From the IMG/VR virus record IMGVR_UViG_3300042261_002385, positions 248,001 to 312,000 of that record: a DNA stretch of 64,000 nt; one strand, written 5' to 3'. This document shows, piece after piece, positions 1 through 64,000 of this stretch. Numbering within the stretch: position 1 is the stretch's first letter; every line of letters begins with the position of its first letter. A program made the translations under genes and the position numbers. The notes beneath the pieces were generated by a model. The model did no database searches. It was given only the letters and a program-made list of their open reading frames with translations, and was not told the origin of the DNA.

Positions 1-2
1 TG

Positions 3-1292
3 ACTTACTTACGACTGAATTCTCATAAATTATATGAACACGGACTTACAAAAGAAGACGTTCTTAAGATATGTCAAGAAAGATGGGGCTCAAAAACAAA
101 AATAGAAATTGGTTGGAATTCTGATTTACAGAAGGATATTTTGCATATTTTCAATAATGAAAATTGCTCTGATGAAGAGGTGAAAAGACTGACAATTGAA
201 GACAACAGAGGGTTTGAAGTTCCAATAAGAACATTAGCTGACGTTACGACTTGGAAAGAAGAAGCAATAAAAGATATTGGTGGAGAAGACGCTTTCAATC
301 AAGAGTATGGACTAAGATTTATCAATGCATCCAAATCACTTTTGAATGAAGCAATTATTGATGAACTACTCAAAAGTAAGAAAAACTATGTTTTTGAAGA
401 AATATCAGAATTTGATAAAAAGATTAAATTTAGTTACTCTGATTTAAAATTTGTCGATGATGATGAAATATTTATACCACTAAAAAGAAAAGAATACAAA
501 ATTGTTGTTTCTATTGATATTGCTGAAGGATTAGGACAGGATTATTCCGTTATTAATATTTTTAGAATAAGTAATAAACCTAAAGAGGTTATTGAAAGTC
601 AAAAAAATAACTACAAATCACTAGTTGACTTCTTTAGACTCGAACAAATAGGTATTTTCAGAAATAACATGATTTCAATTAAACAACTAGCTGAGATCCT
701 TTATTTAATTTGCTTTGAATATTTCAATCCAGAGAATGTCAAAGTTGTATTAGAGTTGAATAATTATGGAAATACTTTACTGGCTGAAATGCCACACGTA
801 TTTGACGGAAAAAACGACTATGGTTCATCCATCTTTGTAAGATACAAACACAGAGTAGATTCTACAGAAGAAAAAGTAGGTCTGAAAGTAGGAGAAAACA
901 AAAATCTTTTAGTAAAAGATTATCAAGATCTTATGTATTCTAGAGGATTTGCTATTAATAATGAAGACACAATTAGAGAAATAACAACCTTTGTGAAGCA
1001 TATTACTTCAGCCGGTAACACTAGATACGCAGCTGACGTCGGGCATGATGATTGTGTAATGACTATTGTGAATACAACTTCAATCTTTCAAAAAACAGAA
1101 TTTAAAGAGATGATTGATGAGTGGTCAAGCAAACACACAGATAAGGAAATGCTACAATTTATTAATCAGTGTATGAATAGTATTGATTTTGTAGAAGGTG
1201 TTGATTACGGTTCATTTTTAAGAGCAAAAAATTTAGCAAAACCTAAAACTGGAAAAACTGGCTTGGGAAATAATTGGTTTGGTATAGGTTAA
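3..1292 (+). CDS. terL: Terminase large subunit, C-terminal nuclease half (5'-truncated by the window edge)
   Basis: Frame is open from nt 3. It has WKEE..FNQEY, the RNase H-fold DIAEGLGQDYSV and the C-terminal GHDDCVM motifs of T4 gp17-like terminases. Confidence 0.9.
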   Translation, partial: TYLRLNSHKLYEHGLTKEDVLKICQERWGSKTKIEIGWNSDLQKDILHIFNNENCSDEEVKRLTIEDNRGFEVPIRTLADVTTWKEEAIKDIGGEDAFNQEYGLRFINASKSLLNEAIIDELLKSKKNYVFEEISEFDKKIKFSYSDLKFVDDDEIFIPLKRKEYKIVVSIDIAEGLGQDYSVINIFRISNKPKEVIESQKNNYKSLVDFFRLEQIGIFRNNMISIKQLAEILYLICFEYFNPENVKVVLELNNYGNTLLAEMPHVFDGKNDYGSSIFVRYKHRVDSTEEKVGLKVGENKNLLVKDYQDLMYSRGFAINNEDTIREITTFVKHITSAGNTRYAADVGHDDCVMTIVNTTSIFQKTEFKEMIDEWSSKHTDKEMLQFINQCMNSIDFVEGVDYGSFLRAKNLAKPKTGKTGLGNNWFGIG

Positions 1293-1573
1293 GAATTCTC
1301 TTCCATGGTAACTGACAGACCAGCATTCTGAAGTTTTTCCTTCATAGTAGAAATAGTCTCGAAATCACCATACTTGACGTCACATTTTCCTTTAAAGTGA
1401 ACAATATGTGCACACTGATTAGCTTGTTCATATTCATGCCCGCAAACTTTCATCAAACAAGAGATAACCCAGTCAAAGGAGTTGAAATCATCATTATGTA
1501 AATCCAATCTATAAGGTTTTGAAAGAATTTCTTTTGCTTTACTTTGTGTTTTCTTTTTTGTAATAGTCGCCAT
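1289..1573 (-). CDS. clpS: ATP-dependent Clp protease adaptor ClpS
   Basis: LHNDDFNSFDWVISCLMKVCGH..QANQCAHIVHFKGKCDVK is the ClpS core, in the Bacteroidota-like style. Confidence 0.9.
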   Translation of the reverse strand: MATITKKKTQSKAKEILSKPYRLDLHNDDFNSFDWVISCLMKVCGHEYEQANQCAHIVHFKGKCDVKYGDFETISTMKEKLQNAGLSVTMEENS

Positions 1574-1577
1574 ATAA

Positions 1578-1606
1578 CTTATATTTTATTTTAATTAGAA
1601 AGTTTT
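1578..1606 (-). promoter_or_regulatory. Class II promoter AAAACT-N17-TATAAG, 4 nt upstream of the clpS ATG
   Basis: Read directly from the sequence. The same architecture recurs before 8 other genes. Confidence 0.55.
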
Positions 1607-2110
1607 TAAAGTCTTGTTTACTACATCAACAACAGTTACGGCACAGGATTGATTTTTTGCCCACTCTTCGAAATGTGGAAGATGGTCTTTTCTATCATCA
1701 TACATAACAAAATGTCTACAACCTGTTTTAATTATCATTTTCTCAAATAATTGTGTTTTAAATTTAAAAGTATCTCCTCCCCAGTTTAGATAGATTTCAT
1801 CAAATTCAAATCCATAATTTTTGAGAATTTTAATTACACCATCTCTCATACCTGGAACTGTATCTAACCTACCAGTGGCCAATATCAAATAACCAGTGGG
1901 GTCAGATTTTGCATCAATATATTTTTTATAAGTCCATTCGTTTTTAGGAGTATCAAATATGTTCATATCTAAAGTTTCTACTTTAGACCACCAACCTCTG
2001 TAAGGCCAAGGTTTTCCAGTTTTTTCTTCCCAAATTTTCATACCTGGTTCAGGTAACATAGTGTGTATAAGTGTATCGTCAAAGTCAAAACAATATAGAG
2101 TTTGGTGCAT
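1595..2110 (-). CDS. HAD-superfamily phosphatase, Swiss-Army-Knife RNA-repair/PNKP-like
   Basis: DFDDTL (DxD), GWW, LATGR, FK and YDDR..H motifs match HAD motifs I-IV. Confidence 0.7.
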   Translation of the reverse strand: MHQTLYCFDFDDTLIHTMLPEPGMKIWEEKTGKPWPYRGWWSKVETLDMNIFDTPKNEWTYKKYIDAKSDPTGYLILATGRLDTVPGMRDGVIKILKNYGFEFDEIYLNWGGDTFKFKTQLFEKMIIKTGCRHFVMYDDRKDHLPHFEEWAKNQSCAVTVVDVVNKTLKTF

Positions 2111-2199
2111 TGCAAATTTTATTTTTACAAATATATATAAAAAAAATTAATGTTAATAAGATTTAAAAAATTATATATAATTAAAAATTACACAATAAA

Positions 2200-2616
2200 A
2201 TGAATTTCAAAATTAATCTTCAAACAATCATAATGTTTATATTGTTAGGCTTTTCAATTTTATTCTTTTCTATGTGGTTTCTAAAAGGAACTGGATATAA
2301 AAAGGAATACAAAAAATTAGAACAAGAATTTCAAAAAATTCAGAAAATCAGAGACTCTCTACAAAAATTAAATATCAAATTGAAAGATGACTTTGATAAA
2401 AGAGAAATAGAAATAAAAAAGAGAGACAGTCTAATTAGGCTAGTCGAAAAAGAATTAATTAGAACTAAGCAAGAACTCAAAGAGGCGAAAAAGGATGTAG
2501 CAAAATGGCAATCCGACTATCAAAATACTAAGAAAAAGATTGAACAACTAAAAAAAGATCCTATAAAAAGAGAAGACGAAGAGTTAATGAAGTCTTTATC
2601 CGAAAAATTAAAATAA
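2200..2616 (+). CDS. Membrane-anchored coiled-coil protein (i-spanin-like)
   Basis: A single N-terminal hydrophobic helix is followed by a Lys/Glu heptad coiled coil. Confidence 0.45.
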   Translation: MNFKINLQTIIMFILLGFSILFFSMWFLKGTGYKKEYKKLEQEFQKIQKIRDSLQKLNIKLKDDFDKREIEIKKRDSLIRLVEKELIRTKQELKEAKKDVAKWQSDYQNTKKKIEQLKKDPIKREDEELMKSLSEKLK

Positions 2617-2619
2617 TAT

Positions 2620-3117
2620 ATGAAATCAATTATCCTAACAACATTATTTATGTTACTCTCAATTGTCTGTATTGGACAGAATTATCCAAGAATTGAAAAA
2701 GACTCACTTGGTAACAAATTTGTAATCATGACATATGATCAGGCACAAAAAATAGATAATGCATTTGAACTTGTAGCTTTATTAGAAAAAGCAGGAGCCG
2801 AGTGTGATAGTCTAAGTCTTTCATACGTAAAAGTTATCAGTAAACTTGAAAAACAAGTCTCTCAGTTAGAAACCGATTTAAAACTTTACAAAGGACAAGT
2901 CATTGATAAAGACAATCAAATAGAGAATTTAACACAAAGACTTAAAAACACCGAAGATGATGCCAAACTTTGTAACGACCAAATATCAATTAGAGATAAA
3001 CAAATAGTATTGCTAAATGATGAAATTAAAAGCCTGAAAACGAAAAGAAATATAGCTTACGGAGTTGGTATAGGTGGAACAATATTAGGAATTTTAGTTG
3101 CTATATTAGTTCATTAA
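2620..3117 (+). CDS. Signal peptide + coiled coil + C-terminal TM protein (spanin-like partner)
   Basis: MKSIILTTLFMLLSIVCIG|Q signal, coiled coil, and C-terminal TM IAYGVGIGGTILGILVAILV. Confidence 0.4.
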   Translation: MKSIILTTLFMLLSIVCIGQNYPRIEKDSLGNKFVIMTYDQAQKIDNAFELVALLEKAGAECDSLSLSYVKVISKLEKQVSQLETDLKLYKGQVIDKDNQIENLTQRLKNTEDDAKLCNDQISIRDKQIVLLNDEIKSLKTKRNIAYGVGIGGTILGILVAILVH

Positions 3118-3174
3118 TGAAAAAAGTCATTTTTTTAATATAATATATACTTTACAAAAAAATCATAATTGAAA

Positions 3175-3816
3175 ATGAAACACATTAGAACATTTGAAAG
3201 TTATCGTATTAGAAAGAATAGAGAAGAAATTATCAAAGAATCTGTTCTTCAAGTAAACGATATCTATAAAGTTAAGACAATGATTGATATTCCACAGTCA
3301 TTAATCAATGCTTATGTGAAAAAAGTGAAAGATACTACAGGTAAAAATCTACGTCAATTTTTTGGTGATGTTGACATCGCTGAAGAAATTGTCAAATTCA
3401 TAAATATGAACAACTTAGACGTTGAGAAACTACCAGGAAACGCACTTATGGGTGGAGCACAAGGTCAAGGACAAAGTCAAGGACAAGCACAGGTTCAAAC
3501 TGACGCTGAAGCTCAGACACAATCACAAGGTCAAGAAGAAGGACAAGCACAAGGACAAGGTCAGGGACAAGCTCAGGGTCAGGGACAAGCACAAGGACAA
3601 GCTCAGGGTCAAGGACAAGCTCAGGGTCAAGGACAAGCTCAGGGTCAAGGACAAGCTCAGGGTCAAGGTCAAGCTCAGGGTCAAGGTCAAGCACAAGGAC
3701 AAGCTCAAGGACAAGCTAAAGAAGAAGAGTTTGAAGAACCACAAGGTCAAGCACAAGGTCAAGCACAAGCCCAGGGTGAAGAAGAAAAACTTCCAGAAGA
3801 AGAGGAAGAAGCTTAA
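3175..3816 (+). CDS. Putative internal head protein with a Gly/Gln low-complexity tail
   Basis: ATG at 3175 gives [10 protein letters not shown], then a ~90 aa globular part, GQAQGQ repeats and an acidic end. Confidence 0.6.
3540..3714 (+). repeat. 18-bp coding tandem repeat (GQAQGQ)n
   Basis: Tandem units of the type cagggtcaaggacaagct. Confidence 0.9.
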
Positions 3817-3837
3817 AAATTACTACAGATATACTTC

Positions 3838-3865
3838 AAAACCCATCAGAAATGATGGGTTTTTT
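3838..3865 (+). terminator. Intrinsic terminator
   Basis: ACCCATCA-GAAA-TGATGGGT followed by a T-run. Confidence 0.85.
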
Positions 3866-3881
3866 ATTTAATATATAATTT

Positions 3882-4496
3882 ATGAGATTTATTAAAACAT
3901 TTGAGGCATACAACGAAGATACTCTTATAATAGTAGATGTGCAAAAATCATTTAGGAAGTTTTTTTCAGAGATGTATCTTAATGAATTAAAAAAATACTC
4001 TAAAAACTTCAATAACGTTTATCAAATATGGGACAATCACATTGATGGAAAAAACGTAGATAAAGAATACCTTTATGATATAAATCCAACAATTCCTATT
4101 CACGATGACCTGTTTTATTTTCCCAACCAAAAAGATATAATTGAAAAACGATACAATTATAAAGTCGATGCGGATTTCTACAAAAAGATTTTAGATTCTG
4201 ATATTTACGAAGAGATTAGTAAAAAAGAAGAAGAGAAAACTCTTAAAAAGGGTGATGTCTTTCCAACAAAAGAAGGAACAATTATAACATTTATCAACAA
4301 TAATCATGTTTGGTTTCATTGCCCAAAGAAGTTATATGAACTACTCATAGAATTGAAAGGAAGAGATGTCGTAATAGTAGGTGGTGCAGATTCAGAATGT
4401 TTAGAAGATATAGTTACTACAGCCGAAAGTTTAGATGTTAAGATAAAAAGAAATTATAAATTTATTTACACAGCTTCAAGTTGTCCTATAAAATAG
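3882..4496 (+). CDS. Isochorismatase/cysteine-hydrolase-like protein
   Basis: LIIVDVQKSF near the N-terminus and VVIVGGADSECL near the C-terminus. Begins MRFIKTFEAY. Confidence 0.55.
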   Translation: MRFIKTFEAYNEDTLIIVDVQKSFRKFFSEMYLNELKKYSKNFNNVYQIWDNHIDGKNVDKEYLYDINPTIPIHDDLFYFPNQKDIIEKRYNYKVDADFYKKILDSDIYEEISKKEEEKTLKKGDVFPTKEGTIITFINNNHVWFHCPKKLYELLIELKGRDVVIVGGADSECLEDIVTTAESLDVKIKRNYKFIYTASSCPIK

Positions 4497-4497
4497 A

Positions 4498-4872
4498 TTA
4501 AAATATAGCGGCATTCACTTCATACCCAGCTATAGTAAAATCAACGGTCATAAACTCTTCATGTTTCTCAGGGTGGTCAAAAAAATTAACCTCAACTGTA
4601 TACTCTATACCTTGAATTTCAGGTATGAATCGATTTATCTGTGATATGATATCAGATTGAACTGATTCAGCCGATAGACGAGTTTCATGAAGTAATTCAT
4701 ATAAATCAGCACCAAGACTTGGCTCTCCAAAAACTTCACCTTTGTTGGTAAAAATTATCATCTCGTATTTCTGAATGATTACTCTAATCACGTCATCCTC
4801 TATGAGATCTAAGTCTCTAAATCTTGGATGACCTGGATAACCTATATAAAAATCTATGAAACTATTTGCCAT
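4498..4872 (-). CDS. gp25: Baseplate wedge protein, gp25-like
   Basis: TNKGEVFGEPSLGADLYELLHE motif, 124 aa. Confidence 0.75.
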   Translation of the reverse strand: MANSFIDFYIGYPGHPRFRDLDLIEDDVIRVIIQKYEMIIFTNKGEVFGEPSLGADLYELLHETRLSAESVQSDIISQINRFIPEIQGIEYTVEVNFFDHPEKHEEFMTVDFTIAGYEVNAAIF

Positions 4873-4883
4873 AGACTTATATA

Positions 4884-5849
4884 TTATATTAAATTATCTC
4901 TATATTTACCAATGACAGTCATAGCTAAGATGAGTGGGTCTGAAACTGATTCTAATTTTGAAGAATAGTCGGAAAGTATATAGTTGCACAAAAATAACTT
5001 TTCAATATCCTTACCATTTTCAATAGACCAATCTACAAAAGGCTTACCTAATAATTTAAATAAAACATCTATTTTCTCAGGTCCAAATATATTGTTTGTG
5101 AAGTGCCAAACTCTTTCATAGTCATAGCTATCATCATATAACATCTCATATAGTTCAGATTTGACTTTATTAGAAACAGAGGTATATTGACTTGATAAAT
5201 GTCCAGTAGATAAGAAATTTTGTAATTCTACCATGATACTTCTAAAATCTGGAAATTTTTTAGTAATTATCGATACTAAATCTTCCTTCGTAACACTAGC
5301 GTTTTCTGAAGTAAGAATTACATTTTTAATTCTTTTGAACATCTCTTGTTTTAGATATCTCTCTTCACTAGTGTCCAAACAATCAAAATTTATTTGAGGA
5401 ATTCGTGATTTTATACCATCTGATATTTTGTTGATATGATTGGTAGTAATTATAAATCTTACATTTTTGTTATACTTTTCAATAAAGGCTTTAAAGGCAT
5501 CTTGGAATTGAGCGGAAACTCTTTCAAACTCATCTAAGAAAATATACTTTACATCAGATTCAGTCTCCATCATAGGTGTATATTTACAAAAATCTTCAAT
5601 TTGGGTTCTTAATATATCAATAGAGGTGAAGAGGGATGAATTTAACTCAAGAAACGGCTTATCTTTTGTATACTTACCTATCAATATTCTAGCTAAACTT
5701 GTTTTTCCTGTTCCATAGTGGCCATAAAATATATAATTACCAGTAACTCCATTTTCAAAATGTTTTCTTATTCTAGGTAAGAGAACTATGTCATCTATAG
5801 ACTTTGGCCTCCATTTTTCCCATAAAAGTAATTGATTGATTGAACTCAT
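4884..5849 (-). CDS. gp44: Sliding-clamp loader AAA+ subunit (gp44/RFC-like)
   Basis: LWEKWRPKSIDDIVL, GHYGTGKTS, FLDEFE and SR motifs. The true start is likely the ATG at 5849. Confidence 0.92.
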   Translation of the reverse strand: MSSINQLLLWEKWRPKSIDDIVLLPRIRKHFENGVTGNYIFYGHYGTGKTSLARILIGKYTKDKPFLELNSSLFTSIDILRTQIEDFCKYTPMMETESDVKYIFLDEFERVSAQFQDAFKAFIEKYNKNVRFIITTNHINKISDGIKSRIPQINFDCLDTSEERYLKQEMFKRIKNVILTSENASVTKEDLVSIITKKFPDFRSIMVELQNFLSTGHLSSQYTSVSNKVKSELYEMLYDDSYDYERVWHFTNNIFGPEKIDVLFKLLGKPFVDWSIENGKDIEKLFLCNYILSDYSSKLESVSDPLILAMTVIGKYRDNLI

Positions 5850-5853
5850 AAAA

Positions 5854-5882
5854 CTTATATCAAAAAAAGTCAACAAAGTTAA
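5854..5882 (-). promoter_or_regulatory. Class II promoter TTAACT-N17-TATAAG, 4 nt upstream of the ATG
   Basis: Read directly. Spacing is identical to the clpS promoter. Confidence 0.55.
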
Positions 5883-5918
5883 AAATAAATGTAAGAGATG
5901 ACTTTTTATATATAATTT

Positions 5919-7112
5919 ATGATAGGAGAAAGATTTAATTTTGAAGATGTCTTCTTTAGAGATTTGACAGTTTGTGTTTTAGACACATTCGAGGGTCAAG
6001 TCAGATGGACAAATAGATTTTCATCAGGAGATGTTCCTGTAAACGTTCCATTCTACTACTCATTAACTGGTGATGAAAGGTTTTTACTTGATTCATTTGC
6101 TGATGATGTAGTTTCTGAGAATAGATTTGTCGAGCTAAACACTGATGAAATTCCAAGAGGTCACTTAACAATGACAGGATTCAACATCAAATCAGATGAA
6201 TTTGCTAATCCAAATGTTTGGCTGAGAATGGTCGTTGAAAACGAAATTGAAATCAGAAAAGTTTTAGCTAAAGTCAGAGCAATTCCAATAACTGTAAATT
6301 ACGAATTAACAATACTACTTTCAAGTGAAATTGATACATTTAAGTGCGCACAAGCAATAATGGATACAATGTGGATTTACAAGTTCATGTATTTTGAACA
6401 CAACTTCATGAATATCGACGCTGTTATCTTGATGCCAGATACTAATCAAATTGAAATGAGCAGAGAAAAAAATCTAACATCTGATAATAATATTAAATTA
6501 AAGGCATCATTTGAAGTTAGCACTTACTATCCAGCATTTAGAAAAGATAGAATAAGTATGACTGGTTATCCAAGACAATACGGAACAGGTATGTCTGATT
6601 TGAACGGATTTCCAGTTGACGGCGGTTTCAGTGACTTATTTCCACAACCAGGTATTCCGAGAGACAGGCCAGGTGCTGAGCCATGGAATTTTCCAAGTCC
6701 CTCATCTTTAGGAGCAGCAGGCAGTGTCGGCGGAACAGAAACAACAGATCAAGGAGGAGTAAGGACTTCTCCAGAGACTTCAGATGGAACAGATCCAAAC
6801 TATCCGGAAAATACAGGACCTGTATTTCCTGGGGCTCCGGTTCCACCAGGATATCCAATTGGAGCTACAACAAGTAGTTTCTTTGGCAGAAGCACAACTC
6901 TAGGTTCAGATCCATCTCAGAGAATAATTAATGGATCCTTTGCTAATGATCCAGACTATTATCTAATAGCCCCTAAAAGGACTAGATGGTTTAATAATAT
7001 TTTACAAGCTAGACAAAAGGCAGCCACTCCACCGAGTAATCCAAATGCTGGCAATCCTGCTCCTGGTAATAATGGCGGGTCTAACCCACCTACAAATCCC
7101 AATCCAATCTAA
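5919..7112 (+). CDS. gp15: Tail terminator/sheath stabiliser, gp15-like, with a Pro/Gly-rich C-terminal extension
   Basis: VPFYY, IPRGHL and PITVNYELTI follow the T4 gp15 pattern. The last ~190 aa are low-complexity. Confidence 0.65.
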   Translation: MIGERFNFEDVFFRDLTVCVLDTFEGQVRWTNRFSSGDVPVNVPFYYSLTGDERFLLDSFADDVVSENRFVELNTDEIPRGHLTMTGFNIKSDEFANPNVWLRMVVENEIEIRKVLAKVRAIPITVNYELTILLSSEIDTFKCAQAIMDTMWIYKFMYFEHNFMNIDAVILMPDTNQIEMSREKNLTSDNNIKLKASFEVSTYYPAFRKDRISMTGYPRQYGTGMSDLNGFPVDGGFSDLFPQPGIPRDRPGAEPWNFPSPSSLGAAGSVGGTETTDQGGVRTSPETSDGTDPNYPENTGPVFPGAPVPPGYPIGATTSSFFGRSTTLGSDPSQRIINGSFANDPDYYLIAPKRTRWFNNILQARQKAATPPSNPNAGNPAPGNNGGSNPPTNPNPI

Positions 7113-7183
7113 AAATAAAATGGTAAAAATTGACTTTTTTGTCTTAATATATAGTTTAATAAAGAAAAAAAAATATCATAAAT

Positions 7184-8467
7184 ATGAAGAATCTTAAACT
7201 CGAGTTGTTTAATTTCAGAAAGAATCTCTCCCTTGATCAAGAAGAGATTTCTACTATAGTAGAAGGTCACATGAATGCTTGCAACGATCATTCTGAAAAG
7301 ACTATCATCAATTCTCTTAATGAGAAACTTAAAGCCTATACATACGATAAGACTGTAAAATCTCTTTTAGAGTCATTAAATGATGATATGTCTAACTATG
7401 AGTTACTGTATGAATTGAAAAATCTATATAACGTATTAAACTCAAAAAATCAGGGTGAACTTTATCGCCAACCAATCAACGTTCTTCTACAAACAATTAA
7501 TTTAGAGAACGATCAAGATAGAATGTCTAAAGTTTTGAACGAATTAGCGGTTTATGACTGGGTTCCTGAAATTAAATTGTTTGTTCATAATTTAACTACA
7601 ACTCCTGAAAAAAGATCTAATCTTTTAAGTGGTGGTAAAGGTGAGTCAGTTTATTCACTTGTAGAATCTGTTGAAGACGGACACATTGCTTTGATTAGAG
7701 ATTCATGGTTTCTTTTAACTGAGAACTCAATTGAAAAAACTCTTCTTGAAACTCACGTAAAGGATGAAGAGGAACTTCTTAGCTTAAGAACTTTAGAAAC
7801 AGCTATGAAATACGCTTCAATCTCCGAAGATAGAATTAATTTCAGAATATCTGAATATTTAACTCTAGGTCTTTCAGTAGCTAAAAAAGGTGGAATATAC
7901 ATCAACGATGATGAGTTAAATGATGAGACAACCTTAGAGTCTTTATTTTCTTCTCCAATCGTTCCAATTGTAAACAAAAACTTTTATCCTGTTTTATTAG
8001 AAGTATCTAAAAATTTGGATAAATTCGTAGAGTTAGATGTTGTTAAAAGAATTGGAAATTTGATAAACCCTTATTTAGAGTGTTATGCATTCAATTACAA
8101 AAACAACACTTACTTATACAGATGTGATGAAAGATATGGTAACTCATTCTTTAAGTATGAATCAGCATTGGAATTAGTAAATGAAGTTAGAAACGAATTA
8201 AATTATGACCTAACTTATTTCTATGAGAATAAACTTTCAAAAGAATTAGTAGTTAAGAGAAAATTAGAGGATAAAGAAAGAGAAATTACTTTAAAACTTG
8301 AAGATGTAAACTTCAACATAGATAAAGTAAACGGTTCAATTCAATTAATAGGTGAATCAGAAGTCTTAACAACAGCTCTAAAAAATCTAAAGAAAAGAGC
8401 TAAAGTTCTTACAGCTGAATTAGATGGTGTAAAAGAACTTCAGTATAAAGAAAGAATTAAATTGTAA
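7184..8467 (+). CDS. Hypothetical helical protein, possibly head-associated
   Basis: Long ORF with a late-type promoter and a terminator. Several LxE/LxES sites. No family recognised. Confidence 0.5.
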   Translation: MKNLKLELFNFRKNLSLDQEEISTIVEGHMNACNDHSEKTIINSLNEKLKAYTYDKTVKSLLESLNDDMSNYELLYELKNLYNVLNSKNQGELYRQPINVLLQTINLENDQDRMSKVLNELAVYDWVPEIKLFVHNLTTTPEKRSNLLSGGKGESVYSLVESVEDGHIALIRDSWFLLTENSIEKTLLETHVKDEEELLSLRTLETAMKYASISEDRINFRISEYLTLGLSVAKKGGIYINDDELNDETTLESLFSSPIVPIVNKNFYPVLLEVSKNLDKFVELDVVKRIGNLINPYLECYAFNYKNNTYLYRCDERYGNSFFKYESALELVNEVRNELNYDLTYFYENKLSKELVVKRKLEDKEREITLKLEDVNFNIDKVNGSIQLIGESEVLTTALKNLKKRAKVLTAELDGVKELQYKERIKL

Positions 8468-8485
8468 ATACAATTTTTATAACAG

Positions 8486-8512
8486 AAACCCTCTTAATTA
8501 AGAGGGTTTTTT
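8486..8512 (+). terminator. Intrinsic terminator
   Basis: Perfect 24-bp palindrome AAACCCTCTTAATTAAGAGGGTTT followed by Ts. Confidence 0.85.
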
Positions 8513-8518
8513 AATTTA

Positions 8519-8547
8519 TAAACTTTTTTAGTAAATTAATATATAAC
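8519..8547 (+). promoter_or_regulatory. Class II promoter TAAACT-N17-TATAAC overlapping a late-type ATATATA, upstream of the sigma gene
   Basis: Read directly from the sequence. Confidence 0.55.
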
Positions 8548-8598
8548 ATGAAAGTTAATAGCTTCAGAGTTTTACTCTCAAAAAAATAAGCTATATGA

Positions 8599-8964
8599 AT
8601 GTATTTAAATAACAAAGACCTCTACGTAGAGATAATCGTATCAAAAGCGCAAGGAAAACTAACAAGAAACGCAGAAAAAATGCTAGAGCTACTAGCTAAG
8701 AAAACAATCAAAAAAATGAGATACTGGTCAAACGACGATAAACTAGACTGCTATCAATCAGGTCTACTAGATATGTTCCAAAATTGGTATAATTTCAATG
8801 AAGAAAAATCAGTAAACGCCTTCGCTTACTTTACAGAGGTATTTAAAAGAGGAATAGCTAAGGGATTCAATGAATTATATAAGAAAAAGGGAGACAATGA
8901 TAATTTAATTAAACTATTATCAATAGAAGGAAGCAACGACGGCCAAGGACTCCATTCAATCTAA
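8599..8964 (+). CDS. gp55: Late-transcription sigma factor, gp55-like
   Basis: YLNNKDL, DCYQSG and NFNEEKSVNAFAYFT parallel T4 gp55 YVNNKEL...NFDETK..NPHAYIT. Confidence 0.85.
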   Translation: MYLNNKDLYVEIIVSKAQGKLTRNAEKMLELLAKKTIKKMRYWSNDDKLDCYQSGLLDMFQNWYNFNEEKSVNAFAYFTEVFKRGIAKGFNELYKKKGDNDNLIKLLSIEGSNDGQGLHSI

Positions 8965-8980
8965 AATATAAAATAAATAA

Positions 8981-9008
8981 AAAAACCACTCTTATGAGTG
9001 GTTTTTTT
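8981..9008. terminator. Bidirectional terminator between the convergent gp55 and glnII genes
   Basis: AAAAACCACTC-TTAT-GAGTGGTTTTT. Confidence 0.85.
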
Positions 9009-9022
9009 ATTAAGTAGGAATA

Positions 9023-10102
9023 CTAAACTGTTTCTTCTACAAGAACGGTGGTCAACATTCTATTAGAAACTAAATATGGATCACAATTGGAAGCTGGTCT
9101 TCTATCTTCAAAATAACCTCTACCATCAACTTGTGCTTGTGCTGGAATTCTAATAGAAGTATCTCGTGTGCTGTGACCATAGCTAAAATCATTAATTCCG
9201 GATGTTTCATGTGCACCGGTCAGTCTTTCTTCATTATGCAATCCATAGACTTCAATGTGTTGGATATGGTTGTTTTGTAATTTTTCCATAGATTTCATTA
9301 TTACATCAATACCACCAGATTGCCTCATATCTTTAGTTGAGAAATTTACGTGACAACCTGTGCCATTCCAATCACCTTTAATTGGCTTAGGATGTAAAGA
9401 TACATTCACATTGTGTCTTTCAGCGACTCTTCCTAAGATATATCTTGACATCCAAAGTTGGTCTGAACCATTTAGTGAAGTAACTGGACCAATTTGATAT
9501 TCCCATTGTCCCAATAATACTTCAGCATTTATACCTGAAATATCAAGTCCTATCTCAATACACTTATCCATGTGTTCTTCAACGATTTCACGTCCAATAA
9601 CTGTATCAGCTCCGATTCCACAATAATAGTCTCCTTGTGGACGAGGAACTATACCAGGTTCAAATCCTAGTGGTAAACCAATACCTTCACCAAAAGGTGT
9701 TAGTGGTTTGTGCGTAAGAGTATACTCTTGTTCCCAACCAAACCACGGAGAATCTGTCTTTGACAAACTATCAATTCCGAGTGATTTGACCGTCTCTTGT
9801 AGTTTTCTTCTGTTATTCGATTTGTGTGGTGTTCCATCTGGATTCAATACCTCACAAAGAACTAATTTATTAGGAATTCCTCTAAATGGATCATCACAAA
9901 CAAAGACAGGTTTCAGAAGACAATCTGTATTCTCGCCTTTACCTGCTTTAGCCTGTAAAGTTGAACTACCATCAAAAGACCACATTGAGTAATTTTCAAC
10001 ATTGTTATCTAATGAAGTCTCTTCAGAGACAATTTTTGTTTTACTTCTGAGTTGTTGGGGCTCAGACCCATCTAACCAAATATACTCTTGTTTAATTTTC
10101 AT
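9023..10102 (-). CDS. glnII: Glutamine synthetase type II
   Basis: EYIWLDG, LRSKT, WSFDGSST, EQEY, INAEV..GQWEYQ, HPKP..GDWNGTGCH, RLTGAHET and YFEDRRPASNCDPY. Confidence 0.95.
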   Translation of the reverse strand: MKIKQEYIWLDGSEPQQLRSKTKIVSEETSLDNNVENYSMWSFDGSSTLQAKAGKGENTDCLLKPVFVCDDPFRGIPNKLVLCEVLNPDGTPHKSNNRRKLQETVKSLGIDSLSKTDSPWFGWEQEYTLTHKPLTPFGEGIGLPLGFEPGIVPRPQGDYYCGIGADTVIGREIVEEHMDKCIEIGLDISGINAEVLLGQWEYQIGPVTSLNGSDQLWMSRYILGRVAERHNVNVSLHPKPIKGDWNGTGCHVNFSTKDMRQSGGIDVIMKSMEKLQNNHIQHIEVYGLHNEERLTGAHETSGINDFSYGHSTRDTSIRIPAQAQVDGRGYFEDRRPASNCDPYLVSNRMLTTVLVEETV

Positions 10103-10120
10103 AAAGTGTTTTTTTTATTT

Positions 10121-10160
10121 TATATATTTTTGAAACAAAGTTGAGTTTGTTCCATATATT
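10121..10160. promoter_or_regulatory. Overlapping divergent class II promoters
   Basis: Minus strand: CAAACT-N17-TATATA (10149-10121). Plus strand: GAAACA-N17-TATATT (10132-10160). Confidence 0.55.
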
Positions 10161-10176
10161 TGTAATAACAAAAATT

Positions 10177-10437
10177 ATGAACTTAGCACTAATACAACTT
10201 TGGGAAAACTTTGAAGACAACTCTCATCAATCTGATGGTTGTTCACTACATATTGATTTAACACATAGAGATAATTTCATTAAAAACGAAACTGATACTG
10301 AACTACCAGTTGGTCTTCCTTCAGAAGTTCACTTATCAGACTCACTCTGGAATATCCTACAGAATCAAGGTAGCATTAGATTATCCGAAATAGAAATGAA
10401 TAATTTAACTGGATTAACTGACATTACTTCATTATGA
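10177..10437 (+). CDS. Hypothetical protein
   Basis: The ATG at 10177 lies downstream of a promoter motif. No family recognised. Confidence 0.55.
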   Translation: MNLALIQLWENFEDNSHQSDGCSLHIDLTHRDNFIKNETDTELPVGLPSEVHLSDSLWNILQNQGSIRLSEIEMNNLTGLTDITSL

Positions 10438-10754
10438 TTCTAAAAATACTGTCGTTGTTTTTTTTACTAAACAATTTATACTACATCTTCAACTACAAAA
10501 GGTTAGACGAGCCTTTCAAAATGAGAGATGAGAATAAAAAATTAGATTTACTTCATTACATTCTTAAGGTTTTATATTTAGTATGGTTGTGTATACTAGT
10601 CTTTATACAACAATCTTTACTAATTTGGATACTAATCTCTATAATCACTTTAAGAATACCAATCTATTATACAAATAAACGGTCGTCAATTGTATATCAC
10701 AGATTAGTTCCAATACTAAACATTATTATTCTGATTCTTTATCTTTTTTCTTAA
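10434..10754 (+). CDS. Small polytopic membrane protein
   Basis: Three to four hydrophobic segments. ATGA overlap with the upstream gene. Confidence 0.55.
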   Translation: MILKILSLFFLLNNLYYIFNYKRLDEPFKMRDENKKLDLLHYILKVLYLVWLCILVFIQQSLLIWILISIITLRIPIYYTNKRSSIVYHRLVPILNIIILILYLFS

Positions 10755-11278
10755 AGATTGAATTTTTTTAGATGGTCTTCTGTTATGATTATAAACTCAT
10801 ATCCCTTTAAACTACACCAATTTATCATAGTTTCCCACTTTTGCTTATTCTTATAAGCCATTTTTAAATCATATTCAAAGTTTTTGAGTTTTTTTCCTTT
10901 ATTCTCAGGAACTGTTAGTCTTCCTTCATTCAAAGCCAGAACCATATTATACTCTTTCATAGGTTTGACTTCGACTACGACTTGTTTTAAAACACCAGAC
11001 TCTAATCTCATCTCATAATAGAAATCAGGATAGTAACAGTGCTCTTTAACTTTAGTATCACCTTTATCAAAGTGTGTCATTTGATAAGGTATTCTCATAC
11101 ACTCAGCTCCCCATCTAGATATCTTTTCGTTATGGTCTAACCAAGTCATTATTTTCTTTTCCCAAGAACTTCTAAAATAAACTCCGCCATTACTGTTCAG
11201 TTTTAGAACTTTATCTTTATTTTTCGGAATATAATTACCTTGATTATAATTGCTGTTATTTGGTTTAGAATTCAACAT
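10751..11278 (-). CDS. gp4: Head completion nuclease, gp4-like (TnsA-type PD-(D/E)xK)
   Basis: FRSSWE, W..E...IPY, YYPDF, VEVKP, NK.KW and FIIITEDHL motifs. Confidence 0.9.
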   Translation of the reverse strand: MLNSKPNNSNYNQGNYIPKNKDKVLKLNSNGGVYFRSSWEKKIMTWLDHNEKISRWGAECMRIPYQMTHFDKGDTKVKEHCYYPDFYYEMRLESGVLKQVVVEVKPMKEYNMVLALNEGRLTVPENKGKKLKNFEYDLKMAYKNKQKWETMINWCSLKGYEFIIITEDHLKKFNL

Positions 11279-11296
11279 AATACATAATATGATTTA

Positions 11297-11310
11297 TTTT
11301 ATATATAAAA
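11297..11310. promoter_or_regulatory. Palindromic bidirectional late-type promoter TTTTATATATAAAA
   Basis: Perfect 14-bp palindrome between the divergent starts at 11278 (-) and 11325 (+). Confidence 0.55.
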
Positions 11311-11324
11311 TAAATCAGAATCTT

Positions 11325-12041
11325 ATGGGGGAACTATACGAAAGACTTAAACTTAACAAACTTGTAAAAGCAAATGATATTCCAAACTATTTTAAACAAA
11401 ATTGTTTAGAATTTTATCAAAGATACTTCAAAACAGATGATTATGTAAAACTAACTCCTTTAAAAAATATAATTAAAGGTCAATTCTTTTTTTTTCACTA
11501 CTTAGATGATTCGAATTGGGTTAAATGGTCTCCTGTTTTCGTAGCAGATGTGAAACAATACGGAACTCAGACTATATTACTTTGTGTTAATTTTAATTTT
11601 TTACCACTTGAAGTAAGAGTTGCTATTTTTGACAAATATATTACAGAACAAGATTTTGAAAAGTGTGAAAGACTAAAAGGAAAACACTTCATCAAAGTTA
11701 AATTCGAACCAATGTATAATGAGTTAAAGAGGATGAGACTTGAATATTGTCTTATGGAATATAACGCTATTCAAATCGTCAAAGCTCATAGAATACATTT
11801 TTCACTTCTTCCACAATTCTTATATTCACAACATCCGAAAAATAAATATGATCCAAAAAAATTGATTCAAATTTGGAAAAAGAAGGCAGAAACGTCTGAA
11901 CAAAGAGACAACGAAATGTCACAGCTGACAATTGATGATTTGTATGATTTTAATAAAGATTTTACTCAAAAGTTTTCGGTCTTAGAAGGACATATAAAAA
12001 GAATTAGAGCAAGTATTGAAAAATACGGAGGTGGTCAATAA
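11325..12041 (+). CDS. gp2: DNA end-protector protein, gp2-like
   Basis: GQFFFFHY..WSPVFV..LCVNFNFLPLEVR resembles gp2 GRIYAFAY..FPLII..GLNLHYIPPKAR. It is adjacent to gp4. Confidence 0.6.
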   Translation: MGELYERLKLNKLVKANDIPNYFKQNCLEFYQRYFKTDDYVKLTPLKNIIKGQFFFFHYLDDSNWVKWSPVFVADVKQYGTQTILLCVNFNFLPLEVRVAIFDKYITEQDFEKCERLKGKHFIKVKFEPMYNELKRMRLEYCLMEYNAIQIVKAHRIHFSLLPQFLYSQHPKNKYDPKKLIQIWKKKAETSEQRDNEMSQLTIDDLYDFNKDFTQKFSVLEGHIKRIRASIEKYGGGQ

Positions 12042-12391
12042 AATAAGTTATCTAAATTTAAATCTCTATAGACTCTGCTAGTAATATCACCAAGATTTGA
12101 GTCTTGTAATTTATCTAAATTTTTAGAATTTGAATCAATTTCAAAGTCTTTCAAGTTATCTAAATTTTTGTTATACCACGAGTAGAAAAAGTCACAAGCA
12201 GTTTCAATAACTTCTTCATAAGAAACAGAGTCGGATAGGTGATAATTACAAAATAAAATCTTGATATCAAACGGAAATTGATTGTTAATACCATCATATT
12301 GTTGTATATCAAAATTTATCTCAAAGGATTTATTCCAGTTCAATATCGGATTAAAACCTAATTTTTCAATTCTATCTAAATGATCAATCAT
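12035..12391 (-). CDS. Hypothetical protein
   Basis: ORF in an operon. Ends RDLNLDNLFY. Confidence 0.55.
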   Translation of the reverse strand: MIDHLDRIEKLGFNPILNWNKSFEINFDIQQYDGINNQFPFDIKILFCNYHLSDSVSYEEVIETACDFFYSWYNKNLDNLKDFEIDSNSKNLDKLQDSNLGDITSRVYRDLNLDNLFY

Positions 12392-12639
12392 TTTTTAAAT
12401 ATTTTATTAAGCTTATACTCTCTTCTATCTTCTACTGTAGTTGGTTCAATGAGAAACTCACCATCACAAATTTTTATATTCCATTTGTTGCCAGTAATAC
12501 TATCACGTATAACAAGTTTCTCAACTACAACAGAACCATCAGACTCTACAACAAGTGAATTAGAACCAGCCGCAGATACTTTAAATAGATCGTCATCTAC
12601 AGAATAGATTACTGAATTATTTTTATATTTTGATGCCAT
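12388..12639 (-). CDS. Hypothetical protein
   Basis: ORF in an operon. Ends RREYKLNKIFKK. Confidence 0.55.
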   Translation of the reverse strand: MASKYKNNSVIYSVDDDLFKVSAAGSNSLVVESDGSVVVEKLVIRDSITGNKWNIKICDGEFLIEPTTVEDRREYKLNKIFKK

Positions 12640-13567
12640 TGTCAGGATTATAATTCATAATTAGTAATTCTACACCTTTAGCTTGTTCTGTTTTCAAATC
12701 AGAATTATTTCCACCTTGAGCAGAACTTCTAAAAACTTCTTTTTCAGTCCATACGTATTTATCTTTAGGTAATAACTCTTCTAAAAGTGGAAAATAATAG
12801 TATGAAAGTGACCAACGACACTTAGTCGTTTTAAGTAGCTCAAGTAATCTTCTGTGAGAAGCAGGTCCAAAAACTCCATCTTTATCAGCTCCATACCAGA
12901 ATAATCTCTTCGCATCATCTTCACCTTTAGCCTCATCAAATCGAGCATAAGGTGGGTCTAAATATAGATAAGTATCTTCAGAATCATATTTATTGATTAA
13001 TTCTTCAAAATCAATATTTAAAAATTCAGTTATAGATTGAAGCTTTTGAGTATATTTGTTTTTCTTTAGTTTGTCAATAAGAACCTCTAATTTTAAACGG
13101 TCTTTATCTTTTTTATAACCATTAAAACCAGCTCCTCTTGGATATACAGAATTATGAGCTGATGTAATGAGAAAAGCATAAATAGCAGCTTTTTCAAAAT
13201 CTCCAATTTCAAAATTCATATCGTCTAGAAAGTCATTCTTTTGGTAATCTTTATAAATTCCTTTATAAAAATCCCATTTTTTAAGAGGATCTGTATCAGT
13301 TGTGAACAGCAATGTATTTTTAAGATTTTCTAAGTAAGGCAAGAATTTTTCAGGTTCAGACGCACACTTATATAAGTTCACCTGGTGACGATTTTTGTCA
13401 TTGTAAATGACTGTATCAAATTTTAGTCGATCGTCATCCATATACGTTCCCATTGAACCAGAGAAGGGTTCTAAATATGTTTTGATTCCTGTTTTAGGAA
13501 TTTTAGTATTGATTAATTCTTGAAACACTGAAGAACTTTTTCCTCCAAAATAACTTATTACTGCCAT
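12623..13567 (-). CDS. dam: D12-class N6-adenine DNA methyltransferase
   Basis: SYFGGKS, YLEPFSGS, YND and the catalytic LDPPY. Confidence 0.92.
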   Translation of the reverse strand: MAVISYFGGKSSSVFQELINTKIPKTGIKTYLEPFSGSMGTYMDDDRLKFDTVIYNDKNRHQVNLYKCASEPEKFLPYLENLKNTLLFTTDTDPLKKWDFYKGIYKDYQKNDFLDDMNFEIGDFEKAAIYAFLITSAHNSVYPRGAGFNGYKKDKDRLKLEVLIDKLKKNKYTQKLQSITEFLNIDFEELINKYDSEDTYLYLDPPYARFDEAKGEDDAKRLFWYGADKDGVFGPASHRRLLELLKTTKCRWSLSYYYFPLLEELLPKDKYVWTEKEVFRSSAQGGNNSDLKTEQAKGVELLIMNYNPDNGIKI

Positions 13568-13573
13568 AGTATT

Positions 13574-14092
13574 TTATTTTAATTTATTTTTAATTTCTTC
13601 TTCTATAGAAGGTTTTACGTTTTGTTGAGAAAGTTCTGTTCTAATTCTCATTAGAATCTTACCTAAGTAATTTAATCCACCATTACCACACTTTGGACAA
13701 GAGCAAGAACCCCAGAAATTATCATGCCAATTATTACCTTCAATTAGTTGTAATTCGCCAGTTTCTAAGAGGTCTTGTGCCAGTTTTTGATTTTTAAACT
13801 TTTCTCTAATTCCCCACTCCATAAATCCAAGTTTTTTCTCTTCCCAATCACTTCTGACCTTAACGACTTTACCGACCTTTTTAGCATCTGACGGATCTTT
13901 GATTCTAGCGACTAATTCTCTAAAATCAGGCGCAGTATAATAAACACCATCGATAAACTGCATTCCAGTGACTTTTAGAGCAACGTAGTAGTGCTCAACA
14001 CTCGGATATGTAATACCTTTATGTTCTATTTCACAGGGATAAAAATTACTTAAGAAAACATATCGACCACGAAATGAATTGATATAACTCAT
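13574..14092 (-). CDS. NADAR (YbiA-like) hydrolase
   Basis: FLSNFY, YPSVEHYY, KF..LL.TG..LIE..D.FWG and N.LGKILM.IR motifs. Confidence 0.9.
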   Translation of the reverse strand: MSYINSFRGRYVFLSNFYPCEIEHKGITYPSVEHYYVALKVTGMQFIDGVYYTAPDFRELVARIKDPSDAKKVGKVVKVRSDWEEKKLGFMEWGIREKFKNQKLAQDLLETGELQLIEGNNWHDNFWGSCSCPKCGNGGLNYLGKILMRIRTELSQQNVKPSIEEEIKNKLK

Positions 14093-14096
14093 ACTA

Positions 14097-14124
14097 AATA
14101 TATCAAAGTATATTTAAAAGTTTA
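14097..14124 (-). promoter_or_regulatory. Class II promoter TAAACT-N16-TATATT, 4 nt upstream of the NADAR ATG
   Basis: Read directly from the sequence. Confidence 0.5.
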
Positions 14125-14319
14125 ATAAATCTTCCAATCAGTGATGTGATAAACTCCTCTTTCATCTTGATAAACTTTATTATCATTTTCAAAGAAATCT
14201 GTTTTCAAAACATCATCAACTGTCTTATCAGAAGTTTCTGTCTCAAAATCTAATTCTGGTTCTAATATTTCTTGTTCATATTTGAAATCTTCATATAGCT
14301 TTATCCATTTCATAGTCAA
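14122..14319 (-). CDS. Small acidic protein with the KWIKLYEDF N-terminal tag
   Basis: 65 aa, carries the shared N-terminal motif. Confidence 0.6.
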   Translation of the reverse strand: MTMKWIKLYEDFKYEQEILEPELDFETETSDKTVDDVLKTDFFENDNKVYQDERGVYHITDWKIY

Positions 14320-14321
14320 TA

Positions 14322-15068
14322 TTAATTTTTAAGTATAGGAATTACAACTTCTTCTACAAATTGTTTCATATCTTCAACCGATATTGTATCTAAAGTGTCT
14401 TTTGGAGTATGACAGTTAAATAATAGTTTGAAATCTAAGTAGGTATTATCATCCCATTTGACAATTGATTCTTCTTTATTCTGAGTAGGAGGTAGTGGAT
14501 TTATAACAACCGAGTCTATACCATTTCTTCTGAAAGTAACGGAGTCGTTAAATGGTGTTTTAACAATTGGACAATCAAAAATAGATTTGATATGATTAGT
14601 TAGATTTCCAGGATAATCACCTATGAAAAAGTATTTTCCTCCTTTACCAGTAAGTTCTAAATTTAATACCCATTCGATATTTCCGAAAAATCCATCATTT
14701 ATCAATTCAGAACATCTTTGAGACCCTAAACCACCAACTTCTTCACCATCTAATAAAACAACTGTAATCTCAGGCATCAATTTTTTTATCATAATAGCAT
14801 TAATAACAGACGCTGAGTTATCATTTGCATTATCTATATCAGGATTCACGATATCATGATGAGCAACTACCATTCTACTTGAGTTACCACGTAAGACTAT
14901 ATTAAAACAATTTGATTTACCAGATTGAAATGTGTCTAATTTCCATTCTATTCCAATAGAGTCAAGTAAATTAGTAATGTATTGAACTCTTGGAGTAGGT
15001 TCTAAACCATTTTTATAAACATTACCGATATTTCTAATGGAGCAGAACTCATATATCTTATCATACAT
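14322..15068 (-). CDS. M28-family zinc peptidase
   Basis: AHHD, ANDNSAS, DGEE.G..GS, NLE and CHT..DT motifs. The real start is the ATG at 15068, because the longer ORF call overlaps the tmRNA. Confidence 0.85.
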   Translation of the reverse strand: MYDKIYEFCSIRNIGNVYKNGLEPTPRVQYITNLLDSIGIEWKLDTFQSGKSNCFNIVLRGNSSRMVVAHHDIVNPDIDNANDNSASVINAIMIKKLMPEITVVLLDGEEVGGLGSQRCSELINDGFFGNIEWVLNLELTGKGGKYFFIGDYPGNLTNHIKSIFDCPIVKTPFNDSVTFRRNGIDSVVINPLPPTQNKEESIVKWDDNTYLDFKLLFNCHTPKDTLDTISVEDMKQFVEEVVIPILKN

Positions 15069-15079
15069 AGTGTATATAT

Positions 15080-15105
15080 AAAAAAACCCACTTAAAAAGT
15101 GGGTT
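15080..15105 (-). terminator. Intrinsic terminator after the tmRNA
   Basis: AACCCACT-TTTTA-AGTGGGTT followed by a T-run on the minus strand. Confidence 0.85.
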
Positions 15106-15113
15106 AATCTTTG

Positions 15114-15488
15114 TGGAGATGACGATGTACTGCCCATCGTGTCTTCCCTAGCTAACAATAATTATTCATTCACAGGCTTAGAAAGTTTCTCTAAACTTAC
15201 AAAGTAGTTAGTTGAACAACCCATCACTCTAACAATTCTGGTTTCACATTTTAAACTGTGTGATTCAGCTGGAGAATTTTTGCGATAAGCTTAAAAGATT
15301 AAACTACTGCTAGCTCTTCTACCTTAAGCATGTTGTTTTGTAGCGCCGCTACTAAATCTTCACGGGATGCTACTTCATTTGTTTTGCCATTTACGACTTT
15401 TGCCATCTAATTTATTAGTCGGTTACTTGACCATCCGACACCTGCATAATTACCACTACTCTATGAATCTATACTAAAAAACATCCCC
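15114..15488 (-). ncRNA. ssrA: tmRNA (one-piece, ~375 nt)
   Basis: GGGGAUG/CAUCUCC-A acceptor stem with G3.U70, T-arm ACGAUG-GGCAGUA-CAUCGU, P2 GCAGGU/GCCUGU with an AAGCCUGUGAA motif, and a tag frame UAAAU|GGC...UAA (15388-15299). CCA is not encoded. Confidence 0.9.
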
Positions 15489-15539
15489 ATAGTTTTATAA
15501 TTACAAATGTATATATAATATTTGAAAATATAAAAAAGT

Positions 15540-15806
15540 TTAGAAATTTTCAGAACCTTCTTCGAGTTCATACTCATCAGAATCTAAAGAATTTATAATA
15601 TTCTCAGCCTCTTCATAGGAATCATAATTAATCCAAAGAGAACCTTTACCAAATAATTCCTCAGCGTCAACCGCATCTTTATATGTTAAACCATCAGACA
15701 TCATTTTTGGTGTGAGAGCAAATATTCTAAAAGAATCACCAACTCTGTTTATAAAATATTTAACTTTATCGTTACTAAAATCTTCAAATAATTTAATGTA
15801 TTTCAT
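15540..15806 (-). CDS. Small protein with the MKYIKLFEDF N-terminal tag
   Basis: 88 aa, carries the shared N-terminal motif. Confidence 0.65.
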   Translation of the reverse strand: MKYIKLFEDFSNDKVKYFINRVGDSFRIFALTPKMMSDGLTYKDAVDAEELFGKGSLWINYDSYEEAENIINSLDSDEYELEEGSENF

Positions 15807-15820
15807 ATTAGTTCTTTTTT

Positions 15821-16402
15821 TTAGAAAGGCATGTTATCATCATCTAATCCTTCATCTAAAGTAAAACCAAAAGTAAGGATTCCTCTATTATCTTTTGACT
15901 GCCACATTTCAAATTCTGAATCATATTGAGCCAATATATCTCTTTTTAATTTGTTAGCGACTTCAAAAACTTTAATTACATTTCTAAGAGTTTCTTTTTT
16001 ACCCATGTAAACCTCTATTAAAATTTCATCATTTTTACGAGCGGTCACTCTTACATCTGAAACTCCAGCATTTCTAAACATCTGTCTTAAAAGATAAGTT
16101 AAATGTTCGATATCATCATCTTGTTCATCTTCATATATGTCATATTCATCGTCATCATCGTCATCATCAAATTTAGGATTTGAAGATTTTCTGCCATATT
16201 TGTTATTATCATCATCGTCATCATACCAATCATCAAAATCTCCATAATCTTTAGTAGAGTCATCAGCATAATCATAATCATCATCATCATCAGGCCATCT
16301 AGCTTCGTTTTTCTTATTAGCCGGTAAATTATCATTAAGATGACTTAAGTCATCTTTTCTAATATTTTCTTTAAGATAGTCTAAAAAATTATTTATGTTC
16401 AT
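15821..16402 (-). CDS. Acidic low-complexity protein with a small C-terminal alpha/beta domain
   Basis: Poly-Asp tracts in the N-terminal half. Confidence 0.6.
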   Translation of the reverse strand: MNINNFLDYLKENIRKDDLSHLNDNLPANKKNEARWPDDDDDYDYADDSTKDYGDFDDWYDDDDDNNKYGRKSSNPKFDDDDDDDEYDIYEDEQDDDIEHLTYLLRQMFRNAGVSDVRVTARKNDEILIEVYMGKKETLRNVIKVFEVANKLKRDILAQYDSEFEMWQSKDNRGILTFGFTLDEGLDDDNMPF

Positions 16403-17934
16403 TATCTCAATTCTATTTTTAAGTAAGTTTCACTAAAGAAACAATCATCCGCTATTTTATATTTTGCTAAGATTGTTTGAACTCTTATCAATGCATCATA
16501 TATTTCAGCCATATCAGACTCTTCTAAGTCTAAACTTACAAATATTCTATCGTCACTACCAACTACTTTAACATCTATACCAAAAACATTTTTCTTAACT
16601 TCATTAATTAGTTCTTTGTGTTTTGCAAACAACTCTTGATTGTATCCGACTTTTCTTTTGACTGGAAGATTATTCCAATCAACTTTTATAGAAGCTTCGG
16701 CTAATTTTTTCAAATAAGTTATATTCTGCATTTCAGTTCCTCTATGTTCATTATAATATCCAACAGATATGTTCGTGCACTCAGCTATATCTTCCATTAG
16801 AGATGCTGAATCAGTATAAACTCCAGTCGTATCTAAAGAAAGATTTAAACCATTTTTGTTATATTCATCACAAAGAGCTTGTGCAAAATCATTTGAACAA
16901 CATTGTCTACCTAATTGGTGAGTAATAACTGACGTGGTTCTTCTTCTATCAAAAGAAACACAATATTTAACATCTGTCAAATAGTCACATTTATCATATA
17001 CAGATGAAAGTGCATTTGAACCAATTCCTCCTCTTTCTTCTCCAATGAAGAAGTAGTAGATACCAGGAACATTGTTAGCCATCATATAAAGCATTACTGT
17101 AGTTCCAGCTTTATCATCGGCTCCAAGTATACTTGAACCATCTGTATAAATTATTTCATCACCTGAACCAGTCTTGATTAGTCTAAATGAATATCCCTCT
17201 TCCTCAACCCTTCCATTTGCTTGAAATAAACGAGTTGTTTTTTGTTCTCTGTCTGCAGTGTCTAAGTGACAAGTAAACATTACCTTTTGTTTATCATTAC
17301 CAATAATCTTATAATAATTACCGACTCTATCTTGTTTTAAATCAGGTAAGAATTTAAGCACTTCTTTTTCATGTCTACAATCAGAAAAATGTGGGTAAGT
17401 TTTAGTAGTAAGTGAAAGAAAAGTTGCTTTAACATCCTTCGGATTGTAACTAAATTCAGGAACAACTATTCTTTGAGCGGACGTGGTATCTTCTTCACCA
17501 ATATTATCAGCTACGATTGCGTTATATTGATGGATAAATGATTTAATCTCATCTTCTGTTAGTAGACCGGGCCAGTAATATCTAAAAAATTTACCAATCT
17601 TCATATCATACTTTTTATCAGCTATTTTCACTTCAAAACAGTATGGTTTTTTTGAAATAGTGACATCACTAATTCCCAATCCATTAAAATATTTAGAACC
17701 CTCTTCTCCTAACCAAAGCATTTCAAAGGCAAGATAGTTGTCATTATCTTCCATATTTTTTAATACTTTACAGAGGTCTTTTGATAATTTTATTTTGATA
17801 CCAGTATCTTTTGTAGATGACTTTGTGTCAAAAATTTCTTCTTTTGATTTATAACCACCACCTGTGTAATTACGTTCACCTGGGAAAGATTGAGTTCCAG
17901 CTTCAAATAGTTGATTATATTTAAATAATTCCAT
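16402..17934 (-). CDS. Zinc peptidase (M28/M20/M42 clan) with an unknown N-terminal domain
   Basis: CHLDT, LGADDKAG, GEERGGIGS, SFDRR, YTDS, NISVGYYNEH..E motifs. Confidence 0.85.
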   Translation of the reverse strand: MELFKYNQLFEAGTQSFPGERNYTGGGYKSKEEIFDTKSSTKDTGIKIKLSKDLCKVLKNMEDNDNYLAFEMLWLGEEGSKYFNGLGISDVTISKKPYCFEVKIADKKYDMKIGKFFRYYWPGLLTEDEIKSFIHQYNAIVADNIGEEDTTSAQRIVVPEFSYNPKDVKATFLSLTTKTYPHFSDCRHEKEVLKFLPDLKQDRVGNYYKIIGNDKQKVMFTCHLDTADREQKTTRLFQANGRVEEEGYSFRLIKTGSGDEIIYTDGSSILGADDKAGTTVMLYMMANNVPGIYYFFIGEERGGIGSNALSSVYDKCDYLTDVKYCVSFDRRRTTSVITHQLGRQCCSNDFAQALCDEYNKNGLNLSLDTTGVYTDSASLMEDIAECTNISVGYYNEHRGTEMQNITYLKKLAEASIKVDWNNLPVKRKVGYNQELFAKHKELINEVKKNVFGIDVKVVGSDDRIFVSLDLEESDMAEIYDALIRVQTILAKYKIADDCFFSETYLKIELR

Positions 17935-17950
17935 AGAGTATATATTAAAT

Positions 17951-18520
17951 TTAAATATGTATTATATTTCTATCTTTATTCTCTATGAATGCTCTACCCA
18001 CGGTCGGTTGATGAGATTCAATAAAAGCATCTTCTTCTTTGGTTCTATAACTTTTATTTTTTAGTTCTTTTATTTTATTTTCAACTTCGATTGGTGGATT
18101 AATACTCACCCTATCTTTGTAACACCAAACTATCTCAGCGAAATTGTTATCTTTGGCTTTGCTGTTCTTTTTAGCAATCTCTGCTGCTTTTTTTAGAATG
18201 TGGTCTGGAATAATATCATCTTTAATTGCTTTAACTAAAACGTGACTTCCCGGATATCCGGATGCATGTAACCAAATGTCCTGAACACTCGAAGCAACTC
18301 CTCCGATAGATTTAGCATATTTACCACAAAAATTACTAGTCAAAAAATGATTTGACTCTTTATTTCTACCCCAGTAAACATCATATGAATTATCAAGATT
18401 CAAATCGTCTATGATTTTTTTATGTTTTATATCAACACCACTCTTACTGAACTCTTTTAATTGACTGTTTATGAGATTTTCTTTTAATACAAAATCACTG
18501 TAATTTCTAGTTATCTTCAT
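17951..18520 (-). CDS. Stand-alone NFACT-R (RqcH/Rqc2 C-terminal RNA-binding) domain protein
   Basis: YWGRNKESNHFLT, DIWLHASGYPGSHVLVK and AAEIAKKNSKAK match RqcH VGKNN.QN..LT, DIWLH.K.IPGSHV and AA..AA..SKAK. Start is the ATG at 18520. Confidence 0.85.
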   Translation of the reverse strand: MKITRNYSDFVLKENLINSQLKEFSKSGVDIKHKKIIDDLNLDNSYDVYWGRNKESNHFLTSNFCGKYAKSIGGVASSVQDIWLHASGYPGSHVLVKAIKDDIIPDHILKKAAEIAKKNSKAKDNNFAEIVWCYKDRVSINPPIEVENKIKELKNKSYRTKEEDAFIESHQPTVGRAFIENKDRNIIHI

Positions 18521-18547
18521 AACATATATATAAATTATCTTAAACAA

Positions 18548-18571
18548 AAAACCCTCTAAAAAGAGGGTTTT
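18548..18571 (-). terminator. Intrinsic terminator
   Basis: AAAACCCTCT-AAAA-AGAGGGTTTT on the plus strand, with a T-run on the minus strand. Confidence 0.8.
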
Positions 18572-18592
18572 ATCTATTTAAGACTTTAAATA

Positions 18593-19321
18593 TTAACTCA
18601 AATTGAATACAAAACTTTCAAGTTGACCGAAGTTAGTAGCACTAACAGGAACAGTAATAGTCGTTACACCACCAGACCAAGTTCCACTATAATATGCAGT
18701 TGAATGTGTCCAAGCATTTGAAGGTGTGCCTGAACCTGAAGGTAGAATCTTTGCAATTTGGTTATTGTAGTAAGCTCCAGTTGAAGCGGGTGCTTGTATA
18801 ATAAGTGAATTACCACTTGTTGTTGCTGTAGCTCCAGTAGGTAATGCAACAATGTTAGCCGCTAAAGTAGCAACGGCAGTTTCTGCACTTTGAGTAGCTG
18901 AAAAAGTATATCCAAATGGTCCAAAAATATTCCAGTTTGATGCTGTTACAGAACCAGTACCGTGTGATCCCCAGACTTGTATTTTGACGTTTGTTGCGTG
19001 AGCTAGAAGAGCTCCTGAACCTCCTGTAGCTGTTCCACCGAATGTAAAAGTAGCGGTCGCTGGTGAAAAAGTAGGTGCTACACCATTCGCTCCAGTAAGG
19101 TTATTAGATGATGTTCCATTAACATTCGCTGAAAATGTAAAATTACCACTATCTTCAGTTAAAAATCGTCCATCTGTCAAAGATATAGTTCTAGATTCCG
19201 TGAATCCAGCAACTGTAAGAGATGTTTCACCTCTTAGTCTCAAAGCTGTAACATCAAAAGTGATGACATCAGTTGTGCTGTTATAACTAGCAGAGTTAAT
19301 GTTTATGTAAGGTCTTGACAT
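18593..19321 (-). CDS. Ser/Thr/Gly-rich beta protein downstream of the capsid gene, candidate decoration protein
   Basis: Structural-protein composition, its own late-type promoter, and its position next to the capsid gene. Confidence 0.45.
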   Translation of the reverse strand: MSRPYININSASYNSTTDVITFDVTALRLRGETSLTVAGFTESRTISLTDGRFLTEDSGNFTFSANVNGTSSNNLTGANGVAPTFSPATATFTFGGTATGGSGALLAHATNVKIQVWGSHGTGSVTASNWNIFGPFGYTFSATQSAETAVATLAANIVALPTGATATTSGNSLIIQAPASTGAYYNNQIAKILPSGSGTPSNAWTHSTAYYSGTWSGGVTTITVPVSATNFGQLESFVFNLS

Positions 19322-19387
19322 AATATTTATTTTTTCTTTTATATATTTAGTTTCAAAAGTGATTTTTTTCTATTCTGAAAAGTTTTA

Positions 19388-19415
19388 TAAAAAAAAAGAG
19401 TCCCAATTGGAACTC
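19388..19415 (-). terminator. Terminator after the major capsid gene
   Basis: GAGTTCC-AATT-GGGACTC followed by a long T-run. Confidence 0.8.
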
Positions 19416-19435
19416 TTTTTTCAGAACTTATTCTA

Positions 19436-21208
19436 TTAGTTCAAGTATTGATTACCATCAACAACTTTAATAGTCATAAATTGTTTTTGTGGATACCAAC
19501 CAACTTCAGTTACTGCATATCTAGATCTTAGTAACATTCTTGGTGCGAATGTTGCCTCAGAAATGATAGAGATTGATTGAGCCATCAAATAAGGAACGAA
19601 AATGATACCTGGTTGGTCAGGATTGTTCTTTCTACCAAGAACGATTCTGTTATCGTTATATCTCATATATGGGTCAACATAGATAGAAATATCACCGATA
19701 GAACCTACTGGGTAAAGTTGACCAGAAGCATTCATTTTAGCTTTAACTGGATTAATAGTATAACCAGAGATATCAGAAAGAGCTGCAGCAAGACCCCCGT
19801 TTGTGATAAGGTATTGAGCTGGACCTACACGACCTTCAGTAGCGATGTAGTTAGAAGCGTGAGCAATCTTAGTGATAAGTTTTCTTTGAACAGCGTGAGT
19901 TGTCTCACCACCGATACCACCACCTGCAGTTACATATGATGTATCTAAGTCAAAGATTGTTGGACTAGTAACTCCTGTGTAAGCAGCAGGACCAGAGTAA
20001 AGTGGAGCTGTAGTTCTGTTCAAATCACCCAATTCAAAGATTTTAGCAACGATTTGCTTAGAAATTGTTTGAGATAATTCGTTAACAAGAATTGATTCCA
20101 TTTTTTGAACGATATCCATACCTGTGTTAGCTTTGATATCTTCGATTTCAGTTCTTCTAAGAGCTGAAGATACTTCAATAGTACCTACTGCTACTGACTT
20201 AGAAGAAATTTTAGGACCGATAACTCCAGCATAACTGTTATCATCTGTGTCTCTATCCATTGGATAGTTACCATTGAAACCATCACCACCTTGAGTCCAG
20301 TTTGCAGAGAAACCAGGGATGTGATCTTCAAGAGCTGAAATCAACTCAATTGAAGCGAATCCACTGTTAATTGTAATTCCAGCTACACTTGTGATTTGAG
20401 AAATCATTGATTGTGTAGGGTTGAATGAGTTTCTATTTTGGTCAAAACTCCACATCGCAAGTGTTCCTGTAGTAGAAGTGTAAGGATTTGTTCCTGTATG
20501 AGCAGTGTTAGCTTGTCTGTAAGCTTTGAACATAGGGAAACCATCGATACGAGAGAAACCTAAGAACTCAACAATACCTTGTTTAGAAGCTGTTCCATTC
20601 AATGTAGTTGAAATAGTTGAACCTAAGTTATTTTGTCCTGTAGTTCCTAATGAGAAAAAGAATTGTCCATTTTGTAAACCACCAGAAGACTGAAGGATAG
20701 TAGCTCCGTTTCCAGTTTGCATAGCAGTTGCTAACGTAGATGATGTAGCACCAGCGTTTAATTTAAATACTTGTGGTCTTTCATCAGCGTCACCAGATTT
20801 AGTGTCGTCATAACGGAAATCTACATAAAGTAAATCGATTTTCGGACCTGGAGATGGCTTAACAGCAACAAGGTCAAGTCCGATAGTTTGAGCTGCGATT
20901 TTCATTGCAACTGGTAATAAGTTTTGACCAACATCACCAGAACCAGCAACACCACCTGAACCATATGAGAATGATGTAGCAGAGTTACCGTAAGGTGAAG
21001 TTTGACCAGCAAGTGTAGATGGTTGTGGAGATACAACACTACCCATACCTGATACGTTAGAAGCGTTAACGTAAGCGTTCTCGTTGATTGAGTGGAATTC
21101 AGCATATTCAGCCATCCATTCCATTCTATCACCAGTAACACCCATGTTTTCCAAAACTGGAGACCACTTCTTAATAGCTTTTGATTTGTCTATTCTAATG
21201 TGTGACAT
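19436..21208 (-). CDS. gp23: Major capsid protein, T4 gp23-like
   Basis: KKWSPVLE, AAQTIGLDLVAVKP, EDIKANTGMD, ELSQTISKQI, VGSIG..YVDPY and FVPY..PRMLLRSRY motifs. Confidence 0.95.
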   Translation of the reverse strand: MSHIRIDKSKAIKKWSPVLENMGVTGDRMEWMAEYAEFHSINENAYVNASNVSGMGSVVSPQPSTLAGQTSPYGNSATSFSYGSGGVAGSGDVGQNLLPVAMKIAAQTIGLDLVAVKPSPGPKIDLLYVDFRYDDTKSGDADERPQVFKLNAGATSSTLATAMQTGNGATILQSSGGLQNGQFFFSLGTTGQNNLGSTISTTLNGTASKQGIVEFLGFSRIDGFPMFKAYRQANTAHTGTNPYTSTTGTLAMWSFDQNRNSFNPTQSMISQITSVAGITINSGFASIELISALEDHIPGFSANWTQGGDGFNGNYPMDRDTDDNSYAGVIGPKISSKSVAVGTIEVSSALRRTEIEDIKANTGMDIVQKMESILVNELSQTISKQIVAKIFELGDLNRTTAPLYSGPAAYTGVTSPTIFDLDTSYVTAGGGIGGETTHAVQRKLITKIAHASNYIATEGRVGPAQYLITNGGLAAALSDISGYTINPVKAKMNASGQLYPVGSIGDISIYVDPYMRYNDNRIVLGRKNNPDQPGIIFVPYLMAQSISIISEATFAPRMLLRSRYAVTEVGWYPQKQFMTIKVVDGNQYLN

Positions 21209-21235
21209 AGTTTAATTTTATTTTTTTTTGTTATC

Positions 21236-21242
21236 TATATAT
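21236..21242 (-). promoter_or_regulatory. Late-type ATATATA promoter of the major capsid gene
   Basis: One of ~27 intergenic ATATATA sites upstream of gene starts. Confidence 0.55.
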
Positions 21243-21287
21243 AACCCTTTATTTGCCTTATTTTTAAAGGTGTGGATTTTTTATAGA

Positions 21288-23387
21288 TTAAATGTTTTTG
21301 AATCTTTCTAAAATTGCTTGAGCTTCTTTATCAGAAAGTTTATCCTCTTGGATAAGAGCTTCGTGAGAAACTAATTTTTTAGTAACAGATTCATTCTTTT
21401 TGAGATTTCTAGTCAACCAGAAATGCTCAACTTGTGATTCAGTCTTCAATACATCTTCTGGATAAAGTCTAGCTTGTGACAAGATAGATTTTTTAGAAGT
21501 GTCGTTCAACTGTTCCCAGATTGGCTTAACGTTTTCAGGCATCAATCTGATTACTCTTTCTTCAAGAGATTCATTCTTTGTAGACAGTGCTTCAGCAATC
21601 AATGTAAGAACTTCCTTCTGTGTAAAATAACTTCTTTCGTTTATGTGAAGTTTAACAGTTTCTTGTTCATCGTTAGATAATGCATAAAAGCTATCAACTT
21701 GTGACTTGTTTAAGAATTTTAAGAAATTCAAGTCAGTTGTTTCAGAAACTTTACGTTTTTTAGCTTCTTCAATTAATTTATTAATAGACTCAGATAATTC
21801 AGAATCATCGTGACCATGAACCTCATGAGATTCGTGTCCATATTTTTCTTCGTTGTCATCATCATTGTTTTCGTGAGAATAAGCTTCTTCGTCATGTGAA
21901 GCAGGAACTCCGTGATAATTTTCTTCATTATCATCATCGTTGTTGTGATTCTCTTCTTCGTGATTTTCAAAACCATAAGCTGATAGCGAAGCGAAAGCCT
22001 CTTCATCATGGTTTTCAAATAATTTACCACCTTTAGAATTTAATTTTTCAACAATCATTCCTTGATAAGAAATTGATCTATCAAGATTTTCAGCGATATA
22101 CTCAGAGTAGGCGATGTTATCATCTAAATGCTCCGCGATATACTCAGAGTAAGCGATGTTACCTTCAACATGCTCAGCTAAGTATTCAGAATACGCGATA
22201 GAGTTATCAACGTGCTCAGCTAAGTATTCAGAGTAAGCGATGTTTTTATCAAGATTCTCAGCAATATACTCAGAGTAAGCGATGTTTTTATCAAGATTCT
22301 CAGCAATATACTCAGAGTAAGCGATGTTCTTATCAAGGTTTTCTGCTAAGTATTCTGAGTAAGAAATGTTTTTGTCTAAGTTTTCAGCGATATACTCAGA
22401 ATAAGAGATATTCTTATCTAAGTTTTCAGCTAGATACTCAGAATATTCAATATTCTTATCTAAATTTTCAGCAACATACTCAGTATAGTTAATTGCTTTT
22501 TCAAGATTTTCTGCTAAATAGTCATTATGTTTAGCAAGTTTTTCAGTTGTGTTTCTAAGAGATTTGTTCTCATTAACAACAACTTGGATTTTTTCAGCTA
22601 AGTAGTCAAGATATTTAACTACTTGTGAATTAGTTGAGTTCAATTCTTCGTAGTATTCAAGTAATTGCTCTAATTTCTTAGGAGCCATATTACCTTTAGA
22701 AATTGCACTCTTAACTTCTTTTTTAGTTGAAGCAATCTCGTTTACTAAATACTTTGAATAATCAGTCAACTGTTTCTTAGTAACAAAGTCGTTTCTGTTC
22801 ATGTTGAATAATTCATTTATTTTTGACTCGTCGGACATTTCATATATCCTAAAGTTAGATTTTGGGTTTGTATAACCTAAAGACTCATTAAGTGTTTTTA
22901 CTGACATTTTTGCTGAAGCAAAACCTGGATCAGCTACAATGTCATATGTGAATAATTTTTTCAATGAAACAGATCCGTCAGATTCAGTGATACCAGCCGC
23001 TCTAGAAGAAACGAATACCGGACAACCATCATCAACTAATGCTTTCGCTTCTTTACCCCAATAAGTGCTAAGAAGTCTAATTTCACCAGCAACAATGTTT
23101 TGTTCTTTAAGATAGTTTGCTTTAGTGATAATGTGTGATGCTCTTGCTAAAGAAGTGTCAAAAACATCTGGGTGATCAAACTCACCATAAACAGCTCCTA
23201 AACTGTTCATTCTTTCATTCAACTCATCCAACGCTGGTAAGAATCTGTCTGCTGTATAGATACGTTCATTACGGTTTTTCACTCCAAATTCAGTGAAAGT
23301 TCCACCTAAAACGTAATCTTTTTTACCAGATGCATTTTCTCGTATTAGAGCATTCGTTGAATTTTCTACGATTAATACTGATTTCAT
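21288..23387 (-). CDS. gp21: Prohead protease (gp21-like) fused to a scaffold/core protein
   Basis: KNRNERIY, GEFDHP, SHII, VSSRAAG and TYDIVADPGF in the N-terminal ~170 aa, followed by a long coiled-coil region. Confidence 0.92.
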   Translation of the reverse strand: MKSVLIVENSTNALIRENASGKKDYVLGGTFTEFGVKNRNERIYTADRFLPALDELNERMNSLGAVYGEFDHPDVFDTSLARASHIITKANYLKEQNIVAGEIRLLSTYWGKEAKALVDDGCPVFVSSRAAGITESDGSVSLKKLFTYDIVADPGFASAKMSVKTLNESLGYTNPKSNFRIYEMSDESKINELFNMNRNDFVTKKQLTDYSKYLVNEIASTKKEVKSAISKGNMAPKKLEQLLEYYEELNSTNSQVVKYLDYLAEKIQVVVNENKSLRNTTEKLAKHNDYLAENLEKAINYTEYVAENLDKNIEYSEYLAENLDKNISYSEYIAENLDKNISYSEYLAENLDKNIAYSEYIAENLDKNIAYSEYIAENLDKNIAYSEYLAEHVDNSIAYSEYLAEHVEGNIAYSEYIAEHLDDNIAYSEYIAENLDRSISYQGMIVEKLNSKGGKLFENHDEEAFASLSAYGFENHEEENHNNDDDNEENYHGVPASHDEEAYSHENNDDDNEEKYGHESHEVHGHDDSELSESINKLIEEAKKRKVSETTDLNFLKFLNKSQVDSFYALSNDEQETVKLHINERSYFTQKEVLTLIAEALSTKNESLEERVIRLMPENVKPIWEQLNDTSKKSILSQARLYPEDVLKTESQVEHFWLTRNLKKNESVTKKLVSHEALIQEDKLSDKEAQAILERFKNI
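22065..22526 (-). repeat. Eleven tandem 42-bp (14-aa) repeats of the type SEY(I/L)AENLDKNIAY
   Basis: 462 bp = 11 x 42, read from the protein and the DNA. Confidence 0.92.
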
Positions 23388-23435
23388 TCAAAAATAATTA
23401 TTTTTTACCTTTTACAGTTGGATTATATATTACAT

Positions 23436-23469
23436 AAAAAACCACCTAATTTACAAAGGTGGATTTTTT
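23436..23469. terminator. Hairpin terminator upstream of the protease promoter
   Basis: CCACCT-N9-AGGTGG flanked by A- and T-runs. Confidence 0.7.
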
Positions 23470-23564
23470 ATAGTCGATTAAAACCTTTATCAATAATAAG
23501 TCATGTAGAATTAAGAGGAAGAGCTGGTTTTTTAATAAATAACCTAAAAAATAAGTGGTTTTTT

Positions 23565-23966
23565 ATGATTCTCACTAGAGAAATATCTATCAAAATAACA
23601 GAGTCCAATATGCAATACTATGAGGACTTAGGATATGACGTTTCAATTGGTGAAAATTTATTAATTCCAGTCGAACTAATGTCAAGAGGGTCTCATTACA
23701 AAATAAAATGTAAGTGTGATAGTTGTTCAATTGAGAAAGATGTGATTTTTAAAAATTATGTAAAATACGACAATGACTGGGGACAATACTACTGTAGAAA
23801 ATGTTCTGAGAAGAAAAGAAAGGATACTCTTCAGAGAAATTACGGAGTAGACTATCCTATTCAGAATAAAAAAGTTATGTCTAAAATGAAAAAAACACTT
23901 ATGAAAAAATATGGAGTAGACAATATCTCTAAGAGAGATATTAAACAAAACAATTCTCCTGAATAA
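23565..23966 (+). CDS. Zinc-ribbon/YGV-repeat protein resembling a homing-endonuclease DNA-binding N-terminus without a nuclease domain
   Basis: CxCDxC...CxxC plus T..(K/N)YGV repeats. Likely start is the ATG at 23565. Confidence 0.5.
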   Translation: MILTREISIKITESNMQYYEDLGYDVSIGENLLIPVELMSRGSHYKIKCKCDSCSIEKDVIFKNYVKYDNDWGQYYCRKCSEKKRKDTLQRNYGVDYPIQNKKVMSKMKKTLMKKYGVDNISKRDIKQNNSPE

Positions 23967-23973
23967 AATTCCT

Positions 23974-25851
23974 ATGATACAAATATTAGAAGGAGAAAGA
24001 CACATCGGTCAGATTGATTTCTCCACAAATGGCCACGCGACTATCGTGGTTGGTGAAAAAAATCTTTTCATACATAAAAAGAATACTTTGAACGCATTAC
24101 ACTTAGATAAAGTAAAAATTGAAATATTTAAAGCAGAAAAAAAATTAGAAGCAAAAGTAATTGAAGTTATTTCAAGATTCAGAACAGAATTTGTTGGTAG
24201 AGTTCAAGTTGGAAAAAAGTCCACTTTTGTTATACCTGATAGTAACAAAATATCAGTAGACTTTTATATAAAAGGTGGATTAGTTGCCAATGATGGTCAA
24301 AAAGTTTTAGTTGAACTTACAAAATGGGAAGATTCAAAATCCCCTCAAGGTAAAATAAATAAAATTCTTGGTGATTCAGGTGAAAACGAAACAGAAATGA
24401 ACTCAATAATGTATGAGTATAATTTACCTGTTGAGTTTCCACAAGAAGTAATTAATGAATCCGAATTAATATCAGAAGTAATAACTGAAAAAGAAATCCA
24501 GAAAAGAAAAGATTTAAGAGATATAGTGACACTTACTATAGACCCAGTAGACGCTAGAGATTTTGATGATGCTCTTTCAATAAAATTAATTAACGAAAAT
24601 AAGATAGAAGTAGGCGTTCATATAGCAGATGTAAGTCACTACGTAAAAATCGGAACTAAACTAGATGACGAAGCTCTTAAAAGAGCAACATCAGTATATC
24701 TTGTTGATAGATGTGTCCCAATGTTACCAGAAAGATTAAGTAACGGAATATGCTCACTTAAACCAAATGAGGACAGATTAGCATTTTCTGTAATTTTTAC
24801 GTTAGATAAAGATGGTAGAGTCATAGAAGAATGGCATGGAAAAACAATTATTCATTCTAATAGAAGATTCACGTATGAAGAAGCTCAAGAAATAATTGAA
24901 GGTTCTGAAGGTGAATACAAAAGTGAAATTCTAACACTAAATCAGTTAGCTAAAAAAATAAGAAAAAAGAGAATAGGTGAAGGTTCAATAGAAATGGGTG
25001 GCATCGAAGTCCGTTTCAAATTAGCAGAGGATAATAAAAAACCAATCGGAGTCTACTTCAAGGAACAAAAAGAATCAAATAAACTTATTGAAGAGTTTAT
25101 GTTACTAGCTAACAAATCCGTGGCTAAACTACTCTCTAAAAATCAATGGCACAATGTATATAGAGTTCATGATACTCCAAACTACGATAAACTTCAACAA
25201 TTAGTGAATGTTTGTAATAACTTCGGATACAATGTAGAAGTAGAAGGTGAACCTGAAGACATTAAAAAGTCTCTTAATCAACTACTAAGAGACATCAAAG
25301 AAACTCCAGAAGAAAATATGATTCAAACATTAGTAACAAGATGTATGGCAAAAGCGACATATACAATTAACAATATAGGTCATTATGGACTTGGGTTCAC
25401 ACATTACTCTCATTTCACTAGTCCAATAAGGAGATACCCCGATTTAATCACACACAGGATTCTTTTTGATTTTCTAAACAAGGGAAAACAAGGTAATCCA
25501 ATAAAAATCGAAAAACAATCTAAATGGTGTTCTTCAAGAGAATTAATTGCAGCAAAAGCTCAAAGAGATTCTATTAAATATAAGCAAGCTGAATATCTGA
25601 TTGATAAAATCGGCCAAGTTTTTGATGGTGTAATTTCAGGAGTGACAGACTGGGGTATCTATGTTGAACTCTTAGAATCAAAGTGTGAAGGTATGATTAG
25701 ATTCAATTCTATCGGTAAGGTAAAAGTAGATTTAGAACAGTTTTTGGTGACTGATGAATTAGGTAACAAATTAAGACTTGGAGATTCAATAAAAATAGTT
25801 GTAAACTCAGTCGATTTAGAGAAAAAACAAATTGACTTTATTCCGTTCTAA
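23974..25851 (+). CDS. rnr: Ribonuclease R
   Basis: Cold-shock domains, RNB motifs TIDP.DARDFDDA, VHIADV, LIEEFMLLAN, GHYGL..YSHFTSPIRRYPD and an S1 domain. It lacks the N-terminal HTH. Confidence 0.96.
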   Translation: MIQILEGERHIGQIDFSTNGHATIVVGEKNLFIHKKNTLNALHLDKVKIEIFKAEKKLEAKVIEVISRFRTEFVGRVQVGKKSTFVIPDSNKISVDFYIKGGLVANDGQKVLVELTKWEDSKSPQGKINKILGDSGENETEMNSIMYEYNLPVEFPQEVINESELISEVITEKEIQKRKDLRDIVTLTIDPVDARDFDDALSIKLINENKIEVGVHIADVSHYVKIGTKLDDEALKRATSVYLVDRCVPMLPERLSNGICSLKPNEDRLAFSVIFTLDKDGRVIEEWHGKTIIHSNRRFTYEEAQEIIEGSEGEYKSEILTLNQLAKKIRKKRIGEGSIEMGGIEVRFKLAEDNKKPIGVYFKEQKESNKLIEEFMLLANKSVAKLLSKNQWHNVYRVHDTPNYDKLQQLVNVCNNFGYNVEVEGEPEDIKKSLNQLLRDIKETPEENMIQTLVTRCMAKATYTINNIGHYGLGFTHYSHFTSPIRRYPDLITHRILFDFLNKGKQGNPIKIEKQSKWCSSRELIAAKAQRDSIKYKQAEYLIDKIGQVFDGVISGVTDWGIYVELLESKCEGMIRFNSIGKVKVDLEQFLVTDELGNKLRLGDSIKIVVNSVDLEKKQIDFIPF

Positions 25852-26279
25852 TGTCAAATGTATTTGAAATAGATTCATTAAATTCCAGAATAGATAACTA
25901 TGAAGATATTCTATCAAAATTTAGCAATTGGAAAAAGTATAAAAGAGAAATTAATCTAAGTCTTCTTTTAGAAGAAGGTAAAAAAATTCAATTTGACGTC
26001 GAAATAACAAATCAACAAAATGTATTTTATGTAAGTGTAATCGAAGATGACATATCATCTCTAAACAATGTGTGCGCAACAATCAACAAGTTTACTTTTA
26101 TAATTTGTAATAACAATGTCATCAAATTAAACGTATTGATAACCACGATAGATACTAAATGGGGCAAAATAATAAGAAATTTAATTGATTCTGGTATTGA
26201 ATTGAAACTAAACCAAAGTAAAAATATAAAAAATCAAGTAGATAAATTTTATTTTGAAATTCCAAAAGTAGCAGCATGA
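25851..26279 (+). CDS. Hypothetical protein
   Basis: Translationally coupled to rnr. Contains an internal KREINLSLLL motif. Confidence 0.55.
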   Translation: MSNVFEIDSLNSRIDNYEDILSKFSNWKKYKREINLSLLLEEGKKIQFDVEITNQQNVFYVSVIEDDISSLNNVCATINKFTFIICNNNVIKLNVLITTIDTKWGKIIRNLIDSGIELKLNQSKNIKNQVDKFYFEIPKVAA

Positions 26280-26710
26280 AATTTTATAATTTAATTACAG
26301 AACACAATCAAGCTGAAATAGACAGACTAATAAGTAAAATGTCAAATACCGAGCTAGAAATAGTAAACTCAATCTATCGAGAATTTTCTTCTGTTGAATA
26401 CACAAACGAATTAGGTCTAGAATGTATGTTCGCTATACTAGATGAACATTTAGTAGATAAGATATCAACACTTTATAATTCATATAACTTAAAATTTAAA
26501 CTTTTAGACTTCACAGATAAAGTCAAATATGATGACCACTTCAAAATTGACTTTATAAATGAAAAAGGAAGGTCAGTGAAAAAAGATATTTTAGATTTAG
26601 TCAAGAAGTATAAATCAGACTGGATTTCAAAAGATGATGTGTTGGATAAAATTATTGAAAAGGGTATAGACTCCTTAACAGACTTCGATTTAGATATACT
26701 AAGCTCTTAG
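26276..26710 (+). CDS. Hypothetical protein with a C-terminal DUF6576-like helical motif
   Basis: DDVLDKIIEKGIDSLTDFDLDIL resembles the 'ILDKI...G..SLT..E..FL' motif. Confidence 0.5.
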   Translation: MKFYNLITEHNQAEIDRLISKMSNTELEIVNSIYREFSSVEYTNELGLECMFAILDEHLVDKISTLYNSYNLKFKLLDFTDKVKYDDHFKIDFINEKGRSVKKDILDLVKKYKSDWISKDDVLDKIIEKGIDSLTDFDLDILSS

Positions 26711-28371
26711 AACTCAAACTCACCTCCACCTTCAGCAGGAGCTTCTCCACCACCTTCAGCAGGAGCTTCGGCAGCTGGTGCCTCTTCAGCAGGAGCTTCT
26801 CCACCTTCAGCAGGAGCTTCTCCACCTTCAGCAGGAGCACCACCTTCAGCAGGAGCACCAGCCGCGGCCTGAGCCGCATCTTTAGCCCAATACTTTTGAT
26901 TTTCTGACTTTTCCTCAGGTGTAAGCTTGAAGACATGATCCATAATCCACTCAATGTGAAAGTAAGGCTTCTCACCATTCATAATACCAGTAAGTGTAGT
27001 AATTGCTTCTGCTCTTTTAGCCAAAGTATTAATCTTTTTCCACTCTTCGAAAATCTGGTTTGTGTAAAAGATAATGTCTACCGAGTTAATGAATACTTCA
27101 TCGTCTTTCAACTCAGGAAATTCAATTAACATCTGTAGTTTTAGTGGCTTAACGACCAACTCTTTGAAATTGGTTCTTAGTCTCATAATGAAATTATGAA
27201 ACTTGATCTCATCTCTGGTCATTTCAGCTGAATCTTGAATAAGATTACCACCACCAGATTCACCCTCAAAACGAGTAAGTGGAATTTTAGAGGCTCTTTT
27301 TAATGCTTGGTGAAACCACTTCAACATAGACTCTTCATTCAAGTCATGACCCTGTGGTCCAACTAGCTCCATTTGTGGAGTTCCGGCATCACCTTCTGGA
27401 AACCATATTTGTTTATTATAAGGTAAGTGCTTAGAACCATTAATTGATAAAGTTCCCAATGTATCATCCCATTCAACTTCTTCTGAGTAATCCTGAATCA
27501 ATTGACCAATTTGTTCCTCAGCTCTTTGACGAGATAAACCTTTTACAGGAATGACGAATTTCTGATAAATTGTAGCGTTAATAACGTTATACATAATTCT
27601 TGTTTGCTCAAGAATTTTTAATTGATTATATGGTTTAATCAAACCCTCAACATATGAAGTTTCTGAAAAATCATTTTGAGTTGAATAGGAAATAAATACA
27701 ATCTGTGAATCTAAGAATATTCTTCTTAACTGTGGATCCTCAGGAAATTGAATCCAAAGATGTCCAACGTTTGGCTCATAAGCTGGAACTAATGTTTCCG
27801 GACGCAATCTATTGAATCCTATGATGTTTTTCTTTTTATCATCATAGATAATCTCAACAGCAACGAATCCATCAACTAAAAAATCTTTCATCATTGACCA
27901 AGCAGTGATGTTGTCTGAAAATCCAAATTTATTATAAATCTTTTCAAAATATTCTTGATATTTATCTTGAATTTCTTGTGAATAATCATTTGGCAACGGT
28001 CTTGGTGAACAAAAGTCTCTTTCATCGTTGTATACAACACACTCATCAGATACAGAACTAACAAAATCTCTGATTTCATCTTTAATAGAATATTCTCTTA
28101 ATATTCTTCTTTTATCAGCGTAGGCTTTATCTAAATAGGGTATAGATTTTCTATTTAAAACAGAAGCAACAGCTCTTGATGAAAAGAAATCATACATTGA
28201 ACTACCTCTCGCTGAATATGGATCCTCGTTAATACCAACCCCAACTTGATTTCTTATGATCATATCATCATAATTCATCCCATAATTTGAAAGAGTTCTA
28301 AGAATTCTACTAAATAATCCTCTATTTTCTATTGCTGAGTTAAGACCAAGATTATTATTATTTTCAGCCAT
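26707..28371 (-). CDS. gp20: Portal protein, T4 gp20-like
   Basis: RILREYS, FLVDG..EI, SYVEGLIKPYNQLKILE, IWFPEGDAG and RASKIP.TRF motifs, with a GGEAPAE-repeat tail. Confidence 0.93.
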   Translation of the reverse strand: MAENNNNLGLNSAIENRGLFSRILRTLSNYGMNYDDMIIRNQVGVGINEDPYSARGSSMYDFFSSRAVASVLNRKSIPYLDKAYADKRRILREYSIKDEIRDFVSSVSDECVVYNDERDFCSPRPLPNDYSQEIQDKYQEYFEKIYNKFGFSDNITAWSMMKDFLVDGFVAVEIIYDDKKKNIIGFNRLRPETLVPAYEPNVGHLWIQFPEDPQLRRIFLDSQIVFISYSTQNDFSETSYVEGLIKPYNQLKILEQTRIMYNVINATIYQKFVIPVKGLSRQRAEEQIGQLIQDYSEEVEWDDTLGTLSINGSKHLPYNKQIWFPEGDAGTPQMELVGPQGHDLNEESMLKWFHQALKRASKIPLTRFEGESGGGNLIQDSAEMTRDEIKFHNFIMRLRTNFKELVVKPLKLQMLIEFPELKDDEVFINSVDIIFYTNQIFEEWKKINTLAKRAEAITTLTGIMNGEKPYFHIEWIMDHVFKLTPEEKSENQKYWAKDAAQAAAGAPAEGGAPAEGGEAPAEGGEAPAEEAPAAEAPAEGGGEAPAEGGGEFEF

Positions 28372-28423
28372 TTTTTAGTTCAATTTGATTTTATATATTA
28401 AATTTTAGATATTCCTCCAGAAT

Positions 28424-29071
28424 TTACTTTTTAAGAGCGATTGTAATCTCAGCTTGCTTATCACCATATCTATCCTCGGTTATATTTTTTTTGACATTGA
28501 AGTCAGAAAAATCTATACCTCTAAAAAGACCATTCCATTTTCTATCCGTGTAAGAACCATCTCCATACCCATTACAATTTACTGTAATTTTTAACTCTTC
28601 TTTATTTAGTTTTTTAACCATACCATTGACGAAGTCACTCTTTGCAGCAGATGTTCTTTTAGTCATTTCATTATATAACTTTTGAATCTTAAATAAATCA
28701 CCTTCTACTTTTGCATTTTGAATAAAACTAACTACAATATTATATTTAAATGACTGAGCAATTGATACTTGAACACTCTCTAATCTGTTTTTAAACGCAA
28801 TAAGTTCGTCTAAAAATTCCCAAAATCTTTCATCAATTATCATTTCGGTATAACCACCCATTGGTCCGGTTTTAAAATTACTTCTAAAAACAATGTTCAT
28901 TGAAGTAAAACCCTCATATTCACCTTCCGTGATTGTTCTTGGTTCTGTAAAAGAGTATTCTATTTCTAAATCTTTTATCGGAAGTAACATCTCATCTAAC
29001 TCTTCTTTAGAAAGGTCTGTGATGTCTTGAGATTCGTTAAGATGATGTAAAAACTTATGTAGATACTTCAT
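28424..29071 (-). CDS. Hypothetical protein (starts MKYLHKFLHHLNES)
   Basis: ORF in an operon upstream of the portal gene. Confidence 0.6.
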   Translation of the reverse strand: MKYLHKFLHHLNESQDITDLSKEELDEMLLPIKDLEIEYSFTEPRTITEGEYEGFTSMNIVFRSNFKTGPMGGYTEMIIDERFWEFLDELIAFKNRLESVQVSIAQSFKYNIVVSFIQNAKVEGDLFKIQKLYNEMTKRTSAAKSDFVNGMVKKLNKEELKITVNCNGYGDGSYTDRKWNGLFRGIDFSDFNVKKNITEDRYGDKQAEITIALKK

Positions 29072-29769
29072 TATTTGTTCTTAAGTTTTTTATCCAAAAC
29101 TTTTGCTATGTGGTCTCCGATGAAGAAGTGCATGTTTTTGAGTGTATCCGTTTCAAAAGTCTCAATATCATCCATAAATCTGAATTGATATTTATAAGTG
29201 TCTACTTCTTCTTTGTCGTGTTTATCTATTTTCCAGATAGATAACTCCATATCATAATTGTTATTAATATTTAATTTAAAATCAAATGTAGTTTTATCAC
29301 AAGGTGTAGTTTTAAACTTAGGTTGATACTCTACCTCAAAAACTGAATAGTCTGTAATTTTTGCCCGTCTCATATAATAGTTTAAGAACATCGAAGGTGC
29401 TTCGATAAAGTCAGATAGTATCTGTAAGTCTTGACCAAAGTTATTAGATTCAATAATATCTTCTATTTTAGTTTTTAGGTCTAAAACATTATCAAATTCC
29501 ATTTTATGATAGACACAATTTATATCAAATAGATAAATAAACGTATCTTCAATCAAATTCTTTTTTTCTAAATCGACTTTGAAAATGAATTTAGTGTGGA
29601 TAATAGATATATCTTCGGTCTCTAATCCCTGTATTGAGATTACCATTTTATAAAACTTCTCATCTGTTGAAAGTTCGTAAACAGTTTCAACAGATGAAGC
29701 CATTCCTTCATCTTCATCTTCAAATAATCCTTTAAAAACTTCTTGTATGTCTGAAATTTTAGTTTCCAT
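29071..29769 (-). CDS. Hypothetical protein
   Basis: ORF in an operon. No family recognised. Confidence 0.6.
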   Translation of the reverse strand: METKISDIQEVFKGLFEDEDEGMASSVETVYELSTDEKFYKMVISIQGLETEDISIIHTKFIFKVDLEKKNLIEDTFIYLFDINCVYHKMEFDNVLDLKTKIEDIIESNNFGQDLQILSDFIEAPSMFLNYYMRRAKITDYSVFEVEYQPKFKTTPCDKTTFDFKLNINNNYDMELSIWKIDKHDKEEVDTYKYQFRFMDDIETFETDTLKNMHFFIGDHIAKVLDKKLKNK

Positions 29770-29770
29770 A

Positions 29771-30535
29771 TTATTTAAATTGTTTATCGTATAGATTTCT
29801 CTTTAGTTCCATAACTTTACTTATGTAACCATTTCTTCTAAGGAGTTTAAATACTAAATTTCCAATAGAAAATTCACCACTTTCGGATTCTAAACCACTT
29901 TTTCTATAGTTTTTAATTTTCTGCCAAACCTTTTTGATTTTTGGTTCTAACTCATCATAGTCTTTTTCTTTTGATTCATCAATGATATCATCAATTACCA
30001 TAATTATTGTTTTGGATTTCTCTTTAATCATTCTTTCATCCGGTTTGAAGTCAACTTTTACTGGTTTCTTAACCCATTTATCATTTAGTAGAGAGTAAAC
30101 ACCTCCCATTTTACCATCTTTGATTTCTTCATGCATTATTTCATCATCTTGTATACATACTTCAACTTCATATCCTTTAATCTTAATATCATGTTGTTCG
30201 TTCCAGACTTTTTTTGCATAATCACAAAGTTTTTCGACTAAATCGTAGTCCTCATCAACTTCTTTAAAATCTATTGTGATGTGTAGGTCATAATCTGAAT
30301 ACTTCTCAGACCAATTGTAGTTACAAAGTGAACCACAAAGAACAATATCTTTGACTTCTGCTTGAATTTCAGTTCCATTGAAAAAATCTTGACCAATTTG
30401 TAACAGTTGCTCTCTGACTTCTTTGTCTAATTCAAAATTATCCCACAACTTCTCATTCAATTCTTTTTGAATCTTAAATGATTTAATTGGGGTGAATGTT
30501 CCTCTTCTAAACTCAAAAAATTTTTCCATTTTCAT
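29771..30535 (-). CDS. Pol-beta-superfamily nucleotidyltransferase
   Basis: hGS-x-DhDh signature (LCGSLCNYNWSEKYSDYDLH) and a third acid in YEVEVCIQD. Start is the ATG at 30535. Confidence 0.7.
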   Translation of the reverse strand: MKMEKFFEFRRGTFTPIKSFKIQKELNEKLWDNFELDKEVREQLLQIGQDFFNGTEIQAEVKDIVLCGSLCNYNWSEKYSDYDLHITIDFKEVDEDYDLVEKLCDYAKKVWNEQHDIKIKGYEVEVCIQDDEIMHEEIKDGKMGGVYSLLNDKWVKKPVKVDFKPDERMIKEKSKTIIMVIDDIIDESKEKDYDELEPKIKKVWQKIKNYRKSGLESESGEFSIGNLVFKLLRRNGYISKVMELKRNLYDKQFK

Positions 30536-30552
30536 AATAAGTAAAGTATATA

Positions 30553-32865
30553 TTAAAAACTCCACTCATTATTTGTTTCATATTGATTAAGAATACCAGA
30601 CTTTTCTATCTGTGAAATAACCATTTCAGCCGTTATTGATTTTGTGCATTCAAACTGTCTTTGAGTTCCTTTATGTGTAGGACACCAATTCCAATCTCCT
30701 GGATCCAATCTAAAGTCATTAAAGCAACCTGAACATTTTCCTTCTGAAGCATTTATTCTAATTACGCCATTTTGTGGCTCAGTATAGTTATAACTAAATC
30801 CTGAAATTAAAACAGTAGGTGTTTTTGTTGCCCAACTTAACCAACTTAATCCAGACCCTATACCAATAAATAAAGTAGACCTTTGCATATATTTAATGAC
30901 TTCTTCAATAGAAGATGTGTTGGCCTTTTTTGCTCCTTTAGGATGTTTGTTACCCATATAATCATCACCTTCTTTCGAAAGAATGATGACTTCATATCCC
31001 TGAGAAATAAAGTGATCAGTAATCTTTTGCCATCCATCTGGATTATTCCAATACTTAGTCTGTGCGGTTCCGTGTATACCAATTGTGATAATTTTCTCTC
31101 TTGTAATATTAGTATCTAAATTTAGTTTTGGTTTTATTTCAGTAAAATCTAATCCCAATATATCAGTAGCCGTTTTTTGCATCGGTTGAAGTCTAAAATT
31201 ATTCTTATGATGTGTAATTCTTACTTGTTCACCATCATAGAACCAACCTATTCTATAGACTCCTAAAACGTTTGGAACAGATTGTCCGGGTTTTATAAAA
31301 TTAATCTCTGGATAGCTATTTTCAAATAAATTATTCCAGAAAGTAGAGCAGAATACTTGACAATTCCACCTTTTTCTAAACTCATCAACGTAAGGTATCC
31401 AAGCTAGTGTGTCTCCAAGTGCCGATGATTCAAACGTTATCAAAACCCTTTGTCCAGTAAAATCCAACTCGTATTCAAATTTATCCTCGTCATTTTCCGC
31501 GACTATCTTCCAATGAACAAAATACTGCAAACTAGTTTTGGCCCACGAGTTGTTTTGTAGTTTTAAATCATAAACTATATTTTCGGTCGATTTATCGATA
31601 AACTTGACATCGTAGTCTTTTAGTGTGTTCCTCACTTCTAAAAAGGCGCCATCATGAAACAATACTGAAAAGTTTGGTTTTAATTTTTTGATTGATTTTT
31701 TGTTATCAATATTTTTATAGAAATTAATTAACTTATCTTTGAATGTATTTTCATTATTCTTTTTACAATCATTCATTTCAATTATTTGATTTATGTTGTC
31801 AGCAATATCAGACTCTTTGACACAATGAAAGAACAAAATATCATTTTTATCAAACGGAATGTGTGATTGACTATAGTGTCCCAATTTCCAATCATTCATA
31901 TCTAATAAAAAATCTCCGGTCAAATTTGGATGTTGATAGAAGAAATTTACATCTTTTTCATTTCTAACATTAAGTCCAACTGTAATTAAATTAGGTGGCA
32001 TTTGATTTTTCCACAACAAACAGTTAAGTAAAAGTTCGTCATGTAGAAATTCAGTTTTACGTATTGTTTGTATTTCATCAGAGAAACATACTTTCTTCCA
32101 CTCTTTAAACAATTCTAAATGTGAGGAATTGAAAATTACTAAAAAGGTTATGCCGTTAGGATATGGTTGTTTAAAATTATCAATATCAAACCCCATAAAA
32201 TTCGAAACTTGAGGACCGGGTATGTATATACCATTCGCGATTACGTAATCCCACCTTTGTTTCTGAATAATTGGACCCGGTGTGATTTGAGGTATATCGA
32301 ATAACTCATCTATATTAGGTCTAACTTGAATATCCGAATCTAAAAAGACAGCATTTTGAATTCCTCTTTCAATGACATCTATGAATACAGGTGCTTTCAT
32401 AAATTGCATATATTGTTGGTCTGAATCACCAGGAACATCGAATCTTATATTTGTCAAATTTTTATAATTTAACTTAGATTCATAATTGATGCTGTAATGT
32501 AAAATAGGTATATTTGAGTATTTTTGCAGACCATCTAATAACTTTGATGTTATTTCTTCATATTTATCGTTAGATATCAAAATAAAAGCCCTCTCGATAT
32601 TAGTAGACACAAAGTCATCCACAACTTTAATACCATTCTCATAAATTCTCAGCGTCATTTTGTGTGACATATCAACTTCATGAAAAGGAGATATCATCAT
32701 ACCAAATATCTTTTCTTCAAATGGTTCAAACTTAGCTTCTGTATCAATGATACATTGATAACTTACTCCAAAAAGTAAAATTTTAGTTGATACTTTTCTA
32801 TTTTCTAAATTTTTTATAGATAAAAAACCATCTTTTATGATATAGTTAAACAATCCTTTCTGCAT
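30553..32865 (-). CDS. Bifunctional glycosyltransferase: GT-A (GT8-like) + TibC/Aah-type protein O-glycosyltransferase
   Basis: FLDSD (DxD) domain. The C-terminal half has the TibC-like beta region, ALGDTLAWIPY, FIG.GSGLSWL.WA, PTVLISGF and an iron-finger CSGC..WCPTHKGTQRQFECT. Confidence 0.85.
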   Translation of the reverse strand: MQKGLFNYIIKDGFLSIKNLENRKVSTKILLFGVSYQCIIDTEAKFEPFEEKIFGMMISPFHEVDMSHKMTLRIYENGIKVVDDFVSTNIERAFILISNDKYEEITSKLLDGLQKYSNIPILHYSINYESKLNYKNLTNIRFDVPGDSDQQYMQFMKAPVFIDVIERGIQNAVFLDSDIQVRPNIDELFDIPQITPGPIIQKQRWDYVIANGIYIPGPQVSNFMGFDIDNFKQPYPNGITFLVIFNSSHLELFKEWKKVCFSDEIQTIRKTEFLHDELLLNCLLWKNQMPPNLITVGLNVRNEKDVNFFYQHPNLTGDFLLDMNDWKLGHYSQSHIPFDKNDILFFHCVKESDIADNINQIIEMNDCKKNNENTFKDKLINFYKNIDNKKSIKKLKPNFSVLFHDGAFLEVRNTLKDYDVKFIDKSTENIVYDLKLQNNSWAKTSLQYFVHWKIVAENDEDKFEYELDFTGQRVLITFESSALGDTLAWIPYVDEFRKRWNCQVFCSTFWNNLFENSYPEINFIKPGQSVPNVLGVYRIGWFYDGEQVRITHHKNNFRLQPMQKTATDILGLDFTEIKPKLNLDTNITREKIITIGIHGTAQTKYWNNPDGWQKITDHFISQGYEVIILSKEGDDYMGNKHPKGAKKANTSSIEEVIKYMQRSTLFIGIGSGLSWLSWATKTPTVLISGFSYNYTEPQNGVIRINASEGKCSGCFNDFRLDPGDWNWCPTHKGTQRQFECTKSITAEMVISQIEKSGILNQYETNNEWSF

Positions 32866-34420
32866 AAATTATTCCCATTTTATTTTGTATTACATAATCT
32901 CCACATTTATCAGTCCACTTTGATAATTTGAATTTAAAATTATTTTTAGTCAATTTTTTTATTATTGACATTGCTTTGATACCATCATTATTATGAAATT
33001 CAATTATAAATCTTTTAATTTTTTTTAAATTATTATCGGTTATAGTTTCAAAGAAATCATATTCAGCTCCTTCTATGTCAACTTTCATTAAATCAATAAA
33101 TTCTTCGTCAATATAACTCTCTACTAAAGTATTAGGTGTTATAGACTCTACTGTAATTTTAGATCTTTGTATACTATTTCCATTTGCGTCTATTTCATAT
33201 AAAGAAGAAACAACTGAACCCTGACCAGGAGTTATCCAAAAGTCAACAGTTCCATCAGATGTGGTGATTGCCTTATCAATTATCTTAATCAGTGAGTTGC
33301 TATCCCACATTCTTTTAATTATTTTTGTATTATCAACATCAGCTTCTATCAGATAAGTTTTTATATCTCTTTCAATAAATGAAACAGCCGCCATACCATA
33401 ACAGGAACCGACGTCAACAAAATTTTTAATTTTAGTAATATCGAAATCAAATATACTATACATACTAAGGTCATTAAAGTCGGAAAATTCGTTGAATTTA
33501 ACTTCAGTGTCTTTGATTAATTTGAATTTTTTAGATAGTTTATATTTATAATCAAAATCTTTTACTAAAATATTTTTGACTATTGTTCTATCTTCTAAGT
33601 AAACCTCTAGATAAAAACCATTTATAGCCTTTTGAATATTATCTGGGTATGGTGGAAGTATCCAAAAAGTTACACCATCACTTAAGTTGAAAGATTGATT
33701 AATATAAATACATAAATCGGTATAGTAGTCAAAAATTCTCAAATGAACTTGCTTGTCTAAATTTGACTTTATATAAAATTTGTTATCGTCAAATGAATAC
33801 CAGAATTCAATCTGATTATAATCATAGAAAAGTTTATCAATTTTGTTAACTCCATAAAAGGTTTGCTTATCAGCGAACGCAAAGGTTTTGTGTAGTAAAT
33901 TTTTAGTCTTTAAATCATGCTCCCAACAATTTTCTAACACGGTATTTACAGAAAACATCTCATCAATAGTTCTATAAAAAGTAATATTCTCAAGTAGAAA
34001 ATTCACATTTGAATAAAAAGAATTTGTGCATATTACATTATTACCCCAATTACAAGAAACAAATTCATAATCTTTGATAATCCATTTTTTAAATTCTGAA
34101 ACATCAGATATTTCAATATCATATGAAACTTTGTAAGTAGAACCAATTTTTTGGTCTTTAAGGTGTTTTAGCGAAATTTCAATTAAATTACTTTCAGCCA
34201 CTCCATGAGAATACTTTCTATCATCTACTATATTTTTAGACTGATAGAAATAATAGTCACATAATTTTTGAAAATTACTATCAAGTGGCGAGTGAGATGC
34301 TAGTATCAAGTAGTAATCTTCTCTCGACAAAATCCTTAAGTTTTCTCGTAGTAGTTCTAATCCTTCACTTGAGTTGTGAAAGTAAGTTATAATAAATCCT
34401 ATTTTAGTATCTTTCTTCAT
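32846..34420 (-). CDS. Glycosyltransferase-like N-terminal domain fused to an FkbM-family methyltransferase
   Basis: C-terminal DVGSCYG, IEAD, KVDIEGAE and IIEFH motifs. The N-terminal assignment is weaker. Confidence 0.75.
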   Translation of the reverse strand: MKKDTKIGFIITYFHNSSEGLELLRENLRILSREDYYLILASHSPLDSNFQKLCDYYFYQSKNIVDDRKYSHGVAESNLIEISLKHLKDQKIGSTYKVSYDIEISDVSEFKKWIIKDYEFVSCNWGNNVICTNSFYSNVNFLLENITFYRTIDEMFSVNTVLENCWEHDLKTKNLLHKTFAFADKQTFYGVNKIDKLFYDYNQIEFWYSFDDNKFYIKSNLDKQVHLRIFDYYTDLCIYINQSFNLSDGVTFWILPPYPDNIQKAINGFYLEVYLEDRTIVKNILVKDFDYKYKLSKKFKLIKDTEVKFNEFSDFNDLSMYSIFDFDITKIKNFVDVGSCYGMAAVSFIERDIKTYLIEADVDNTKIIKRMWDSNSLIKIIDKAITTSDGTVDFWITPGQGSVVSSLYEIDANGNSIQRSKITVESITPNTLVESYIDEEFIDLMKVDIEGAEYDFFETITDNNLKKIKRFIIEFHNNDGIKAMSIIKKLTKNNFKFKLSKWTDKCGDYVIQNKMGIIYAERIV

Positions 34421-36053
34421 GGTAAACTTTATCTAAAATTGAAAGACCAGCTGCTTGTTTAGTAATTGGTTTTTCAAATATTCCTGTTTTATACATATCT
34501 AACTTCTCAGCGAAAAGTAAATCTGTTACGTTCCACTTGCAACTTTGATACATTTTATCAATTATGTCGAATGAACGTCTTGGCACTAAATAAGCATGAG
34601 CTCCATAGAACTTATTTACTACCCAATATCCTTCTTTTTTATCTACAATATTAGTATTGTTGTGATATCCAAATGAAAACATTAATAAATTTTCGTTTTT
34701 ATTTAGAATATCAATTGCAAAATTCATTTTATCTATAAATTCTTGATAACTTACGTCTAAAATAGCATCACATTCGAATATCATAATGAAATCACTTTCA
34801 GAATTAACTCCTTGATAAAATGCTGACTTGTGAGCTAAATAACATCCATAATGACCAGGAGTCAACTTTCCGCCTGGTTCCATAGATATTTTGTCAGGAT
34901 ATTCACAGTTATCTGAAGGTGGTAATTCGGTATATCTTTTGTTAATACAGGTATTATATTCTATACCCCAATCAGGAAGTTTTGAAAGAGATATTAAAGA
35001 AGAAATTTCTCTATCAGAGTCAATATCAGTCAGCATATGATAAGCTGAAATTTTATGTTCTGGTATTTTACTAAAACTCTCTAAGACTACACTTTTAGTT
35101 TTCTCAACTACTGACATTTGTTTATTTTTATATGAGGTTGATAGAATCTGTTTAATTTTGTCGACATTTTCTTGTTTATCATCAGACATAAAACTGACAT
35201 TTTCATAAGTGAAGATGTCAGAATAGTTTGGTAACCACTTCATAAGAACAGGCAACTTGTAATTTAAAGCCTCACTTATACAAAGTGGTTTATTTTCTAA
35301 ATTTGATGTGAACAGAAACAAATCACATACAGTGTAGAACTTATAAACGTCACTTCTTTCACCCCAAACTTGACAGTTTTTAGGTTTAGTTTCCATTAGT
35401 GGTTTCCAATAATACTCAAAGTTTCCTGCTTGATTACCTAAAAAATGAAATTGATAATCATCACTAAACTCTTTAGCAATTTCAAATATTTCACTTTGAT
35501 TTTTTCCTTGTGTAAAAAGGCCAACATTCAATATGTGTTTTTTTGATGGATCTAAACCGAGCTCTGTTTGATAGATTTTCTTTAATTCATCACTATTAAT
35601 TGGATATTCGATTAAGTCAAAATCTGATTTTGGATTAAAATACTGAGAAAGATTATACTTAGAGACAAAATGTAGTTTATCTGGTGTTGTCAATTTTTCG
35701 AGAGGATTGAATAGAGTGCCGTGTGTGGTTTCACAAATCTTATAATTTGAATTATATAATTTTATCAATGAGTCATATGGAATAAATGTCTCTGGAAATT
35801 CTTCAAAGTGAATAACATCAGGATTAATTTCATCAACGATAGAAATAAATTTATCCTTATCATTAAGAGTAATTAGTTTATGACCAAGAAAGCTTTCTAT
35901 TTTATTTCTTTGAACAACAAGTTGACCTCCTGTTATATTATCCCACTCAATACACCAAATATCAAATTCGTCAATTAAAACTTCTATTTTTTTTAACAAA
36001 AATTGTGGTAAACCACCTGTTGATAAATGTGGAGTAATAAATAATAATCTCAT
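34404..36053 (-). CDS. GT4 glycosyltransferase fused to a GT25-like domain
   Basis: PHLSTGG, NVG..KNQ, DLFLFTS.LE.KP..SEAL (GT4), then GHYGCYLAH, FECD and GAHAYLV (GT25-like). Confidence 0.8.
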   Translation of the reverse strand: MRLLFITPHLSTGGLPQFLLKKIEVLIDEFDIWCIEWDNITGGQLVVQRNKIESFLGHKLITLNDKDKFISIVDEINPDVIHFEEFPETFIPYDSLIKLYNSNYKICETTHGTLFNPLEKLTTPDKLHFVSKYNLSQYFNPKSDFDLIEYPINSDELKKIYQTELGLDPSKKHILNVGLFTQGKNQSEIFEIAKEFSDDYQFHFLGNQAGNFEYYWKPLMETKPKNCQVWGERSDVYKFYTVCDLFLFTSNLENKPLCISEALNYKLPVLMKWLPNYSDIFTYENVSFMSDDKQENVDKIKQILSTSYKNKQMSVVEKTKSVVLESFSKIPEHKISAYHMLTDIDSDREISSLISLSKLPDWGIEYNTCINKRYTELPPSDNCEYPDKISMEPGGKLTPGHYGCYLAHKSAFYQGVNSESDFIMIFECDAILDVSYQEFIDKMNFAIDILNKNENLLMFSFGYHNNTNIVDKKEGYWVVNKFYGAHAYLVPRRSFDIIDKMYQSCKWNVTDLLFAEKLDMYKTGIFEKPITKQAAGLSILDKVYHEERY

Positions 36054-36068
36054 TAGTGAGTTTTATTT

Positions 36069-36097
36069 ATTATAAATAAAAAAATTGACTTTGTTTA
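36069..36097 (-). promoter_or_regulatory. Class II promoter TAAACA-N17-TATAAT driving the glycosyltransferase operon
   Basis: Read directly from the sequence. Confidence 0.6.
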
Positions 36098-36103
36098 ATT
36101 AAA

Positions 36104-36763
36104 TTAACTGACTGGTGTTCCATCACCTTCTGCTTTACCAGAGACCTTAATCCACTCACATCTTATTGGCGAAGAACCGACATTTGCGGTATATCCAGCA
36201 ATTATAATTCTATGGTCTTCACCACCCCAATTCGGAGAAGTGGTGGAAATTTCAGACATCGCTCCTGTGCTTGTGCTGTATGTTCCATTCTGACCAATTC
36301 TATTATATGTGAAAGGTTCTCCAAGATTACCATAGGCATAATGGTCATGTGTGGAAGCAGTCCCGTTTGCAAATCTCCAATCATAGTCAAAAACTTTTGT
36401 TCCGTCTCCAGAACCATCTGTTTCAACAATATGTAGCCTTCTAAGAATAAAAGAGTATGTAAGACTACTATTATCCGGTTTATTATTCATGCAATAACCA
36501 ATCAATTTGGCAGAATTTAAACTTGCAGATGTGTTTATAAACATACCTAAGTACCAAGGATCTACTGTTCCCGATTTTGTGCAAACTGATTCAACAGTGA
36601 CAACATCTCCACTTAAAAAAAATCCAGTTGGAACTAAAACAGAACCCAAAATAACCCATTCACCAGTGACTGATGATTGTGTCTGAGACGTTCCGGGACC
36701 GACATAATTGAAATACTGATATGATTCTCCTACACCAAAAGAGTTTAATACGTTAAATGACAT
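36104..36763 (-). CDS. Beta-rich virion accessory protein, paralogue 1 of 3
   Basis: Shares the F..(G)D.V.V....K.GT..N.....RR(L/I).I..W..II.G pattern with its two neighbours. Confidence 0.55.
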   Translation of the reverse strand: MSFNVLNSFGVGESYQYFNYVGPGTSQTQSSVTGEWVILGSVLVPTGFFLSGDVVTVESVCTKSGTVDPWYLGMFINTSASLNSAKLIGYCMNNKPDNSSLTYSFILRRLHIVETDGSGDGTKVFDYDWRFANGTASTHDHYAYGNLGEPFTYNRIGQNGTYSTSTGAMSEISTTSPNWGGEDHRIIIAGYTANVGSSPIRCEWIKVSGKAEGDGTPVS

Positions 36764-36766
36764 GAC

Positions 36767-37276
36767 TTACTTTCTATTTACATATATATATTGACCTCTA
36801 TCCCCCGTAACACCACCTCTTACAAAAAAATAACCAGCCACTGTCCAATCAATATTTACTGTTACTAATGCATTTATCATTTCAGAACCACTATTGTTTA
36901 GACTACTCATCTGAGTCAAATATGATTGAGCAGTAGCTCCTACAAATGACTGTGTAGGCGAAGCAATGTGTATAAATCTTGTTACGGGTTGAAATCCTGA
37001 ATTGCTTGTGCTTGAAGCATAATAAGCAACTACTACAGCGTTTGTAACACTTGTAGTTCCCGCATTCCAGTAACAAAATTTAGTACCAACACTATTCGTA
37101 TTTGCATCAGTTACTAAAAAAGATAACTCAACTGTATCTCCAACTCTAAACAAGTTTGGTGGAATATAAACTGAAATATATTCTATAGTAGTTCCACTAG
37201 CGGTGGTTCCTGGACTGGTTTGGACAGATACAGGATAAGAATAGGTAGCAAAGGTGTATGTGTTTACTCTTGACAT
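36767..37276 (-). CDS. Beta-rich virion accessory protein, paralogue 2 of 3
   Basis: FRVGDTVEL, YWNA, RFIHI and IDWTVAGY segments. Confidence 0.55.
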   Translation of the reverse strand: MSRVNTYTFATYSYPVSVQTSPGTTASGTTIEYISVYIPPNLFRVGDTVELSFLVTDANTNSVGTKFCYWNAGTTSVTNAVVVAYYASSTSNSGFQPVTRFIHIASPTQSFVGATAQSYLTQMSSLNNSGSEMINALVTVNIDWTVAGYFFVRGGVTGDRGQYIYVNRK

Positions 37277-37277
37277 A

Positions 37278-37832
37278 TTAATTTGAAATTTGTAGAGAAA
37301 TAGATCTTAAAAAATCTGAAGAGGACGAGTTTTGACCACCAAGTATGATGTAACCGGTAGTAGTCCAGTTAACTGCTGTGTAAAATACTCCTCTTCCAGT
37401 AGCTCCGTGACCCTCTATAAGACCACCATTCAATGAAGGAACCATATCATTTAGAGCATTGACAGCTGGATTAAGTGTCATAGTTCCATTACCGCCGCCT
37501 GTGATGTTACTAATTGCAAGTCTTCTTTGAAATAAGAATGTAACAGCATTAGAACTTGTCGATCTGAAAAATCCAAGACTAGTCGGTGTGTCTAAATCAT
37601 CAGTATTATTCCAGTAAAGTTGCAAACTACAAGTTCCGTTAGTTCCTGTTTTTGTAGTCATTGCTGTGACAGTAAGGATCTCAGATGCTGTAAACACATT
37701 ATCAACCCTGACACTTGACAATTTATAAAAAGCGGTCGAACTGTTTGTAGCTCCGTTGACCGAAGCAGTTGCAACTACCTTTTTAACTTTCAATCTATCT
37801 GGAAATTTTTGTCCATTTATTCTATTTGGCAT
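37278..37832 (-). CDS. Beta-rich virion accessory protein, paralogue 3 of 3
   Basis: TKTGTNG, YWNN, QRRLAI and VNWTTTGYIILGG segments. Confidence 0.55.
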   Translation of the reverse strand: MPNRINGQKFPDRLKVKKVVATASVNGATNSSTAFYKLSSVRVDNVFTASEILTVTAMTTKTGTNGTCSLQLYWNNTDDLDTPTSLGFFRSTSSNAVTFLFQRRLAISNITGGGNGTMTLNPAVNALNDMVPSLNGGLIEGHGATGRGVFYTAVNWTTTGYIILGGQNSSSSDFLRSISLQISN

Positions 37833-37847
37833 TTTATTTCTTAAATT

Positions 37848-40800
37848 TTAAATTTCTATCCAAGTATTATCAGGACAGAAGTATATAGTATTACTAGATA
37901 TCGCAAAACCAACTATTCTAATTATATCAAGTGTTGCAGTAGGAGCAGATTGTGTCATCGAACCAGCGACTGTGGATAAGTAAATTGCTCCTCCAACAGT
38001 CCAAGACCAAGAAGTATTTTCTACATAACCTCTAAGTAGCATACCAGAACTAGGTGTAGCACCTAAAGCTAACGATATAAGACCAGTTGCCGAAGACGCC
38101 GCATCGGCATCCGTAGCAGCCCAAGTAGAAGTAGATGTAAAATAGTAGGTGCTAAATGTCGCAATCGAAGTAGCAGCATTACCAAATGTTACAATGTCAC
38201 CATAACCACCATTAGCACTTAATACTGTTAATGGATTGTGTGTGAACCTATATCCACCGGATACACTTACTGTTCCTGTTACACCAAGTGTATTACCATC
38301 AAATGTTAAATTCGATTCAACTGTTGCGTTAGGAGCAGTAGAATCTAAAGTTATAAGACCATTATTAGTAGTCCCGGTCAGTGATAATAATCCACTAGTT
38401 CCAGAGGTTCCATTGGCACCATTAACTACCCATGATAAAGTATATGTTCTTCCACTTGTCAGTGAGCCATTACCACTTACATATGTTACAGAAATATCAA
38501 AATAAGTTGTGTTATTTTGCATATTAGAAATTCGAAAATGACCAATAACACTATTACTTCCAACTTCAGTTATCTGTAAAGTAGTTCTGGTAACGTATGA
38601 ACTAGTAATAAGTAAATTCCACCAAGCATTATAATTAGTAGTGTTTGAGTAATCTGTTTGGTGCACTGAAACCTTAATAATAGAAGATATAGTACTGGAA
38701 TCAGTTCTAAAGTATGTAGCTCCTGGGTCAGACCAAGCGAGAGTTGAGTCATAAAACCATCTACCACTATTTGAACCGTCATTTCCAGTTCCGGAAGTTC
38801 CTGATGTTCCAGCGCCTGATGTTCCTGATGTTCCGGTGGTTCCGGAAGAACCGGAAGTTCCTGATGTTCCTGATGTTCCAGTGGTTCCGGAAGAACCGGA
38901 AGTTCCTGATGTTCCAGTGGTTCCGGAAGAACCGGAAGTTCCTGATGTTCCTGATGTTCCAGTGGTTCCGGAAGAACCGGAAGTTCCTGATGTTCCAGTG
39001 GTTCCGGAAGAACCGGAAGTTCCTGATGTTCCTGATGTTCCAGTGGTTCCGGAAGAACCGGAAGTTCCAGTTGTGCCAGAAGTTCCTCTTGTCCCAGAAG
39101 ATCCACTAGTGCCGGAAGATCCACTAGTGCCGGAAGATCCACTTGAACCAGAAGATCCACTTGAACCAGAAGATCCACTTGAACCAGAAGATCCACTTGA
39201 ACCTGAAGATCCACTTGTGCCGGATGTTCCAGCAGCTGAGTTAATTGTTAATATATTTCCATTTGAGTCAAATCCAAGAGCTCCAAGCGCGGAACCTGGG
39301 AAATTACTTACATTATTATAACTTGGTAGTTGTAATTGACCAGTGATGTGATTTATTTGTAAATCCACAGCACTTGAAGTTGTATCAGATCCTTTTAATA
39401 TTCTAAAAGAATTCTGATAATTATCAATAGAAGATGCAGTGTTATAAACACCACCTCCAGACTGAAGTGTGATTTGACCTCCCTCACCAGAACCTGATCT
39501 TGCTCCTAAAAATAAATTTGCTTCAGTAGATGTCGTAGTTGTTCCAATAGCGACTGAGATTGAATTCTGAGTCGAAGACTGAGTAACTGTCAAATATGTC
39601 GCACCAACAGCAGAGTTTACCGAACCGTCAGATAACAGGACACGAAGGTTTCCAGGATTCGAAATTGTGTTAAAACCAGTTCCAGATGTACCACTTGTAC
39701 CCGAGCTACCACTTGAACCAGAGCTACCACTTGAACCTGAAGATCCACTTGAACCAGAGCTACCACTTGTACCCGAGCTACCACTTGAACCAGAGCTACC
39801 ACTTGAACCTGAAGATCCACTTGAACCAGAGCTACCACTAGTGCCGGAAGTTCCACTTGTGCCAGAAGATCCACTTGAACCTGAAGATCCACTTGAACCA
39901 GAGCTACCACTAGTGCCGGAAGTTCCACTTGTGCCAGAAGATCCACTTGAACCTGAAGATCCACTTGAACCAGAGCTACCACTAGTCCCGGAAGTTCCAG
40001 AACTACCAGAAGTTCCAGATGAACCACTAGTGCCGGATGTTCCGGGAACTGAAGCTGTCCAGAATGCCAAACCTGTCGCATCGGACATTAATATGTAGTT
40101 TGCCTGAGCTCCGGTAGTTAACTTAATTTGAGAGGCTGTAATTCCATTAACTCTCAAATTAGAATAAGACGAAATAGTAATATCACCCTGAGTCGTTGCA
40201 GAATTATTAGTTGAAACAGCAGCAAACTCATCAGCTGATTCATCCCAAATAAATGCTTGAGTTGCTCCAGTTCCTCGATTCACCATAAATCCAGAGTCTA
40301 ATGTTGGTGACCCAGATTGAGTTGATGCTAAAAGTATCAACGGATCTTGAACAGTAAGATTTGTTGTGTTGACTGTTGTAGCCGTTCCACTTATAGTCAA
40401 ATTACCAGAGACAGTGACGTTACCAGTTACCGCTAGTGTTGTGCCATCAAAGGTTAGATTAGATTCAACAGTAGCGTTTGGAGCTGATCCATCTAAAGTT
40501 ATAACTCCATTATTTGTTGTTCCAGTTAGTGATAATAAACCGCTAGAACCGGAGGTTCCTCTTGTACCTGAGGATCCAGAGGAACCACTAGAACCGGATG
40601 TTCCAGAAGATCCACTAGAACCTGATGAACCGGAAGAACCACTTGAACCTGATGTTCCACTTGTTGCGGAAGTTCCAGATGAACCAGAAGAACCACTAGA
40701 ACCAGAAGTTCCAGAGGAACCACTAGAACCAGAAGATCCACTAGAACCGGATGTCCCAGAGGAACCACTAGAACCAGAAGATCCGCTAGAACCGGATGTC

Positions 40801-42935
40801 CCAGAGGAACCTGAGGTGCCAGAAGTACCATTTGGACCAGCCACATTAAAACTAACAAAACATAAATCGTTGTTAGTAAAATTCGCATCACTAATAACAT
40901 TATTTAGTGTAATAGTCCACCAACCAGTGTTATCAGTAGTAGCACTGAACTCATAAGTTTGAAACCAAGTCAGGTCTGTCTGTTTAGTTATCTTAATGAA
41001 TCCTCTTCTAGAAACAGAACCGTAGTTTGATAATGAATTAAAAAATCCTTGTAAATCATTACTGAAACTATCAAATCGATCAATATATAGTGACGTAGCA
41101 CTACCCATCGTCAAGTTGTTTAATCTAAATATACCAACTCCTGGATCCCCAGCAGTCGTTGTAGTGCTATAAGTATATTCGAAACTAGCGGAGTCTATAC
41201 CATTAGCACCAGAGCTTCCAGATGTGCCAGATGAACCAGATGTTCCTCTCGAACCAGAAGTGCCAGAAGAACCAGAAGTGCCAGAGGTACCGGAAGTTCC
41301 TGAAGAACCTGAGGTGCCGGATGATCCACTCGAACCAGAAGTTCCTGAAGAACCTGAGGTGCCGGAAGTTCCAGAGGTGCCGGAAGTTCCGGATGAACCA
41401 GAGGAACCACTTGATCCAGAAGAACCTGAAGATCCAGAAGAACCACTTGATCCAGAAGAACCTGAAGATCCAGAAGAACCACTTGATCCAGAGGTGCCAG
41501 AGGTGCCTGATGTTCCCGAGGAACCAGAGGTGCCGCTAGAACCCGAGGTACCTGATGATCCACTCGAACCAGAAGTGCCAGAAGAGCCTGAGGTGCCGCT
41601 AGAACCTGAAGTGCCACTAGTACCAGAAGATCCACTAGAGCCAGAGGAACCACTCGAACCGGAAGTTCCTGATGTTCCGGAAGTTCCGCTAGAACCAGAA
41701 GATCCAGAGGTCCCGGATGTTCCAGGGATAGAAGCTGTCCAAAATGCTAATCCTGTTGCATCAGACATTAGTATGTAGTTTGCTTGAGCACCAGTAGTTA
41801 TCTTTATTTGAGATGTTGTTATACCAGCAGCTCTGAAATTAGAATAAGCAGTTATAGTAACGTCGCCCTGTGTTGTCGCTGAATTGTTAGTAGTTATTAC
41901 AGAAAACTCATCAGCTGATTCATCCCAAATAAATGCTTGAGTTGCCCCGGTTCCTCGATTTATCATGAACCCAGAGTCCAATGTGGGTGCTCCTGATTGT
42001 GTAGATGCTAATAATATTATAGGGTCCTGAACTGTTAAATTAGTTGTGTTGACTGTTGTTGCCGTTCCACTTATAGTTAAATTACCAGAGACAGTGACGT
42101 TACCAGTTACCGCTAATGTCGAACCATCGAAAGTCAGATTCGACTCAACAGTAGCATTAGGAGCCGAACCATCTAAGGTTATTACACCATTATTAGTTGT
42201 TCCTGTCAAACTTAGAGATCCACTGGATCCAGATGTGCCACTAGATCCAGAAGAGCCGGAAGAACCAGATGTTCCAGAAGACCCGGAAGTTCCAGATGTA
42301 CCACTTGTGCCTGATGAACCGGATGTACCACTTGTTCCAGAAGACCCACTAGATCCAGAAGACCCGCTAGATCCTGAGGAACCACTTGTGCCTGATGAAC
42401 CACTTGTGCCTGATGAACCACTTGTGCCTGATGAACCGGATGTGCCACTTGAACCAGATGACCCAGTTGTACCACTTGTTCCAGAAGACCCGCTAGATCC
42501 TGAGGAACCACTTGTGCCTGATGAACCGGATGTACCGCTTGAACCAGATGATCCAGATGAGCCACTTGAACCTGATGATCCGGATGTACCACTAGTTCCA
42601 CTAATACCAGATACAACTGATAAAACCCAATTGGTTCCATTACTTTCTAATGTTATTGATTGATACTGTGTGAGAGTTTGTGTTAAAGATCCATCTATTG
42701 TTTGAGAAAGAACTGTATTTACCGTTATTGTGCCGGATCCGCTGTTTTTTACAACATATATTTTACCGGCTATACTAACAGCAGATGGCAACGTAACTGT
42801 AAAAGTTCCAGAGCAGTCAATAAAATAATCAGTATCGATTATAGTATATGTAGATGTCTTACTTACATATGGAAAAGTTATTCCACCTAAAGATACGAGA
42901 CCTCTTCTGGTCACAAATTCGTTTGTTCCTGCCAT
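37848..42935 (-). CDS. 1695-aa fibre protein with Gly-[Ser/Thr]-Ser tracts and repeated beta modules
   Basis: Five G-X-Y tracts, two full and one truncated LSLTGTTNNG...AFWTAS modules, and a phage fibre-like C-terminus. Confidence 0.8.
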   Translation of the reverse strand: MAGTNEFVTRRGLVSLGGITFPYVSKTSTYTIIDTDYFIDCSGTFTVTLPSAVSIAGKIYVVKNSGSGTITVNTVLSQTIDGSLTQTLTQYQSITLESNGTNWVLSVVSGISGTSGTSGSSGSSGSSGSSGSSGTSGSSGTSGSSGSSGSSGTSGTTGSSGSSGTSGSSGTSGSSGTSGSSGTSGSSGSSGSSGSSGSSGTSGTSGSSGTSGTSGTSGSSGTSGSSGSSGSSGTSGSSGSLSLTGTTNNGVITLDGSAPNATVESNLTFDGSTLAVTGNVTVSGNLTISGTATTVNTTNLTVQDPIILLASTQSGAPTLDSGFMINRGTGATQAFIWDESADEFSVITTNNSATTQGDVTITAYSNFRAAGITTSQIKITTGAQANYILMSDATGLAFWTASIPGTSGTSGSSGSSGTSGTSGTSGSSGSSGSSGSSGTSGTSGSSGTSGSSGTSGSSGSSGTSGSSGTSGSSGTSGTSGTSGSSGSSGSSGSSGSSGSSGSSGSSGSSGSSGSSGTSGTSGTSGTSGSSGTSGSSGSSGTSGSSGTSGTSGTSGSSGTSGSRGTSGSSGTSGSSGANGIDSASFEYTYSTTTTAGDPGVGIFRLNNLTMGSATSLYIDRFDSFSNDLQGFFNSLSNYGSVSRRGFIKITKQTDLTWFQTYEFSATTDNTGWWTITLNNVISDANFTNNDLCFVSFNVAGPNGTSGTSGSSGTSGSSGSSGSSGSSGTSGSSGSSGSSGSSGTSGSSGSSGSSGTSATSGTSGSSGSSGSSGSSGSSGTSGSSGSSGSSGTRGTSGSSGLLSLTGTTNNGVITLDGSAPNATVESNLTFDGTTLAVTGNVTVSGNLTISGTATTVNTTNLTVQDPLILLASTQSGSPTLDSGFMVNRGTGATQAFIWDESADEFAAVSTNNSATTQGDITISSYSNLRVNGITASQIKLTTGAQANYILMSDATGLAFWTASVPGTSGTSGSSGTSGSSGTSGTSGSSGSSGSSGSSGSSGTSGTSGTSGSSGSSGSSGSSGSSGTSGTSGTSGSSGSSGSSGSSGSSGSSGSSGTSGSSGSSGSSGSSGSSGSSGSSGTSGTSGTGFNTISNPGNLRVLLSDGSVNSAVGATYLTVTQSSTQNSISVAIGTTTTSTEANLFLGARSGSGEGGQITLQSGGGVYNTASSIDNYQNSFRILKGSDTTSSAVDLQINHITGQLQLPSYNNVSNFPGSALGALGFDSNGNILTINSAAGTSGTSGSSGSSGSSGSSGSSGSSGSSGSSGSSGTSGSSGTSGSSGTRGTSGTTGTSGSSGTTGTSGTSGTSGSSGTTGTSGTSGSSGTTGTSGTSGTSGSSGTTGTSGTSGSSGTTGTSGTSGTSGSSGTTGTSGTSGAGTSGTSGTGNDGSNSGRWFYDSTLAWSDPGATYFRTDSSTISSIIKVSVHQTDYSNTTNYNAWWNLLITSSYVTRTTLQITEVGSNSVIGHFRISNMQNNTTYFDISVTYVSGNGSLTSGRTYTLSWVVNGANGTSGTSGLLSLTGTTNNGLITLDSTAPNATVESNLTFDGNTLGVTGTVSVSGGYRFTHNPLTVLSANGGYGDIVTFGNAATSIATFSTYYFTSTSTWAATDADAASSATGLISLALGATPSSGMLLRGYVENTSWSWTVGGAIYLSTVAGSMTQSAPTATLDIIRIVGFAISSNTIYFCPDNTWIEI
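38836..39067 (-). repeat. Exact alternating 45/36-bp (81-bp period) tandem repeat inside a G-X-Y tract
   Basis: Units start at 38836, 38881, 38917, 38962, 38998 and 39043. Confidence 0.9.
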
Positions 42936-43032
42936 TTATACAATTCTTTTTTCACTTTCCAAAAGAAATCAACATTATATATTAATTTAGTAAGACCTAA
43001 AAAGACTTATATTAATTTTTTCTGATCAAATA

Positions 43033-46000
43033 TTAAATACTTCTTAGAATTGTTTTGACTATCCAACCAGATGCATCGGCTGATGCTTGTAAAACCGCAT
43101 AAGTTCCTGAAATAATAAACGAGAATGTCACACCATTAGTTGTGCCAATATCTAATGTTGAATTATCAGTGAATTTCAAGTTGCTGCCATTCCATATCGC
43201 CATCAAATTTCCAGATCTGGCATTTCCTCCACTTGATAAGGTGTAATCCACAAAGGCTCCTGTATACGAAGCTGTCGCGAAAGAATAAATTGAATTGTTA
43301 CCAGAACTAAGTGTTACTTTTTTAGTTGTGTAAAGAGAAGGAACTTGCGAGTCACCAATCAAAGTAACGTCTCCAATGGAAAACACTTGTCCTGCTGGTG
43401 TATTTATTGTAAGAGAATTACCACTTGGAGTTCCAGATATAGTCATAGAACCAGTCAAACTCAACAATTGAGTATTAGGATTAAAAGTAAAATTAGGCTG
43501 AGCAACTGCTGAATTTGTAGAAGATCCAGTAGCTGTCAATATTCTAAAGTCAAGTGGTTGTAGTATAGTATTAAATCCTGTTCCAGAGGAACCACTTGTA
43601 CCGGATGTTCCACTAGAACCAGAAGATCCACTAGAACCGGATGTTCCACTAGAACCAGAAGATCCACTCGTTCCGGAACTACCAGATGTTCCACTTGTGC
43701 CGGATGTTCCACTAGAACCAGAAGATCCACTAGAACCGGATGTTCCACTAGAACCAGAAGATCCACTCGTTCCGGAACTACCAGATGTTCCACTTGTGCC
43801 GGATGTTCCACTAGAACCAGAAGATCCACTAGTCCCGGAAGTTCCAGGAACTGAGGCTGTCCAGAATGCCAACCCTGTCGCATCGGACATCAATATGTAG
43901 TTTGCTTGAGCTCCGGTTGTTATCTTAATCTGGGATGCGGTCAGGCCATTCACTTGTAAATTTGAATAACTACTTATATTTACAACATTTGTAGTAGAAG
44001 AGTCATTTGTGCTTACAACTGCAAAAGATTTTGCTGATTCATCCCAGATAAATGCTTGAGTTGCTCCTGTTCCTCGATTTATCATAAAACCTGAATCTAA
44101 GGTAGGAGCACCAGATTGAGTTGAAGCTAACAAAATCAGTGAGTCTTCAACTGTCAAATTGGTTGTATTTACAGTTGTTGATGTTCCACTAATAGTCAAA
44201 TTACCAGAGACCGTAACATCACCAGTAACTGCTAGTGTTGAACCGTCAAATGTTAGATTAGTTTCAACCGTAGCATTTGGAGCTGATCCGTCTAAGGTTA
44301 TTACACCATTATTTGTTGTTCCAGTGAGTGATAATAAACCACTTGAACCCGAGGTTCCAGAAGAACCGGAAGTTCCGCCTGTACCAGAAGAGCCGGATGT
44401 TCCAGAAGAACCAGAAGTTCCAGAAGTTCCTGAAGAACCGGATGTTCCGGATGAACCGGATGTTCCGGATGAACCGGATGTTCCTGATGTGCCGGATGTT
44501 CCCGAAGAACCGGATGTGCCGGATGATCCTGAGGATCCACTTGAACCTGATGTTCCACGAGTTCCAGAGCTACCAGCGGTTCCAGCCGAACCACTTGTTC
44601 CGTCAACTCCACTAAATCCACTTGTTCCGGATGTTCCTGTTGTGCCAGAAGAACCGGTGGTTCCTGAAGAACCTGACGAACCACTTGAACCAGAAGTTCC
44701 GGACGAACCAGAAGTTCCTGATGTTCCCGAAGATCCACTTGAACCACTAGAACCTGAAGTTCCAGATGAACCAGAAGTTCCTGATGTTCCCGAAGATCCA
44801 CTTGAGCCAGATGACCCTGAAGTCCCAGATGAACCCGAAGTTCCACTTGAGCCAGATGAGCCTGAAGTTCCTGAGGATCCACTAGTCCCGGTAGAACCAG
44901 AAGTGCCTGAGGATCCACTTGAACCTGATGTTCCTGATGTTCCACTAGAACCAGAGGATCCACTTGTTCCAGAGGTGCCACTTGTTCCAGAGCTGCCCGC
45001 TGATCCACTTGTTCCAGTAGAACCAGAGGTGCCACTTGAACCAGAAGTTCCAGAACTACCAGAAGTTCCAGAAGATCCACTAGTGCCGGATGTTCCGGGA
45101 ACTGAAGCTGTCCAGAATGCCAAACCTGTCGCATCGGACATTAATATGTAGTTTGCCTGAGCCCCGGTTGTTATCTTAATCTGGGATGCAGTCAGACCAT
45201 TCACTTGTAAATTTGAATAACCAGAAATAGTAATTGGACTAGATGTTGAATTGTCATTTGTAGAAACAGCGGCAAAGGACTGAGCTGATTCATCCCAGAT
45301 GAAGGCTTGTGTCAAACCAGTTCCCCTTCTAACCATGAAACCAGAGTCTAACGTTGGTGAACCAGATTGAGTTGACGCCAACAAAATTATTGGATCCTCT
45401 ACAGTCAAGTTGACAGTATCTATTGTTGTAGTTGTCCCACTTATAGTTAAATCTCCAGTTGCAACAATATTACCAGTAACAGTTAGTGTCGAACCATCAA
45501 ATGTTAGATTAGATTCAACCGTAGCATTTGGAGCTGAACCATCTAAGGTTATTACACCATTATTTGTTGTTCCCGTAAGTGATAATAGACCACTTGAACC
45601 CGAGGTCCCTCTTGTTCCAGAAGTACCTGAGGATCCACTAGTGCCGGTAGATCCAGAAGTACCTGACGATCCACTAGAGCCGGACGAACCACTAGAGCCG
45701 GATGTTCCAGAAGTGCCTGAGGTGCCACTAGAACCGGATGTGCCTGAGGTGCCACTAGAACCGGATGTGCCTGAGGTGCCACTAGAACCGGATGTGCCTG
45801 AGGTGCCACTAGAACCAGACGTTCCAGATGAGCCACTAGAACCAGAAGTTCCAGAACTACCAGAACTACCAGAAGTTCCTGATGATCCACTGGAACCAGA
45901 GGATCCACTTGAACCACTAGATCCAGAAGTTCCAGTAGAACCACTAGAACCAGAAGTTCCGCTTGAACCAGAAGATCCACTAGATCCAGAAGTACCGGAG

Positions 46001-49000
46001 GTTCCGTTTGTCCCTGAAGTTCCGGACGTTCCTGAAGAACCAGAGCTACCAGAAGTTCCTGAGGTGCCACTTGTACCCGTAGATCCAGATGTTCCACTAC
46101 TACCTGCGGATCCGGATGTTCCAAAAGTTCCAGATGTTCCATCAACTCCACTAAGACCACTAGTTCCTGATGATCCACTCGTTCCAGTAGATCCACTCGT
46201 TCCAGCAGATCCACTTGTTCCTGAAGTTCCTGATGTTCCACGAGTCCCGGATGAACCGGAAGTTCCACTAGAACCAGATGTGCCGCTTGTTCCAGAAGTC
46301 CCGGCTGAACCGGAAGTTCCACTAGAACCAGATGATCCACTCGTTCCAGAGGTTCCAGGAACAGAAGATGTCCAAAATCCTAATCCGGTCGAGTCAGACA
46401 TTAATATGTAGTTTGCTTGAGCTCCAGTAGTAATTTTTATTTGAGATGTAGTCAATCCACCAACTTGTAAATTTGAATAATTTAAAATACTAAGGGTTGT
46501 ATTTGTTGAACTATCATTCGTAGAAATAGCGACAAAAGATTTTGCTGATTCATCCCAGATAAATGCTTGAGTCGCTCCTGTTCCGCGATTTATCATAAAT
46601 CCAGAGTCTAGTGTTGGTGTTCCAGATTGAGTTGATGCTAAAAGTATCAACGGATCTTGAACTGTCAAATTAGTAGTATTAACTGTTGTAGAGGTTCCTG
46701 ATATAATTAAATTACCAGAGACAGTAACGTCTCCTGTCACAGCTAGTGTATTACCATCAAATGTTAGATTAGATTCGACAGTTGCATTAGGAGCCGAACC
46801 ATCTAAAGTTATTACACCGTTGTTAGTTGTTCCGGTAAGTGATAGTAAACCACTTGAACCAGATGTGCCGCTAGATCCCGATGTTCCTGTTGTTCCAGAT
46901 GAACCAGAAGATCCGGACGAACCGGAAGATCCACTTGAACCAGATGAACCAGAAGATCCACTAGTTCCAGAAGATCCACTAGTTCCAGCCGAACCTGATG
47001 TCCCATCAACACCACTAAAACCACTTGAGCCCGAAGTGCCTGAACTTCCCGAGGTTCCAGTAGAACCGGAGGTTCCTCTTGTTCCTGATGTTCCACTAGA
47101 TCCTGATGTGCCACTAGATCCAGATGTGCCACTAGATCCAGAAAAGCCAGATGTTCCAGAAGTGCCAGCTGTTCCAGAAGTGCCTGTAGTTCCAGATGAT
47201 CCTGAAGATCCACTTGAACCAGAAGATCCACTGGTTCCCGAGCTACCGGTTGAACCTGACGTTCCAGATGATCCACTAGTTGCGGAAGTTCCACTGGTGC
47301 CTGAAGATCCAGATGACCCGCTAGTTCCGGATGATCCACTTGAACCTGATGTGCCAGAACTTCCCGAGGTTCCAGAAGATCCAGATGTTCCGCTAGTTCC
47401 AGAAGAACCAGATGTTCCACTAGATCCAGAAGAACCAGATGTTCCGCTAGTTCCAGATGAGCCGGATGTTCCACTTGAACCGGATGATCCAGAAGTTCCT
47501 GATGATCCGCTAGATCCGGACGTTCCACTAGAACCAGATGCTCCACTGGTTCCCGAGGTTCCACTAGAACCAGACGACCCACTAGAACCAGAGCTACCTG
47601 ATGAGCCAGATGTTCCAGTTGTTCCACTAGAACCGGATGTTCCACTAGTACCTGATGAACCAGATGTTCCACTGGTTCCAGGAGTTGAAGATGTCCAGAA
47701 TGCTAATCCTGTTGAATCAGACATAAGTATGTATCCAGACTGAGCACCGGTTGTCAGTTTAAGTTGGGAAGCGGTGAGACCATTTAGTCTCAAATTAGAG
47801 TAAGAAGAAATATTCACATTTCCATTTACTGTGTGGTCATCATTTGTTGAAATTAGAGCGAATGTGTCATCAGATTCATCCCAAATAAAGGCTTGTGTCA
47901 CTCCAGTGCCACGAACAAACATGAAACCTTCATCTAGGCTTGGTGATCCACTTTGACTGTGCCCCAATGCTATTATCGGATCACTTACTACTAAACTACT
48001 TGTGTTTACAACTGAGGCCGAACCTAATACTGAGAAAGAACCAGTAACTACTAAATTTCCACTAATATTTAAAGTTGAACCATCAAATGTCAAATTAGAC
48101 TCAGCATTAGCAGCATTGACTGTCCCATCGGAAGTAAGTATTCTATTATCACCAGGGTTAGAAACTGTATTGAATCCAGTTCCACTAGAACCAGATGTCC
48201 CACTTGAACCTGATGATCCACTAGATCCAGAAGTTCCAGATGATCCTATCGGCGCTGGCATAACTTGCCAGTAAGCACCGGATGCTGACCATCCTAAGTA
48301 AGACATATCACTAATACTAGAAGTAGCATAATTTAATACATCATGTAATTCACTTAACTCATATCCTGTTTCTGGTCTTATAAAAATTGAACCCACTGAC
48401 GCATGAACTCTTACTACCCAACCGACTAAATTAGAGTGTAAAGGAGCATCTAATGGATTTTGAGTATAAGTTCCCGGAGTCGTGGATAAGTAGATTGGTA
48501 AACCGGCGGTTAGTCCAATTGTATTTAAGTTATTTACTATTCCGAAGTCTGTAACAAAACCTTCATTACCAGCTGGTATTGTTTCAGTTACCATTCCTAA
48601 AACATTTTGAGTCGATTCATTAGAAGCCGATGCTAGTTTCACTGATGGTCTATTACCTTGTGCTCCACTTATATAAACTAAATCACCATCATTCAGAGTT
48701 GTTCCGGAATCGTTATAAACTAAAACAACATTTTCAGAACCTATCTGTAAATTAACATTTCCTCCTTTAAGCACGACAGATGGAACACCATTACCATCAT
48801 CCCATCTTATTTCACCAGCAACTTGAGCAGGAACCCCACTATAAGTAAATCCAGTATCGAATTTTATAGACCCGGTTATACCTAATTGACTATATTGGTT
48901 AAATGTAAGATTTGTTTGTGCAACTGCCGAATTAGTAGAAGAACCTGTTGCGGTCAATATTCTATAGTCGGCTGGTTGTAATATTGTATTAAAACCAGTT

Positions 49001-52000
49001 CCACTTGAGCCTGAGGTTCCACTAGTTCCACTAGAACCTGAAGAGCCTGAAGTTCCACTTGTGCCAGAAGAGCCTGAAGTTCCACTTGTGCCAGAAGATC
49101 CACTTGTGCCACTAGTTCCAGAAGATCCACTTGTGCCACTTGAACCGGACGAACCAGATGTTCCACTCGATCCAGATGATCCACTGCTTCCCGATGTTCC
49201 TGAAGTTCCACTTGAACCGGATGAACCAGAAGTTCCAGAGGAACCAGAGCTACCGGAAGTTCCACTAGAACCAGAAGAACCGGAAGTTCCACTAGAACCA
49301 GAAGTTCCAGAGGAACCAGAGCTACCGGAAGTTCCACTTGTTCCAAAAGAGCCTGAGGTTCCAGATGATCCACTAGAACCAGAAGTGCCGGACGAACCAC
49401 TTGATCCACTAGAACCAGATGATCCGGAGGAACCACTTGAACCAGATGTTCCACTAGAACCAGATGTTCCAGATGAACCTGAGGTTCCAGAATTCCCAGA
49501 AGATCCAGATGTTCCACTCTCACCAGAAGTTCCAGATACTCCCGAAATACCAGAAGATCCAGATGTTCCAAAAGAACCTGAGGTTCCTGACGATCCACTA
49601 GAACCAGAAGTGCCGGACGAACCGCTTGTTCCACTAGAACCAGATGATCCAGAGGAACCACTAGTTCCGCTAGAACCAGATGATCCACTAGAACCAGAAG
49701 TTCCACTTGTGCCTGGAATTGAAGAGGTCCAACTTGCTAAACCATTCGAATCAGATACCAGTATATAACCATTCTGAGCACCATCTGTTATTTTTATTTG
49801 AGATGTAGTCAAACCACCAACTTGTAGATTTGAATAGCCATTTATACTCACAATACCAGAAACATCCGAATCGTTCGTGCTAACGGCAGCGAATGACTTT
49901 GCAGATTCATCCCATATGAACGCCTGTGTCAAACCGGTTCCTCTTTTGACCATAAAACCTGAATCAAGAGTTGGAGAACCAGACTGAGTTGATGCTAGTA
50001 ATATAATAGAATCCTCAACTGTTAGGTTTACTGTGTTTACAGTAGTTGAAGTTCCACTTATCGTTAGATTACCAGACACAGTTAAATCCCCAGTGACTGA
50101 TAGTGTATTTCCATCAAATGTCAAATTTGATTCTACTGTAGCATTCGGAGCAGAACCATTCAAAGTTATCACTCCATTATCTGTTGTGCCACTAAGTGAC
50201 AACAAACCACTAGAACCAGAAGTTCCAGATGAACCACTTGAGCCAGATGAACCACTTGTTCCAGTAGAGCCGGACGAACCACTTGTTCCAGAAGATCCAG
50301 AAGATCCACTAGTCCCAGAGCTACCTGATGATCCACTTGTTCCAGAAGATCCAGAGGATCCGGATGTTCCACTTGAGCCAGAAGAACCACTTGAGCCAGA
50401 AGAACCACTTGTTCCAGCAGTTCCGGAAGTTCCACTAGAACCACTAGATCCAGAAGAACCACTAGATCCAGAGGATCCAGAGGATCCGGATGTTCCACTA
50501 GATCCAGATGATCCTGACGTTCCTGAACTTCCACTAGTTCCTGAACTACCGGATGTTCCACTAGTTCCGGAACTACCAGATGAACCACTAGTTCCGGATG
50601 TTCCACTAGTTCCGGAACTACCAGATGAACCACTAGATCCAGATGATCCAGATGATCCACTAGATCCAGATGATCCAGATGATCCACTAGATCCATCAAC
50701 TCCATCAATACCTGATAGACCTGAGGTTCCGCTTGAACCAGAGGTGCCTGAGCTACCAGAAGTACCACTAGATCCAGATGTGCCTCTAGTGCCCGATGAA
50801 CCGGATGTTCCGGAACTACCGGATGAACCACTTGTGCCTGATGAGCCGGATGTTCCACTTGTTCCGGAACTACCAGATGAACCGGATGTTCCACTAGAAC
50901 CAGAAGAACCACTTGTTCCGGAAGTTCCAGGAACTGAGGCTGTCCAGAATGCTAAACCTGTCGCATCGGACATTAATATGTAGTTTGCCTGAGCACCAGT
51001 CGTTATCTTAATTTGTGAGGTAGTCAAACCACCTACTTGTAAATTAGAGTAAGAGGATATATTAATAGAGTTAGCAGTAGCTGGATCATTCGTAGATACA
51101 GCAGCAAAGGACTGAGCTGATTCATCCCAAATAAAAGCCTGTGTGGATCCAGTGCCTCTTCTAACCATGAAACCCGAATCCAGTGTAGGAGAACCAGACT
51201 GTGTTGAAGCTAATAAAATTATTGGATCTTCAACCGTAAGGTTAATCGTATCAATAGTTGTAGTTGTTCCACTAATAGTCAAATTACCAGATACTGTAAC
51301 ATCACCAGTAACCGCTAGTGTTGATCCATCAAAGGTTAGATTAGATTCAACAGTAGCATTTGGAGCAGTCCCATCTAAGGTTATTACACCGTTGTTAGTT
51401 GTTCCAGTGAGTGATAATAAACCACTTGAACCCGAGGTTCCGGATGAACCACTTGTGCCTGAGCTACCACTAGAACCGCTTGTTCCAGAAGATCCACTTG
51501 AACCAGAAGAACCGGATGTGCCACTAGATCCAGATGTGCCAGATGTCCCGCTAGAACCCGAAGTTCCACTAGAACCGGATGTTCCACTTGTTCCAGATGT
51601 TCCTGAAGTTCCTTCAGTTCCTGAAGTGCCACTAGAACCGGAAGATCCACTAGAACCGGATGTTCCACTAGAACCGGAAGATCCACTAAGACCGGATGTT
51701 CCACTAGATCCAGAGGTTCCTTCAGTTCCTGACGTGCCACTAGATCCGGATGTTCCTGAAGATCCACTTGTTCCTGATGTGCCAGTCGAACCAGATGTTC
51801 CTGAAGATCCACTTGTTCCCGCGGTTCCACTTGTACCTGATGAACCTGAAGATCCAGAAGTTCCAGAAGTTCCGCTCTCTCCAGAAGTTCCAGACACACC
51901 AGATATACCGGACGTGCCTGATGAACCTGAAGATCCACTTGTTCCAGACGAACCTGAAGTTCCAGATGTGCTTGGAATTGAGGCCGTCCAACTTGCGTTA

Positions 52001-52200
52001 CCAACAAGGTCAGAAACTAAATAGTATCCATACTGTTGATTTCCGTCAATATATTGAAAAGTTCCGTTAACTACTAACTTTTGATTTGCATTATCCCAAC
52101 GTAAATTATTAAAATTCTCACTAACAACACTATTGGTGCCAAGAAAAAGAATCGAACCTTGCGAGGCACCTCGTATTTGTTTAATATTCATTTGAGCCAT
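43033..52200 (-). CDS. 3055-aa giant fibre protein with eight Gly-[Ser/Thr]-Ser tracts and six ~160-aa beta modules
   Basis: The GNLTISGT.TTV.T.NLTV.D.II.L..G..RG....WDES module is typical of T4-like phage fibres, with Gly at every third residue between modules. Confidence 0.85.
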   Translation of the reverse strand: MAQMNIKQIRGASQGSILFLGTNSVVSENFNNLRWDNANQKLVVNGTFQYIDGNQQYGYYLVSDLVGNASWTASIPSTSGTSGSSGTSGSSGSSGTSGISGVSGTSGESGTSGTSGSSGSSGTSGTAGTSGSSGTSGSTGTSGTSGSSGTSGSSGTSGTEGTSGSSGTSGLSGSSGSSGTSGSSGSSGSSGTSGTEGTSGTSGTSGTSGSSGTSGSSGTSGTSGSSGTSGSSGSSGSSGTSGSSGSSGTSGSSGTSGSSGLLSLTGTTNNGVITLDGTAPNATVESNLTFDGSTLAVTGDVTVSGNLTISGTTTTIDTINLTVEDPIILLASTQSGSPTLDSGFMVRRGTGSTQAFIWDESAQSFAAVSTNDPATANSINISSYSNLQVGGLTTSQIKITTGAQANYILMSDATGLAFWTASVPGTSGTSGSSGSSGTSGSSGSSGTSGTSGSSGTSGSSGSSGTSGSSGTRGTSGSSGTSGSSGTSGSSGTSGLSGIDGVDGSSGSSGSSGSSGSSGSSGSSGSSGSSGTSGTSGTSGSSGSSGTSGTSGSSGTSGSSGTSGSSGSSGTSGSSGSSGSSGSSGSSGSSGTSGTAGTSGSSGSSGSSGSSGTSGSSGSSGTSGSSGSSGTSGSSGSSGTSGSSGSTGTSGSSGSSGSSGTSGSSGLLSLSGTTDNGVITLNGSAPNATVESNLTFDGNTLSVTGDLTVSGNLTISGTSTTVNTVNLTVEDSIILLASTQSGSPTLDSGFMVKRGTGLTQAFIWDESAKSFAAVSTNDSDVSGIVSINGYSNLQVGGLTTSQIKITDGAQNGYILVSDSNGLASWTSSIPGTSGTSGSSGSSGSSGTSGSSGSSGSSGTSGSSGTSGSSGSSGTSGSFGTSGSSGISGVSGTSGESGTSGSSGNSGTSGSSGTSGSSGTSGSSGSSGSSGSSGSSGSSGTSGSSGSSGTSGSFGTSGTSGSSGSSGTSGSSGTSGSSGSSGTSGSSGSSGTSGSSGSSGTSGTSGSSGSSGSSGTSGSSGSSGTSGSSGTSGTSGSSGTSGTSGSSGTSGTSGSSGSSGTSGTSGSSGTGFNTILQPADYRILTATGSSTNSAVAQTNLTFNQYSQLGITGSIKFDTGFTYSGVPAQVAGEIRWDDGNGVPSVVLKGGNVNLQIGSENVVLVYNDSGTTLNDGDLVYISGAQGNRPSVKLASASNESTQNVLGMVTETIPAGNEGFVTDFGIVNNLNTIGLTAGLPIYLSTTPGTYTQNPLDAPLHSNLVGWVVRVHASVGSIFIRPETGYELSELHDVLNYATSSISDMSYLGWSASGAYWQVMPAPIGSSGTSGSSGSSGSSGTSGSSGTGFNTVSNPGDNRILTSDGTVNAANAESNLTFDGSTLNISGNLVVTGSFSVLGSASVVNTSSLVVSDPIIALGHSQSGSPSLDEGFMFVRGTGVTQAFIWDESDDTFALISTNDDHTVNGNVNISSYSNLRLNGLTASQLKLTTGAQSGYILMSDSTGLAFWTSSTPGTSGTSGSSGTSGTSGSSGTTGTSGSSGSSGSSGSSGSSGTSGTSGASGSSGTSGSSGSSGTSGSSGSSGTSGSSGTSGTSGSSGSSGTSGSSGTSGTSGSSGTSGSSGTSGSSGSSGTSGSSGSSGTSGTSATSGSSGTSGSTGSSGTSGSSGSSGSSGSSGTTGTSGTAGTSGTSGFSGSSGTSGSSGTSGSSGTSGTRGTSGSTGTSGSSGTSGSSGFSGVDGTSGSAGTSGSSGTSGSSGSSGSSGSSGSSGSSGSSGTTGTSGSSGTSGSSGLLSLTGTTNNGVITLDGSAPNATVESNLTFDGNTLAVTGDVTVSGNLIISGTSTTVNTTNLTVQDPLILLASTQSGTPTLDSGFMINRGTGATQAFIWDESAKSFVAISTNDSSTNTTLSILNYSNLQVGGLTTSQIKITTGAQANYILMSDSTGLGFWTSSVPGTSGTSGSSGSSGTSGSAGTSGTSGTSGSSGTSGSSGTRGTSGTSGTSGSAGTSGSTGTSGSSGTSGLSGVDGTSGTFGTSGSAGSSGTSGSTGTSGTSGTSGSSGSSGTSGTSGTNGTSGTSGSSGSSGSSGTSGSSGSTGTSGSSGSSGSSGSSGSSGTSGSSGSSGTSGSSGSSGTSGSSGTSGTSGSSGTSGTSGSSGTSGTSGSSGTSGTSGTSGSSGSSGSSGSSGTSGSTGTSGSSGTSGTRGTSGSSGLLSLTGTTNNGVITLDGSAPNATVESNLTFDGSTLTVTGNIVATGDLTISGTTTTIDTVNLTVEDPIILLASTQSGSPTLDSGFMVRRGTGLTQAFIWDESAQSFAAVSTNDNSTSSPITISGYSNLQVNGLTASQIKITTGAQANYILMSDATGLAFWTASVPGTSGTSGSSGTSGSSGTSGSSGTSGSTGTSGSAGSSGTSGTSGTSGSSGSSGTSGTSGSSGSSGTSGSTGTSGSSGTSGSSGSSGTSGSSGTSGSSGSSGSSGTSGTSGSSGTSGSSGSSGSSGTSGTSGSSGTSGSSGSSGSSGTTGSSGTTGTSGTSGFSGVDGTSGSAGTAGSSGTRGTSGSSGSSGSSGTSGSSGTSGTSGTSGSSGTSGSSGTSGSSGTSGTSGSSGTSGSSGTGGTSGSSGTSGSSGLLSLTGTTNNGVITLDGSAPNATVETNLTFDGSTLAVTGDVTVSGNLTISGTSTTVNTTNLTVEDSLILLASTQSGAPTLDSGFMINRGTGATQAFIWDESAKSFAVVSTNDSSTTNVVNISSYSNLQVNGLTASQIKITTGAQANYILMSDATGLAFWTASVPGTSGTSGSSGSSGTSGTSGTSGSSGTSGSSGSSGTSGSSGSSGSSGTSGTSGTSGSSGTSGSSGSSGTSGSSGSSGSSGTSGTSGSSGTGFNTILQPLDFRILTATGSSTNSAVAQPNFTFNPNTQLLSLTGSMTISGTPSGNSLTINTPAGQVFSIGDVTLIGDSQVPSLYTTKKVTLSSGNNSIYSFATASYTGAFVDYTLSSGGNARSGNLMAIWNGSNLKFTDNSTLDIGTTNGVTFSFIISGTYAVLQASADASGWIVKTILRSI
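43611..43810 (-). repeat. Exact 99-bp tandem duplication
   Basis: The sequence at 43611 recurs at 43710. Confidence 0.88.
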
Positions 52201-52308
52201 TAATGACTATATCTTTTTTACTTACTATATATAAAAAAAAGATTGTCTAAAATAATGGAGACTAGTCAAAACAAAATTATTTTGAACAAAAAAATTAGTC
52301 AATAAATT

Positions 52309-53733
52309 TTAATTTTCATAGACTATGATAACCTCATCATTGTTATCCAACTCGAATTTAGCTGTAAAACCATTCCAATATAGAGTATTGCCAGATGAAA
52401 CACTCCCTAAAACAAGAGCCGAAAGACCACCGTCGTTTGAGAAATAACAGTCTACATTTGAAAATGTGCCATCTCCTAACTTCTGTAACTGACCATTGAT
52501 AAAGACTTGAATTCTTGAATATTGATTGGGAGTTGATGTTATGGCTAAACCAGTTGTAGAATTATTACCCACAGTCACAGATGAGGTTCCATATTGGGAA
52601 ACTGGTGTTCCATTTATACCTAAAATATCTACACTAATTTGATTTCCATTGTGAGTTAAACCAGTTCCAACTATTGAATTGAAATCTAAAGAAACAGTAG
52701 GTCCAGATTTAGTGAGACCTAAACCAGCATTCAGAAGAATGTCTACCTCTGAACCAGAAAGACCTGCTGTCCACGTATCTGTTGATTCATTCCATATAAG
52801 TGCCGCTGTTGGTTGATTACCCCTAATCACTTCAATACCAGCATTCAAAAATGGAGAACCAGAAAACGTTGCATTTAAAGTTATGATATTATCCTCAATT
52901 AGTAGAGTTTCAGTTTGGATATACGATACGGTTCCGTTTACAATCAAACTACCATTTACTGTTAAAGAGTCTTGAAAAATTCGGTCTCCATCTATTGTAT
53001 CTTTTAATCTTAATAAATCATTTGAAATCTCTAATGAGTCAGAATTGACATTTACATCCAAACTATAACCGTTCGCGGTAAGACCGTTTCCAGGAATAAT
53101 GGTATTATCTATGATAATTTCATCTCCAGAGAAAGTAAGTCCACTATTCACACCTAAATTAACATCTAAAGTAATATAGTTTGCGGTTCCTCCTCCGGAT
53201 AAGCCATTTCCAGCTGTCACACCAGCTATAGTTCCACTTGAAGTAGAAACCCCTTTTGAACCAAGATATTTGTAAAATGAAATTTTAGGAGGTAAAACAC
53301 TTGTGACTCCAGATGGTAAAGTTCCATAAAATGTCAATAATCCAGCAGCAGTATCAACTAACCAATCACCATCACCAAAAGCAATTGATGTAGTTCCATC
53401 ATTCTTATATAAAGAGTAATTGTAAGTTCCATCACCGAAATTAAATGATATAGCATCAATTAAATTGGCACTGAAATAAGCTCGATTGTTAGAACCAGCC
53501 AAGTGAGTAAGGGTTTGTTTCTCAAAATATTGAACAACGCCAGACGAAGCACCCGAAACTAATGACGGTGCCGTAGTCGGTATTAAAGAACTTTCAGACC
53601 AAATTTGGTCACTAAAAATAATTTCTCTTCCAAGTTTCGGCTCTTCGAAGAAATCCCTAGATGTCAAAGTTTCTCCAGCTCCAAATGACTTTTTGAATAA
53701 TCTACTTGCTTGTTGTGACGCTGTTAATGCCAT
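52309..53733 (-). CDS. Tail/fibre-associated structural protein
   Basis: VTAGNGLSGGG and GLGLT repeats, plus one diverged copy of the fibre module (GSLIVNGT..IEDNIITLN..RG..WNES). Confidence 0.7.
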   Translation of the reverse strand: MALTASQQASRLFKKSFGAGETLTSRDFFEEPKLGREIIFSDQIWSESSLIPTTAPSLVSGASSGVVQYFEKQTLTHLAGSNNRAYFSANLIDAISFNFGDGTYNYSLYKNDGTTSIAFGDGDWLVDTAAGLLTFYGTLPSGVTSVLPPKISFYKYLGSKGVSTSSGTIAGVTAGNGLSGGGTANYITLDVNLGVNSGLTFSGDEIIIDNTIIPGNGLTANGYSLDVNVNSDSLEISNDLLRLKDTIDGDRIFQDSLTVNGSLIVNGTVSYIQTETLLIEDNIITLNATFSGSPFLNAGIEVIRGNQPTAALIWNESTDTWTAGLSGSEVDILLNAGLGLTKSGPTVSLDFNSIVGTGLTHNGNQISVDILGINGTPVSQYGTSSVTVGNNSTTGLAITSTPNQYSRIQVFINGQLQKLGDGTFSNVDCYFSNDGGLSALVLGSVSSGNTLYWNGFTAKFELDNNDEVIIVYEN

Positions 53734-53749
53734 TTATTTCTTCTTTTTT

Positions 53750-56700
53750 TTAAACTATACTTGTCGCTGTTATCGAACTAAATTGTATTCCAGTTCCACT
53801 TCCAGTAATTCCTATTCTAACTATTATCGATCCAGAGTGCGTCACAGCTCCAAAAGTAATCCTTCTAGCTGTTGCAGTTGATGAAGCTACAACTACTGAT
53901 GCCACACCGTTACTCGTTGAACCTGGATTTCCTACTCCTGAGTAAGCACTATCACCATCAACCCAATAAGATGAACCTTCTATTTTGACCTCAACTAACA
54001 AATTTGTCACTCCGGTTGAAGTTGAAATACCAGAAGAACTGACAAAATTGAGAGTAAATGCACTATTGTTAGTGAATGTTCCAACGTTGAAAGTTGCCCA
54101 TCTTGTGCCAGATGCTGAAGAGTAATCCGGTCCACCAACAGAAGTGTAATTAACCGTTGGATATAAGTATATGCCGTTTCTTAATTGTAACTCCTCTGTA
54201 TAAGTTCCTACCAGAGATTGTGAAGAATCATATGATGCCGTGTAACCAGTAGCTGGATAACTACCTGATCCAGAGGTCTTTCTTGACGTTTCATTAGAAA
54301 CTGTATCTACTCTATGAGAGGTGCTTGTAAATGTTGTGTTAGAACCATAAGTTCCAATCGAGTTTCTACCTCTAACCGTGAAAAAGAACGATAAGTCGCT
54401 AAACTGACTCGCCTGAATTGCTCCAGATTTTCCAGTTACACTTCCAGTCTGACCATATGATGTAGGTATTGAATCAGGATCCCCAGTGGAACCAGCGATA
54501 TGACCAGCGTTAATTTGGTATACCGATGTAGCCGCGTAAAAGTAACTACTAACATTACTAACACTGAAACCTATAGATGTGACTGTTTGAGAAGTTGTTA
54601 ATGTAGGAACACCTGAAATATAAGATGTCATTGAAGGAACACTTGCTGTTATTGATGTAATAGATACAGTAAGTGGTGAATCAATATAATAACTGAATGT
54701 TTCTGGTGAGTCATTTCCTGGGTGAAACAATTGTAGTGTCCTCTGAGTGGAAGACGGTGTTATTGTTGGAAGTGTTCCAGCCAATGAGAAATCGATAATG
54801 CCTGTCCAGAAACCAGCTTGTCCTGATATTCCAGTATACGGATCCGTGCTAGCACTGTGTCTTATATTTCCTGTATTTTTAAGTGTAGTCGCTGTTCCAG
54901 CTAATGTGACAGTCTCTATTGTAACACTTTGATCTATTAAAGAGAACGTCAAACCTGAGGTATCAACTCTTGCACTTGAACCAGTAGAAACCGAATCAAC
55001 ATCTGTCAATGTAGGAGTTGTTGATGTATACATATTTGTAACTGTCGAACCTGAAGTCAGAGCTCGTGGTGAATATGAAGTATTTGTAAATGAAATAGAT
55101 GTAATTGCATTATTCCAGTTTGAAGGTGGTGTTGGAGCCAACAACAAAAACATTTCATTAAATCTATCAATAGCTGTTCCTATTGGTGTAGTTGGTGTGA
55201 AATCAGTAAATATTCCATCCGTATATGAGCCATCTTCTGCGTCTCCAATAACTCCTATACCACCAAGTGATATAGTTCCAACATCTGTTAAACGACCCTG
55301 TGAGTCGACTGTAAAGAAAGGAATAGATTGGGAATTACCATATGAACCAGCTGTCACTCCTGTGTTTGTCAATGTCACAGCATCTGAAGAAATCGTAATA
55401 CCTGTTCCTACATTAACATCCAATGTTATATAAGATGAAGTTCCACCACCTATTAATCCATCACCGGCTGTTACTCCAATTAAGTTTCCAGAACCCAAAC
55501 CACCAATTAATAAATCTACATAATTCTTATCAATTAAGGAATGGGTTACAAATCCAGCTGAGTAATCAGCCATATATACTAATCCTCTTCCATCAGCAAT
55601 AGCAACCAGACTAGTTGTTCCTAAAAGTGATAACTGACCTGAAGCAGATAAAGTTAGATCATTATCCGTTAATATTTGAGCAGATGTTGTCGAGTCAATA
55701 CTAAAAAAACCACTCAATACATCAAATACGGAAGAGGTAATAGTTATATTATCATAACCGGTAAGGGTTAAATCATAATTGTTACCAGATAAATCTAAAT
55801 TTTGACTTAGCGTTCCACCTATCTGAACATAATCAGAAACTATTTCCAAACCATTACCAACATTTATATCTAAAACTCCACCATTTTGAGTCAAACCATT
55901 TCCAGCACCAGCCACTGAATTAGACCACACAAATTTACCAGAGGAATCAACTGAAAGAAAGTATCCGGCTGTTGCTCCACCATTTGTTCCAGAATCTAAT
56001 TTAGAAGCAGTCAGAGATCCATCTTTCACAATAGCCGACACAGAAAGTCCATAAATTGTATTCTGAGTTGTAAAATCGATTGTTGATGAATCATTATAAG
56101 AAGAAGTTGCACCACCTCCTCCAGACAAACTGACTAAAGCTAAACTACCATAGTTTGAAAAGGTTCCACCTGTCAATAAAACCGAGCCATTAGCTATGAT
56201 CACTTGACCATAATTCACAAGAGTCCCAGAAATAGTCAAATCAGCATAGACCCAATATTGATAGTTCTGTGGTACTACAATATAATCCGTTGGTTCAATG
56301 ATATATTTAACATTAAATAAATCCTCATTTACAAAAGACCTATTCAGTTGAAAAAAGGTTCCGTCATAAACCATATTATACACTATACCAACTTCAATAT
56401 CAAAAGGATTAAAGTTTGTGAGTCCGGACACACTTGGTTTTTTTAACAGAACTGGACCGACTCCATTAATATTGACAGAAACCGTATTACCAATATTGGT
56501 TGAAGAGAACTTGGTCAGAAATATCATATCACTAACATAAGTGGAGAAAACCGGAGTTGAAGAACCGGAAAATGTAGCTCCATTAGATGTTCCTAATGTA
56601 ATATCTCTTATCTGACCTATTCTTTCTTTTGTCCAAGTTCCATAAGGAAATGGATAAGTCCCACCTTGTGTTTCATACCTGTATATTGCTCCATCTTCAT

Positions 56701-57181
56701 TATCAACTACCAATGACATACCATCAGTCGGAGTCGTAGAGTCCCATTGAGTGAGAACTGAGTTCCATTGAACTATTAAACCACTGTTTAGAGCAGACCA
56801 AGCACCCGCAGGACTACTCCCTACAATATACCTATCACCAGATGTAGGAGAACCAGGAGGAGAATTTTGAATAGAAATAACAGAATCAACCCACTCGTTA
56901 CCAGAACCACCACCAGAACCACTGAATTCAACCCAGTTGTTATTGTCCATAATCGATGTTGATGAATAATTATAAGTCAACTGATACGTTTTATCTTGAT
57001 TGATTACATAACACATCATACCCCACTCTCTTCTTTCGAATATGATGGCGTTTCTAGCTGTATTATCAGCCGCTGTATGTAATCCACCTTTGATTTCCTT
57101 CGCGTAAGCAGAGGCAATTGGATCATTTGTATCCACTGGTCTTATCGCTGATGAAACTAAAGTTCCTACATTTTTACTCAT
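53750..57181 (-). CDS. Large tail/fibre protein with a DUF2793-like segment
   Basis: RREWGMMCYV N-terminal module, PPGSPTSGDRYIVG..GAW..W..P.DG segment and AGNGL repeats. Confidence 0.7.
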   Translation of the reverse strand: MSKNVGTLVSSAIRPVDTNDPIASAYAKEIKGGLHTAADNTARNAIIFERREWGMMCYVINQDKTYQLTYNYSSTSIMDNNNWVEFSGSGGGSGNEWVDSVISIQNSPPGSPTSGDRYIVGSSPAGAWSALNSGLIVQWNSVLTQWDSTTPTDGMSLVVDNEDGAIYRYETQGGTYPFPYGTWTKERIGQIRDITLGTSNGATFSGSSTPVFSTYVSDMIFLTKFSSTNIGNTVSVNINGVGPVLLKKPSVSGLTNFNPFDIEVGIVYNMVYDGTFFQLNRSFVNEDLFNVKYIIEPTDYIVVPQNYQYWVYADLTISGTLVNYGQVIIANGSVLLTGGTFSNYGSLALVSLSGGGGATSSYNDSSTIDFTTQNTIYGLSVSAIVKDGSLTASKLDSGTNGGATAGYFLSVDSSGKFVWSNSVAGAGNGLTQNGGVLDINVGNGLEIVSDYVQIGGTLSQNLDLSGNNYDLTLTGYDNITITSSVFDVLSGFFSIDSTTSAQILTDNDLTLSASGQLSLLGTTSLVAIADGRGLVYMADYSAGFVTHSLIDKNYVDLLIGGLGSGNLIGVTAGDGLIGGGTSSYITLDVNVGTGITISSDAVTLTNTGVTAGSYGNSQSIPFFTVDSQGRLTDVGTISLGGIGVIGDAEDGSYTDGIFTDFTPTTPIGTAIDRFNEMFLLLAPTPPSNWNNAITSISFTNTSYSPRALTSGSTVTNMYTSTTPTLTDVDSVSTGSSARVDTSGLTFSLIDQSVTIETVTLAGTATTLKNTGNIRHSASTDPYTGISGQAGFWTGIIDFSLAGTLPTITPSSTQRTLQLFHPGNDSPETFSYYIDSPLTVSITSITASVPSMTSYISGVPTLTTSQTVTSIGFSVSNVSSYFYAATSVYQINAGHIAGSTGDPDSIPTSYGQTGSVTGKSGAIQASQFSDLSFFFTVRGRNSIGTYGSNTTFTSTSHRVDTVSNETSRKTSGSGSYPATGYTASYDSSQSLVGTYTEELQLRNGIYLYPTVNYTSVGGPDYSSASGTRWATFNVGTFTNNSAFTLNFVSSSGISTSTGVTNLLVEVKIEGSSYWVDGDSAYSGVGNPGSTSNGVASVVVASSTATARRITFGAVTHSGSIIVRIGITGSGTGIQFSSITATSIV

Positions 57182-57185
57182 TCAT

Positions 57186-58199
57186 TTATCTTATTTCTAT
57201 ATCAACAGGTGAAAAATACCTGGTATTGCTCACCCAAACTTCATAATCTGTTCCACTAAAACCATAAACATTAGCCATTGGAGATGCGGTTCTCACATTC
57301 GAAAATGCAGTGCTGATGTTTCCATTTACTCTAAACACAGGAGAAGTAGCATCAGGTACTGTGCTTGGCCAAGCAAACAACAAATACTGACCCTGACCAT
57401 CAATATCTTTATAAATCTTCTCTTTAGTTACAGACAATTCATTCCCATACATCAAACCATTAGCACCAGCTCCATTCAACGATAAAATTGCACCATCTGT
57501 GCAAAGTGTAGCGACAGATGCAATTGAGCCAGGACTCTCAGTTAAATTTGGATTACTTATAGCCGTCAAATTGATTCGACCCCAGTAAATTCTATTCAAC
57601 CAGTAAAAAGACTGAGTAAAAGTGACAACATTACTACCATCATTCACACTGATAACAAAAGAACTACTCTGTGACACAGTCAACGGAGACACACTATGAG
57701 TAGAAGTCGTCGATTGAACGCCGGAGTAGGGAGGAAATATTTTAGGAACACCTGCTACTACTAGGGTCGCCGGAATCAACGAATCAGACCCAAGAGTAAC
57801 ACTATAATTAAGAGAAACCGACAACGGTGCACCAAACTCTCGATTCGACAAAGAGTTAATAAACGGAGATGGTGCTACATATGGGTAAAAAATCCGATCC
57901 AAGACATTTTGAATACTACCAGAGAAAGTAGAACCACTAGTAACCCCACCCACAGGTGTTTGATTAGTAGACGGAGTAGCGGAAGAATACTCTGTAGCAG
58001 CAGTGCCAGAAACAGCCAAACTAGCAGATAATCCATCGATTCGTTCCCATACTGTATAGGCCACATTTCTGACGTCAATAGCCTTAATACTACCAGAGGT
58101 ATTATCCAACAAACCTAACAAAAGTTCATCTAGAGTAGAGAATTCATAACTCAAAGAAGATGAAGCACCAGAAATACTATATGAACTTACCGTAGCCAT
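57186..58199 (-). CDS. Virion structural protein at the head of the fibre operon
   Basis: VGGV.SGSTF..LDRIFYPYVAP and YWG..YLLFAWP segments, with its own late-type promoter. Confidence 0.6.
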   Translation of the reverse strand: MATVSSYSISGASSSLSYEFSTLDELLLGLLDNTSGSIKAIDVRNVAYTVWERIDGLSASLAVSGTAATEYSSATPSTNQTPVGGVTSGSTFSGSIQNVLDRIFYPYVAPSPFINSLSNREFGAPLSVSLNYSVTLGSDSLIPATLVVAGVPKIFPPYSGVQSTTSTHSVSPLTVSQSSSFVISVNDGSNVVTFTQSFYWLNRIYWGRINLTAISNPNLTESPGSIASVATLCTDGAILSLNGAGANGLMYGNELSVTKEKIYKDIDGQGQYLLFAWPSTVPDATSPVFRVNGNISTAFSNVRTASPMANVYGFSGTDYEVWVSNTRYFSPVDIEIR

Positions 58200-58273
58200 T
58201 TAAAATATAATTTAGTTATATATTAAATCCGAACGGCCAAAACTTAAGAAATTATATCATGATGTTTCATGAA

Positions 58274-58984
58274 TTAACAAACCCAAATGTGGTAACCTTT
58301 ATATTCCGTTTCAAATGACCAATCCTCACCCAAGCACTCACATATTAATTCATTTACCTTTTCTTGAACCAATAGTTTAGAAGAACTTAATCGAAATTTA
58401 TCTTCGTCAATCAACTTTTCTAATTTCAATTTCATCTCACCAGGTAATTCTATTTCCTTATTGGAAATTTCTTCAAACAAATAGTCTACTAAATTTTCTT
58501 TTATTATTTCTATTTCTTCTTCAGAGTAGATTACTATTTTCCAGTCGTCATTTTTCCAATCTTCTATTCTAAATTTGTGTTTATCTGAGTCAATAACATC
58601 AATTGCTCCAAGATTTATATCGAAATAGTCTGCTAATATTTTTTCCATTTTAATATCAGCCTTTTCGATACCTTTATATATACATTCTCTGATATTTGAG
58701 ATTTTCCACTCTGTAGACTCATACATTTTAAAAGACTCAAAAGTTATCACTCCATCTCTCTCCATATGCACTCTATCTTCGATTACATCTCTTAAAATTC
58801 TCTCAGAACCAACTATATCTTTAAGTTTATTTCTTTCTAAAAATTTATTAAATCTTTGGCCTCCGGGTTTCAAATATTCGATTAATCTTGAAGGTCTGAT
58901 TTTGTGACCATCAATATACTCATCAACTAATTGGTTAACTAGTTTGTAATATTGGTTAGCTTCTTCGCTATTAGTAATTGACAT
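58274..58984 (-). CDS. Hypothetical protein
   Basis: ORF with an internal ITFESF motif. No family recognised. Confidence 0.55.
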   Translation of the reverse strand: MSITNSEEANQYYKLVNQLVDEYIDGHKIRPSRLIEYLKPGGQRFNKFLERNKLKDIVGSERILRDVIEDRVHMERDGVITFESFKMYESTEWKISNIRECIYKGIEKADIKMEKILADYFDINLGAIDVIDSDKHKFRIEDWKNDDWKIVIYSEEEIEIIKENLVDYLFEEISNKEIELPGEMKLKLEKLIDEDKFRLSSSKLLVQEKVNELICECLGEDWSFETEYKGYHIWVC

Positions 58985-58985
58985 C

Positions 58986-59294
58986 TTAATTAATTGAATT
59001 TTTATTCAAAGTATGAAGGTCTAAAAAATCGTCCTCTTCTATTTCTCTTTCTACGCTTAAGCCTTCTATTTCATCATCATCTAAACGGTCCCCTACAGTT
59101 TCATACCATTCATCTTTGCTCAATTCTTCAATTGTTGAACTTTTACAGAATTTACAGTTATCAACCTCGTTGTTTAGAACTTTCCATAGAGCATCACAAT
59201 CATCACAGTGATAATATAGTGTCAAATCTGCTTTAGATGCTAATGGCAAAGTCTGGCTAAAATCAAAAGTCTCAAATTTCTTAATCCATCTCAT
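58986..59294 (-). CDS. Small zinc-ribbon protein with the MRWIKKFETF tag
   Basis: CxxC...CxxC. Confidence 0.65.
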   Translation of the reverse strand: MRWIKKFETFDFSQTLPLASKADLTLYYHCDDCDALWKVLNNEVDNCKFCKSSTIEELSKDEWYETVGDRLDDDEIEGLSVEREIEEDDFLDLHTLNKNSIN

Positions 59295-59366
59295 ACACTC
59301 TATATATAAAAATTAGTAATTCATTTTATTTTCAAAATTAGAGTTGACCTGATTAATATATACTTT

Positions 59367-60269
59367 ATGAATCTAAAACAACTAAAAGATTTCTACAATA
59401 AGAAGCCTGTTGAATTTGTTATTAAAGAACACTACGACTTAATTGAAGACAATGAGTATATTCCAAGATTTTCACTTAAGAATGTAAAAGATATTTCTAA
59501 TATTCCTATTAACAAACCGATTAAGTATTCCGATGATATAATGGCAAAAGCTATAAAATTTGGAATGATATTCTTAATCAACTATAAAGGTGAAGATGAT
59601 AAACATTTTGCTGGTCATGAGCGCGTAATTTACCCAATGGTTTTAGGTAGGAGTTCAAAAGGTAAAACTCTCTTAAGAGCTTGGCACTTAAACGGATGGT
59701 CTGTTTCACAAAAAAGACACATCAATAAGATTTGGAGACTATTTAGAACAGACAGAATTCTATCTATGACTTTCACTGGTTCGTTTTATAGACTTCCTCC
59801 TTCAGGTTATAATATGAATGATAAAGGTATGAGAGGTGGTTTTATAGCTAAGGCAGACTTTAATGAGATTAGAAGAAATCAACAGAACTTAGTTAATCAA
59901 AATAAGATTCAAAATAGAGAAGAAGTTACTATGGGTGACCAAGATAGGAAATTTGTTTCTATAAAAGTCAGTGAAACATCTACTATCTTAGATTTAACAA
60001 AAGCTATGGATAATGCCTATATCAACAATATAAAAGATATGGCTAACGTAAGATTATCTTTTCTTCGCAGCATCTATGGAAACAAATACATTGCTATATT
60101 AGGAGCCTTAGGGCAACCAGGCAACACCGTTAAAGTTTTCACAGATAAAGGAGTTCAAGTTGGTGTTTTTAAAGTATTAGATTCAATAACTGGTCAAGTG
60201 TTGAGAAGTATAAAGAACGTTAAAGGAAACACAATATACGACCTATACTTATTTGACTCTAAGGTATAA
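59367..60269 (+). CDS. WYL-like domain protein
   Basis: INY..ERVIYPMVLG..LLRAWH..WRLFRTDRILSM follows the WYL strand pattern. Confidence 0.65.
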   Translation: MNLKQLKDFYNKKPVEFVIKEHYDLIEDNEYIPRFSLKNVKDISNIPINKPIKYSDDIMAKAIKFGMIFLINYKGEDDKHFAGHERVIYPMVLGRSSKGKTLLRAWHLNGWSVSQKRHINKIWRLFRTDRILSMTFTGSFYRLPPSGYNMNDKGMRGGFIAKADFNEIRRNQQNLVNQNKIQNREEVTMGDQDRKFVSIKVSETSTILDLTKAMDNAYINNIKDMANVRLSFLRSIYGNKYIAILGALGQPGNTVKVFTDKGVQVGVFKVLDSITGQVLRSIKNVKGNTIYDLYLFDSKV

Positions 60270-60270
60270 A

Positions 60271-60296
60271 AAAACCTCTCAATCTTGAGAGGTTTT
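60271..60296. terminator. Bidirectional terminator
   Basis: AAAACCTCTCA-ATCT-TGAGAGGTTTT between convergent genes. Confidence 0.85.
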
Positions 60297-60313
60297 ATTT
60301 TTTTTATATCATA

Positions 60314-60913
60314 TTATTTAATATCACTAGACTCAATAAGTGTGTATGTGAACGAGTTTCCGTGAATATCTCTAGCTTTTCTACAGATTTTCATTAACGC
60401 TTCAAAGTCTGCTGATTTCTTGAAAACTTGACACCCTTCAGACCAGTTTTCAACATACGTTGAATCAGCACCAGCTTTATGTATATTAATACCAAAAACA
60501 CCTTCAGCAATTTTATTCTCATCATAATTCAAATCTTTGTTAGCATCCCTATAAACCTTAACATTTTTTAATTGTCTTAGAGCCTCATATTTACCTTGAT
60601 GCAAACCAATTCCATGTGAACCCCTATATTGACCTTCAACAAGTCTTGCAACACCAGCCGCATTGTGATATTCTAGAACTCCCTTTTTACCAGGATCAGT
60701 TGTTGCTGGCCAGCAGTGAAATTTCCACTCACCATTTTCTTTGTAAGATAAAGTAATACAATCATCAAAAGCATTTGTTACTTTTTGACCTGTTGATGAA
60801 TTTCTAATACCAATAATATTAACATCAAAACCCTTATTATTTATATCTTCAAAGTAGACATATCCTTTTGATTTGACCGCTACCTCAACTTGTTCTCTTG
60901 TATAACAACTCAT
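60314..60913 (-). CDS. L,D-transpeptidase-like (His/Cys) protein, candidate endolysin
   Basis: ATTDPG, VYRD and GINIH-x-WSEGCQV motifs. No signal peptide. Confidence 0.55.
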   Translation of the reverse strand: MSCYTREQVEVAVKSKGYVYFEDINNKGFDVNIIGIRNSSTGQKVTNAFDDCITLSYKENGEWKFHCWPATTDPGKKGVLEYHNAAGVARLVEGQYRGSHGIGLHQGKYEALRQLKNVKVYRDANKDLNYDENKIAEGVFGINIHKAGADSTYVENWSEGCQVFKKSADFEALMKICRKARDIHGNSFTYTLIESSDIK

Positions 60914-60923
60914 ATTTTATAAT

Positions 60924-61637
60924 TTATTTTTTGAAATCTACGAAACTTTTTATTCCTCTCATCTCATCTTCTAAATCTTTGTTAGCTAAATGACCTTCAG
61001 TTTCTTCATGAGATGGCTCTTCATAATGTGTGTAATTGAGGTCTTCACTTGGAACATCGTGACCTGCAACAAAGTTAAAAACATGTTCAATGTTCTCAGC
61101 TGCTACAGAGATGTGGTCTGAAGCCCAATCGTGCTCAGACAACATGTTATCTAAAGTGTGCTCATCCATTTCTAGCATTTCATCTACTAATCTTTTGATA
61201 GTCTCTAAATTTGAGAAAAACATATAATTTTGAGTTTCTTGATGTTCTCTAAGTCTTTTAACTGTTCTAGATCTCTTGTAGTTTCTAGACTCACTTAGTA
61301 ATGCTTCATCGTTATTATAAGCATCCTGTTCCTCGTGATCCTTACACATAAGTCTCAATTCTTCATCTGAACACATCTCTAATTCATCTTCTGAGTAACC
61401 ACATCTGCAAAGGTAGTTACACATTGATTCTCTGTCCATAGAATTCATATTTTCGTTATGTGAATTCATATGAGAGTGATCATCGTGACTATCAGCCATA
61501 GTTCTACACATCATTTCTAACTCATCATCAGACTTGTCATGTAATTCATGCATGCTACAACCACATACATTACATAAGTATTTACACATCTCTTCTCTAT
61601 CTTGAGAATAAGATTCAAATTTTTTAATTAACCTCAT
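60924..61637 (-). CDS. Cys/Met/His-rich protein with an internal duplication and the MRLIKKFESY tag
   Basis: Two DRExMCxYLC..C..EL...SDxEL.MC repeats and a C-terminal HDWASDHI domain. Confidence 0.6.
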   Translation of the reverse strand: MRLIKKFESYSQDREEMCKYLCNVCGCSMHELHDKSDDELEMMCRTMADSHDDHSHMNSHNENMNSMDRESMCNYLCRCGYSEDELEMCSDEELRLMCKDHEEQDAYNNDEALLSESRNYKRSRTVKRLREHQETQNYMFFSNLETIKRLVDEMLEMDEHTLDNMLSEHDWASDHISVAAENIEHVFNFVAGHDVPSEDLNYTHYEEPSHEETEGHLANKDLEDEMRGIKSFVDFKK

Positions 61638-61669
61638 ATTAAGTGTTATTTTTTAGTATATATTAAATT

Positions 61670-62815
61670 TTAAAATAAAATATTGACCACCTCAGGATAG
61701 TATTTTGTCATCTCAATATTTCTATCTTCGTATTTAATAACCGACAAAACATATCTCATAGCATTTAGTCTACCTATTTTTTTATCATTTGAATTTATTA
61801 TGACCCAAGGTGACAAAGCCGAAGAAGTTTGTTGAAACATTTGTCTTTTAAAGTTACCTATGATTTCCCATTTGTCTAAAACCTTAGCGTCGTTCGGAGA
61901 AAACTTCCAATATTTTAATGGGGATTTTTGTCTTAACTCAAATCTCTTTATTTGTTTATCCTGAGTAATAGAAAACCAAAACTTAATTAAAATAACACCA
62001 CTTCTTATTAGCTTTTCTTCCCAATCTACAACATTGTCCATAAAGTCTTCATACTGTTCTTCACTACAATATCCCATAGCTGGTTCTACTACTGCTCTAT
62101 TATACCAACTTCTATCAAAGAAAACAATTTCGCCAGATTTCGGTAAATGTTTTTCATATCTTTTGAACCAATTATTTTTTTCTTCTTCAGTTGGAACCCC
62201 AAGAGCGACAACTCTAAAACCATTTGGATTGAGATACTCAACAAACCTTTTTATTGTCGAACCTTTACCAGCAGCATCTCTACCCTCAAAAACTATCGCT
62301 ACCTTTTGACCGGTTTTTTTAACCCATTCTTGTAGTTTTAGTAATTCAACTTGTAGCTGATATTTCTCTGACTCATATTGTCTTCTACCAATTATTGATC
62401 CTTCACCTTCAAATTCATCAAAGTGGTCTTCTTTCTTACCCTGTTTGTGTATCTGGTCAATTCTCACACCAATAGAAACGTAGTAATCATCAAAAGCTTC
62501 TCTAACTTTTCTTTTAGTATTTCTTTTCTTTAGTTCTAAAAGTTGATTAATTTTACGAAGAAAAGCTTCAATATTCAATTCAGAGACAACTTCTTCAGTA
62601 AATTCATTAGTAAGTTCTCTAATAACAACTTTGACATCAATTGAGTCGAAATTCCTATACTCAACTTTGTTTGTTTCAAAATTATATATGATATTGGCTA
62701 AGATGTATGTTCTATATTCACCGAGTCTAAATATCAGATTTTGTTTCAAAGTCTCTAATGACTTCTCATCCATATCTTCAATCCAAATCTCCTCTAAAAT
62801 CTTTTTATAATTCAT
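61670..62815 (-). CDS. ppk2: Polyphosphate kinase 2 with a ~120-aa N-terminal extension
   Basis: FEGRDAAGKG, FDRSWYNRA..E..MG, KFWFSI, KYWKFSP.D and PWVII.SNDKK motifs. Confidence 0.95.
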   Translation of the reverse strand: MNYKKILEEIWIEDMDEKSLETLKQNLIFRLGEYRTYILANIIYNFETNKVEYRNFDSIDVKVVIRELTNEFTEEVVSELNIEAFLRKINQLLELKKRNTKRKVREAFDDYYVSIGVRIDQIHKQGKKEDHFDEFEGEGSIIGRRQYESEKYQLQVELLKLQEWVKKTGQKVAIVFEGRDAAGKGSTIKRFVEYLNPNGFRVVALGVPTEEEKNNWFKRYEKHLPKSGEIVFFDRSWYNRAVVEPAMGYCSEEQYEDFMDNVVDWEEKLIRSGVILIKFWFSITQDKQIKRFELRQKSPLKYWKFSPNDAKVLDKWEIIGNFKRQMFQQTSSALSPWVIINSNDKKIGRLNAMRYVLSVIKYEDRNIEMTKYYPEVVNILF

Positions 62816-62913
62816 AAATAGATAAAAATGTTTATTTATATATTATTTTCAACAGTTGAAAAATGATAATAAAGACATTGACTTATTAATTTTCTGCTAA
62901 TTAAAAATTGACC

Positions 62914-62942
62914 TAAACAAATTATGTCATATCCGATAAAAT
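62914..62942 (+). promoter_or_regulatory. Class II promoter TAAACA-N17-TAAAAT upstream of the uvsY operon
   Basis: Read directly from the sequence. Confidence 0.55.
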
Positions 62943-62984
62943 ATAAATGAAACTTTGCGTTTCAATACTAAATTAAACAACGTA

Positions 62985-63407
62985 ATGAACAAAGTAGATA
63001 AATTTCTAGAATTCTTCTTAGAACACATAGATGACCCAAGAATCTCAGTTTTCAAGAAAATGAAATATGGTCACAGATACTACTATATCAATTTTTATGT
63101 TGACGAAGACCCAACTTCTCAGAATAAACAAGCAGGAATTTTTCAATATAGAGACAATATGGAAATTGTCTTTGACAATAGAAATAATTGCATTGAGGTA
63201 TTCGGTGGTGAAGACAGTAACTCACTAATTATTGAGGATTTAGAATTACTTAAAAAGTGGTCTAATATATTAGAAGAAATAGTTTCTAAAAACCTGGAAG
63301 ATAGAGTAATAAATGTTTTTGAAAAAACTTTGAGCGAATGTTTTAATAAAAATCTACATAGAGAATTACAAATGAAAAAAATATTCAAACAAGATGAACG
63401 CTTATAA
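62985..63407 (+). CDS. Hypothetical protein
   Basis: Likely ATG at 62985. Ends RELQMKKIFKQDERL. Confidence 0.55.
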   Translation: MNKVDKFLEFFLEHIDDPRISVFKKMKYGHRYYYINFYVDEDPTSQNKQAGIFQYRDNMEIVFDNRNNCIEVFGGEDSNSLIIEDLELLKKWSNILEEIVSKNLEDRVINVFEKTLSECFNKNLHRELQMKKIFKQDERL

Positions 63408-63888
63408 TCAGGAAGAAATTGATAGAATCAATAAAGTTAAAGATACTAATGATAAATTAGAAGAGTTTTTCAACGATAAAAGAGCAGAGTGGAATAAAAA
63501 TGTTGAGCCACTTTTCAAAATTATTCGTGTAGACTTGACAAATCCAACTTCTGCTAAAGACATTATGGAAGCTCAATCTTTAGCACTTTCCTATAGACAA
63601 GGTATTAACGAACAAATTAATTTCTTCTTAAATAAAAGAAGTAAAGAAACTACTAAAATTAAAAAACTAAGACAAGATAAGTTTATTTTTTACGCAACAG
63701 GATTCGGAGTCAAAACTAATTTAGGGGAAAAAGGAATTCTAATTGACGGACATTTGGCCGAAAATGACAGAAGTTTAGAACTCATCGAATCTTATATTGA
63801 ATTTCTAAGAGACACCGTTAAGAATTTAGAAAGCTTAAGTTACTCAATCAAAAATATGATTGAACTAATGAACTACTTAGGTCGTTAA
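63394..63888 (+). CDS. uvsY: UvsY-like recombination mediator
   Basis: K..FY..G..EK.ILID..SL..IEFL...L.S.SYSIKNMIE parallels the T4 UvsY C-terminal half. Confidence 0.7.
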   Translation: MNAYNQEEIDRINKVKDTNDKLEEFFNDKRAEWNKNVEPLFKIIRVDLTNPTSAKDIMEAQSLALSYRQGINEQINFFLNKRSKETTKIKKLRQDKFIFYATGFGVKTNLGEKGILIDGHLAENDRSLELIESYIEFLRDTVKNLESLSYSIKNMIELMNYLGR

Positions 63889-63998
63889 TCAATCTTTTTA
63901 TTCCATTTAGTTTCGATTCCCATGTTTCTGAGAACTTGGTGACCACGAGAACAATCCATACATAACTGTTTATCACCATCGTAATCTTTAATAAGAAT
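63885..63998 (-). CDS. 3' end of a gene truncated by the window edge
   Basis: Open frame ILIKDYDGDKQLCMDCSRGHQVLRNMGIETKWNKKID* whose stop overlaps the uvsY stop. Confidence 0.45.
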   Translation of the reverse strand: MLIKDYDGDKQLCMDCSRGHQVLRNMGIETKWNKKID

Positions 63999-64000
63999 AT

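Follow-up and report, generated by a model that had tools for sequence, protein, structure and literature searches.

Does a megaphage that carries a tmRNA gene, a stand-alone NFACT-R protein, RNase R, ClpS, two zinc peptidases and a HAD phosphatase among its head genes encode one coordinated rescue kit, or a narrower system with unrelated neighbours? The 64,000-nucleotide stretch that holds these genes (the window, meaning the whole of the DNA analysed) belongs to the conserved genome backbone of a freshwater megaphage of 436 kb, a relative of the 'Mahaphage' genomes of 635-642 kb from Lac Pavin. The host is probably a member of the Bacteroidota, as judged from the Bacteroidota homologues of RNase R, from a Bacteroides-type promoter motif and from PMC7162821. 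A sequence-only reading of the window had proposed the kit. All the components that it listed exist, as established by profile matches and motifs and, for the tmRNA, by comparative analysis and RNA-seq, and they are interleaved with head genes as it described, the major capsid protein (MCP, gp23) and the prohead protease sitting between them:

1289..1573, minus strand: ClpS adaptor homologue, 94 aa (Pfam PF02617, 65.3 bits against a cut-off of 23)
1595..2110, minus strand: HAD phosphatase (HAD_SAK_1 / T4 Pnk-phosphatase-like; 31.6 bits against a cut-off of 25.6)
14322..15068, minus strand: M28 zinc peptidase, 248 aa (38.1 bits against a cut-off of 21.3)
15111..15488, minus strand: one-piece tmRNA gene (covariation, tag-frame conservation, RNA-seq)
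16402..17934, minus strand: MH-clan (M20/M28/M42-like) zinc peptidase, 510 aa (phrog_4191 'peptidase', 222 bits)
17951..18520, minus strand: stand-alone NFACT-R protein, 189 aa from M10 (Pfam, 32.9 bits against a cut-off of 29.8)
19436-21208, minus strand: T4-type major capsid protein (gp23), present in 80/80 relatives
21288-23387, minus strand: prohead protease/scaffold fusion, present in 80/80 relatives
23974..25851, plus strand: RNase R, 625 aa (CSD1-CSD2-RNB-S1, all four domains in Pfam)

The tmRNA gene is real, and it belongs to a divergent family. ARAGORN and Rfam both make no call, and in a search of 481 nt with RF00023 the window copy stays unreported at a limit as lax as E<=10; the best RF00023 score within the family is 32.8 bits, below the gathering threshold of 47 bits, and the gene was reached through a syntenic sub-threshold match in a relative that pointed to 15488-15111(-). 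On an alignment of 42 relatives, RNAalifold recovered unaided the acceptor, T-arm, P2 and PK1; the 66 base pairs are 94.6% canonical (shuffled controls reach at most 85.2% and slid controls 35-47%), and 44 of them show compensatory changes. As in bacterial one-piece tmRNA (ssrA, RF00023), a 7-bp acceptor stem is formed by the 5' strand GGGGAUG (15488-15482, G1 being 15488) and the 3' strand CAUCUCC (15121-15115), with a discriminator A (A15114) followed by CAA. G3·U70, the AlaRS identity element of the tmRNA acceptor stem, is kept in 41 of the 42 relatives, and acceptor pairs 5 and 6 covary. The likeness extends to a T-arm (~15139-15122) whose stem covaries strongly (as many as 30 double changes at a single pair among the 42), to a long P2 helix (24 pairs, 96% paired, 15 compensatory), to a PK1 pseudoknot directly 5' of the conserved resume site (S1 100% paired; S2 92% paired, with 4/4 pairs compensatory) and to further pseudoknots, PK2 being also part of the comparative support. 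Unlike its bacterial counterparts, this RNA is viral, lies beside head genes, encodes no CCA and has a conserved, non-canonical T-loop, GGCAGUA, in place of UUCRANU, together with a D-loop analogue that is divergent in most family members. Charging and ribosome entry are unproven, since the RF00023 threshold is missed and the T-loop is not UUCRANU.

Within and around this gene lie three further elements:

15299..15388, minus strand: tag reading frame, open in 42/42 relatives
15504..15511, minus strand: promoter-like element TACATTTG, 15 nt upstream of G1, in a conserved TATATATACATTTGTA block
15085..15105, minus strand: intrinsic terminator, AACCCACUUUUUAAGUGGGUU followed by a U-run

The tag frame runs from a resume codon, GGC (15388-15386), placed after a conserved GUAAAU, to a UAA stop (15301-15299) and encodes (A)GKTNEVASREDLVAALQNNMLKVEELAVV; the predicted tag contains …EVASREDLVAALQNN…, is 29 residues long in the window and ends in LAVV. 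Among the relatives the open frame is 27-30 codons long; its product keeps the core EVGTREDLVAAL and ends in V/A. Like the bacterial tag frame it has no start codon of its own and ends on hydrophobic residues; an ATG that lies in frame before the tag in the window copy is not conserved among the aligned relatives. ClpX recognises the ending LAA, and the unusually long phage tag, ending in V/A instead, may not be a degron.

The promoter-like motif occurs no more than 45 nt upstream of the tmRNA in 27 of the 42 relatives, against ~3% expected, and its consensus is that of Bacteroides, TAnnTTTG at -7 (PMC4747536). At the position of the terminator, the relatives carry hairpins that differ in sequence. 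In three independent freshwater metatranscriptomes, seen as assembler contigs with word depth, from which strand and exact ends are not resolvable, coverage is confined to the tmRNA (~15118-15456, ~340-375 nt) at depths of 16-550 against ~0 on the flanks, a DNA-like control being flat. The tmRNA is a discrete, abundant and highly expressed RNA in these metatranscriptomes.

The gene for its partner SmpB, which the sequence-only reading correctly reported as missing from the window, sits elsewhere in the genome:

G000:79293-79718, 184 kb from the tmRNA: SmpB, 175 bits

The protein carries a C-terminal DKR...KER tail, as does the SmpB partner of bacterial tmRNA. Neither ArfB (RF-1 domain) nor Pth was found in the phage genome, and RtcB was likewise looked for and not found. 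RNase R, whose gene is separated from that of the tmRNA by 8.5 kb, scores 649.1 bits against the NCBIfam equivalog TIGR02063 (cut-off 597.85). It is without the ~75 aa N-terminal domain of its bacterial homologues (68 N-terminal model positions are absent) and ends 3 residues past S1, without the Lys-rich C-terminal tail that in E. coli couples RNase R to tmRNA-rescued ribosomes. The missing tail is a lineage trait, since the nearest bacterial homologues, which are from Bacteroidota (42-47% identity, 703-712 aa), lack it too. RNase R is present in 64 of 80 MCP loci and in 12 of 15 large relatives; elsewhere, very few genuine phage genomes carry it. The route from tmRNA to RNase R is thus represented by a full trans-translation triad, an expressed tmRNA, SmpB and RNase R, joined by ClpS, three ClpP paralogues and a ClpC-like ATPase. 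In the known system, tmRNA-SmpB recruits RNase R, and the tags are degraded by ClpXP, ClpAP or Lon (PMC8012679).

The ClpC-like ATPase is devoid of an N-domain, its AAA+ module starting at ~residue 68, and has a VGF-type loop. The phage ClpS shares the fold family of the adaptor in the ClpS-ClpA/ClpC N-degron pathway and, in an alignment with its E. coli counterpart, retains the pocket residues NDD and His (VH motif) (the equivalents of N34, D35, D36 and H66). Unlike known ClpS proteins, it is only 94 aa long and has Phe and Ala at the two pocket Met positions; it also stays below the NCBIfam equivalog cut-offs (39.9 versus 107). It was found at 150 viral loci, at 76-100% identity, and in only 3 of 50,697 deposited phage records. 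In a further departure from the known pathway, a search for the Clp_N docking domain in the phage genome returned none, and ClpS would require a host Clp partner. As its pocket core is intact and the docking domain is not phage-encoded, ClpS most likely acts on host ClpC/ClpA; the likely host phylum may itself lack ClpS, since the Bacteroides thetaiotaomicron control was negative.

The second rescue route that had been proposed, RqcH-type Ala-tailing, does not hold. By sequence and by fold the NFACT-R protein consists of this one domain, standing alone as had been claimed, and NFACT-N, HhH and coiled-coil domains were found nowhere in the phage genome. It shares the motif D-I-W-L-H...P-G-S-H-V and the fold of RqcH/Rqc2/NEMF and CCDC25/Jlp2: the sequence match in the PDB is RqcH (E 3e-4), and the predicted structure (pLDDT 87.7) retrieves CCDC25 (Foldseek, E 2.5e-8) followed by RqcH, Rqc2 and NEMF. 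Unlike RqcH, it is devoid of the NFACT-N, HhH and coiled-coil-M domains and resembles instead the stand-alone CCDC25/DUF814 class, with many stand-alone relatives of 108-240 aa, its helical insertion being specific to the phage family. As CCDC25 binds DNA, ribosome association of the phage protein is uncertain. Its gene is directly downstream of the MCP gene in 71 of 80 relatives; the protein has no match in PHROG and appears in only 2 of the 50,697 phage records. The 510-aa peptidase, present in 74 of 80 relatives, matches Pfam M28 and PepT weakly, has an N-terminal extension of ~200 aa and aligns its HxD, GADDKAG and GEE motifs to tripeptidase 3rza. The M28 peptidase (motifs HHD and DGEE), whose start was moved to ATG 15068 because TTG 15158 falls inside the tmRNA, upstream of its terminator, is a variable accessory gene found in 1 of 80 relatives. 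The HAD phosphatase, with an intact DxDxT motif (FDFDDTL), is encoded on the strand of ClpS, 22 nt ahead of it, and adjoins it in 79 of 80 loci. It has no adjoining RNA ligase or kinase, the only RNA-ligase-like match being marginal and 87 kb off. For NFACT-R, the two peptidases and the HAD phosphatase, which are conserved or variable neighbours, a link to the trans-translation system is not demonstrated.

Across relatives (80 MCP loci in the gene-presence survey), co-occurrence bears out part of the proposal. SmpB, RNase R, ClpS and ClpP are retained together; the set of tmRNA, SmpB, RNase R and ClpS is found in four near-complete genomes (G000, G001, LR745206 and LR756502) and in the distant megaphage LR756504, whose tmRNA is canonical (65 bits). 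Two large relatives (~90% complete by CheckV, whose estimates are unreliable for megaphages) have the tmRNA, with SmpB undetected. LR756504 has lost the pairing of HAD phosphatase and ClpS, and NFACT-R went undetected in it. The four shared genes are always dispersed, in rearranged order in LR745206 and LR756502 and completely so in LR756504. The rescue components occupy separate transcription units on both strands, are spread over >350 kb, never form an operon, and have SmpB, ClpP and the ClpC-like gene 60-230 kb away; they are not one physical kit. Family synteny is uninformative on functional linkage, since unrelated neighbours interleaved with these genes (clamp loader, GlnII, Dam, NADAR) are conserved to the same degree. 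Genes for tmRNA and SmpB, in the company of many other translation genes, have been reported from huge phages that belong to the same broad clade and from Lak phages (Al-Shayeb et al. 2020, PMC7162821), the tmRNAs having been assigned with ARAGORN, which finds none at the present loci; LR745206 and LR756502, genomes of that study, have homologues of everything described here, and the portion of it available to us describes neither the combination with RNase R, ClpS and NFACT-R nor evidence of expression.

These data give good support to a trans-translation system encoded by the phage. That all seven components form one coordinated kit, joining trans-translation, RqcH-like Ala-tailing, N-degron delivery, peptidases and RNA repair to keep ribosomes running against mRNA- or tRNA-cleaving defence toxins such as RelE, MazF or anticodon nucleases, would fit the conservation of most of them across the family, the near-uniqueness of ClpS and NFACT-R to this clade among phages, and the investment in translation upkeep suggested by 28 tRNAs and a putative RNA ligase. 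However, Ala-tailing is impossible for an NFACT-R protein alone, the M28 peptidase and the HAD-ClpS pairing are not constant, neighbours outside any rescue pathway are conserved as well, and ArfB, Pth and RtcB are absent; we therefore regard this reading as improbable, and the data do not support one integrated kit for rescue, quality control and counter-defence. Still more improbable, by a wide measure, is a reading of the tmRNA-like stretch as a relic without function, such as an attachment-site remnant or a captured fragment of ssrA, or as a small protein-coding gene. The silence of ARAGORN and Rfam and the upstream ATG of the window copy would suit it, but it is contradicted by the covariation, the nearly invariant G3·U70, the universally open frame, the conserved promoter and terminator and the very high RNA abundance, and by the lack of conservation of that ATG among the relatives.

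A looser arrangement of independent auxiliary genes, which we consider rather unlikely, would have tmRNA and SmpB cooperate, with RNase R turning over bulk host RNA and salvaging nucleotides, ClpS and ClpP reshaping the proteome of the host, and NFACT-R and the peptidases taking part in head maturation or travelling as virion cargo, proximity reflecting the conserved backbone only. The separate transcription units, the tmRNA's own promoter and terminator, and the fact that the genes of NFACT-R and of the 510-aa peptidase come straight after the MCP gene, on its strand and among acidic head-type ORFs, are in keeping with it, as are the rearranged position of RNase R in LR756502 and the Lak phages and a 735 kb phage, which carry SmpB without RNase R or ClpS. 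Against it, RNase R is the very nuclease that tmRNA-SmpB recruits (PMC8012679), and two divergent megaphage lineages have it together with tmRNA and SmpB.

The explanation that we favour, and hold to be probably correct as a whole, is that this megaphage, probably of a Bacteroidota host, has its own trans-translation system, with RNase R and Clp proteolysis downstream, and that stalled ribosomes are probably rescued by the phage itself. The divergent one-piece tmRNA would be transcribed from its own Bacteroidota-type promoter and end at a terminator of its own; trimming of the 5' leader and of the 3' trailer would presumably follow, host enzymes would presumably add CCA, and host AlaRS would presumably charge it with Ala via G3·U70. 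Phage SmpB would then bring it to ribosomes stalled on truncated mRNAs, where translation would resume at GGC after GUAAAU, adding the 29-residue tag ending in LAVV, and the released non-stop mRNA would be degraded by phage RNase R. The tagged products would probably pass to Clp proteolysis by the ClpP paralogues and the N-domain-less ClpC-like ATPase, and phage ClpS would most likely reprogram host ClpC/ClpA.

A bolder extension, to which we give a small chance, is that the divergent tRNA-like domain of the tmRNA, with its non-canonical T-loop, and phage SmpB form a private, partly orthogonal pair, whose phage-specific 29-residue tag would be read by the phage's N-domain-less ClpC-like ATPase and ClpP, while ClpS, introduced into a host phylum that may lack it, would retarget or block host ClpC and the stand-alone NFACT-R protein, made with the head genes, would act on split 50S. 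If this were true, the virus would replace, and not merely supplement, ribosome rescue and degradation by its host.

The tmRNA gene of this phage escapes the standard finders: ARAGORN did not detect it in default, relaxed or whole-genome runs, and the Rfam tmRNA model gave no match at its gathering threshold, nor at E<=10 over 28 kb or over a 481-nt slice. A scan of 15 large relatives, however, returned a full-length RF00023 match of 32.8 bits (gathering score 47) in G004, a 249 kb relative, about 5 kb downstream of its capsid gene. This is the same position as a seeming gap at 15159-15539 in the window, and the synteny overturned the view that the tmRNA is absent. The gene is delimited by the following elements:

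15488, minus strand: 5' end, GGGGAUG
minus strand: T-arm, ACGAUG-GGCAGUA-CAUCGU
15121-15114, minus strand: 3' end, CAUCUCC-A
15105-15085, minus strand: intrinsic terminator of the tmRNA

The 5' and 3' ends pair over 7 bp to give the acceptor stem, whose third pair is the wobble G3.U70. With nhmmer, 69 of 83 loci proved to contain a homologous stretch, the published genomes LR745206 and LR756502 both among them. Pair statistics were computed on an alignment of 42 sequences and 441 columns; 41 of these sequences have G.U at the third position of the acceptor stem. From this alignment, RNAalifold recovered the acceptor stem, the T-arm, the long P2 helix and the PK1 hairpin without prior input, with compensatory double changes in 29 of 49 pairs. 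When PK1 is completed by its other stem, and a 3' hairpin and a further H-type pseudoknot are included, the structure extends to 66 pairs, with 94.6% canonical pairing and compensatory changes in 44 pairs; by comparison, 500 column shuffles reached at most 85.2%, and slid 3' partners gave 35-47%. The failure of ARAGORN and Rfam is explained by a non-canonical T-loop, with its conserved GGCAGUA, together with a divergent D-loop analogue.

All 42 aligned sequences have an open tag frame of 27-30 codons, which begins at the GGC that follows a conserved GUAAA(U/C). The encoded tag has the conserved core EVGTREDLVAAL and a C-terminal V/A; the tag of the window is (A)GKTNEVASREDLVAALQNNMLKVEELAVV. 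Ordinary initiation of this frame is disfavoured because the in-frame ATG located just upstream of the window tag is not conserved in the relatives. Upstream of the gene, a conserved block contains TAnnTTTG, the consensus of the -7 promoter element in Bacteroides (PMC4747536); this motif lies at most 45 nt from G1 in 27 of 42 relatives against about 3% expected from the genome background. On the downstream side, a terminator hairpin follows in every relative, and its sequence differs. Contigs from three independent freshwater metatranscriptomes span only ~15118-15456, and a 340-nt contig of one run matches 15118-15456 exactly. For the three metatranscriptomes, word depth in the two main bins is 16/12, 226/550 and 10/108, a signal carried by assembler contigs that give neither strand nor exact ends, and falls to about zero on the flanks (14300-14983 and 15497-18500), whereas a DNA-like library is flat over the full 5.1 kb. 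The tmRNA is by far the strongest signal of the region in the metatranscriptomes examined. Covariation, the open tag frame and RNA coverage thus bear out the sequence-only reading on this point: the window does contain a tmRNA, an expressed RNA gene that stands alone.

A second candidate, a 190-nt RF00023 match at 68801-68990 of the 436 kb source genome (G000), in a tRNA array near the SmpB gene, was rejected, as it consists of a terminator and a local tRNA-like element. This 83-nt element (G000:68795-68877, minus strand; slice L002, 1495-1577), the source of a spurious 18-bit tmRNA match, follows an intrinsic terminator within the array and has an 8-bp acceptor stem, a canonical T-arm (GUGGG-UUCGAAU-CCCAC) and a possible UAU anticodon loop; it has no clear D-arm and is called neither by ARAGORN nor by the Rfam tRNA model. 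Two tRNA-Sec model matches at G000 ~74518-74693 (minus strand; slice L001, 1102-1277), at 47.1 bits (the gathering score) and 41.3 bits and likewise uncalled by ARAGORN, probably represent tRNAs with a long variable arm rather than tRNA-Sec. ARAGORN also reports "tRNA-???" genes with four-base anticodons (agta, tcta) at G000:37118-37204 (minus strand) and in the distant megaphage LR756504 (slice L186, 2039-2114, minus strand); these could be frameshift-suppressor-like or intron-bearing tRNAs.

Around the tmRNA, profile matches in Pfam, NCBIfam and PHROG confirm all the proteins that had been listed as a rescue and quality-control kit, as well as their interleaving with head genes, since capsid and prohead-protease genes lie among them:

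1289-1573, minus strand: ClpS (Pfam, 65 bits)
1595-2110, minus strand: HAD_SAK_1 phosphatase (31.6 bits against a cut-off of 25.6), FDFDDTL nucleophile motif intact
true start ATG at 15068, minus strand: M28 peptidase (38 bits)
16402-17934, minus strand: second MH-clan zinc peptidase, 510 aa (phrog_4191 "peptidase", 222 bits)
17951-18520, minus strand: stand-alone NFACT-R protein
23974-25851, plus strand: RNase R, an RNB exoribonuclease (NCBIfam RNase R equivalog, 649 bits against a cut-off of 598)

Aligned with E. coli ClpS, the phage protein has retained NDD and His in its pocket, with Phe and Ala at the two pocket Met positions. The ATG of the M28 peptidase lies just beyond the tmRNA terminator; an alternative TTG start of the same ORF overlaps the 3' part of the tmRNA. 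The 510-aa peptidase is weak in Pfam and NCBIfam, and its HxD, GADDKAG and GEE motifs align to a solved tripeptidase. A ~75-aa N-terminal domain present in the closest bacterial homologues of the phage RNase R (42-47% identity; MAGs of Bacteroidales, Bacteroidetes and Balneolaceae) is absent from the phage enzyme. A Lys-rich tail is also missing, which was dismissed as an argument against coupling to tmRNA because these Bacteroidota homologues have no such tail either.

The NFACT-R protein, whose true start is M10, belongs to a well-conserved family. A profile search retrieved thousands of proteins, some of them full-length RqcH and many stand-alone proteins of 108-240 aa; only four of the matches are close relatives of the phage protein. 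Its confident AlphaFold model (pLDDT 87.7) matches best the stand-alone CCDC25 (E 2.5e-8), followed by RqcH, Rqc2 and NEMF on ribosomes. CCDC25 is a DNA-binding protein. Since the NFACT-R domain of RqcH is instead positioned near the A-site finger (PMC8012679), the fold does not by itself fix the ligand. Judged by its domain content, the phage protein is not an RqcH and would be unable to recruit tRNA-Ala, because NFACT-N is missing; the Ala-tailing route of the sequence-only reading therefore falls, the domain standing alone and NFACT-N being absent from the genome.

The search for rescue factors elsewhere in the genome yielded SmpB (G000:79293-79718, 175 bits), which keeps its C-terminal DKR...KER tail, and no ArfB (RF-1 domain) or Pth; NFACT-N, RtcB and a PolyA_pol-type CCA-adding enzyme were not found in the phage genome either. 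The genes around SmpB (G000:79968-83375, slice L011; 77793-81218, slice L008) encode a thioredoxin, a sigma-70-family factor and a paralogue of ClpP. This ClpP paralogue, one of three in the genome, is 188 aa long and looks truncated. A single gene encodes a 710-aa ClpC-like ATPase with a double AAA+ module, a UVR motif, a D2-small domain, a GVGF loop and a low-complexity N-terminus. As no Clp_N domain was found anywhere in the phage genome, there is no phage-encoded docking site for ClpS, and this ATPase is ruled out as its partner. A marginal RNA-ligase-family match (27.4 bits against a cut-off of 27) lies beside a lone tRNA-Cys at G000:161466-161936 (minus strand); although 87 kb away, it is a possible RNA-repair partner of the HAD phosphatase.

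Whether these components form a linked kit or a repertoire that is merely kept together cannot be read from synteny within the family. RNase R is present in 64 of 80 loci, NFACT-R in 71, the 510-aa peptidase in 74 and the HAD-ClpS adjacency in 79, and ClpS occurs in 150 loci at 76-100% identity; however, a clamp loader, a glutamine synthetase (GlnII) and anonymous ORFs are conserved to the same degree, so that this synteny reflects a conserved backbone, not functional linkage, and is uninformative as a linkage test. At the level of whole genomes, tmRNA, SmpB, RNase R and ClpS occur together in all four near-complete genomes (G000, its relative G001, LR745206 and LR756502) despite rearrangements. 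The distant LR756504, whose proteins are 33-40% identical, has the same four components, the tmRNA being canonical, at sites spread across 340 kb. Among 50,697 deposited phage records, ClpS was found in 3 and stand-alone NFACT-R in 2, and genuine phage RNase R is essentially limited to the same megaphages; Lak phages and a 735 kb phage have only SmpB of the set. The expected co-occurrence in related phages thus holds for tmRNA, SmpB, RNase R and ClpS in two lineages, and the single cluster does not, the genes being dispersed: the trans-translation triad (tmRNA, SmpB and RNase R) plus ClpS behaves as a co-retained repertoire and not as a cluster or cassette. For the proposed link of the peptidases, the HAD phosphatase and NFACT-R to the rescue system there is no evidence: the M28 peptidase is present in 1 of 80 loci, and no HAD adjoins ClpS in LR756504, so that HAD-ClpS is a conserved pair in the close family only.

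Several other ORFs of the window were noted. The GlnII-type glutamine synthetase homologue (9023-10102, minus strand; 414 bits, under the equivalog cut-off of 500) is kept in relatives, and at 12623-14092 (minus strand) a NADAR domain protein directly adjoins a Dam-type N6-adenine methyltransferase, both being present in 56-60 of 80 relatives. A TnsA-like endonuclease ORF lies at 10751-11278 (minus strand) and a DUF7487/homing-endonuclease-like ORF at 23418-23966 (plus strand), between the prohead protease and RNase R. A hyper-acidic poly-Asp protein (15821-16402, minus strand) and an S/T/G/A-rich ORF found in only 5 of 80 relatives (18593-19321, minus strand, between the capsid and NFACT-R genes) may be head-internal or decoration proteins. 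From its prohead protease-like N-terminus (a weak S77 match) and long coiled-coil region, the 699-aa protein at 21288-23387 (minus strand) looks like a protease-scaffold fusion.

The source record (436,265 bp, GC 31%, 28 tRNA genes) encodes a major capsid protein of T4 gp23 type, which is 67-90% identical on at least 220 IMG/VR contigs. Its closest deposited genomes by DNA are LR745206 and LR756502, "uncultured phage" records of 635 kb and 642 kb; they stem from the work of Al-Shayeb et al. 2020 on huge phages (PMC7162821), in which genomes >634 kb are assigned to the "Mahaphage" clade with predicted Bacteroidetes hosts. A Bacteroidota host is probable from this published prediction, from the affinity of RNase R to Bacteroidota homologues and from the TAnnTTTG motif of the promoter. 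The control genome of B. thetaiotaomicron contains SmpB, RNB, ClpP, Clp_N and NFACT-N, and ClpS was not found in it; going by this single genome, the phage ClpS may be new to a ClpS-less host.

The most likely mechanism would be a virus-encoded trans-translation system working in a Bacteroidota host. While tmRNA and SmpB are already known in huge phages, mostly as ARAGORN annotation items, new here are a divergent megaphage tmRNA family, invisible to the tools, with abundant expression and a long, conserved tag; the triad completed by RNase R; and a ClpS and a stand-alone NFACT-R protein that are nearly exclusive to the clade. ARAGORN found no tmRNA in seven relatives, published genomes included, and the tmRNAs of Al-Shayeb et al. 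were assigned with ARAGORN (PMC7162821), so that the family was probably overlooked there. As it is also sub-threshold in Rfam, surveys undercount viral ribosome-rescue genes; ARAGORN-only surveys undercount megaphage tmRNAs more generally, since even the canonical, Rfam-significant tmRNA of LR756504 (65 bits; 280507-280863, slice L186 1501-1857, minus strand) was missed. Lake metaproteomes are directly searchable for the tag sequence. With its unusual T-loop and its long, conserved tag, the tmRNA offers concrete handles on how a virus benefits from its own trans-translation, and the near-exclusive ClpS and NFACT-R are candidate factors by which the virus would manipulate proteolysis and ribosome quality control in its host.

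What the first reader, a model, noticed from the sequence alone, without database searches (positions are those of the whole stretch)
1578..62942. Second promoter class, xAAAC(T/A)-N17-TATAAT-like, marks plausible early/middle genes
A -35-like hexamer (TAAACT, TAAACA, AAAACT, TTAACT, CAAACT or GAAACA) sits 17 nt, or 16 in two cases, before a TA(T/A)(A/T)xx -10 box. It occurs at clpS, the clamp loader, gp55, glnII, ORF 10177, the NADAR-dam operon, tmRNA, the glycosyltransferase operon and the uvsY operon. Clamp loader, gp55 and uvsY are pre-late genes in T4. The motif is neither TTGACA nor the Bacteroidota TTTG/TAnnTTTG consensus, implying a phage-encoded or alternative sigma or activator. It predicts that the glycosylation enzymes are made before the fibres.
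Basis: partly seen in the sequence, partly recalled or inferred. Interest (0 to 1): 0.6.

Follow-up and report, generated by a model that had tools for sequence, protein, structure and literature searches.

The report
Middle-gene promoters for a phage ECF sigma
A 436-kb phage of Flavobacteria-like hosts has a real, conserved second promoter type (AAAC(T/A)-N16/17-TATAA) in front of replication, nucleotide-metabolism and late-sigma genes, and the phage's own ECF-type sigma factor most likely reads it, forming a three-step sigma cascade.

Summary
All nine strings exist. AAAC[TA] before TATA[AT] peaks sharply at 16-17 nt, in intergenic DNA only. Outside the window the count is 29 against 9.9 expected (p 6e-7). 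In a 476-kb relative it is 57 against 12.9 (p 1.5e-19). The motif is conserved while its spacer diverges upstream of gp55 (30/35 variants), clamp loader (30/32), glnA-like (36/38) and clpS (13/18). The ORF-10177 site is not conserved (0/11). The 'tmRNA' site overlaps a host-type promoter.

The genome has three promoter classes:
- Host Bacteroidota type: TTTG-N19/20-TAnnTTTG.
- This class.
- A dominant TTAATATATA class in front of capsid, portal, protease and fibre genes.

It encodes three sigmas: an ECF type (SigW-like), a host-derived RpoD-like one, and gp55.

The -35 (AAC core plus T-tract) is the ECF hallmark. The same promoter sits upstream of the ECF sigma gene in 10 of 11 orthologues. 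Near-complete relatives without the RpoD-like sigma keep the class.

Best reading: host sigma A, then phage ECF sigma, then gp55. Timing is inferred from gene content only; no RNA data were usable. This is a new variant of the known phage sigma-cascade theme.

The parts
1578..1606 (-). Class B promoter of clpS: -35 AAAACT at 1606-1601, -10 TATAAG at 1583-1578, ATG at 1573 (TATAW-N5-ATG, leaderless geometry).
   Evidence: ClpS is Pfam PF02617, E 4e-18. The motif is present in 13 of 18 distinct upstream variants in relatives.
5854..5882 (-). Class B promoter of the clamp-loader gene: -35 TTAACT at 5882-5877, -10 TATAAG at 5859-5854. The true start is ATG 5849-5847, not the TTG at 5876.
   Evidence: sequence. 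phrog_168 clamp loader, E 1e-49. AAACTT-N15-17-TATAW/TAAAA is kept in 30 of 32 distinct upstream variants.
8519..8547 (+). Class B promoter of the gp55-like late sigma gene (8599-8964): -35 TAAACT at 8519-8524, -10 TATAAC at 8542-8547. A terminator hairpin lies just upstream.
   Evidence: phrog_234 late sigma factor, E 4e-7. 30 of 35 distinct upstream variants keep AAACTT and TATAAC at fixed spacing while the spacers diverge.
10117..10149 (-). Class B promoter of the glutamine-synthetase-like gene (9023-10102). Two overlapping AAC motifs (AAACT, CAACTT) and two candidate -10 boxes (TATATA, TAAAAT), so the register is ambiguous.
   Evidence: Pfam Gln-synt_C/N. 36 of 38 distinct upstream variants keep AAAC(A/T)-N-ATAAAAT.
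10132..10160 (+). Probably a chance match on the opposite strand of the glnA-like promoter.
   Evidence: The string is present. The motif is found in 0 of 11 relatives' upstream regions.
14097..14124 (-). Class B promoter of the NADAR (13574-14092) and DNA methyltransferase (12623-13567) operon: -35 TAAACT, N16, -10 TATATT. ATG at 14092 (leaderless geometry).
   Evidence: Pfam NADAR, E 1e-24. phrog_56 methyltransferase. The motif is in 6 of 11 distinct variants.
15504..15542 (-). Composite promoter of a structured RNA gene: TAAACT (15542-15537), N16, TATTAT (15520-15515). It overlaps a host-type -7 box, TACATTTG (15511-15504), whose -33 is degenerate here (TTTA).
   Evidence: AAACTTTTT and ATATTATATATAC are invariant in 7 relatives. 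Three relatives carry a perfect TTTG-N19-TAnnTTTG.
15111..15488 (-). tmRNA-like RNA. The 5' GGGGAUG pairs with the 3' CAUCUCC (G3:U), followed by ACAA. It has a T-arm-like hairpin, and a terminator follows.
   Evidence: Read directly. Compensatory changes in relatives: GGGGAAG/CUUCUCC, swapped T stems, and one relative ending in CCACCA. Not called by ARAGORN or Rfam.
36069..36097 (-). Class B promoter of the glycosyltransferase operon (34404-36053 and downstream genes): -35 TAAACA, N17, -10 TATAAT. ATG is 16 nt downstream.
   Evidence: phrog_2170 glycosyltransferase, E 2e-9. Conserved in the closest relative only, 1 of 4.
62914..62942 (+). Class-B-like promoter of a two-gene operon (62955-63407 unknown; 63394-63888 UvsY-like): -35 TAAACA, N17, -10 TAAAAT.
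   Evidence: phrog_231 UvsY-like, E 5e-5, for the second gene only. No relatives were found, so conservation could not be tested.
8599..8964 (+). gp55-like late sigma gene. It is a target of class B and the presumed reader of the TTAATATATA class.
   Evidence: phrog_234. Weak Sigma70_r2 hit. 311 relatives in IMG/VR.

Best explanation
The motif is a genuine promoter class. Its consensus is (t/a)AAAC(T/a)tt, then 16-17 nt counted from the hexamer, then aTATA(A/t)a. An A lies 10 nt and a purine 12 nt after the first T of the -10 box, which marks the likely start site. In eight cases that A is the A of the ATG, so those mRNAs would be leaderless.

The class is most likely read by host core RNA polymerase carrying the phage's own ECF-type (group 4, SigW/RpoE-like) sigma factor. 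That gene lies outside the window at G000:82057-82656(-).

The inferred cascade has three steps:
1. Host sigma A reads TTTG-N19/20-TAnnTTTG promoters. One of these heads the operon that contains the ECF sigma gene.
2. The ECF sigma then reads roughly 35-50 AAAC-type promoters. These include its own promoter, replication, recombination and nucleotide-metabolism genes, Clp components, and the gp55 gene.
3. gp55 then reads the abundant TTAATATATA promoters in front of capsid, portal, protease and fibre genes.

Shown: the motif, its spacing, its intergenic restriction, its conservation, the sigma gene repertoire, and the gene content of each class. Inferred: which sigma reads which class, the start sites, and the timing.
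For: Fixed-spacing enrichment occurs in intergenic DNA only, and it replicates in independent genomes.

The geometry is promoter-like: A at +10, purine at +12, and TATAW-N5-ATG or a 17-30 nt gap to the start codon.

Phylogenetic footprints with diverged spacers are seen at gp55, clamp loader, glnA-like and clpS.

The genome encodes an ECF sigma with Pfam r2 + r4_2. Its best NCBIfam matches are Sig70_bacteroi1 and SigW, and its best PDB match is B. subtilis SigW 5wuq at E 6e-15.

According to PMC5758882, ECF promoters share an AAC core in the -35, often followed by a T-tract (tgaAACntttt). They have 14-17 bp spacers and are typically found upstream of the sigma's own operon. Class B has AAAC plus a T-tract. 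It sits upstream of the ECF sigma gene in G000, in 10 of 11 orthologues at 54-94% identity, and in G001.

Elimination: near-complete relatives G001 (476 kb, 97%), G006 (385 kb, 95%) and G007 (344 kb, 91%) have only the ECF sigma and gp55, with no RpoD-like sigma. The positive control rings in G000. G001 nevertheless shows the strongest class B signal, plus the other two classes.

The RpoD-like sigma has region 2.4 identical to Crocinitomicaceae primary sigma. Class B also lacks the T at -7 that group-1 sigmas need.

None of the 24 annotated class B downstream genes is structural. The TTAATATATA class fronts the major head protein, protease, portal and fibre genes.
Against: There is no expression or start-site data. 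The only runs found are probably DNA and hold fragments of relatives.

The -10 box (TATAA) is unlike the CGT-type -10 of the best-studied ECF sigmas. It shares register and geometry with the TTAATATATA class, so one -10 reader for both classes is not excluded.

No anti-sigma gene lies next to the ECF sigma; the next gene is ClpP.

The presence of AAAC and of the TAA extension are statistically independent rather than mutually exclusive.

One 175-kb relative has the gp55 class B promoter but no detectable ECF sigma. It is a linear fragment.

A host ECF sigma or a non-sigma activator cannot be excluded by sequence alone.
Confidence: 0.6

Rival explanations
1. One promoter family, one reader. On this view the AAAC sites are ordinary TATATA-type (gp55-read) promoters that also carry an upstream auxiliary element, such as an UP-like or activator site, and they do not form a separate temporal class.
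For: Both classes share the same -10 register and the same bimodal distance to the start codon: TATAW-N5-ATG, or about 17-26 nt. The window's gp55 promoter also contains TTAATATATAA. AAAC and the TAA extension are statistically independent. The TTAATATATA class is A-rich at the same upstream offset.
Against: In relatives the gp55 promoter keeps AAACTT and TATAAC but not the TTAA extension. gp55-type sigmas lack a region 4 that could read a -35 at a fixed 16-17 nt. gp55 cannot be the only reader of its own gene's promoter. Gene content differs sharply between the classes. The C at the fourth position is absent from the TTAATATATA class (13 of 207).
Confidence: 0.13
2. A host factor reads the motif. 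This could be a host ECF sigma (Bacteroidota encode many), or host sigma A redirected by a phage activator bound at AAAC, analogous to T4 MotA/AsiA sigma appropriation.
For: The -35-like element replaces the host TTTG at about the same position. The RNA-gene promoter interleaves AAACTTTTT with a host-type TTTG/TAnnTTTG promoter. One fragmentary relative has the motif at gp55 without a detectable ECF sigma.
Against: No AsiA or MotA family match exists in the genome. The -10 lacks the TTTG of the host -7 element. A phage ECF sigma is conserved across the clade and carries the same promoter upstream, which is the usual ECF autoregulatory arrangement (PMC5758882).
Confidence: 0.15
3. The phage's RpoD-like 286-aa sigma (G000:414577-415437) reads the motif through an altered region 4.2.
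For: It has regions 1.2, 2, 3 and 4. Its region 4.2 differs from the host type at the position equivalent to E. coli R584 (TRER becomes GQER; residue role from my own knowledge). A 17-nt spacing and a TATAAT-like -10 are classical for group 1 sigmas.
Against: It is absent from near-complete relatives G001, G006 and G007, which keep the class, with a positive control. Its region 2.4 is identical to Flavobacteriales primary sigma, which reads TAnnTTTG. Class B has T at the -7-equivalent position in only 9 of 34 sites.
Confidence: 0.04
4. Compositional artefact: in AT-rich intergenic DNA, A-rich and TATA-like words co-occur by chance.
For: One of the nine sites, ORF 10177, is not conserved.
Against: The spacing-specific peak uses other spacings as an internal control. 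It has p 6e-7 in G000 outside the window and p 1.5e-19 in G001, with no peak in coding DNA. The boxes are conserved while the spacers diverge.
Confidence: 0.02

Closest known systems
ECF (group 4) sigma-dependent promoters, e.g. B. subtilis SigW (tGAAACnTTTt-N16-CGTA) and E. coli RpoE (GGAACTT-type -35; the latter from my own knowledge)
   Same: AAC core in the -35, followed by a T-tract. Fixed short spacer. Strong adherence to consensus. The same promoter lies upstream of the sigma's own gene. The cognate sigma is a two-domain r2 + r4_2 protein whose best PDB match is SigW.
   Different: The -10 is TATAA, not CGT-like. No adjacent anti-sigma gene. The sigma is phage-encoded and appears to drive a developmental stage rather than an envelope-stress response. 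Many targets are leaderless.
Phage-encoded sigma cascades: Bacillus phage SPO1 (host sigma A, then phage sigmas for middle and late; PMC13401047 abstract) and coliphage phiEco32 gp36 (PMC12276001)
   Same: Early genes use the host primary sigma. A phage-encoded sigma then redirects host core polymerase to its own promoter class for later genes.
   Different: In phiEco32 a single distant sigma homologue reads a -10-centred AATGTA for both middle and late genes, helped by gp79. Here an ECF-type sigma with a bipartite promoter appears to sit above a T4-type gp55 late sigma.
T4 middle promoters (MotA box at -30 plus sigma-70 -10, through AsiA/MotA sigma appropriation) and T4 late promoters (TATAAATA read by gp55)
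   Same: Same gene logic: clamp loader, gp32, recombination and nucleotide-metabolism genes and gp55 itself lie behind a pre-late promoter class. A single extended AT-rich -10 (here TTAATATATA) fronts the structural genes.
   Different: No MotA or AsiA homologue. The upstream element is AAAC(T/A) at -35 spacing, not TGCTTtA at -30. The host is Bacteroidota, whose sigma A reads TTTG/TAnnTTTG.
Huge phages of the Mahaphage clade (Al-Shayeb et al. 2020, PMC7162821) and group 2 jumbo phages (Iyer et al. 2021, PMC7824862)
   Same: The nearest database relatives are 634-642-kb uncultured phages. Those papers report phage sigma-70s, minimal gp55-like sigmas, gp33, tmRNAs and Bacteroidetes hosts.
   Different: In the passages I retrieved by term search, neither paper describes promoter classes, an ECF-type sigma, or its regulon in these phages.

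Membership tests
ECF sigma-dependent promoter / regulon | -35 element with a conserved AAC core, often followed by a T-tract | tested here: met
   AAAC is the top position-specific distal word. T or A follows in most sites. Orthologous promoters read AAACTTTT. Definition taken from PMC5758882.
ECF sigma-dependent promoter / regulon | Fixed spacer in the 14-17 bp range | tested here: met
   There is a sharp peak at 16-17 nt between AAACW and TATAW, and none at other spacings from 8 to 27.
ECF sigma-dependent promoter / regulon | Group-specific -10, CGT-like in the best-studied groups | tested here: not met
   The -10 is aTATA(A/t)a. ECF -10 elements are group-specific, so this lowers the resemblance to SigW/M/X but does not exclude the class.
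ECF sigma-dependent promoter / regulon | A cognate ECF sigma gene (regions 2 and 4 only) in the same genome | tested here: met
   A 199-aa protein at G000:82057-82656(-) with Sigma70_r2 + r4_2. TIGR02937 scores 74 bits against a cut-off of 42.9. SigW is the best PDB hit.
ECF sigma-dependent promoter / regulon | Autoregulatory promoter of the same type upstream of the sigma gene | tested here: met
   AAACT-N16-TATAA lies 67 nt upstream of the start codon. It is kept in 10 of 11 orthologues and in G001.
ECF sigma-dependent promoter / regulon | Co-transcribed anti-sigma factor | tested here: not met
   The next gene downstream is a ClpP protease (Pfam CLP_protease, E 2e-26). No anti-sigma was identified.
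ECF sigma-dependent promoter / regulon | Transcription depends on that sigma | not testable with these tools
   This needs in vitro transcription or a reporter assay. No RNA data were available.
T4-type middle promoter (MotA/AsiA sigma appropriation) | MotA box near -30 with MotA and AsiA encoded by the phage | tested here: not met
   No PF09114 or PF09010 match in the genome. The upstream element is AAAC(T/A), not TGCTTtA.
Bacteroidota sigma A promoter | TTTG at -33 and TAnnTTTG at -7, 19-20 nt apart | tested here: not met
   This class exists separately: 24 strict intergenic sites, with a spacing peak at 19-20. It does not coincide with the AAAC sites, except for the composite RNA-gene promoter.
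T4-type late promoter (gp55) | A single extended AT-rich -10 with no -35 element | tested here: not met
   Class B needs a -35 at fixed spacing. The TTAATATATA class, in front of the capsid, portal and protease genes, fits this definition instead.
Canonical sigma-70 promoter | TTGACA-N17-TATAAT with T at -7 | tested here: not met
   TTGAC shows no spacing peak. T occupies the -7-equivalent position in only 9 of 34 sites.

The most novel reading that the evidence does not exclude
In a widespread clade of freshwater huge phages of Flavobacteriales (Mahaphage-related, 340-480 kb), the T4 MotA/AsiA middle-transcription device is replaced by a phage-encoded ECF-type sigma with its own bipartite promoter, AAAC(T)TT-N16-TATAA. 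This sigma autoregulates and switches on the gp55 late sigma, giving a three-sigma developmental cascade: host sigma A, then phage ECF sigma, then gp55. A large share of the transcripts would be leaderless.
Probability: 0.55. Interest if true: 0.65.

Novelty: new variant of a known kind. Interest (0 to 1): 0.55.

Why it matters
Huge phages are known almost only from metagenomes, and their gene-expression programmes are uncharted. This work gives a sequence-level, testable map of three promoter classes and their likely sigma factors for a whole clade. The map allows temporal classes (early, middle, late) to be assigned to hundreds of unknown genes by promoter type alone. It identifies the likely master switch for the late sigma gp55. 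It also shows an ECF-type sigma, normally a stress-response device, used as a viral developmental regulator in Bacteroidota, whose promoter grammar differs from that of model bacteria. The promoter and sigma pair would also be an orthogonal expression part for Flavobacteria and Bacteroidota.

Tried and rejected
- **Expression data.** The look-up of sequencing runs gave two 'RNA?' aquatic runs with a 5-6% word share. Read laying showed short contigs, probably DNA of relatives, with no starts or strand information, so there is no verdict on expression.
- **tmRNA detection.** ARAGORN on the window and on 10 relatives' loci, and Rfam at gathering and at E up to 1, returned no tmRNA. The tmRNA-like reading therefore rests on direct inspection and on compensatory changes.
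- **Compensatory promoter elements.** I tested whether the -35 AAAC and the TTAA/TAA upstream extension are mutually exclusive, as in extended-10 logic. They are not (odds ratio 0.6-0.9, not significant).
- **A fourth promoter class.** A blind dyad search for another class, such as a GC-containing ECF -10, found nothing convincing.
- **uvsY-operon relatives.** None were found in IMG/VR, so that site could not be footprinted.
- **Clamp-loader error.** My first clamp-loader footprint used a start coordinate one base off. It was redone in the correct frame, and the figure (9 of 18) should be ignored.
- **Taxonomy of RpoD-like homologues.** The listing of cluster members gave no taxonomy. The genome-contig scan did.
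- **MotA/AsiA.** Searches were negative.
- **Gene calling.** Gene calls are my own greedy longest-ORF calls under code 11, with 94% coding. Some starts are too far upstream, so a few 'coding' promoter hits are really intergenic. The host-type promoter at G000:85684 is one example.

Full report
**Context**

The window is bases 248001-312000 of a single 436,265-bp viral contig. It is 31% G+C and 94% coding under the standard code. Its nearest database relatives are 634-642-kb uncultured 'huge phages'. That set was described by Al-Shayeb et al. 2020, who placed their largest genomes in the Bacteroidetes-infecting Mahaphage clade (PMC7162821).

A phage-borne RpoD-like sigma is 52-55% identical to the primary sigma of Crocinitomicaceae, Fluviicola and other Flavobacteriales. 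This points to a freshwater Flavobacteriales host.

I therefore tested the core, AAAC[TA] followed by TATA[AT], as a function of spacing.

- In oriented upstream regions the count peaks at 17 nt (15) and 16 nt (10), against about 3 elsewhere.
- With the window excluded, so that the hypothesis is tested on unseen data, intergenic counts are 14 and 15 against a mean of 4.9 at the other spacings from 8 to 27. That is 29 observed against 9.9 expected, p 6e-7. Coding DNA is flat.
- A blind scan of all 4-mers at all offsets upstream of intergenic TATAW gives AAAC at exactly this offset as the strongest distal signal (z 7.3), followed by AACT and TAAA.
- The peak recurs in nine diverged relatives' loci (17 and 9 against about 3).
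- It also recurs in a whole 476-kb relative, G001 (35 and 22 against 6.4 per spacing; p 1.5e-19).
- Relaxing to AACW-N16/17-TAWAW gives about 50 sites above background in this genome.

**Anatomy**

Aligned sites give (t/a)AAAC(T/a)tt ... aTATA(A/t)a. An A lies 10 nt (27 of 34 sites) and a purine 12 nt (29 of 34) after the first T of the -10 box.

Distances to the start codon are bimodal. Eight sites have TATAW-N5-ATG, so the conserved A is the A of the ATG, which is leaderless geometry. Most of the others lie 17-30 nt upstream.

At the clamp-loader gene this geometry corrects the start codon to ATG 5849-5847.

**Conservation**

Upstream of orthologues in IMG/VR contigs the two boxes are kept at constant spacing while the spacer diverges.

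| Gene | Distinct upstream variants keeping the motif |
|---|---|
| gp55 | 30 of 35 |
| Clamp loader | 30 of 32 |
| glnA-like | 36 of 38 |
| clpS | 13 of 18 |
| NADAR | 6 of 11 |
| Glycosyltransferase | 1 of 4 |
| ORF 10177 | 0 of 11 (probably chance) |

The site before the RNA gene is conserved in 7 of 7 relatives. However, it interleaves with a host-type promoter, TTTG-N19-TAnnTTTG, which is perfect in three relatives and degenerate here.

The uvsY-operon site could not be footprinted. Only the second gene of that operon has a weak UvsY-like match.

**The genome's promoter repertoire**

Three classes emerge.

- **Class A** is the canonical Bacteroidota sigma A type, TTTG-N19/20-TAnnTTTG. It has 24 strict intergenic sites and a sharp spacing peak. 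Apart from the composite RNA-gene promoter at 15504-15542, which is degenerate here, none is intergenic in the window.
- **Class C** is the dominant signal, TTAATATATA(A). ATATATA occurs in 110 of 215 upstream regions. In the window it fronts the major head protein, prohead protease, portal, both giant fibre-like ORFs and several others. It resembles T4's gp55-read TATAAATA.

**Gene content**

Class B fronts these genes:

- RNR small subunit, gp32-like SSB, thioredoxin
- an XPD-like helicase and an Mre11-like phosphoesterase
- M16 and zinc peptidases, and FKBP
- ClpS, clamp loader and GlnA-like
- NADAR plus a DNA methyltransferase
- a glycosyltransferase operon
- the gp55-like sigma
- an ECF sigma

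None of the 24 annotated targets is structural. It remains an inference, because the only sequencing runs found were uninformative.

**Who reads it?**

The genome has three sigma-family genes:

- a 199-aa ECF type (r2 + r4_2), whose best matches are Bacteroidetes-type ECF and SigW, with PDB best hit SigW 5wuq at E 6e-15
- a 286-aa RpoD/RpoS-like protein
- the 121-aa gp55-like protein in the window

Four lines of evidence favour the ECF sigma.

1. ECF promoters are defined by an AAC core in the -35, often followed by a T-tract (tgaAACntttt), with 14-17-bp spacers (PMC5758882). Class B reads AAAC(T)TTT at that position.
2. ECF sigmas usually have their own promoter type upstream of their operon. 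Class B sits 67 nt upstream of the ECF gene here, in 10 of 11 orthologues at 54-94% identity, and in G001.
3. Near-complete relatives G001, G006 and G007 carry only the ECF sigma and gp55. The RpoD-like gene is absent, with G000 as positive control. G001 nonetheless has all three promoter classes. That leaves host sigma A for class A, the ECF sigma for class B, and gp55 for class C.
4. The RpoD-like sigma has a region 2.4 identical to Flavobacteriales primary sigma. Class B lacks the T at -7 that group 1 sigmas require.

A host-type promoter at G000:85684 heads the operon that runs into the ECF gene. This would give a plausible way to start the cascade.

**Caveats**

- The TATAA -10 is not CGT-like.
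- It shares register with class C.
- There is no adjacent anti-sigma; ClpP follows the ECF gene.
- AAAC and the TTAA extension are independent rather than exclusive.
- One fragmentary relative has the gp55 promoter but no detectable ECF gene.
- No MotA or AsiA homologue exists. This argues against a T4-style appropriation mechanism but not against an unknown activator.

**Comparison with the known**

Phage sigma cascades are established. Examples are SPO1, phiEco32 gp36 and T4 gp55. Jumbo and huge phages are known to encode minimal and RpoD-like sigmas. My literature searches found no description of promoter classes, or of an ECF-type sigma regulon, in this clade.

I therefore rate the finding as a new variant of a known kind: an ECF-type sigma placed between host sigma A and gp55.

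**Verdict**

| Claim | Confidence or status |
|---|---|
| The observation | Confirmed |
| It is a real promoter class | About 0.9 |
| The phage ECF sigma reads it | About 0.6 |
| It marks pre-late genes | Plausible, untested |

Of the nine sites, one (ORF 10177) is rejected, one (RNA gene) is composite, and two (glycosyltransferase, uvsY operon) are weakly supported.

Noticed in passing
window-wide, e.g. 16418-16426(-), 21418-21426(-), 28395-28403(-), 42987-42995(-); genome-wide about 200 sites: The dominant intergenic motif is TTAATATATA(A). ATATATA occurs in 110 of 215 upstream regions, 19-fold over background. It fronts the major head protein, protease, portal and giant fibre ORFs. It is probably the gp55-type late promoter of this clade. 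The coordinates given are approximate.
   Followed up: partly
e.g. window 3882, 5919, 17934(-), 60269 region; genome-wide about 30-35 genes: Many genes have TATATA followed by exactly 4 nt and then ATG (TATAW-N5-ATG). This implies leaderless mRNAs that start at the A of the start codon. The same geometry is seen in eight class B promoters.
   Followed up: partly
window 15111-15488 (-): A roughly 378-nt structured RNA with a tmRNA-like tRNA domain. The 5' GGGGAUG pairs with the 3' CAUCUCC (G3:U). It has a T-arm hairpin, compensatory changes in relatives, and one relative ending in CCACCA. ARAGORN and Rfam miss it in the window, and ARAGORN also misses it in 10 relatives' loci.
   Followed up: partly
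G000:82657-82761 (outside the window); L032-L042 around 9900-10000: The long leader of the ECF sigma gene carries two or three copies of an (A)ACGGCA(A) word. The word recurs in most orthologues' leaders despite divergence elsewhere. It could be an operator or an RNA element controlling the sigma.
   Followed up: no
G000:414577-415437 (-), outside the window: A 286-aa RpoD-like sigma, 52-55% identical to Crocinitomicaceae/Fluviicola primary sigma. Region 2.4 is identical, and region 4.2 is altered (TRER to GQER). It is absent from near-complete relatives G001, G006 and G007, so it is probably a lineage-specific acquisition from the host lineage, and it gives a clue to the host.
   Followed up: partly
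window 1289-1573 (-); G000:81465-82031 (-): Phage-encoded Clp components: ClpS in the window behind a class B promoter, and ClpP immediately downstream of the ECF sigma gene, where an anti-sigma would normally lie.
   Followed up: no
G000, about 27 sites, e.g. 37219(-), 69253(-), 419044(+): Canonical Bacteroidota sigma A promoters (TTTG-N19/20-TAnnTTTG, usually followed by TA) cluster in 0-100 kb, 156-206 kb and 355-435 kb. Several drive what look like tRNA genes. Apart from the composite RNA-gene promoter at 15504-15542 (degenerate here), none is intergenic in the window.
   Followed up: partly
window 2111-2199 and 5877-5918: Short divergent intergenic regions carry back-to-back ATATATA boxes that serve genes on both strands. 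At 5877-5918 the class C box for the + strand gene abuts the -35 of the clamp-loader class B promoter.
   Followed up: no
window 61670-62815 (-), 9023-10102 (-): Auxiliary metabolic genes: a polyphosphate kinase 2 (PPK2, E 7e-80) behind a TTAATATATA promoter, and a short glutamine-synthetase-like protein behind a class B promoter.
   Followed up: no
L066, L074, L092, L118 (upstream of gp55): In a minority of relatives the gp55 gene has a different upstream promoter: a TATAAT-like box with no AAAC -35. This suggests promoter turnover in one sublineage.
   Followed up: no

What the first reader, a model, noticed from the sequence alone, without database searches (positions are those of the whole stretch)
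2132..62843. Late-type ATATATA promoter motif and apparently leaderless mRNAs
ATATATA, usually TTWATATATA, precedes about 27 gene starts, including capsid (21236), protease (23424), portal (28392) and fibre genes (42976, 52226, 58217). It is a candidate counterpart of T4 TATAAATA for the gp55-like sigma. The gap to the ATG is exactly 4 nt at 3882, 5919, 15068, 17934, 18520 and 59367, 5 nt at 4872 and 6 nt at 59294, with no SD sequence. This implies transcription starts at or beside the AUG. The motif is low-complexity in AT-rich DNA, so enrichment needs a formal test.
Basis: partly seen in the sequence, partly recalled or inferred. Interest (0 to 1): 0.6.

Follow-up and report, generated by a model that had tools for sequence, protein, structure and literature searches.

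The report
Phage promoter placed directly against start codons
A 436-kb freshwater megaphage carries one short AT-rich promoter box, TTAATATATA, in front of about a third of its genes. In nearly half of those cases the box sits exactly 4-5 bases before the ATG, so the mRNAs should start at the start codon itself, which is rare in the phage's likely Bacteroidota hosts.

Summary

- **Enrichment.** Across the whole 436-kb genome, TTAATATATA is the most enriched upstream 10-mer. Intergenic DNA holds 73 copies against 1.5 expected; 400 kb of coding DNA holds 9.
- **Spacing.** The distance from motif to ATG has two peaks, 4-8 nt (74 genes, mode 4) and 15-32 nt (81 genes). Only 3 genes fall at 9-14 nt (P about 1e-12). 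Eighty related phage loci show the same pattern.
- **One element.** Both spacing classes share the same 10-nt box. An A sits 5 nt downstream in 80-83% of leadered sites, which is exactly where the A of ATG lies in the short class.
- **Host-type promoters.** The phage also uses the Bacteroidota box TAnnTTTG, whose start site is known to lie 4-5 nt after the G. That box also sits 4-5 nt before ATG in 12 of 53 genes.

Best reading: this is a single-box promoter, probably read by the phage's gp55-like protein, that produces leaderless or short-leader mRNAs.

Caveats:
- There is no direct mapping of transcript starts.
- "No SD" is true of the whole genome, so it is not evidence here.
- "Late" is not exclusive, because a ribonucleotide reductase gene also carries the motif.
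- The assignment to the gp55-like sigma is inferred.

The parts
3871..3877 (+). ATATATA box (TTTAATATATA), 4 nt before the ATG of gene 3882-4496. An intrinsic terminator at 3838-3863 lies directly upstream.
4878..4884 (-). Box 5 nt before the ATG of gene 4498-4872 (gp25-like baseplate wedge).
5908..5914 (+). Box 4 nt before the ATG of gene 5919-7112. The overlapping minus-strand copy (5907-5913) faces gene 4884-5849.
15073..15079 (-). Box 4 nt before the ATG at 15068 (M28 peptidase-like, 14322-15068). The T-run of terminator 15085-15105 runs into the box.
17939..17945 (-). Box 4 nt before the ATG of gene 16402-17934 (peptidase). It fills the 16-nt gap after the upstream gene. Orthologues keep a gap of 4-5 nt or switch to 24-25 nt.
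18525..18531 (-). Box 4 nt before the ATG of gene 17951-18520 (NFACT-R_1 domain). Terminator 18548-18571 lies 16 nt upstream.
59301..59307 (-). Box 6 nt before the ATG of gene 58986-59294.
59356..59362 (+). Box 4 nt before the ATG of gene 59367-60269.
21236..21242 (-). Box 27 nt before the major capsid gene 19436-21208. Predicted +1 is the A at 21231, followed by an A-rich 22-nt leader. The box is conserved in about 74 of 80 relatives.
23424..23430 (-). Box 36 nt before the head maturation protease gene 21288-23387. It is present in all orthologous loci shown, at gaps of 26-38 nt.
28392..28398 (-). Box 20 nt before the portal gene 26707-28371.
19340..19346 (-). Box 18 nt before gene 18593-19321; conserved in relatives.
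42976..42982 (-). Box 40 nt before the collagen-like tail fibre gene 37848-42935.
52226..52232 (-). Box 25 nt before the 3055-aa gene 43033-52200.
58217..58223 (-). Box 17 nt before gene 57186-58199.
2132..2138 (-). Box 21 nt before gene 1595-2110. It overlaps a host-type TATATTTG box (gap 17), so the promoter class is ambiguous.
2173..2179 (+). Box 20 nt before gene 2200-2616.
3143..3149 (+). Box 25 nt before gene 3175-3816.
7147..7153 (+). Box 30 nt before gene 7184-8467.
8539..8545 (+). Box 53 nt before the gp55-like gene, downstream of terminator 8484-8511. This could allow the sigma to drive its own gene.
8599..8964 (+). gp55-like late sigma candidate, 121 aa. It is single-copy in the genome and 80-95% identical across the clade.
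10121..10127 (-). Box 18 nt before gene 9023-10102.
11300..11307 (.). Back-to-back boxes in a divergent intergenic region. The plus copy is 17 nt before the ATG at 11325; the minus copy is 21 nt before gene 10751-11278.
30547..30553 (-). Box 11 nt before the ATG at 30535 (17 nt before the next in-frame ATG) of gene 29771-30535.
36783..36789 (-). Box 19 nt before gene 36104-36763.
61657..61663 (-). Box 19 nt before gene 60924-61637.
62837..62843 (-). Box 21 nt before gene 61670-62815.
10155..10162 (+). Host-type Bacteroidota -7 box (TATATTTG), 14 nt before gene 10177-10437. This is the second promoter class, included for contrast.

Best explanation
TTAATATATA is the phage's own single-element promoter. 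It is a -10-like box occupying about -14 to -5, with no -35 partner. Transcription starts at the conserved A, 5 nt after the box, which is usually preceded by a T. The box is most likely read by host core RNA polymerase carrying the phage's 121-aa gp55-like sigma.

In about 46% of promoter-proximal genes (74 of 161, roughly 15% of all genes), that A is the A of the ATG or lies 1-4 nt before it. Those mRNAs would be leaderless or nearly so, and would be translated by direct ribosome binding to a 5'-terminal AUG. In the other sites the start codon lies 15-32 nt from the box, which gives a 12-28 nt A-rich, SD-free leader of the Bacteroidota type. Leaders of about 5-10 nt would suit neither mode of initiation, and they are avoided.

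**Shown:** the motif's enrichment, orientation, spacing and conservation; the conserved A; the presence of a gp55 homologue.

**Inferred:** the transcript start position, which sigma reads the box, the timing of expression, and that the leaderless mRNAs are translated.
For: 1. **Enrichment and orientation.** Intergenic DNA holds 73 TTAATATATA against 1.5 expected; coding DNA holds 9; 75 of 87 copies lie sense-upstream of a gene.
2. **Promoter-obligate positions.** The motif is present at 88 of 144 genes heading a divergent pair, against 88 of 345 co-directional genes. Together with TAHHTTTG it accounts for 75% of divergent heads.
3. **Bimodal spacing.** 74 genes lie at 4-8 nt, 3 at 9-14 nt and 81 at 15-32 nt; the binomial P for the valley is 1.5e-12. 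Eighty related loci repeat this: 122-126 sites at gap 4, almost none at 9-15, and a broad hump at 16-30.
4. **One element in both classes.** Both share the TT-A extension (70-81%), which ATATATA copies not next to a gene lack.
5. **Conserved A.** An A sits 5 nt after the box in 80% (own genome) and 83% (relatives) of leadered sites, against 40% at copies not next to a gene. The base before it is T in 89-90% of gap-4 sites, while the other spacer bases vary (39 different tetramers).
6. **Independent calibration.** The host-type box TAHHTTTG has a known position of -12 to -5, with the start site 4-5 nt after the G (PMC6847099; PMC9723704). In this phage it also lies 4 nt (8 genes) or 5 nt (4 genes) before the ATG, for example at the NAD-dependent ligase gene, whose protein aligns with its family from residue 2.
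7. **No room for another promoter.** Strong terminators abut the box at five short-gap genes, three of them in the window.
8. **Orthologue switching.** The gene-17934 orthologue keeps its N-terminus while alternating between a 4-5 nt and a 24-25 nt gap.
9. **The sigma.** It matches PHROG 234 at E = 4e-7 and Sigma70_r2 weakly, and has homologues annotated as late sigma in the jumbo phages XacN1 and Xoo-sp13. The box matches T4's TATAAATA at 6 of 8 positions and, like it, has no -35 element (PMC2988020).
10. **Gene content.** It precedes capsid, protease, portal, baseplate and fibre genes. Host-type boxes precede ligase, phosphoesterase, polymerase and IF3 genes.
Against: - No 5' ends were mapped. 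Metatranscriptome contigs cover the capsid gene but cannot show starts, and two of them run across the capsid promoter. That means either read-through or DNA in the library.
- Strict T4 geometry (box at -13 to -6) would place +1 on the U of AUG in the commonest class, so a 1-nt shift has to be assumed.
- The motif also precedes a ribonucleotide reductase gene and genes upstream of DnaB, so it is not purely 'late'.
- Two other phage sigmas exist, one sigmaA-like (286 aa) and one ECF-like (199 aa).
- No gp45-type clamp domain was detected, and gp33 was not tested.
- The structure model of the sigma was too poor to compare with gp55 (pLDDT 52).
- Only 5 of 79 short-gap sites have a terminator directly upstream. 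Most such genes could therefore also be translated from read-through polycistronic RNA.
- The more distant relatives Lak-C1 and pT24 show ATAAATA rather than this box.
Confidence: 0.7

Rival explanations
1. The box is a promoter with the same geometry, but it is read by a different factor: the phage's sigmaA-like 286-aa sigma, its ECF-like sigma, or an undetected phage RNA polymerase. It would not then be a 'late' signal specific to the gp55-like protein.
For: The phage encodes two further sigma-70-family proteins. The motif also precedes ribonucleotide reductase and genes upstream of DnaB. No gp45-type clamp was found. PhiKZ-type polymerases are too divergent for the single Pfam test that was run.
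Against: Sigmas that have region 4 normally need a -35 or -33 element, and none is conserved here. The sigmaA-like protein fits the separate TAHHTTTG class better. ECF promoters are not AT-only. The gp55-like gene is single-copy, 80-95% conserved and found with the motif across the clade. The box resembles T4's TATAAATA.
Confidence: 0.17
2. The motif acts on RNA as an AU-rich translation enhancer or ribosome-binding element. It would sit where an SD normally sits, 4-8 nt before the AUG, and transcription would start further upstream.
For: The short-gap class lies at SD-like spacing. The genome has no SD sequences, so another signal could substitute. Half of the short-gap genes follow a co-directional gene. 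RNA contigs cross the capsid site.
Against: Half of the sites lie 15-32 nt from the ATG, too far for a ribosome-binding element, yet they carry the identical 10-nt box. Two thirds of genes lack the motif. It is enriched at divergent-pair heads that need a promoter. Terminators abut it. The unrelated host promoter box shows the same 4-5 nt peak. The general translation signal is a separate A-rich tract at -17 to -9.
Confidence: 0.05
3. The motif is an RNA processing site. A phage or host endonuclease would cut polycistronic RNA there, giving 5' ends next to the AUG.
For: Many sites lie in very short spacers between co-directional genes. RNA contigs span the capsid site.
Against: The motif is most frequent at heads of divergent pairs, where no upstream sense transcript exists. 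It follows terminators. It resembles known -10-type boxes in sequence and position, and a cognate-type sigma is encoded.
Confidence: 0.04
4. The pattern is a by-product of AT-rich intergenic composition and of how ORFs are called.
For: The genome is 31% GC and intergenic DNA is 26% GC. The motif is low-complexity, and it contains TAA, which can close upstream reading frames.
Against: Markov models of the intergenic DNA itself predict 1.5 copies against 73 observed. Control AT-rich 7-mers give no spacing peak. The peak appears without any gene model. The box is conserved at orthologous sites while its flanks diverge.
Confidence: 0.01

Closest known systems
T4 late promoters (TATAAATA) read by gp55, with gp33 and the gp45 clamp
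   Same: Both are a single 8-10 bp AT-only box at the -10 position with no -35 element, present in many copies on both strands in front of virion genes. A gp55 homologue is encoded. Six of 8 bases are identical when the 3' ends are aligned (PMC2988020).
   Different: The sequence is AATATATA, not TATAAATA. The box appears to end at -5 rather than -6. No gp45-type clamp was detected and gp33 was not tested. The sigma is 121 aa against 185 in T4 (from memory), with a different conserved C-terminal tail. T4 late mRNAs have SD-containing leaders, whereas about half of these promoters abut the start codon. The motif is also found at some nucleotide-metabolism genes.
Bacteroidota sigmaA -7 promoter (TAnnTTTG, -12 to -5, start site 4-5 nt after the G)
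   Same: Both have the same position relative to the inferred start, and the same 4-5 nt distance to the ATG in the leaderless subset. They share A at -11, T at -8 and T at -6. Both have AT-rich upstream DNA and no strong -33 element (PMC6847099; PMC9723704).
   Different: The box lacks the defining TTTG. It forms a separate class that heads different genes (virion genes rather than ligase, polymerase and IF3), and both classes coexist in the phage.
Leaderless-gene architecture of Actinobacteria, Deinococcus and Archaea (a -10 or TATA box at a fixed short distance from the start codon; GeneMarkS-2 'group C/D')
   Same: A promoter box lies at a fixed short distance before ATG starts, and leaderless and leadered genes coexist (PMC6028130, from its abstract and from memory).
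   Different: The host phylum uses few leaderless mRNAs: 3.7% in B. thetaiotaomicron and 5.5% in F. psychrophilum (PMC7366714; PMC9723704). Here the share is about 46% of promoter-proximal genes, and it is driven mostly by a phage-specific box.
PhiKZ late promoters (T-3 A T G+1) and poxvirus late promoters (TAAATG; the poxvirus case is from memory)
   Same: Both are viral late promoter elements that overlap or abut an ATG-like sequence. The gap-4 sites here read T-ATG in about 90% of cases (PMC4666361).
   Different: In phiKZ the start is the G, TATG is not a start codon, and a phage polymerase reads it. Here the leadered sites have no TATG, only T(-1)A(+1), and the specificity lies in the upstream box.

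Membership tests
T4-type late transcription (gp55-dependent promoter) | Single AT-rich box at the -10 position, with no conserved -35 element | tested here: met
   Information content is confined to the 10-nt box plus the T/A at -1/+1. Upstream positions are only weakly T- or A-biased.
T4-type late transcription (gp55-dependent promoter) | Consensus TATAAATA | tested here: not met
   The consensus is (TT)AATATATA: 6 of 8 identical when the 3' ends are aligned. T4-like ATAAATA is enriched instead in samples of Lak-C1 and pT24.
T4-type late transcription (gp55-dependent promoter) | Phage encodes a gp55-family sigma (region-2-like, no region 4) | tested here: met
   PHROG 234 at E = 4e-7 over profile positions 10-106 of 181; one copy in the genome; weak Sigma70_r2 match (E = 0.008); tblastn hits to annotated late sigmas. 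The structural check failed (pLDDT 52).
T4-type late transcription (gp55-dependent promoter) | gp45 sliding clamp and gp33 co-activator | tested here: inconclusive
   The Pfam gp45 domains gave no hit, but the control for one of them rang nowhere. The beta-clamp domain gave no hit. A clamp-loader-like gene is present. gp33 was not searched.
T4-type late transcription (gp55-dependent promoter) | Restricted to late (virion and lysis) genes | tested here: inconclusive
   It precedes capsid, protease, portal, baseplate, fibre and an endolysin-domain gene. It also precedes ribonucleotide reductase and genes upstream of DnaB. No timing data exist.
Leaderless mRNA genes | Promoter box at a fixed short distance from the start codon | tested here: met
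   Sharp peak at 4 nt (then 5 and 6) in the genome and in 80 relatives. The host-type box shows the same peak.
Leaderless mRNA genes | Transcript 5' end at, or within a few nt of, the AUG | not testable with these tools
   Only assembled metatranscriptome contigs were available, and these cannot show starts.
Leaderless mRNA genes | The ATG is the true and first start codon | tested here: met
   In relatives, 122 of 126 gap-4 ATGs are the first ATG of an ORF of 60 aa or more. Orthologue N-termini align from residue 1-3. The ligase aligns with its family from residue 2.
Bacteroidota sigmaA -7 promoter | TAnnTTTG with invariant T-8, T-7, T-6 and G-5 | tested here: not met
   The box has A at -7 and A at -5. 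True TAHHTTTG boxes form a separate class in the same genome.

The most novel reading that the evidence does not exclude
A widespread clade of freshwater megaphages may run a genome-wide leaderless translation programme in hosts that rarely use one. Phage-specific gp55-type promoters would be positioned so that +1 is the A of the AUG at about 15-19% of all genes. The phage's own IF3 homologue and bS21 ribosomal protein might help by shifting ribosome preference towards, or tolerance of, 5'-terminal AUGs.
Probability: 0.2. Interest if true: 0.8.

Novelty: new variant of a known kind. Interest (0 to 1): 0.62.

Why it matters
- **Annotation of huge phages.** Nothing is established about how the huge uncultured phages related to the Lak and 'Mahaphage' groups organise transcription. 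This gives a testable promoter consensus, a predicted start position and a candidate sigma for a clade found in freshwater metagenomes from at least 15 studies. It would improve the calling of gene starts and operons in such genomes.
- **Translation in Bacteroidota.** If the geometry means what it appears to, nearly half of the phage's transcription units yield leaderless mRNAs, in a host phylum where these are about 4-5% of mRNAs. That raises a direct question: how do SD-independent Bacteroidota ribosomes handle 5'-terminal AUGs, and do the phage's translation-factor genes influence it?
- **Evolution of gp55-type promoters.** It extends the known range of gp55-type promoter specificity from TATAAATA to AATATATA.

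Tried and rejected
- **RNA evidence.** Four metatranscriptome runs were laid on window 15400-21399. Only assembled contigs were available. They cover the capsid gene and relatives but show no starts, and two cross the capsid promoter. The result is uninformative for start sites.
- **Structure of the gp55-like protein.** The AlphaFold model from a shallow 13-sequence alignment reached only pLDDT 52, so no fold search was run.
- **Solved structures by sequence.** Neither the single sequence nor the profile gave a meaningful PDB hit.
- **The big representative search.** Not used, because the family scan had already named the protein.
- **Sigma-70 type promoters.** 99 found against 102 expected, so no enrichment.
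- **Terminator directly upstream as a general rule.** Only 5 of 79 short-gap sites have one, against 1.3% of random positions. This is supportive but rare.
- **Phage RNA polymerase and gp45 clamp.** The Pfam beta-prime domain, both gp45 domains and the beta-clamp domain were all negative. These tests are weak for divergent phage proteins.
- **Alternative genetic code.** Code 11 already gives 91% coverage by long ORFs, so there is no sign of recoding.
- **Motif in distant relatives.** The 735-kb phage LR756501 has ATATATA only at 17-25 nt in a 40-kb sample. Lak-C1 and Tenacibaculum phage pT24 show ATAAATA instead. The leaderless arrangement is therefore shown only for the closer clade.
- **Literature.** No paper combined 'leaderless' with megaphage, jumbo phage, Lak or crAss-like terms. 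The 'moraphage' paper says nothing about promoters.
- **Known RNAs.** There are no tRNA or Rfam hits in the window.

Full report
**Context.** The window is bases 248001-312000 of a 436,265-bp virus record. The genome is 31% GC and reads well under the standard bacterial code, with long ORFs covering 91%. Its nearest named relatives are huge uncultured phages of 635-735 kb, at 70-78% nucleotide identity over the capsid region. The same DNA occurs in freshwater, lake, lagoon and drinking-water metagenomes from 15 studies. PHROGs confirm that the window holds the virion module: major head protein, head maturation protease, portal, baseplate wedge and collagen-like fibres.

**Checking the observation.**
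- ATATATA occurs 48 times in the window, against 19.9 +/- 5.5 in shuffles.
- I listed every copy with its first downstream ATG that opens an ORF of 50 aa or more.
- I then made a crude gene map of the whole genome (490 genes) and counted k-mers in the 60 nt before each gene without prior assumptions. TTAATATATA is the top 10-mer, with 75 of its 87 genomic copies sense-upstream of a gene. AATATATA is the top 8-mer, with 127 of 169.
- Intergenic DNA (36.4 kb) holds 73 TTAATATATA, against 1.5 expected from a first-order Markov model of that same DNA and 5.2 from a third-order model. The 400 kb of coding DNA holds 9.
- The enrichment is therefore large and is not a composition effect.

**The spacing.**
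- The distance from the end of the box to the start codon has two peaks. For AATATATA the counts are 29 sites at 4 nt, 17 at 5, 6 at 6, 4 at 7 and 2 at 8. Almost nothing lies at 9-15 nt, and a second peak spans 16-25 nt.
- By gene, 74 lie at 4-8 nt, 3 at 9-14 nt and 81 at 15-32 nt. If spacing were uniform, 33 would fall in the valley (P = 1.5e-12).
- Without any gene model, an ATG follows the 296 ATATATA copies at offset 4 in 38 cases, offset 5 in 20 and offset 6 in 14, over a baseline of 2-5.

**Relatives.**
- Eighty IMG/VR loci with capsids 67-90% identical give the same picture from 1,032 distinct sites: 126 at 4 nt, 24 at 5, 10 at 6, a valley at 9-15 and a hump at 16-30.
- In 122 cases the gap-4 ATG is the first ATG of its ORF. 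Control AT-rich 7-mers show no such peak.
- The box is conserved upstream of the capsid gene in about 74 of 80 loci, and upstream of the protease gene in every locus shown, while the flanking sequence drifts.
- The orthologue of gene 17934 keeps its N-terminus but alternates between a 4-5 nt gap and a 24-25 nt gap. This suggests only those two spacings are tolerated.
- Among the 126 gap-4 sites the spacer takes 39 different tetramers, but its last base is T in 113.

**One element, and a likely start site.**
- Short-gap and long-gap sites share the same upstream extension (T, T, then A; 70-81% each). ATATATA copies not next to a gene lack it.
- In long-gap sites the fifth base after the box is A in 80% (own genome) and 83% (relatives), against 40% at copies not next to a gene. 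It is followed by an A-rich run.
- That fifth base is exactly where the A of the ATG lies in the 4-nt class.
- A pyrimidine at -1 and a purine at +1 is the usual start-site preference (general knowledge).

**An independent calibration from the host-type promoter.**
- Upstream regions without the box revealed a second motif, TATATTTG/TATCTTTG, often followed by TA. This is the Bacteroidota sigmaA -7 element TAnnTTTG.
- In Flavobacterium johnsoniae that element occupies -12 to -5, with 4 or 5 nt between it and the start site (PMC6847099). F. psychrophilum shows the same position (PMC9723704).
- In this phage it heads genes for an NAD-dependent ligase, phosphoesterases, a clamp-loader-like protein, and the operon holding an IF3 homologue and a family-B polymerase.
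- It too lies 4 nt (8 genes) or 5 nt (4 genes) before the ATG, with a second cluster at 12-20 nt.
- By the published geometry, those transcripts begin at the A of the AUG. Two unrelated boxes sharing this spacing argues that the spacing reflects the transcription start, not a property of one sequence.

**Why a promoter and not an RNA element.**
- Genes that head a divergent pair must have their own promoter in the intergenic region. ATATATA is present there in 88 of 144 such genes, against 88 of 345 co-directional genes. With TAHHTTTG it accounts for 108 of 144.
- Five short-gap genes have a strong terminator running into the box, which leaves no room for another promoter. Three are in the window, at 3838-3863, 15085-15105 and 18548-18571.
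- A ribosome-binding role cannot explain the identical box at 15-32 nt, nor its absence from two thirds of genes.
- The genome's general translation signal is a separate A-rich tract at -17 to -9. SD cores occur in only 10 of 490 genes.

**Which factor reads it.**
- The 121-aa protein at 8599-8964 matches PHROG 234, 'late sigma transcription factor' (E = 4e-7), and is the only such gene in the genome.
- It shows a weak region-2 signal and is 80-95% identical across hundreds of metagenomic relatives.
- It has homologues in Lak megaphages, Tenacibaculum and Chryseobacterium phages, and Xanthomonas jumbo phages where it is annotated as a late sigma.
- T4 late promoters are an 8-bp TATA box about one helical turn upstream of the start with no -35 element (PMC2988020). 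The box here has the same architecture and 6 of 8 identical bases.
- However, the phage also encodes a sigmaA-like sigma with regions 1.2-4 and an ECF-like sigma. No gp45-type clamp was found, and my structure model was too poor to use. The assignment is therefore the best inference, not a result.

**Is it 'late'?**
- In the window the box heads virion genes, and elsewhere it heads large unannotated proteins and an endolysin-domain protein. Host-type boxes head replication and repair genes. That fits an early/late split.
- A ribonucleotide reductase gene and two genes upstream of DnaB also carry the box, and the box lies 53 nt before the gp55-like gene itself.
- 'Phage-specific, mainly late' is as far as the data go.

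**Direct RNA evidence.** Only assembled contigs from four metatranscriptomes could be laid. They show capsid-gene RNA from this phage group but cannot define starts, and two contigs cross the capsid promoter.

**Comparison and novelty.**
- Leaderless mRNAs are 3.7% of mRNAs in B. thetaiotaomicron and 5.5% in F. psychrophilum. In F. johnsoniae, 87% of predicted transcripts have leaders longer than 10 nt (PMC7366714; PMC9723704; PMC6847099).
- Here about 46% of ATATATA-headed genes, and about 19% of all genes once the host-type short-gap cases are added, have the leaderless geometry.
- I found no paper linking leaderless transcripts with megaphages, jumbo phages, Lak or crAss-like phages.
- I rate this a new variant of known kinds: a gp55-type promoter with altered sequence, used at scale in a leaderless arrangement.

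**Limits.** The gene map is home-made. Annotation covers only a sample of genes. The samples from distant relatives are 40 kb each. Start sites are inferred throughout.

Noticed in passing
window 10155-10162 (+); genome-wide, e.g. G000:C1:85418-85430, 156160-156172, 316587-316599: A second promoter class, the Bacteroidota sigmaA -7 box TAHHTTTG, heads ligase, phosphoesterase, clamp-loader-like, IF3 and polymerase genes. It points to a Bacteroidota host. It also sits 4-5 nt before the ATG in 12 of 53 genes.
   Followed up: yes
G000:C1, e.g. upstream of genes at 200430-201014(-), 396444(+), 411491(+), 428443(+), 410951-411382(-): Several TAHHTTTG-driven leaders share a motif just before the ATG, such as AAATCACTAC or AAATCCACT. 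CACTA occurs within 14 nt of the start in 4 of 28 such genes, against 1 of 382 other genes. Its function is unknown.
   Followed up: partly
G000:C1:414577-415401 (-) and 82057-82656 (-): Besides the gp55-like protein, the phage encodes a sigmaA-like sigma (regions 1.2, 2, 3 and 4; about 286 aa) and an ECF-like sigma (199 aa). The ECF-like gene lies in the operon headed by the leaderless-type ligase promoter.
   Followed up: partly
G000:C1:316967-317506 (+) and 117752-117943 (-): The phage encodes an IF3 homologue (IF3_C, E = 5e-26) in an operon with host-type promoters, next to the polymerase gene. It also encodes a ribosomal protein bS21 homologue (E = 8e-8). IF3 is known to discriminate against leaderless starts (from memory), so a link to the leaderless genes is conceivable but untested.
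   Followed up: partly
G000:C1:203506-203952 (-) and 317539-318897 (+): Family-B DNA polymerase matches fall in two ORFs more than 110 kb apart, and one match has a TAA inside it. This may be a split or duplicated polymerase.
   Followed up: no
window 15158-15540 (-): A stretch of about 380 nt with no called gene begins with overlapping ATATATA and TACATTTG boxes (15510-15516) and holds only a 35-aa ORF (15299-15406). RNA contigs from three metatranscriptomes pile up at 15407-15476. It has no tRNA or Rfam match. It may be a small RNA or a small protein gene.
   Followed up: partly
window 8484-8599 (+): The gp55-like gene is preceded by a terminator (8484-8511) and then its own putative cognate box (8539-8545), with a predicted leader of about 49 nt. 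This could allow positive autoregulation.
   Followed up: no
window 37848-52200 (-): Two giant collagen-like fibre genes (1695 and 3055 aa) are far more GC-rich (42-46%) than the genome (31%). They carry many long antisense ORFs, consistent with repetitive Gly-X-Y coding.
   Followed up: no
L101 (Prevotella phage Lak-C1, 40 kb) and L100 (Tenacibaculum phage pT24, 40 kb): These more distant carriers of the gp55-like gene (37-42% identity) show an upstream excess of ATAAATA: 14 sense against 2 antisense in Lak-C1, and 8 against 1 in pT24. That is the T4-like late box rather than ATATATA. Box specificity seems to have shifted within the family.
   Followed up: partly
genome-wide (short-gap genes): Genes with the 4-8 nt gap begin their second codon with A in 81% of cases (AAA, AGA or AAG), against 50% for long-gap genes and 65% for the rest. 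This may be a downstream preference of leaderless starts.
   Followed up: partly
window 14322-15068, 16402-17934; G000:C1:154960-156159; window 17951-18520: There are three paralogous M28-type peptidase genes, each with a leaderless-type promoter. Next to two of them is a protein with an NFACT-R_1 RNA-binding domain.
   Followed up: no
G000 as a whole: IMG/VR labels the record a provirus (95% complete). However, near-identical DNA is found in free-water metagenomes from many studies, and the last 40 kb or so has lower ORF coverage (55-85%). The label and the genome ends deserve a check.
   Followed up: no
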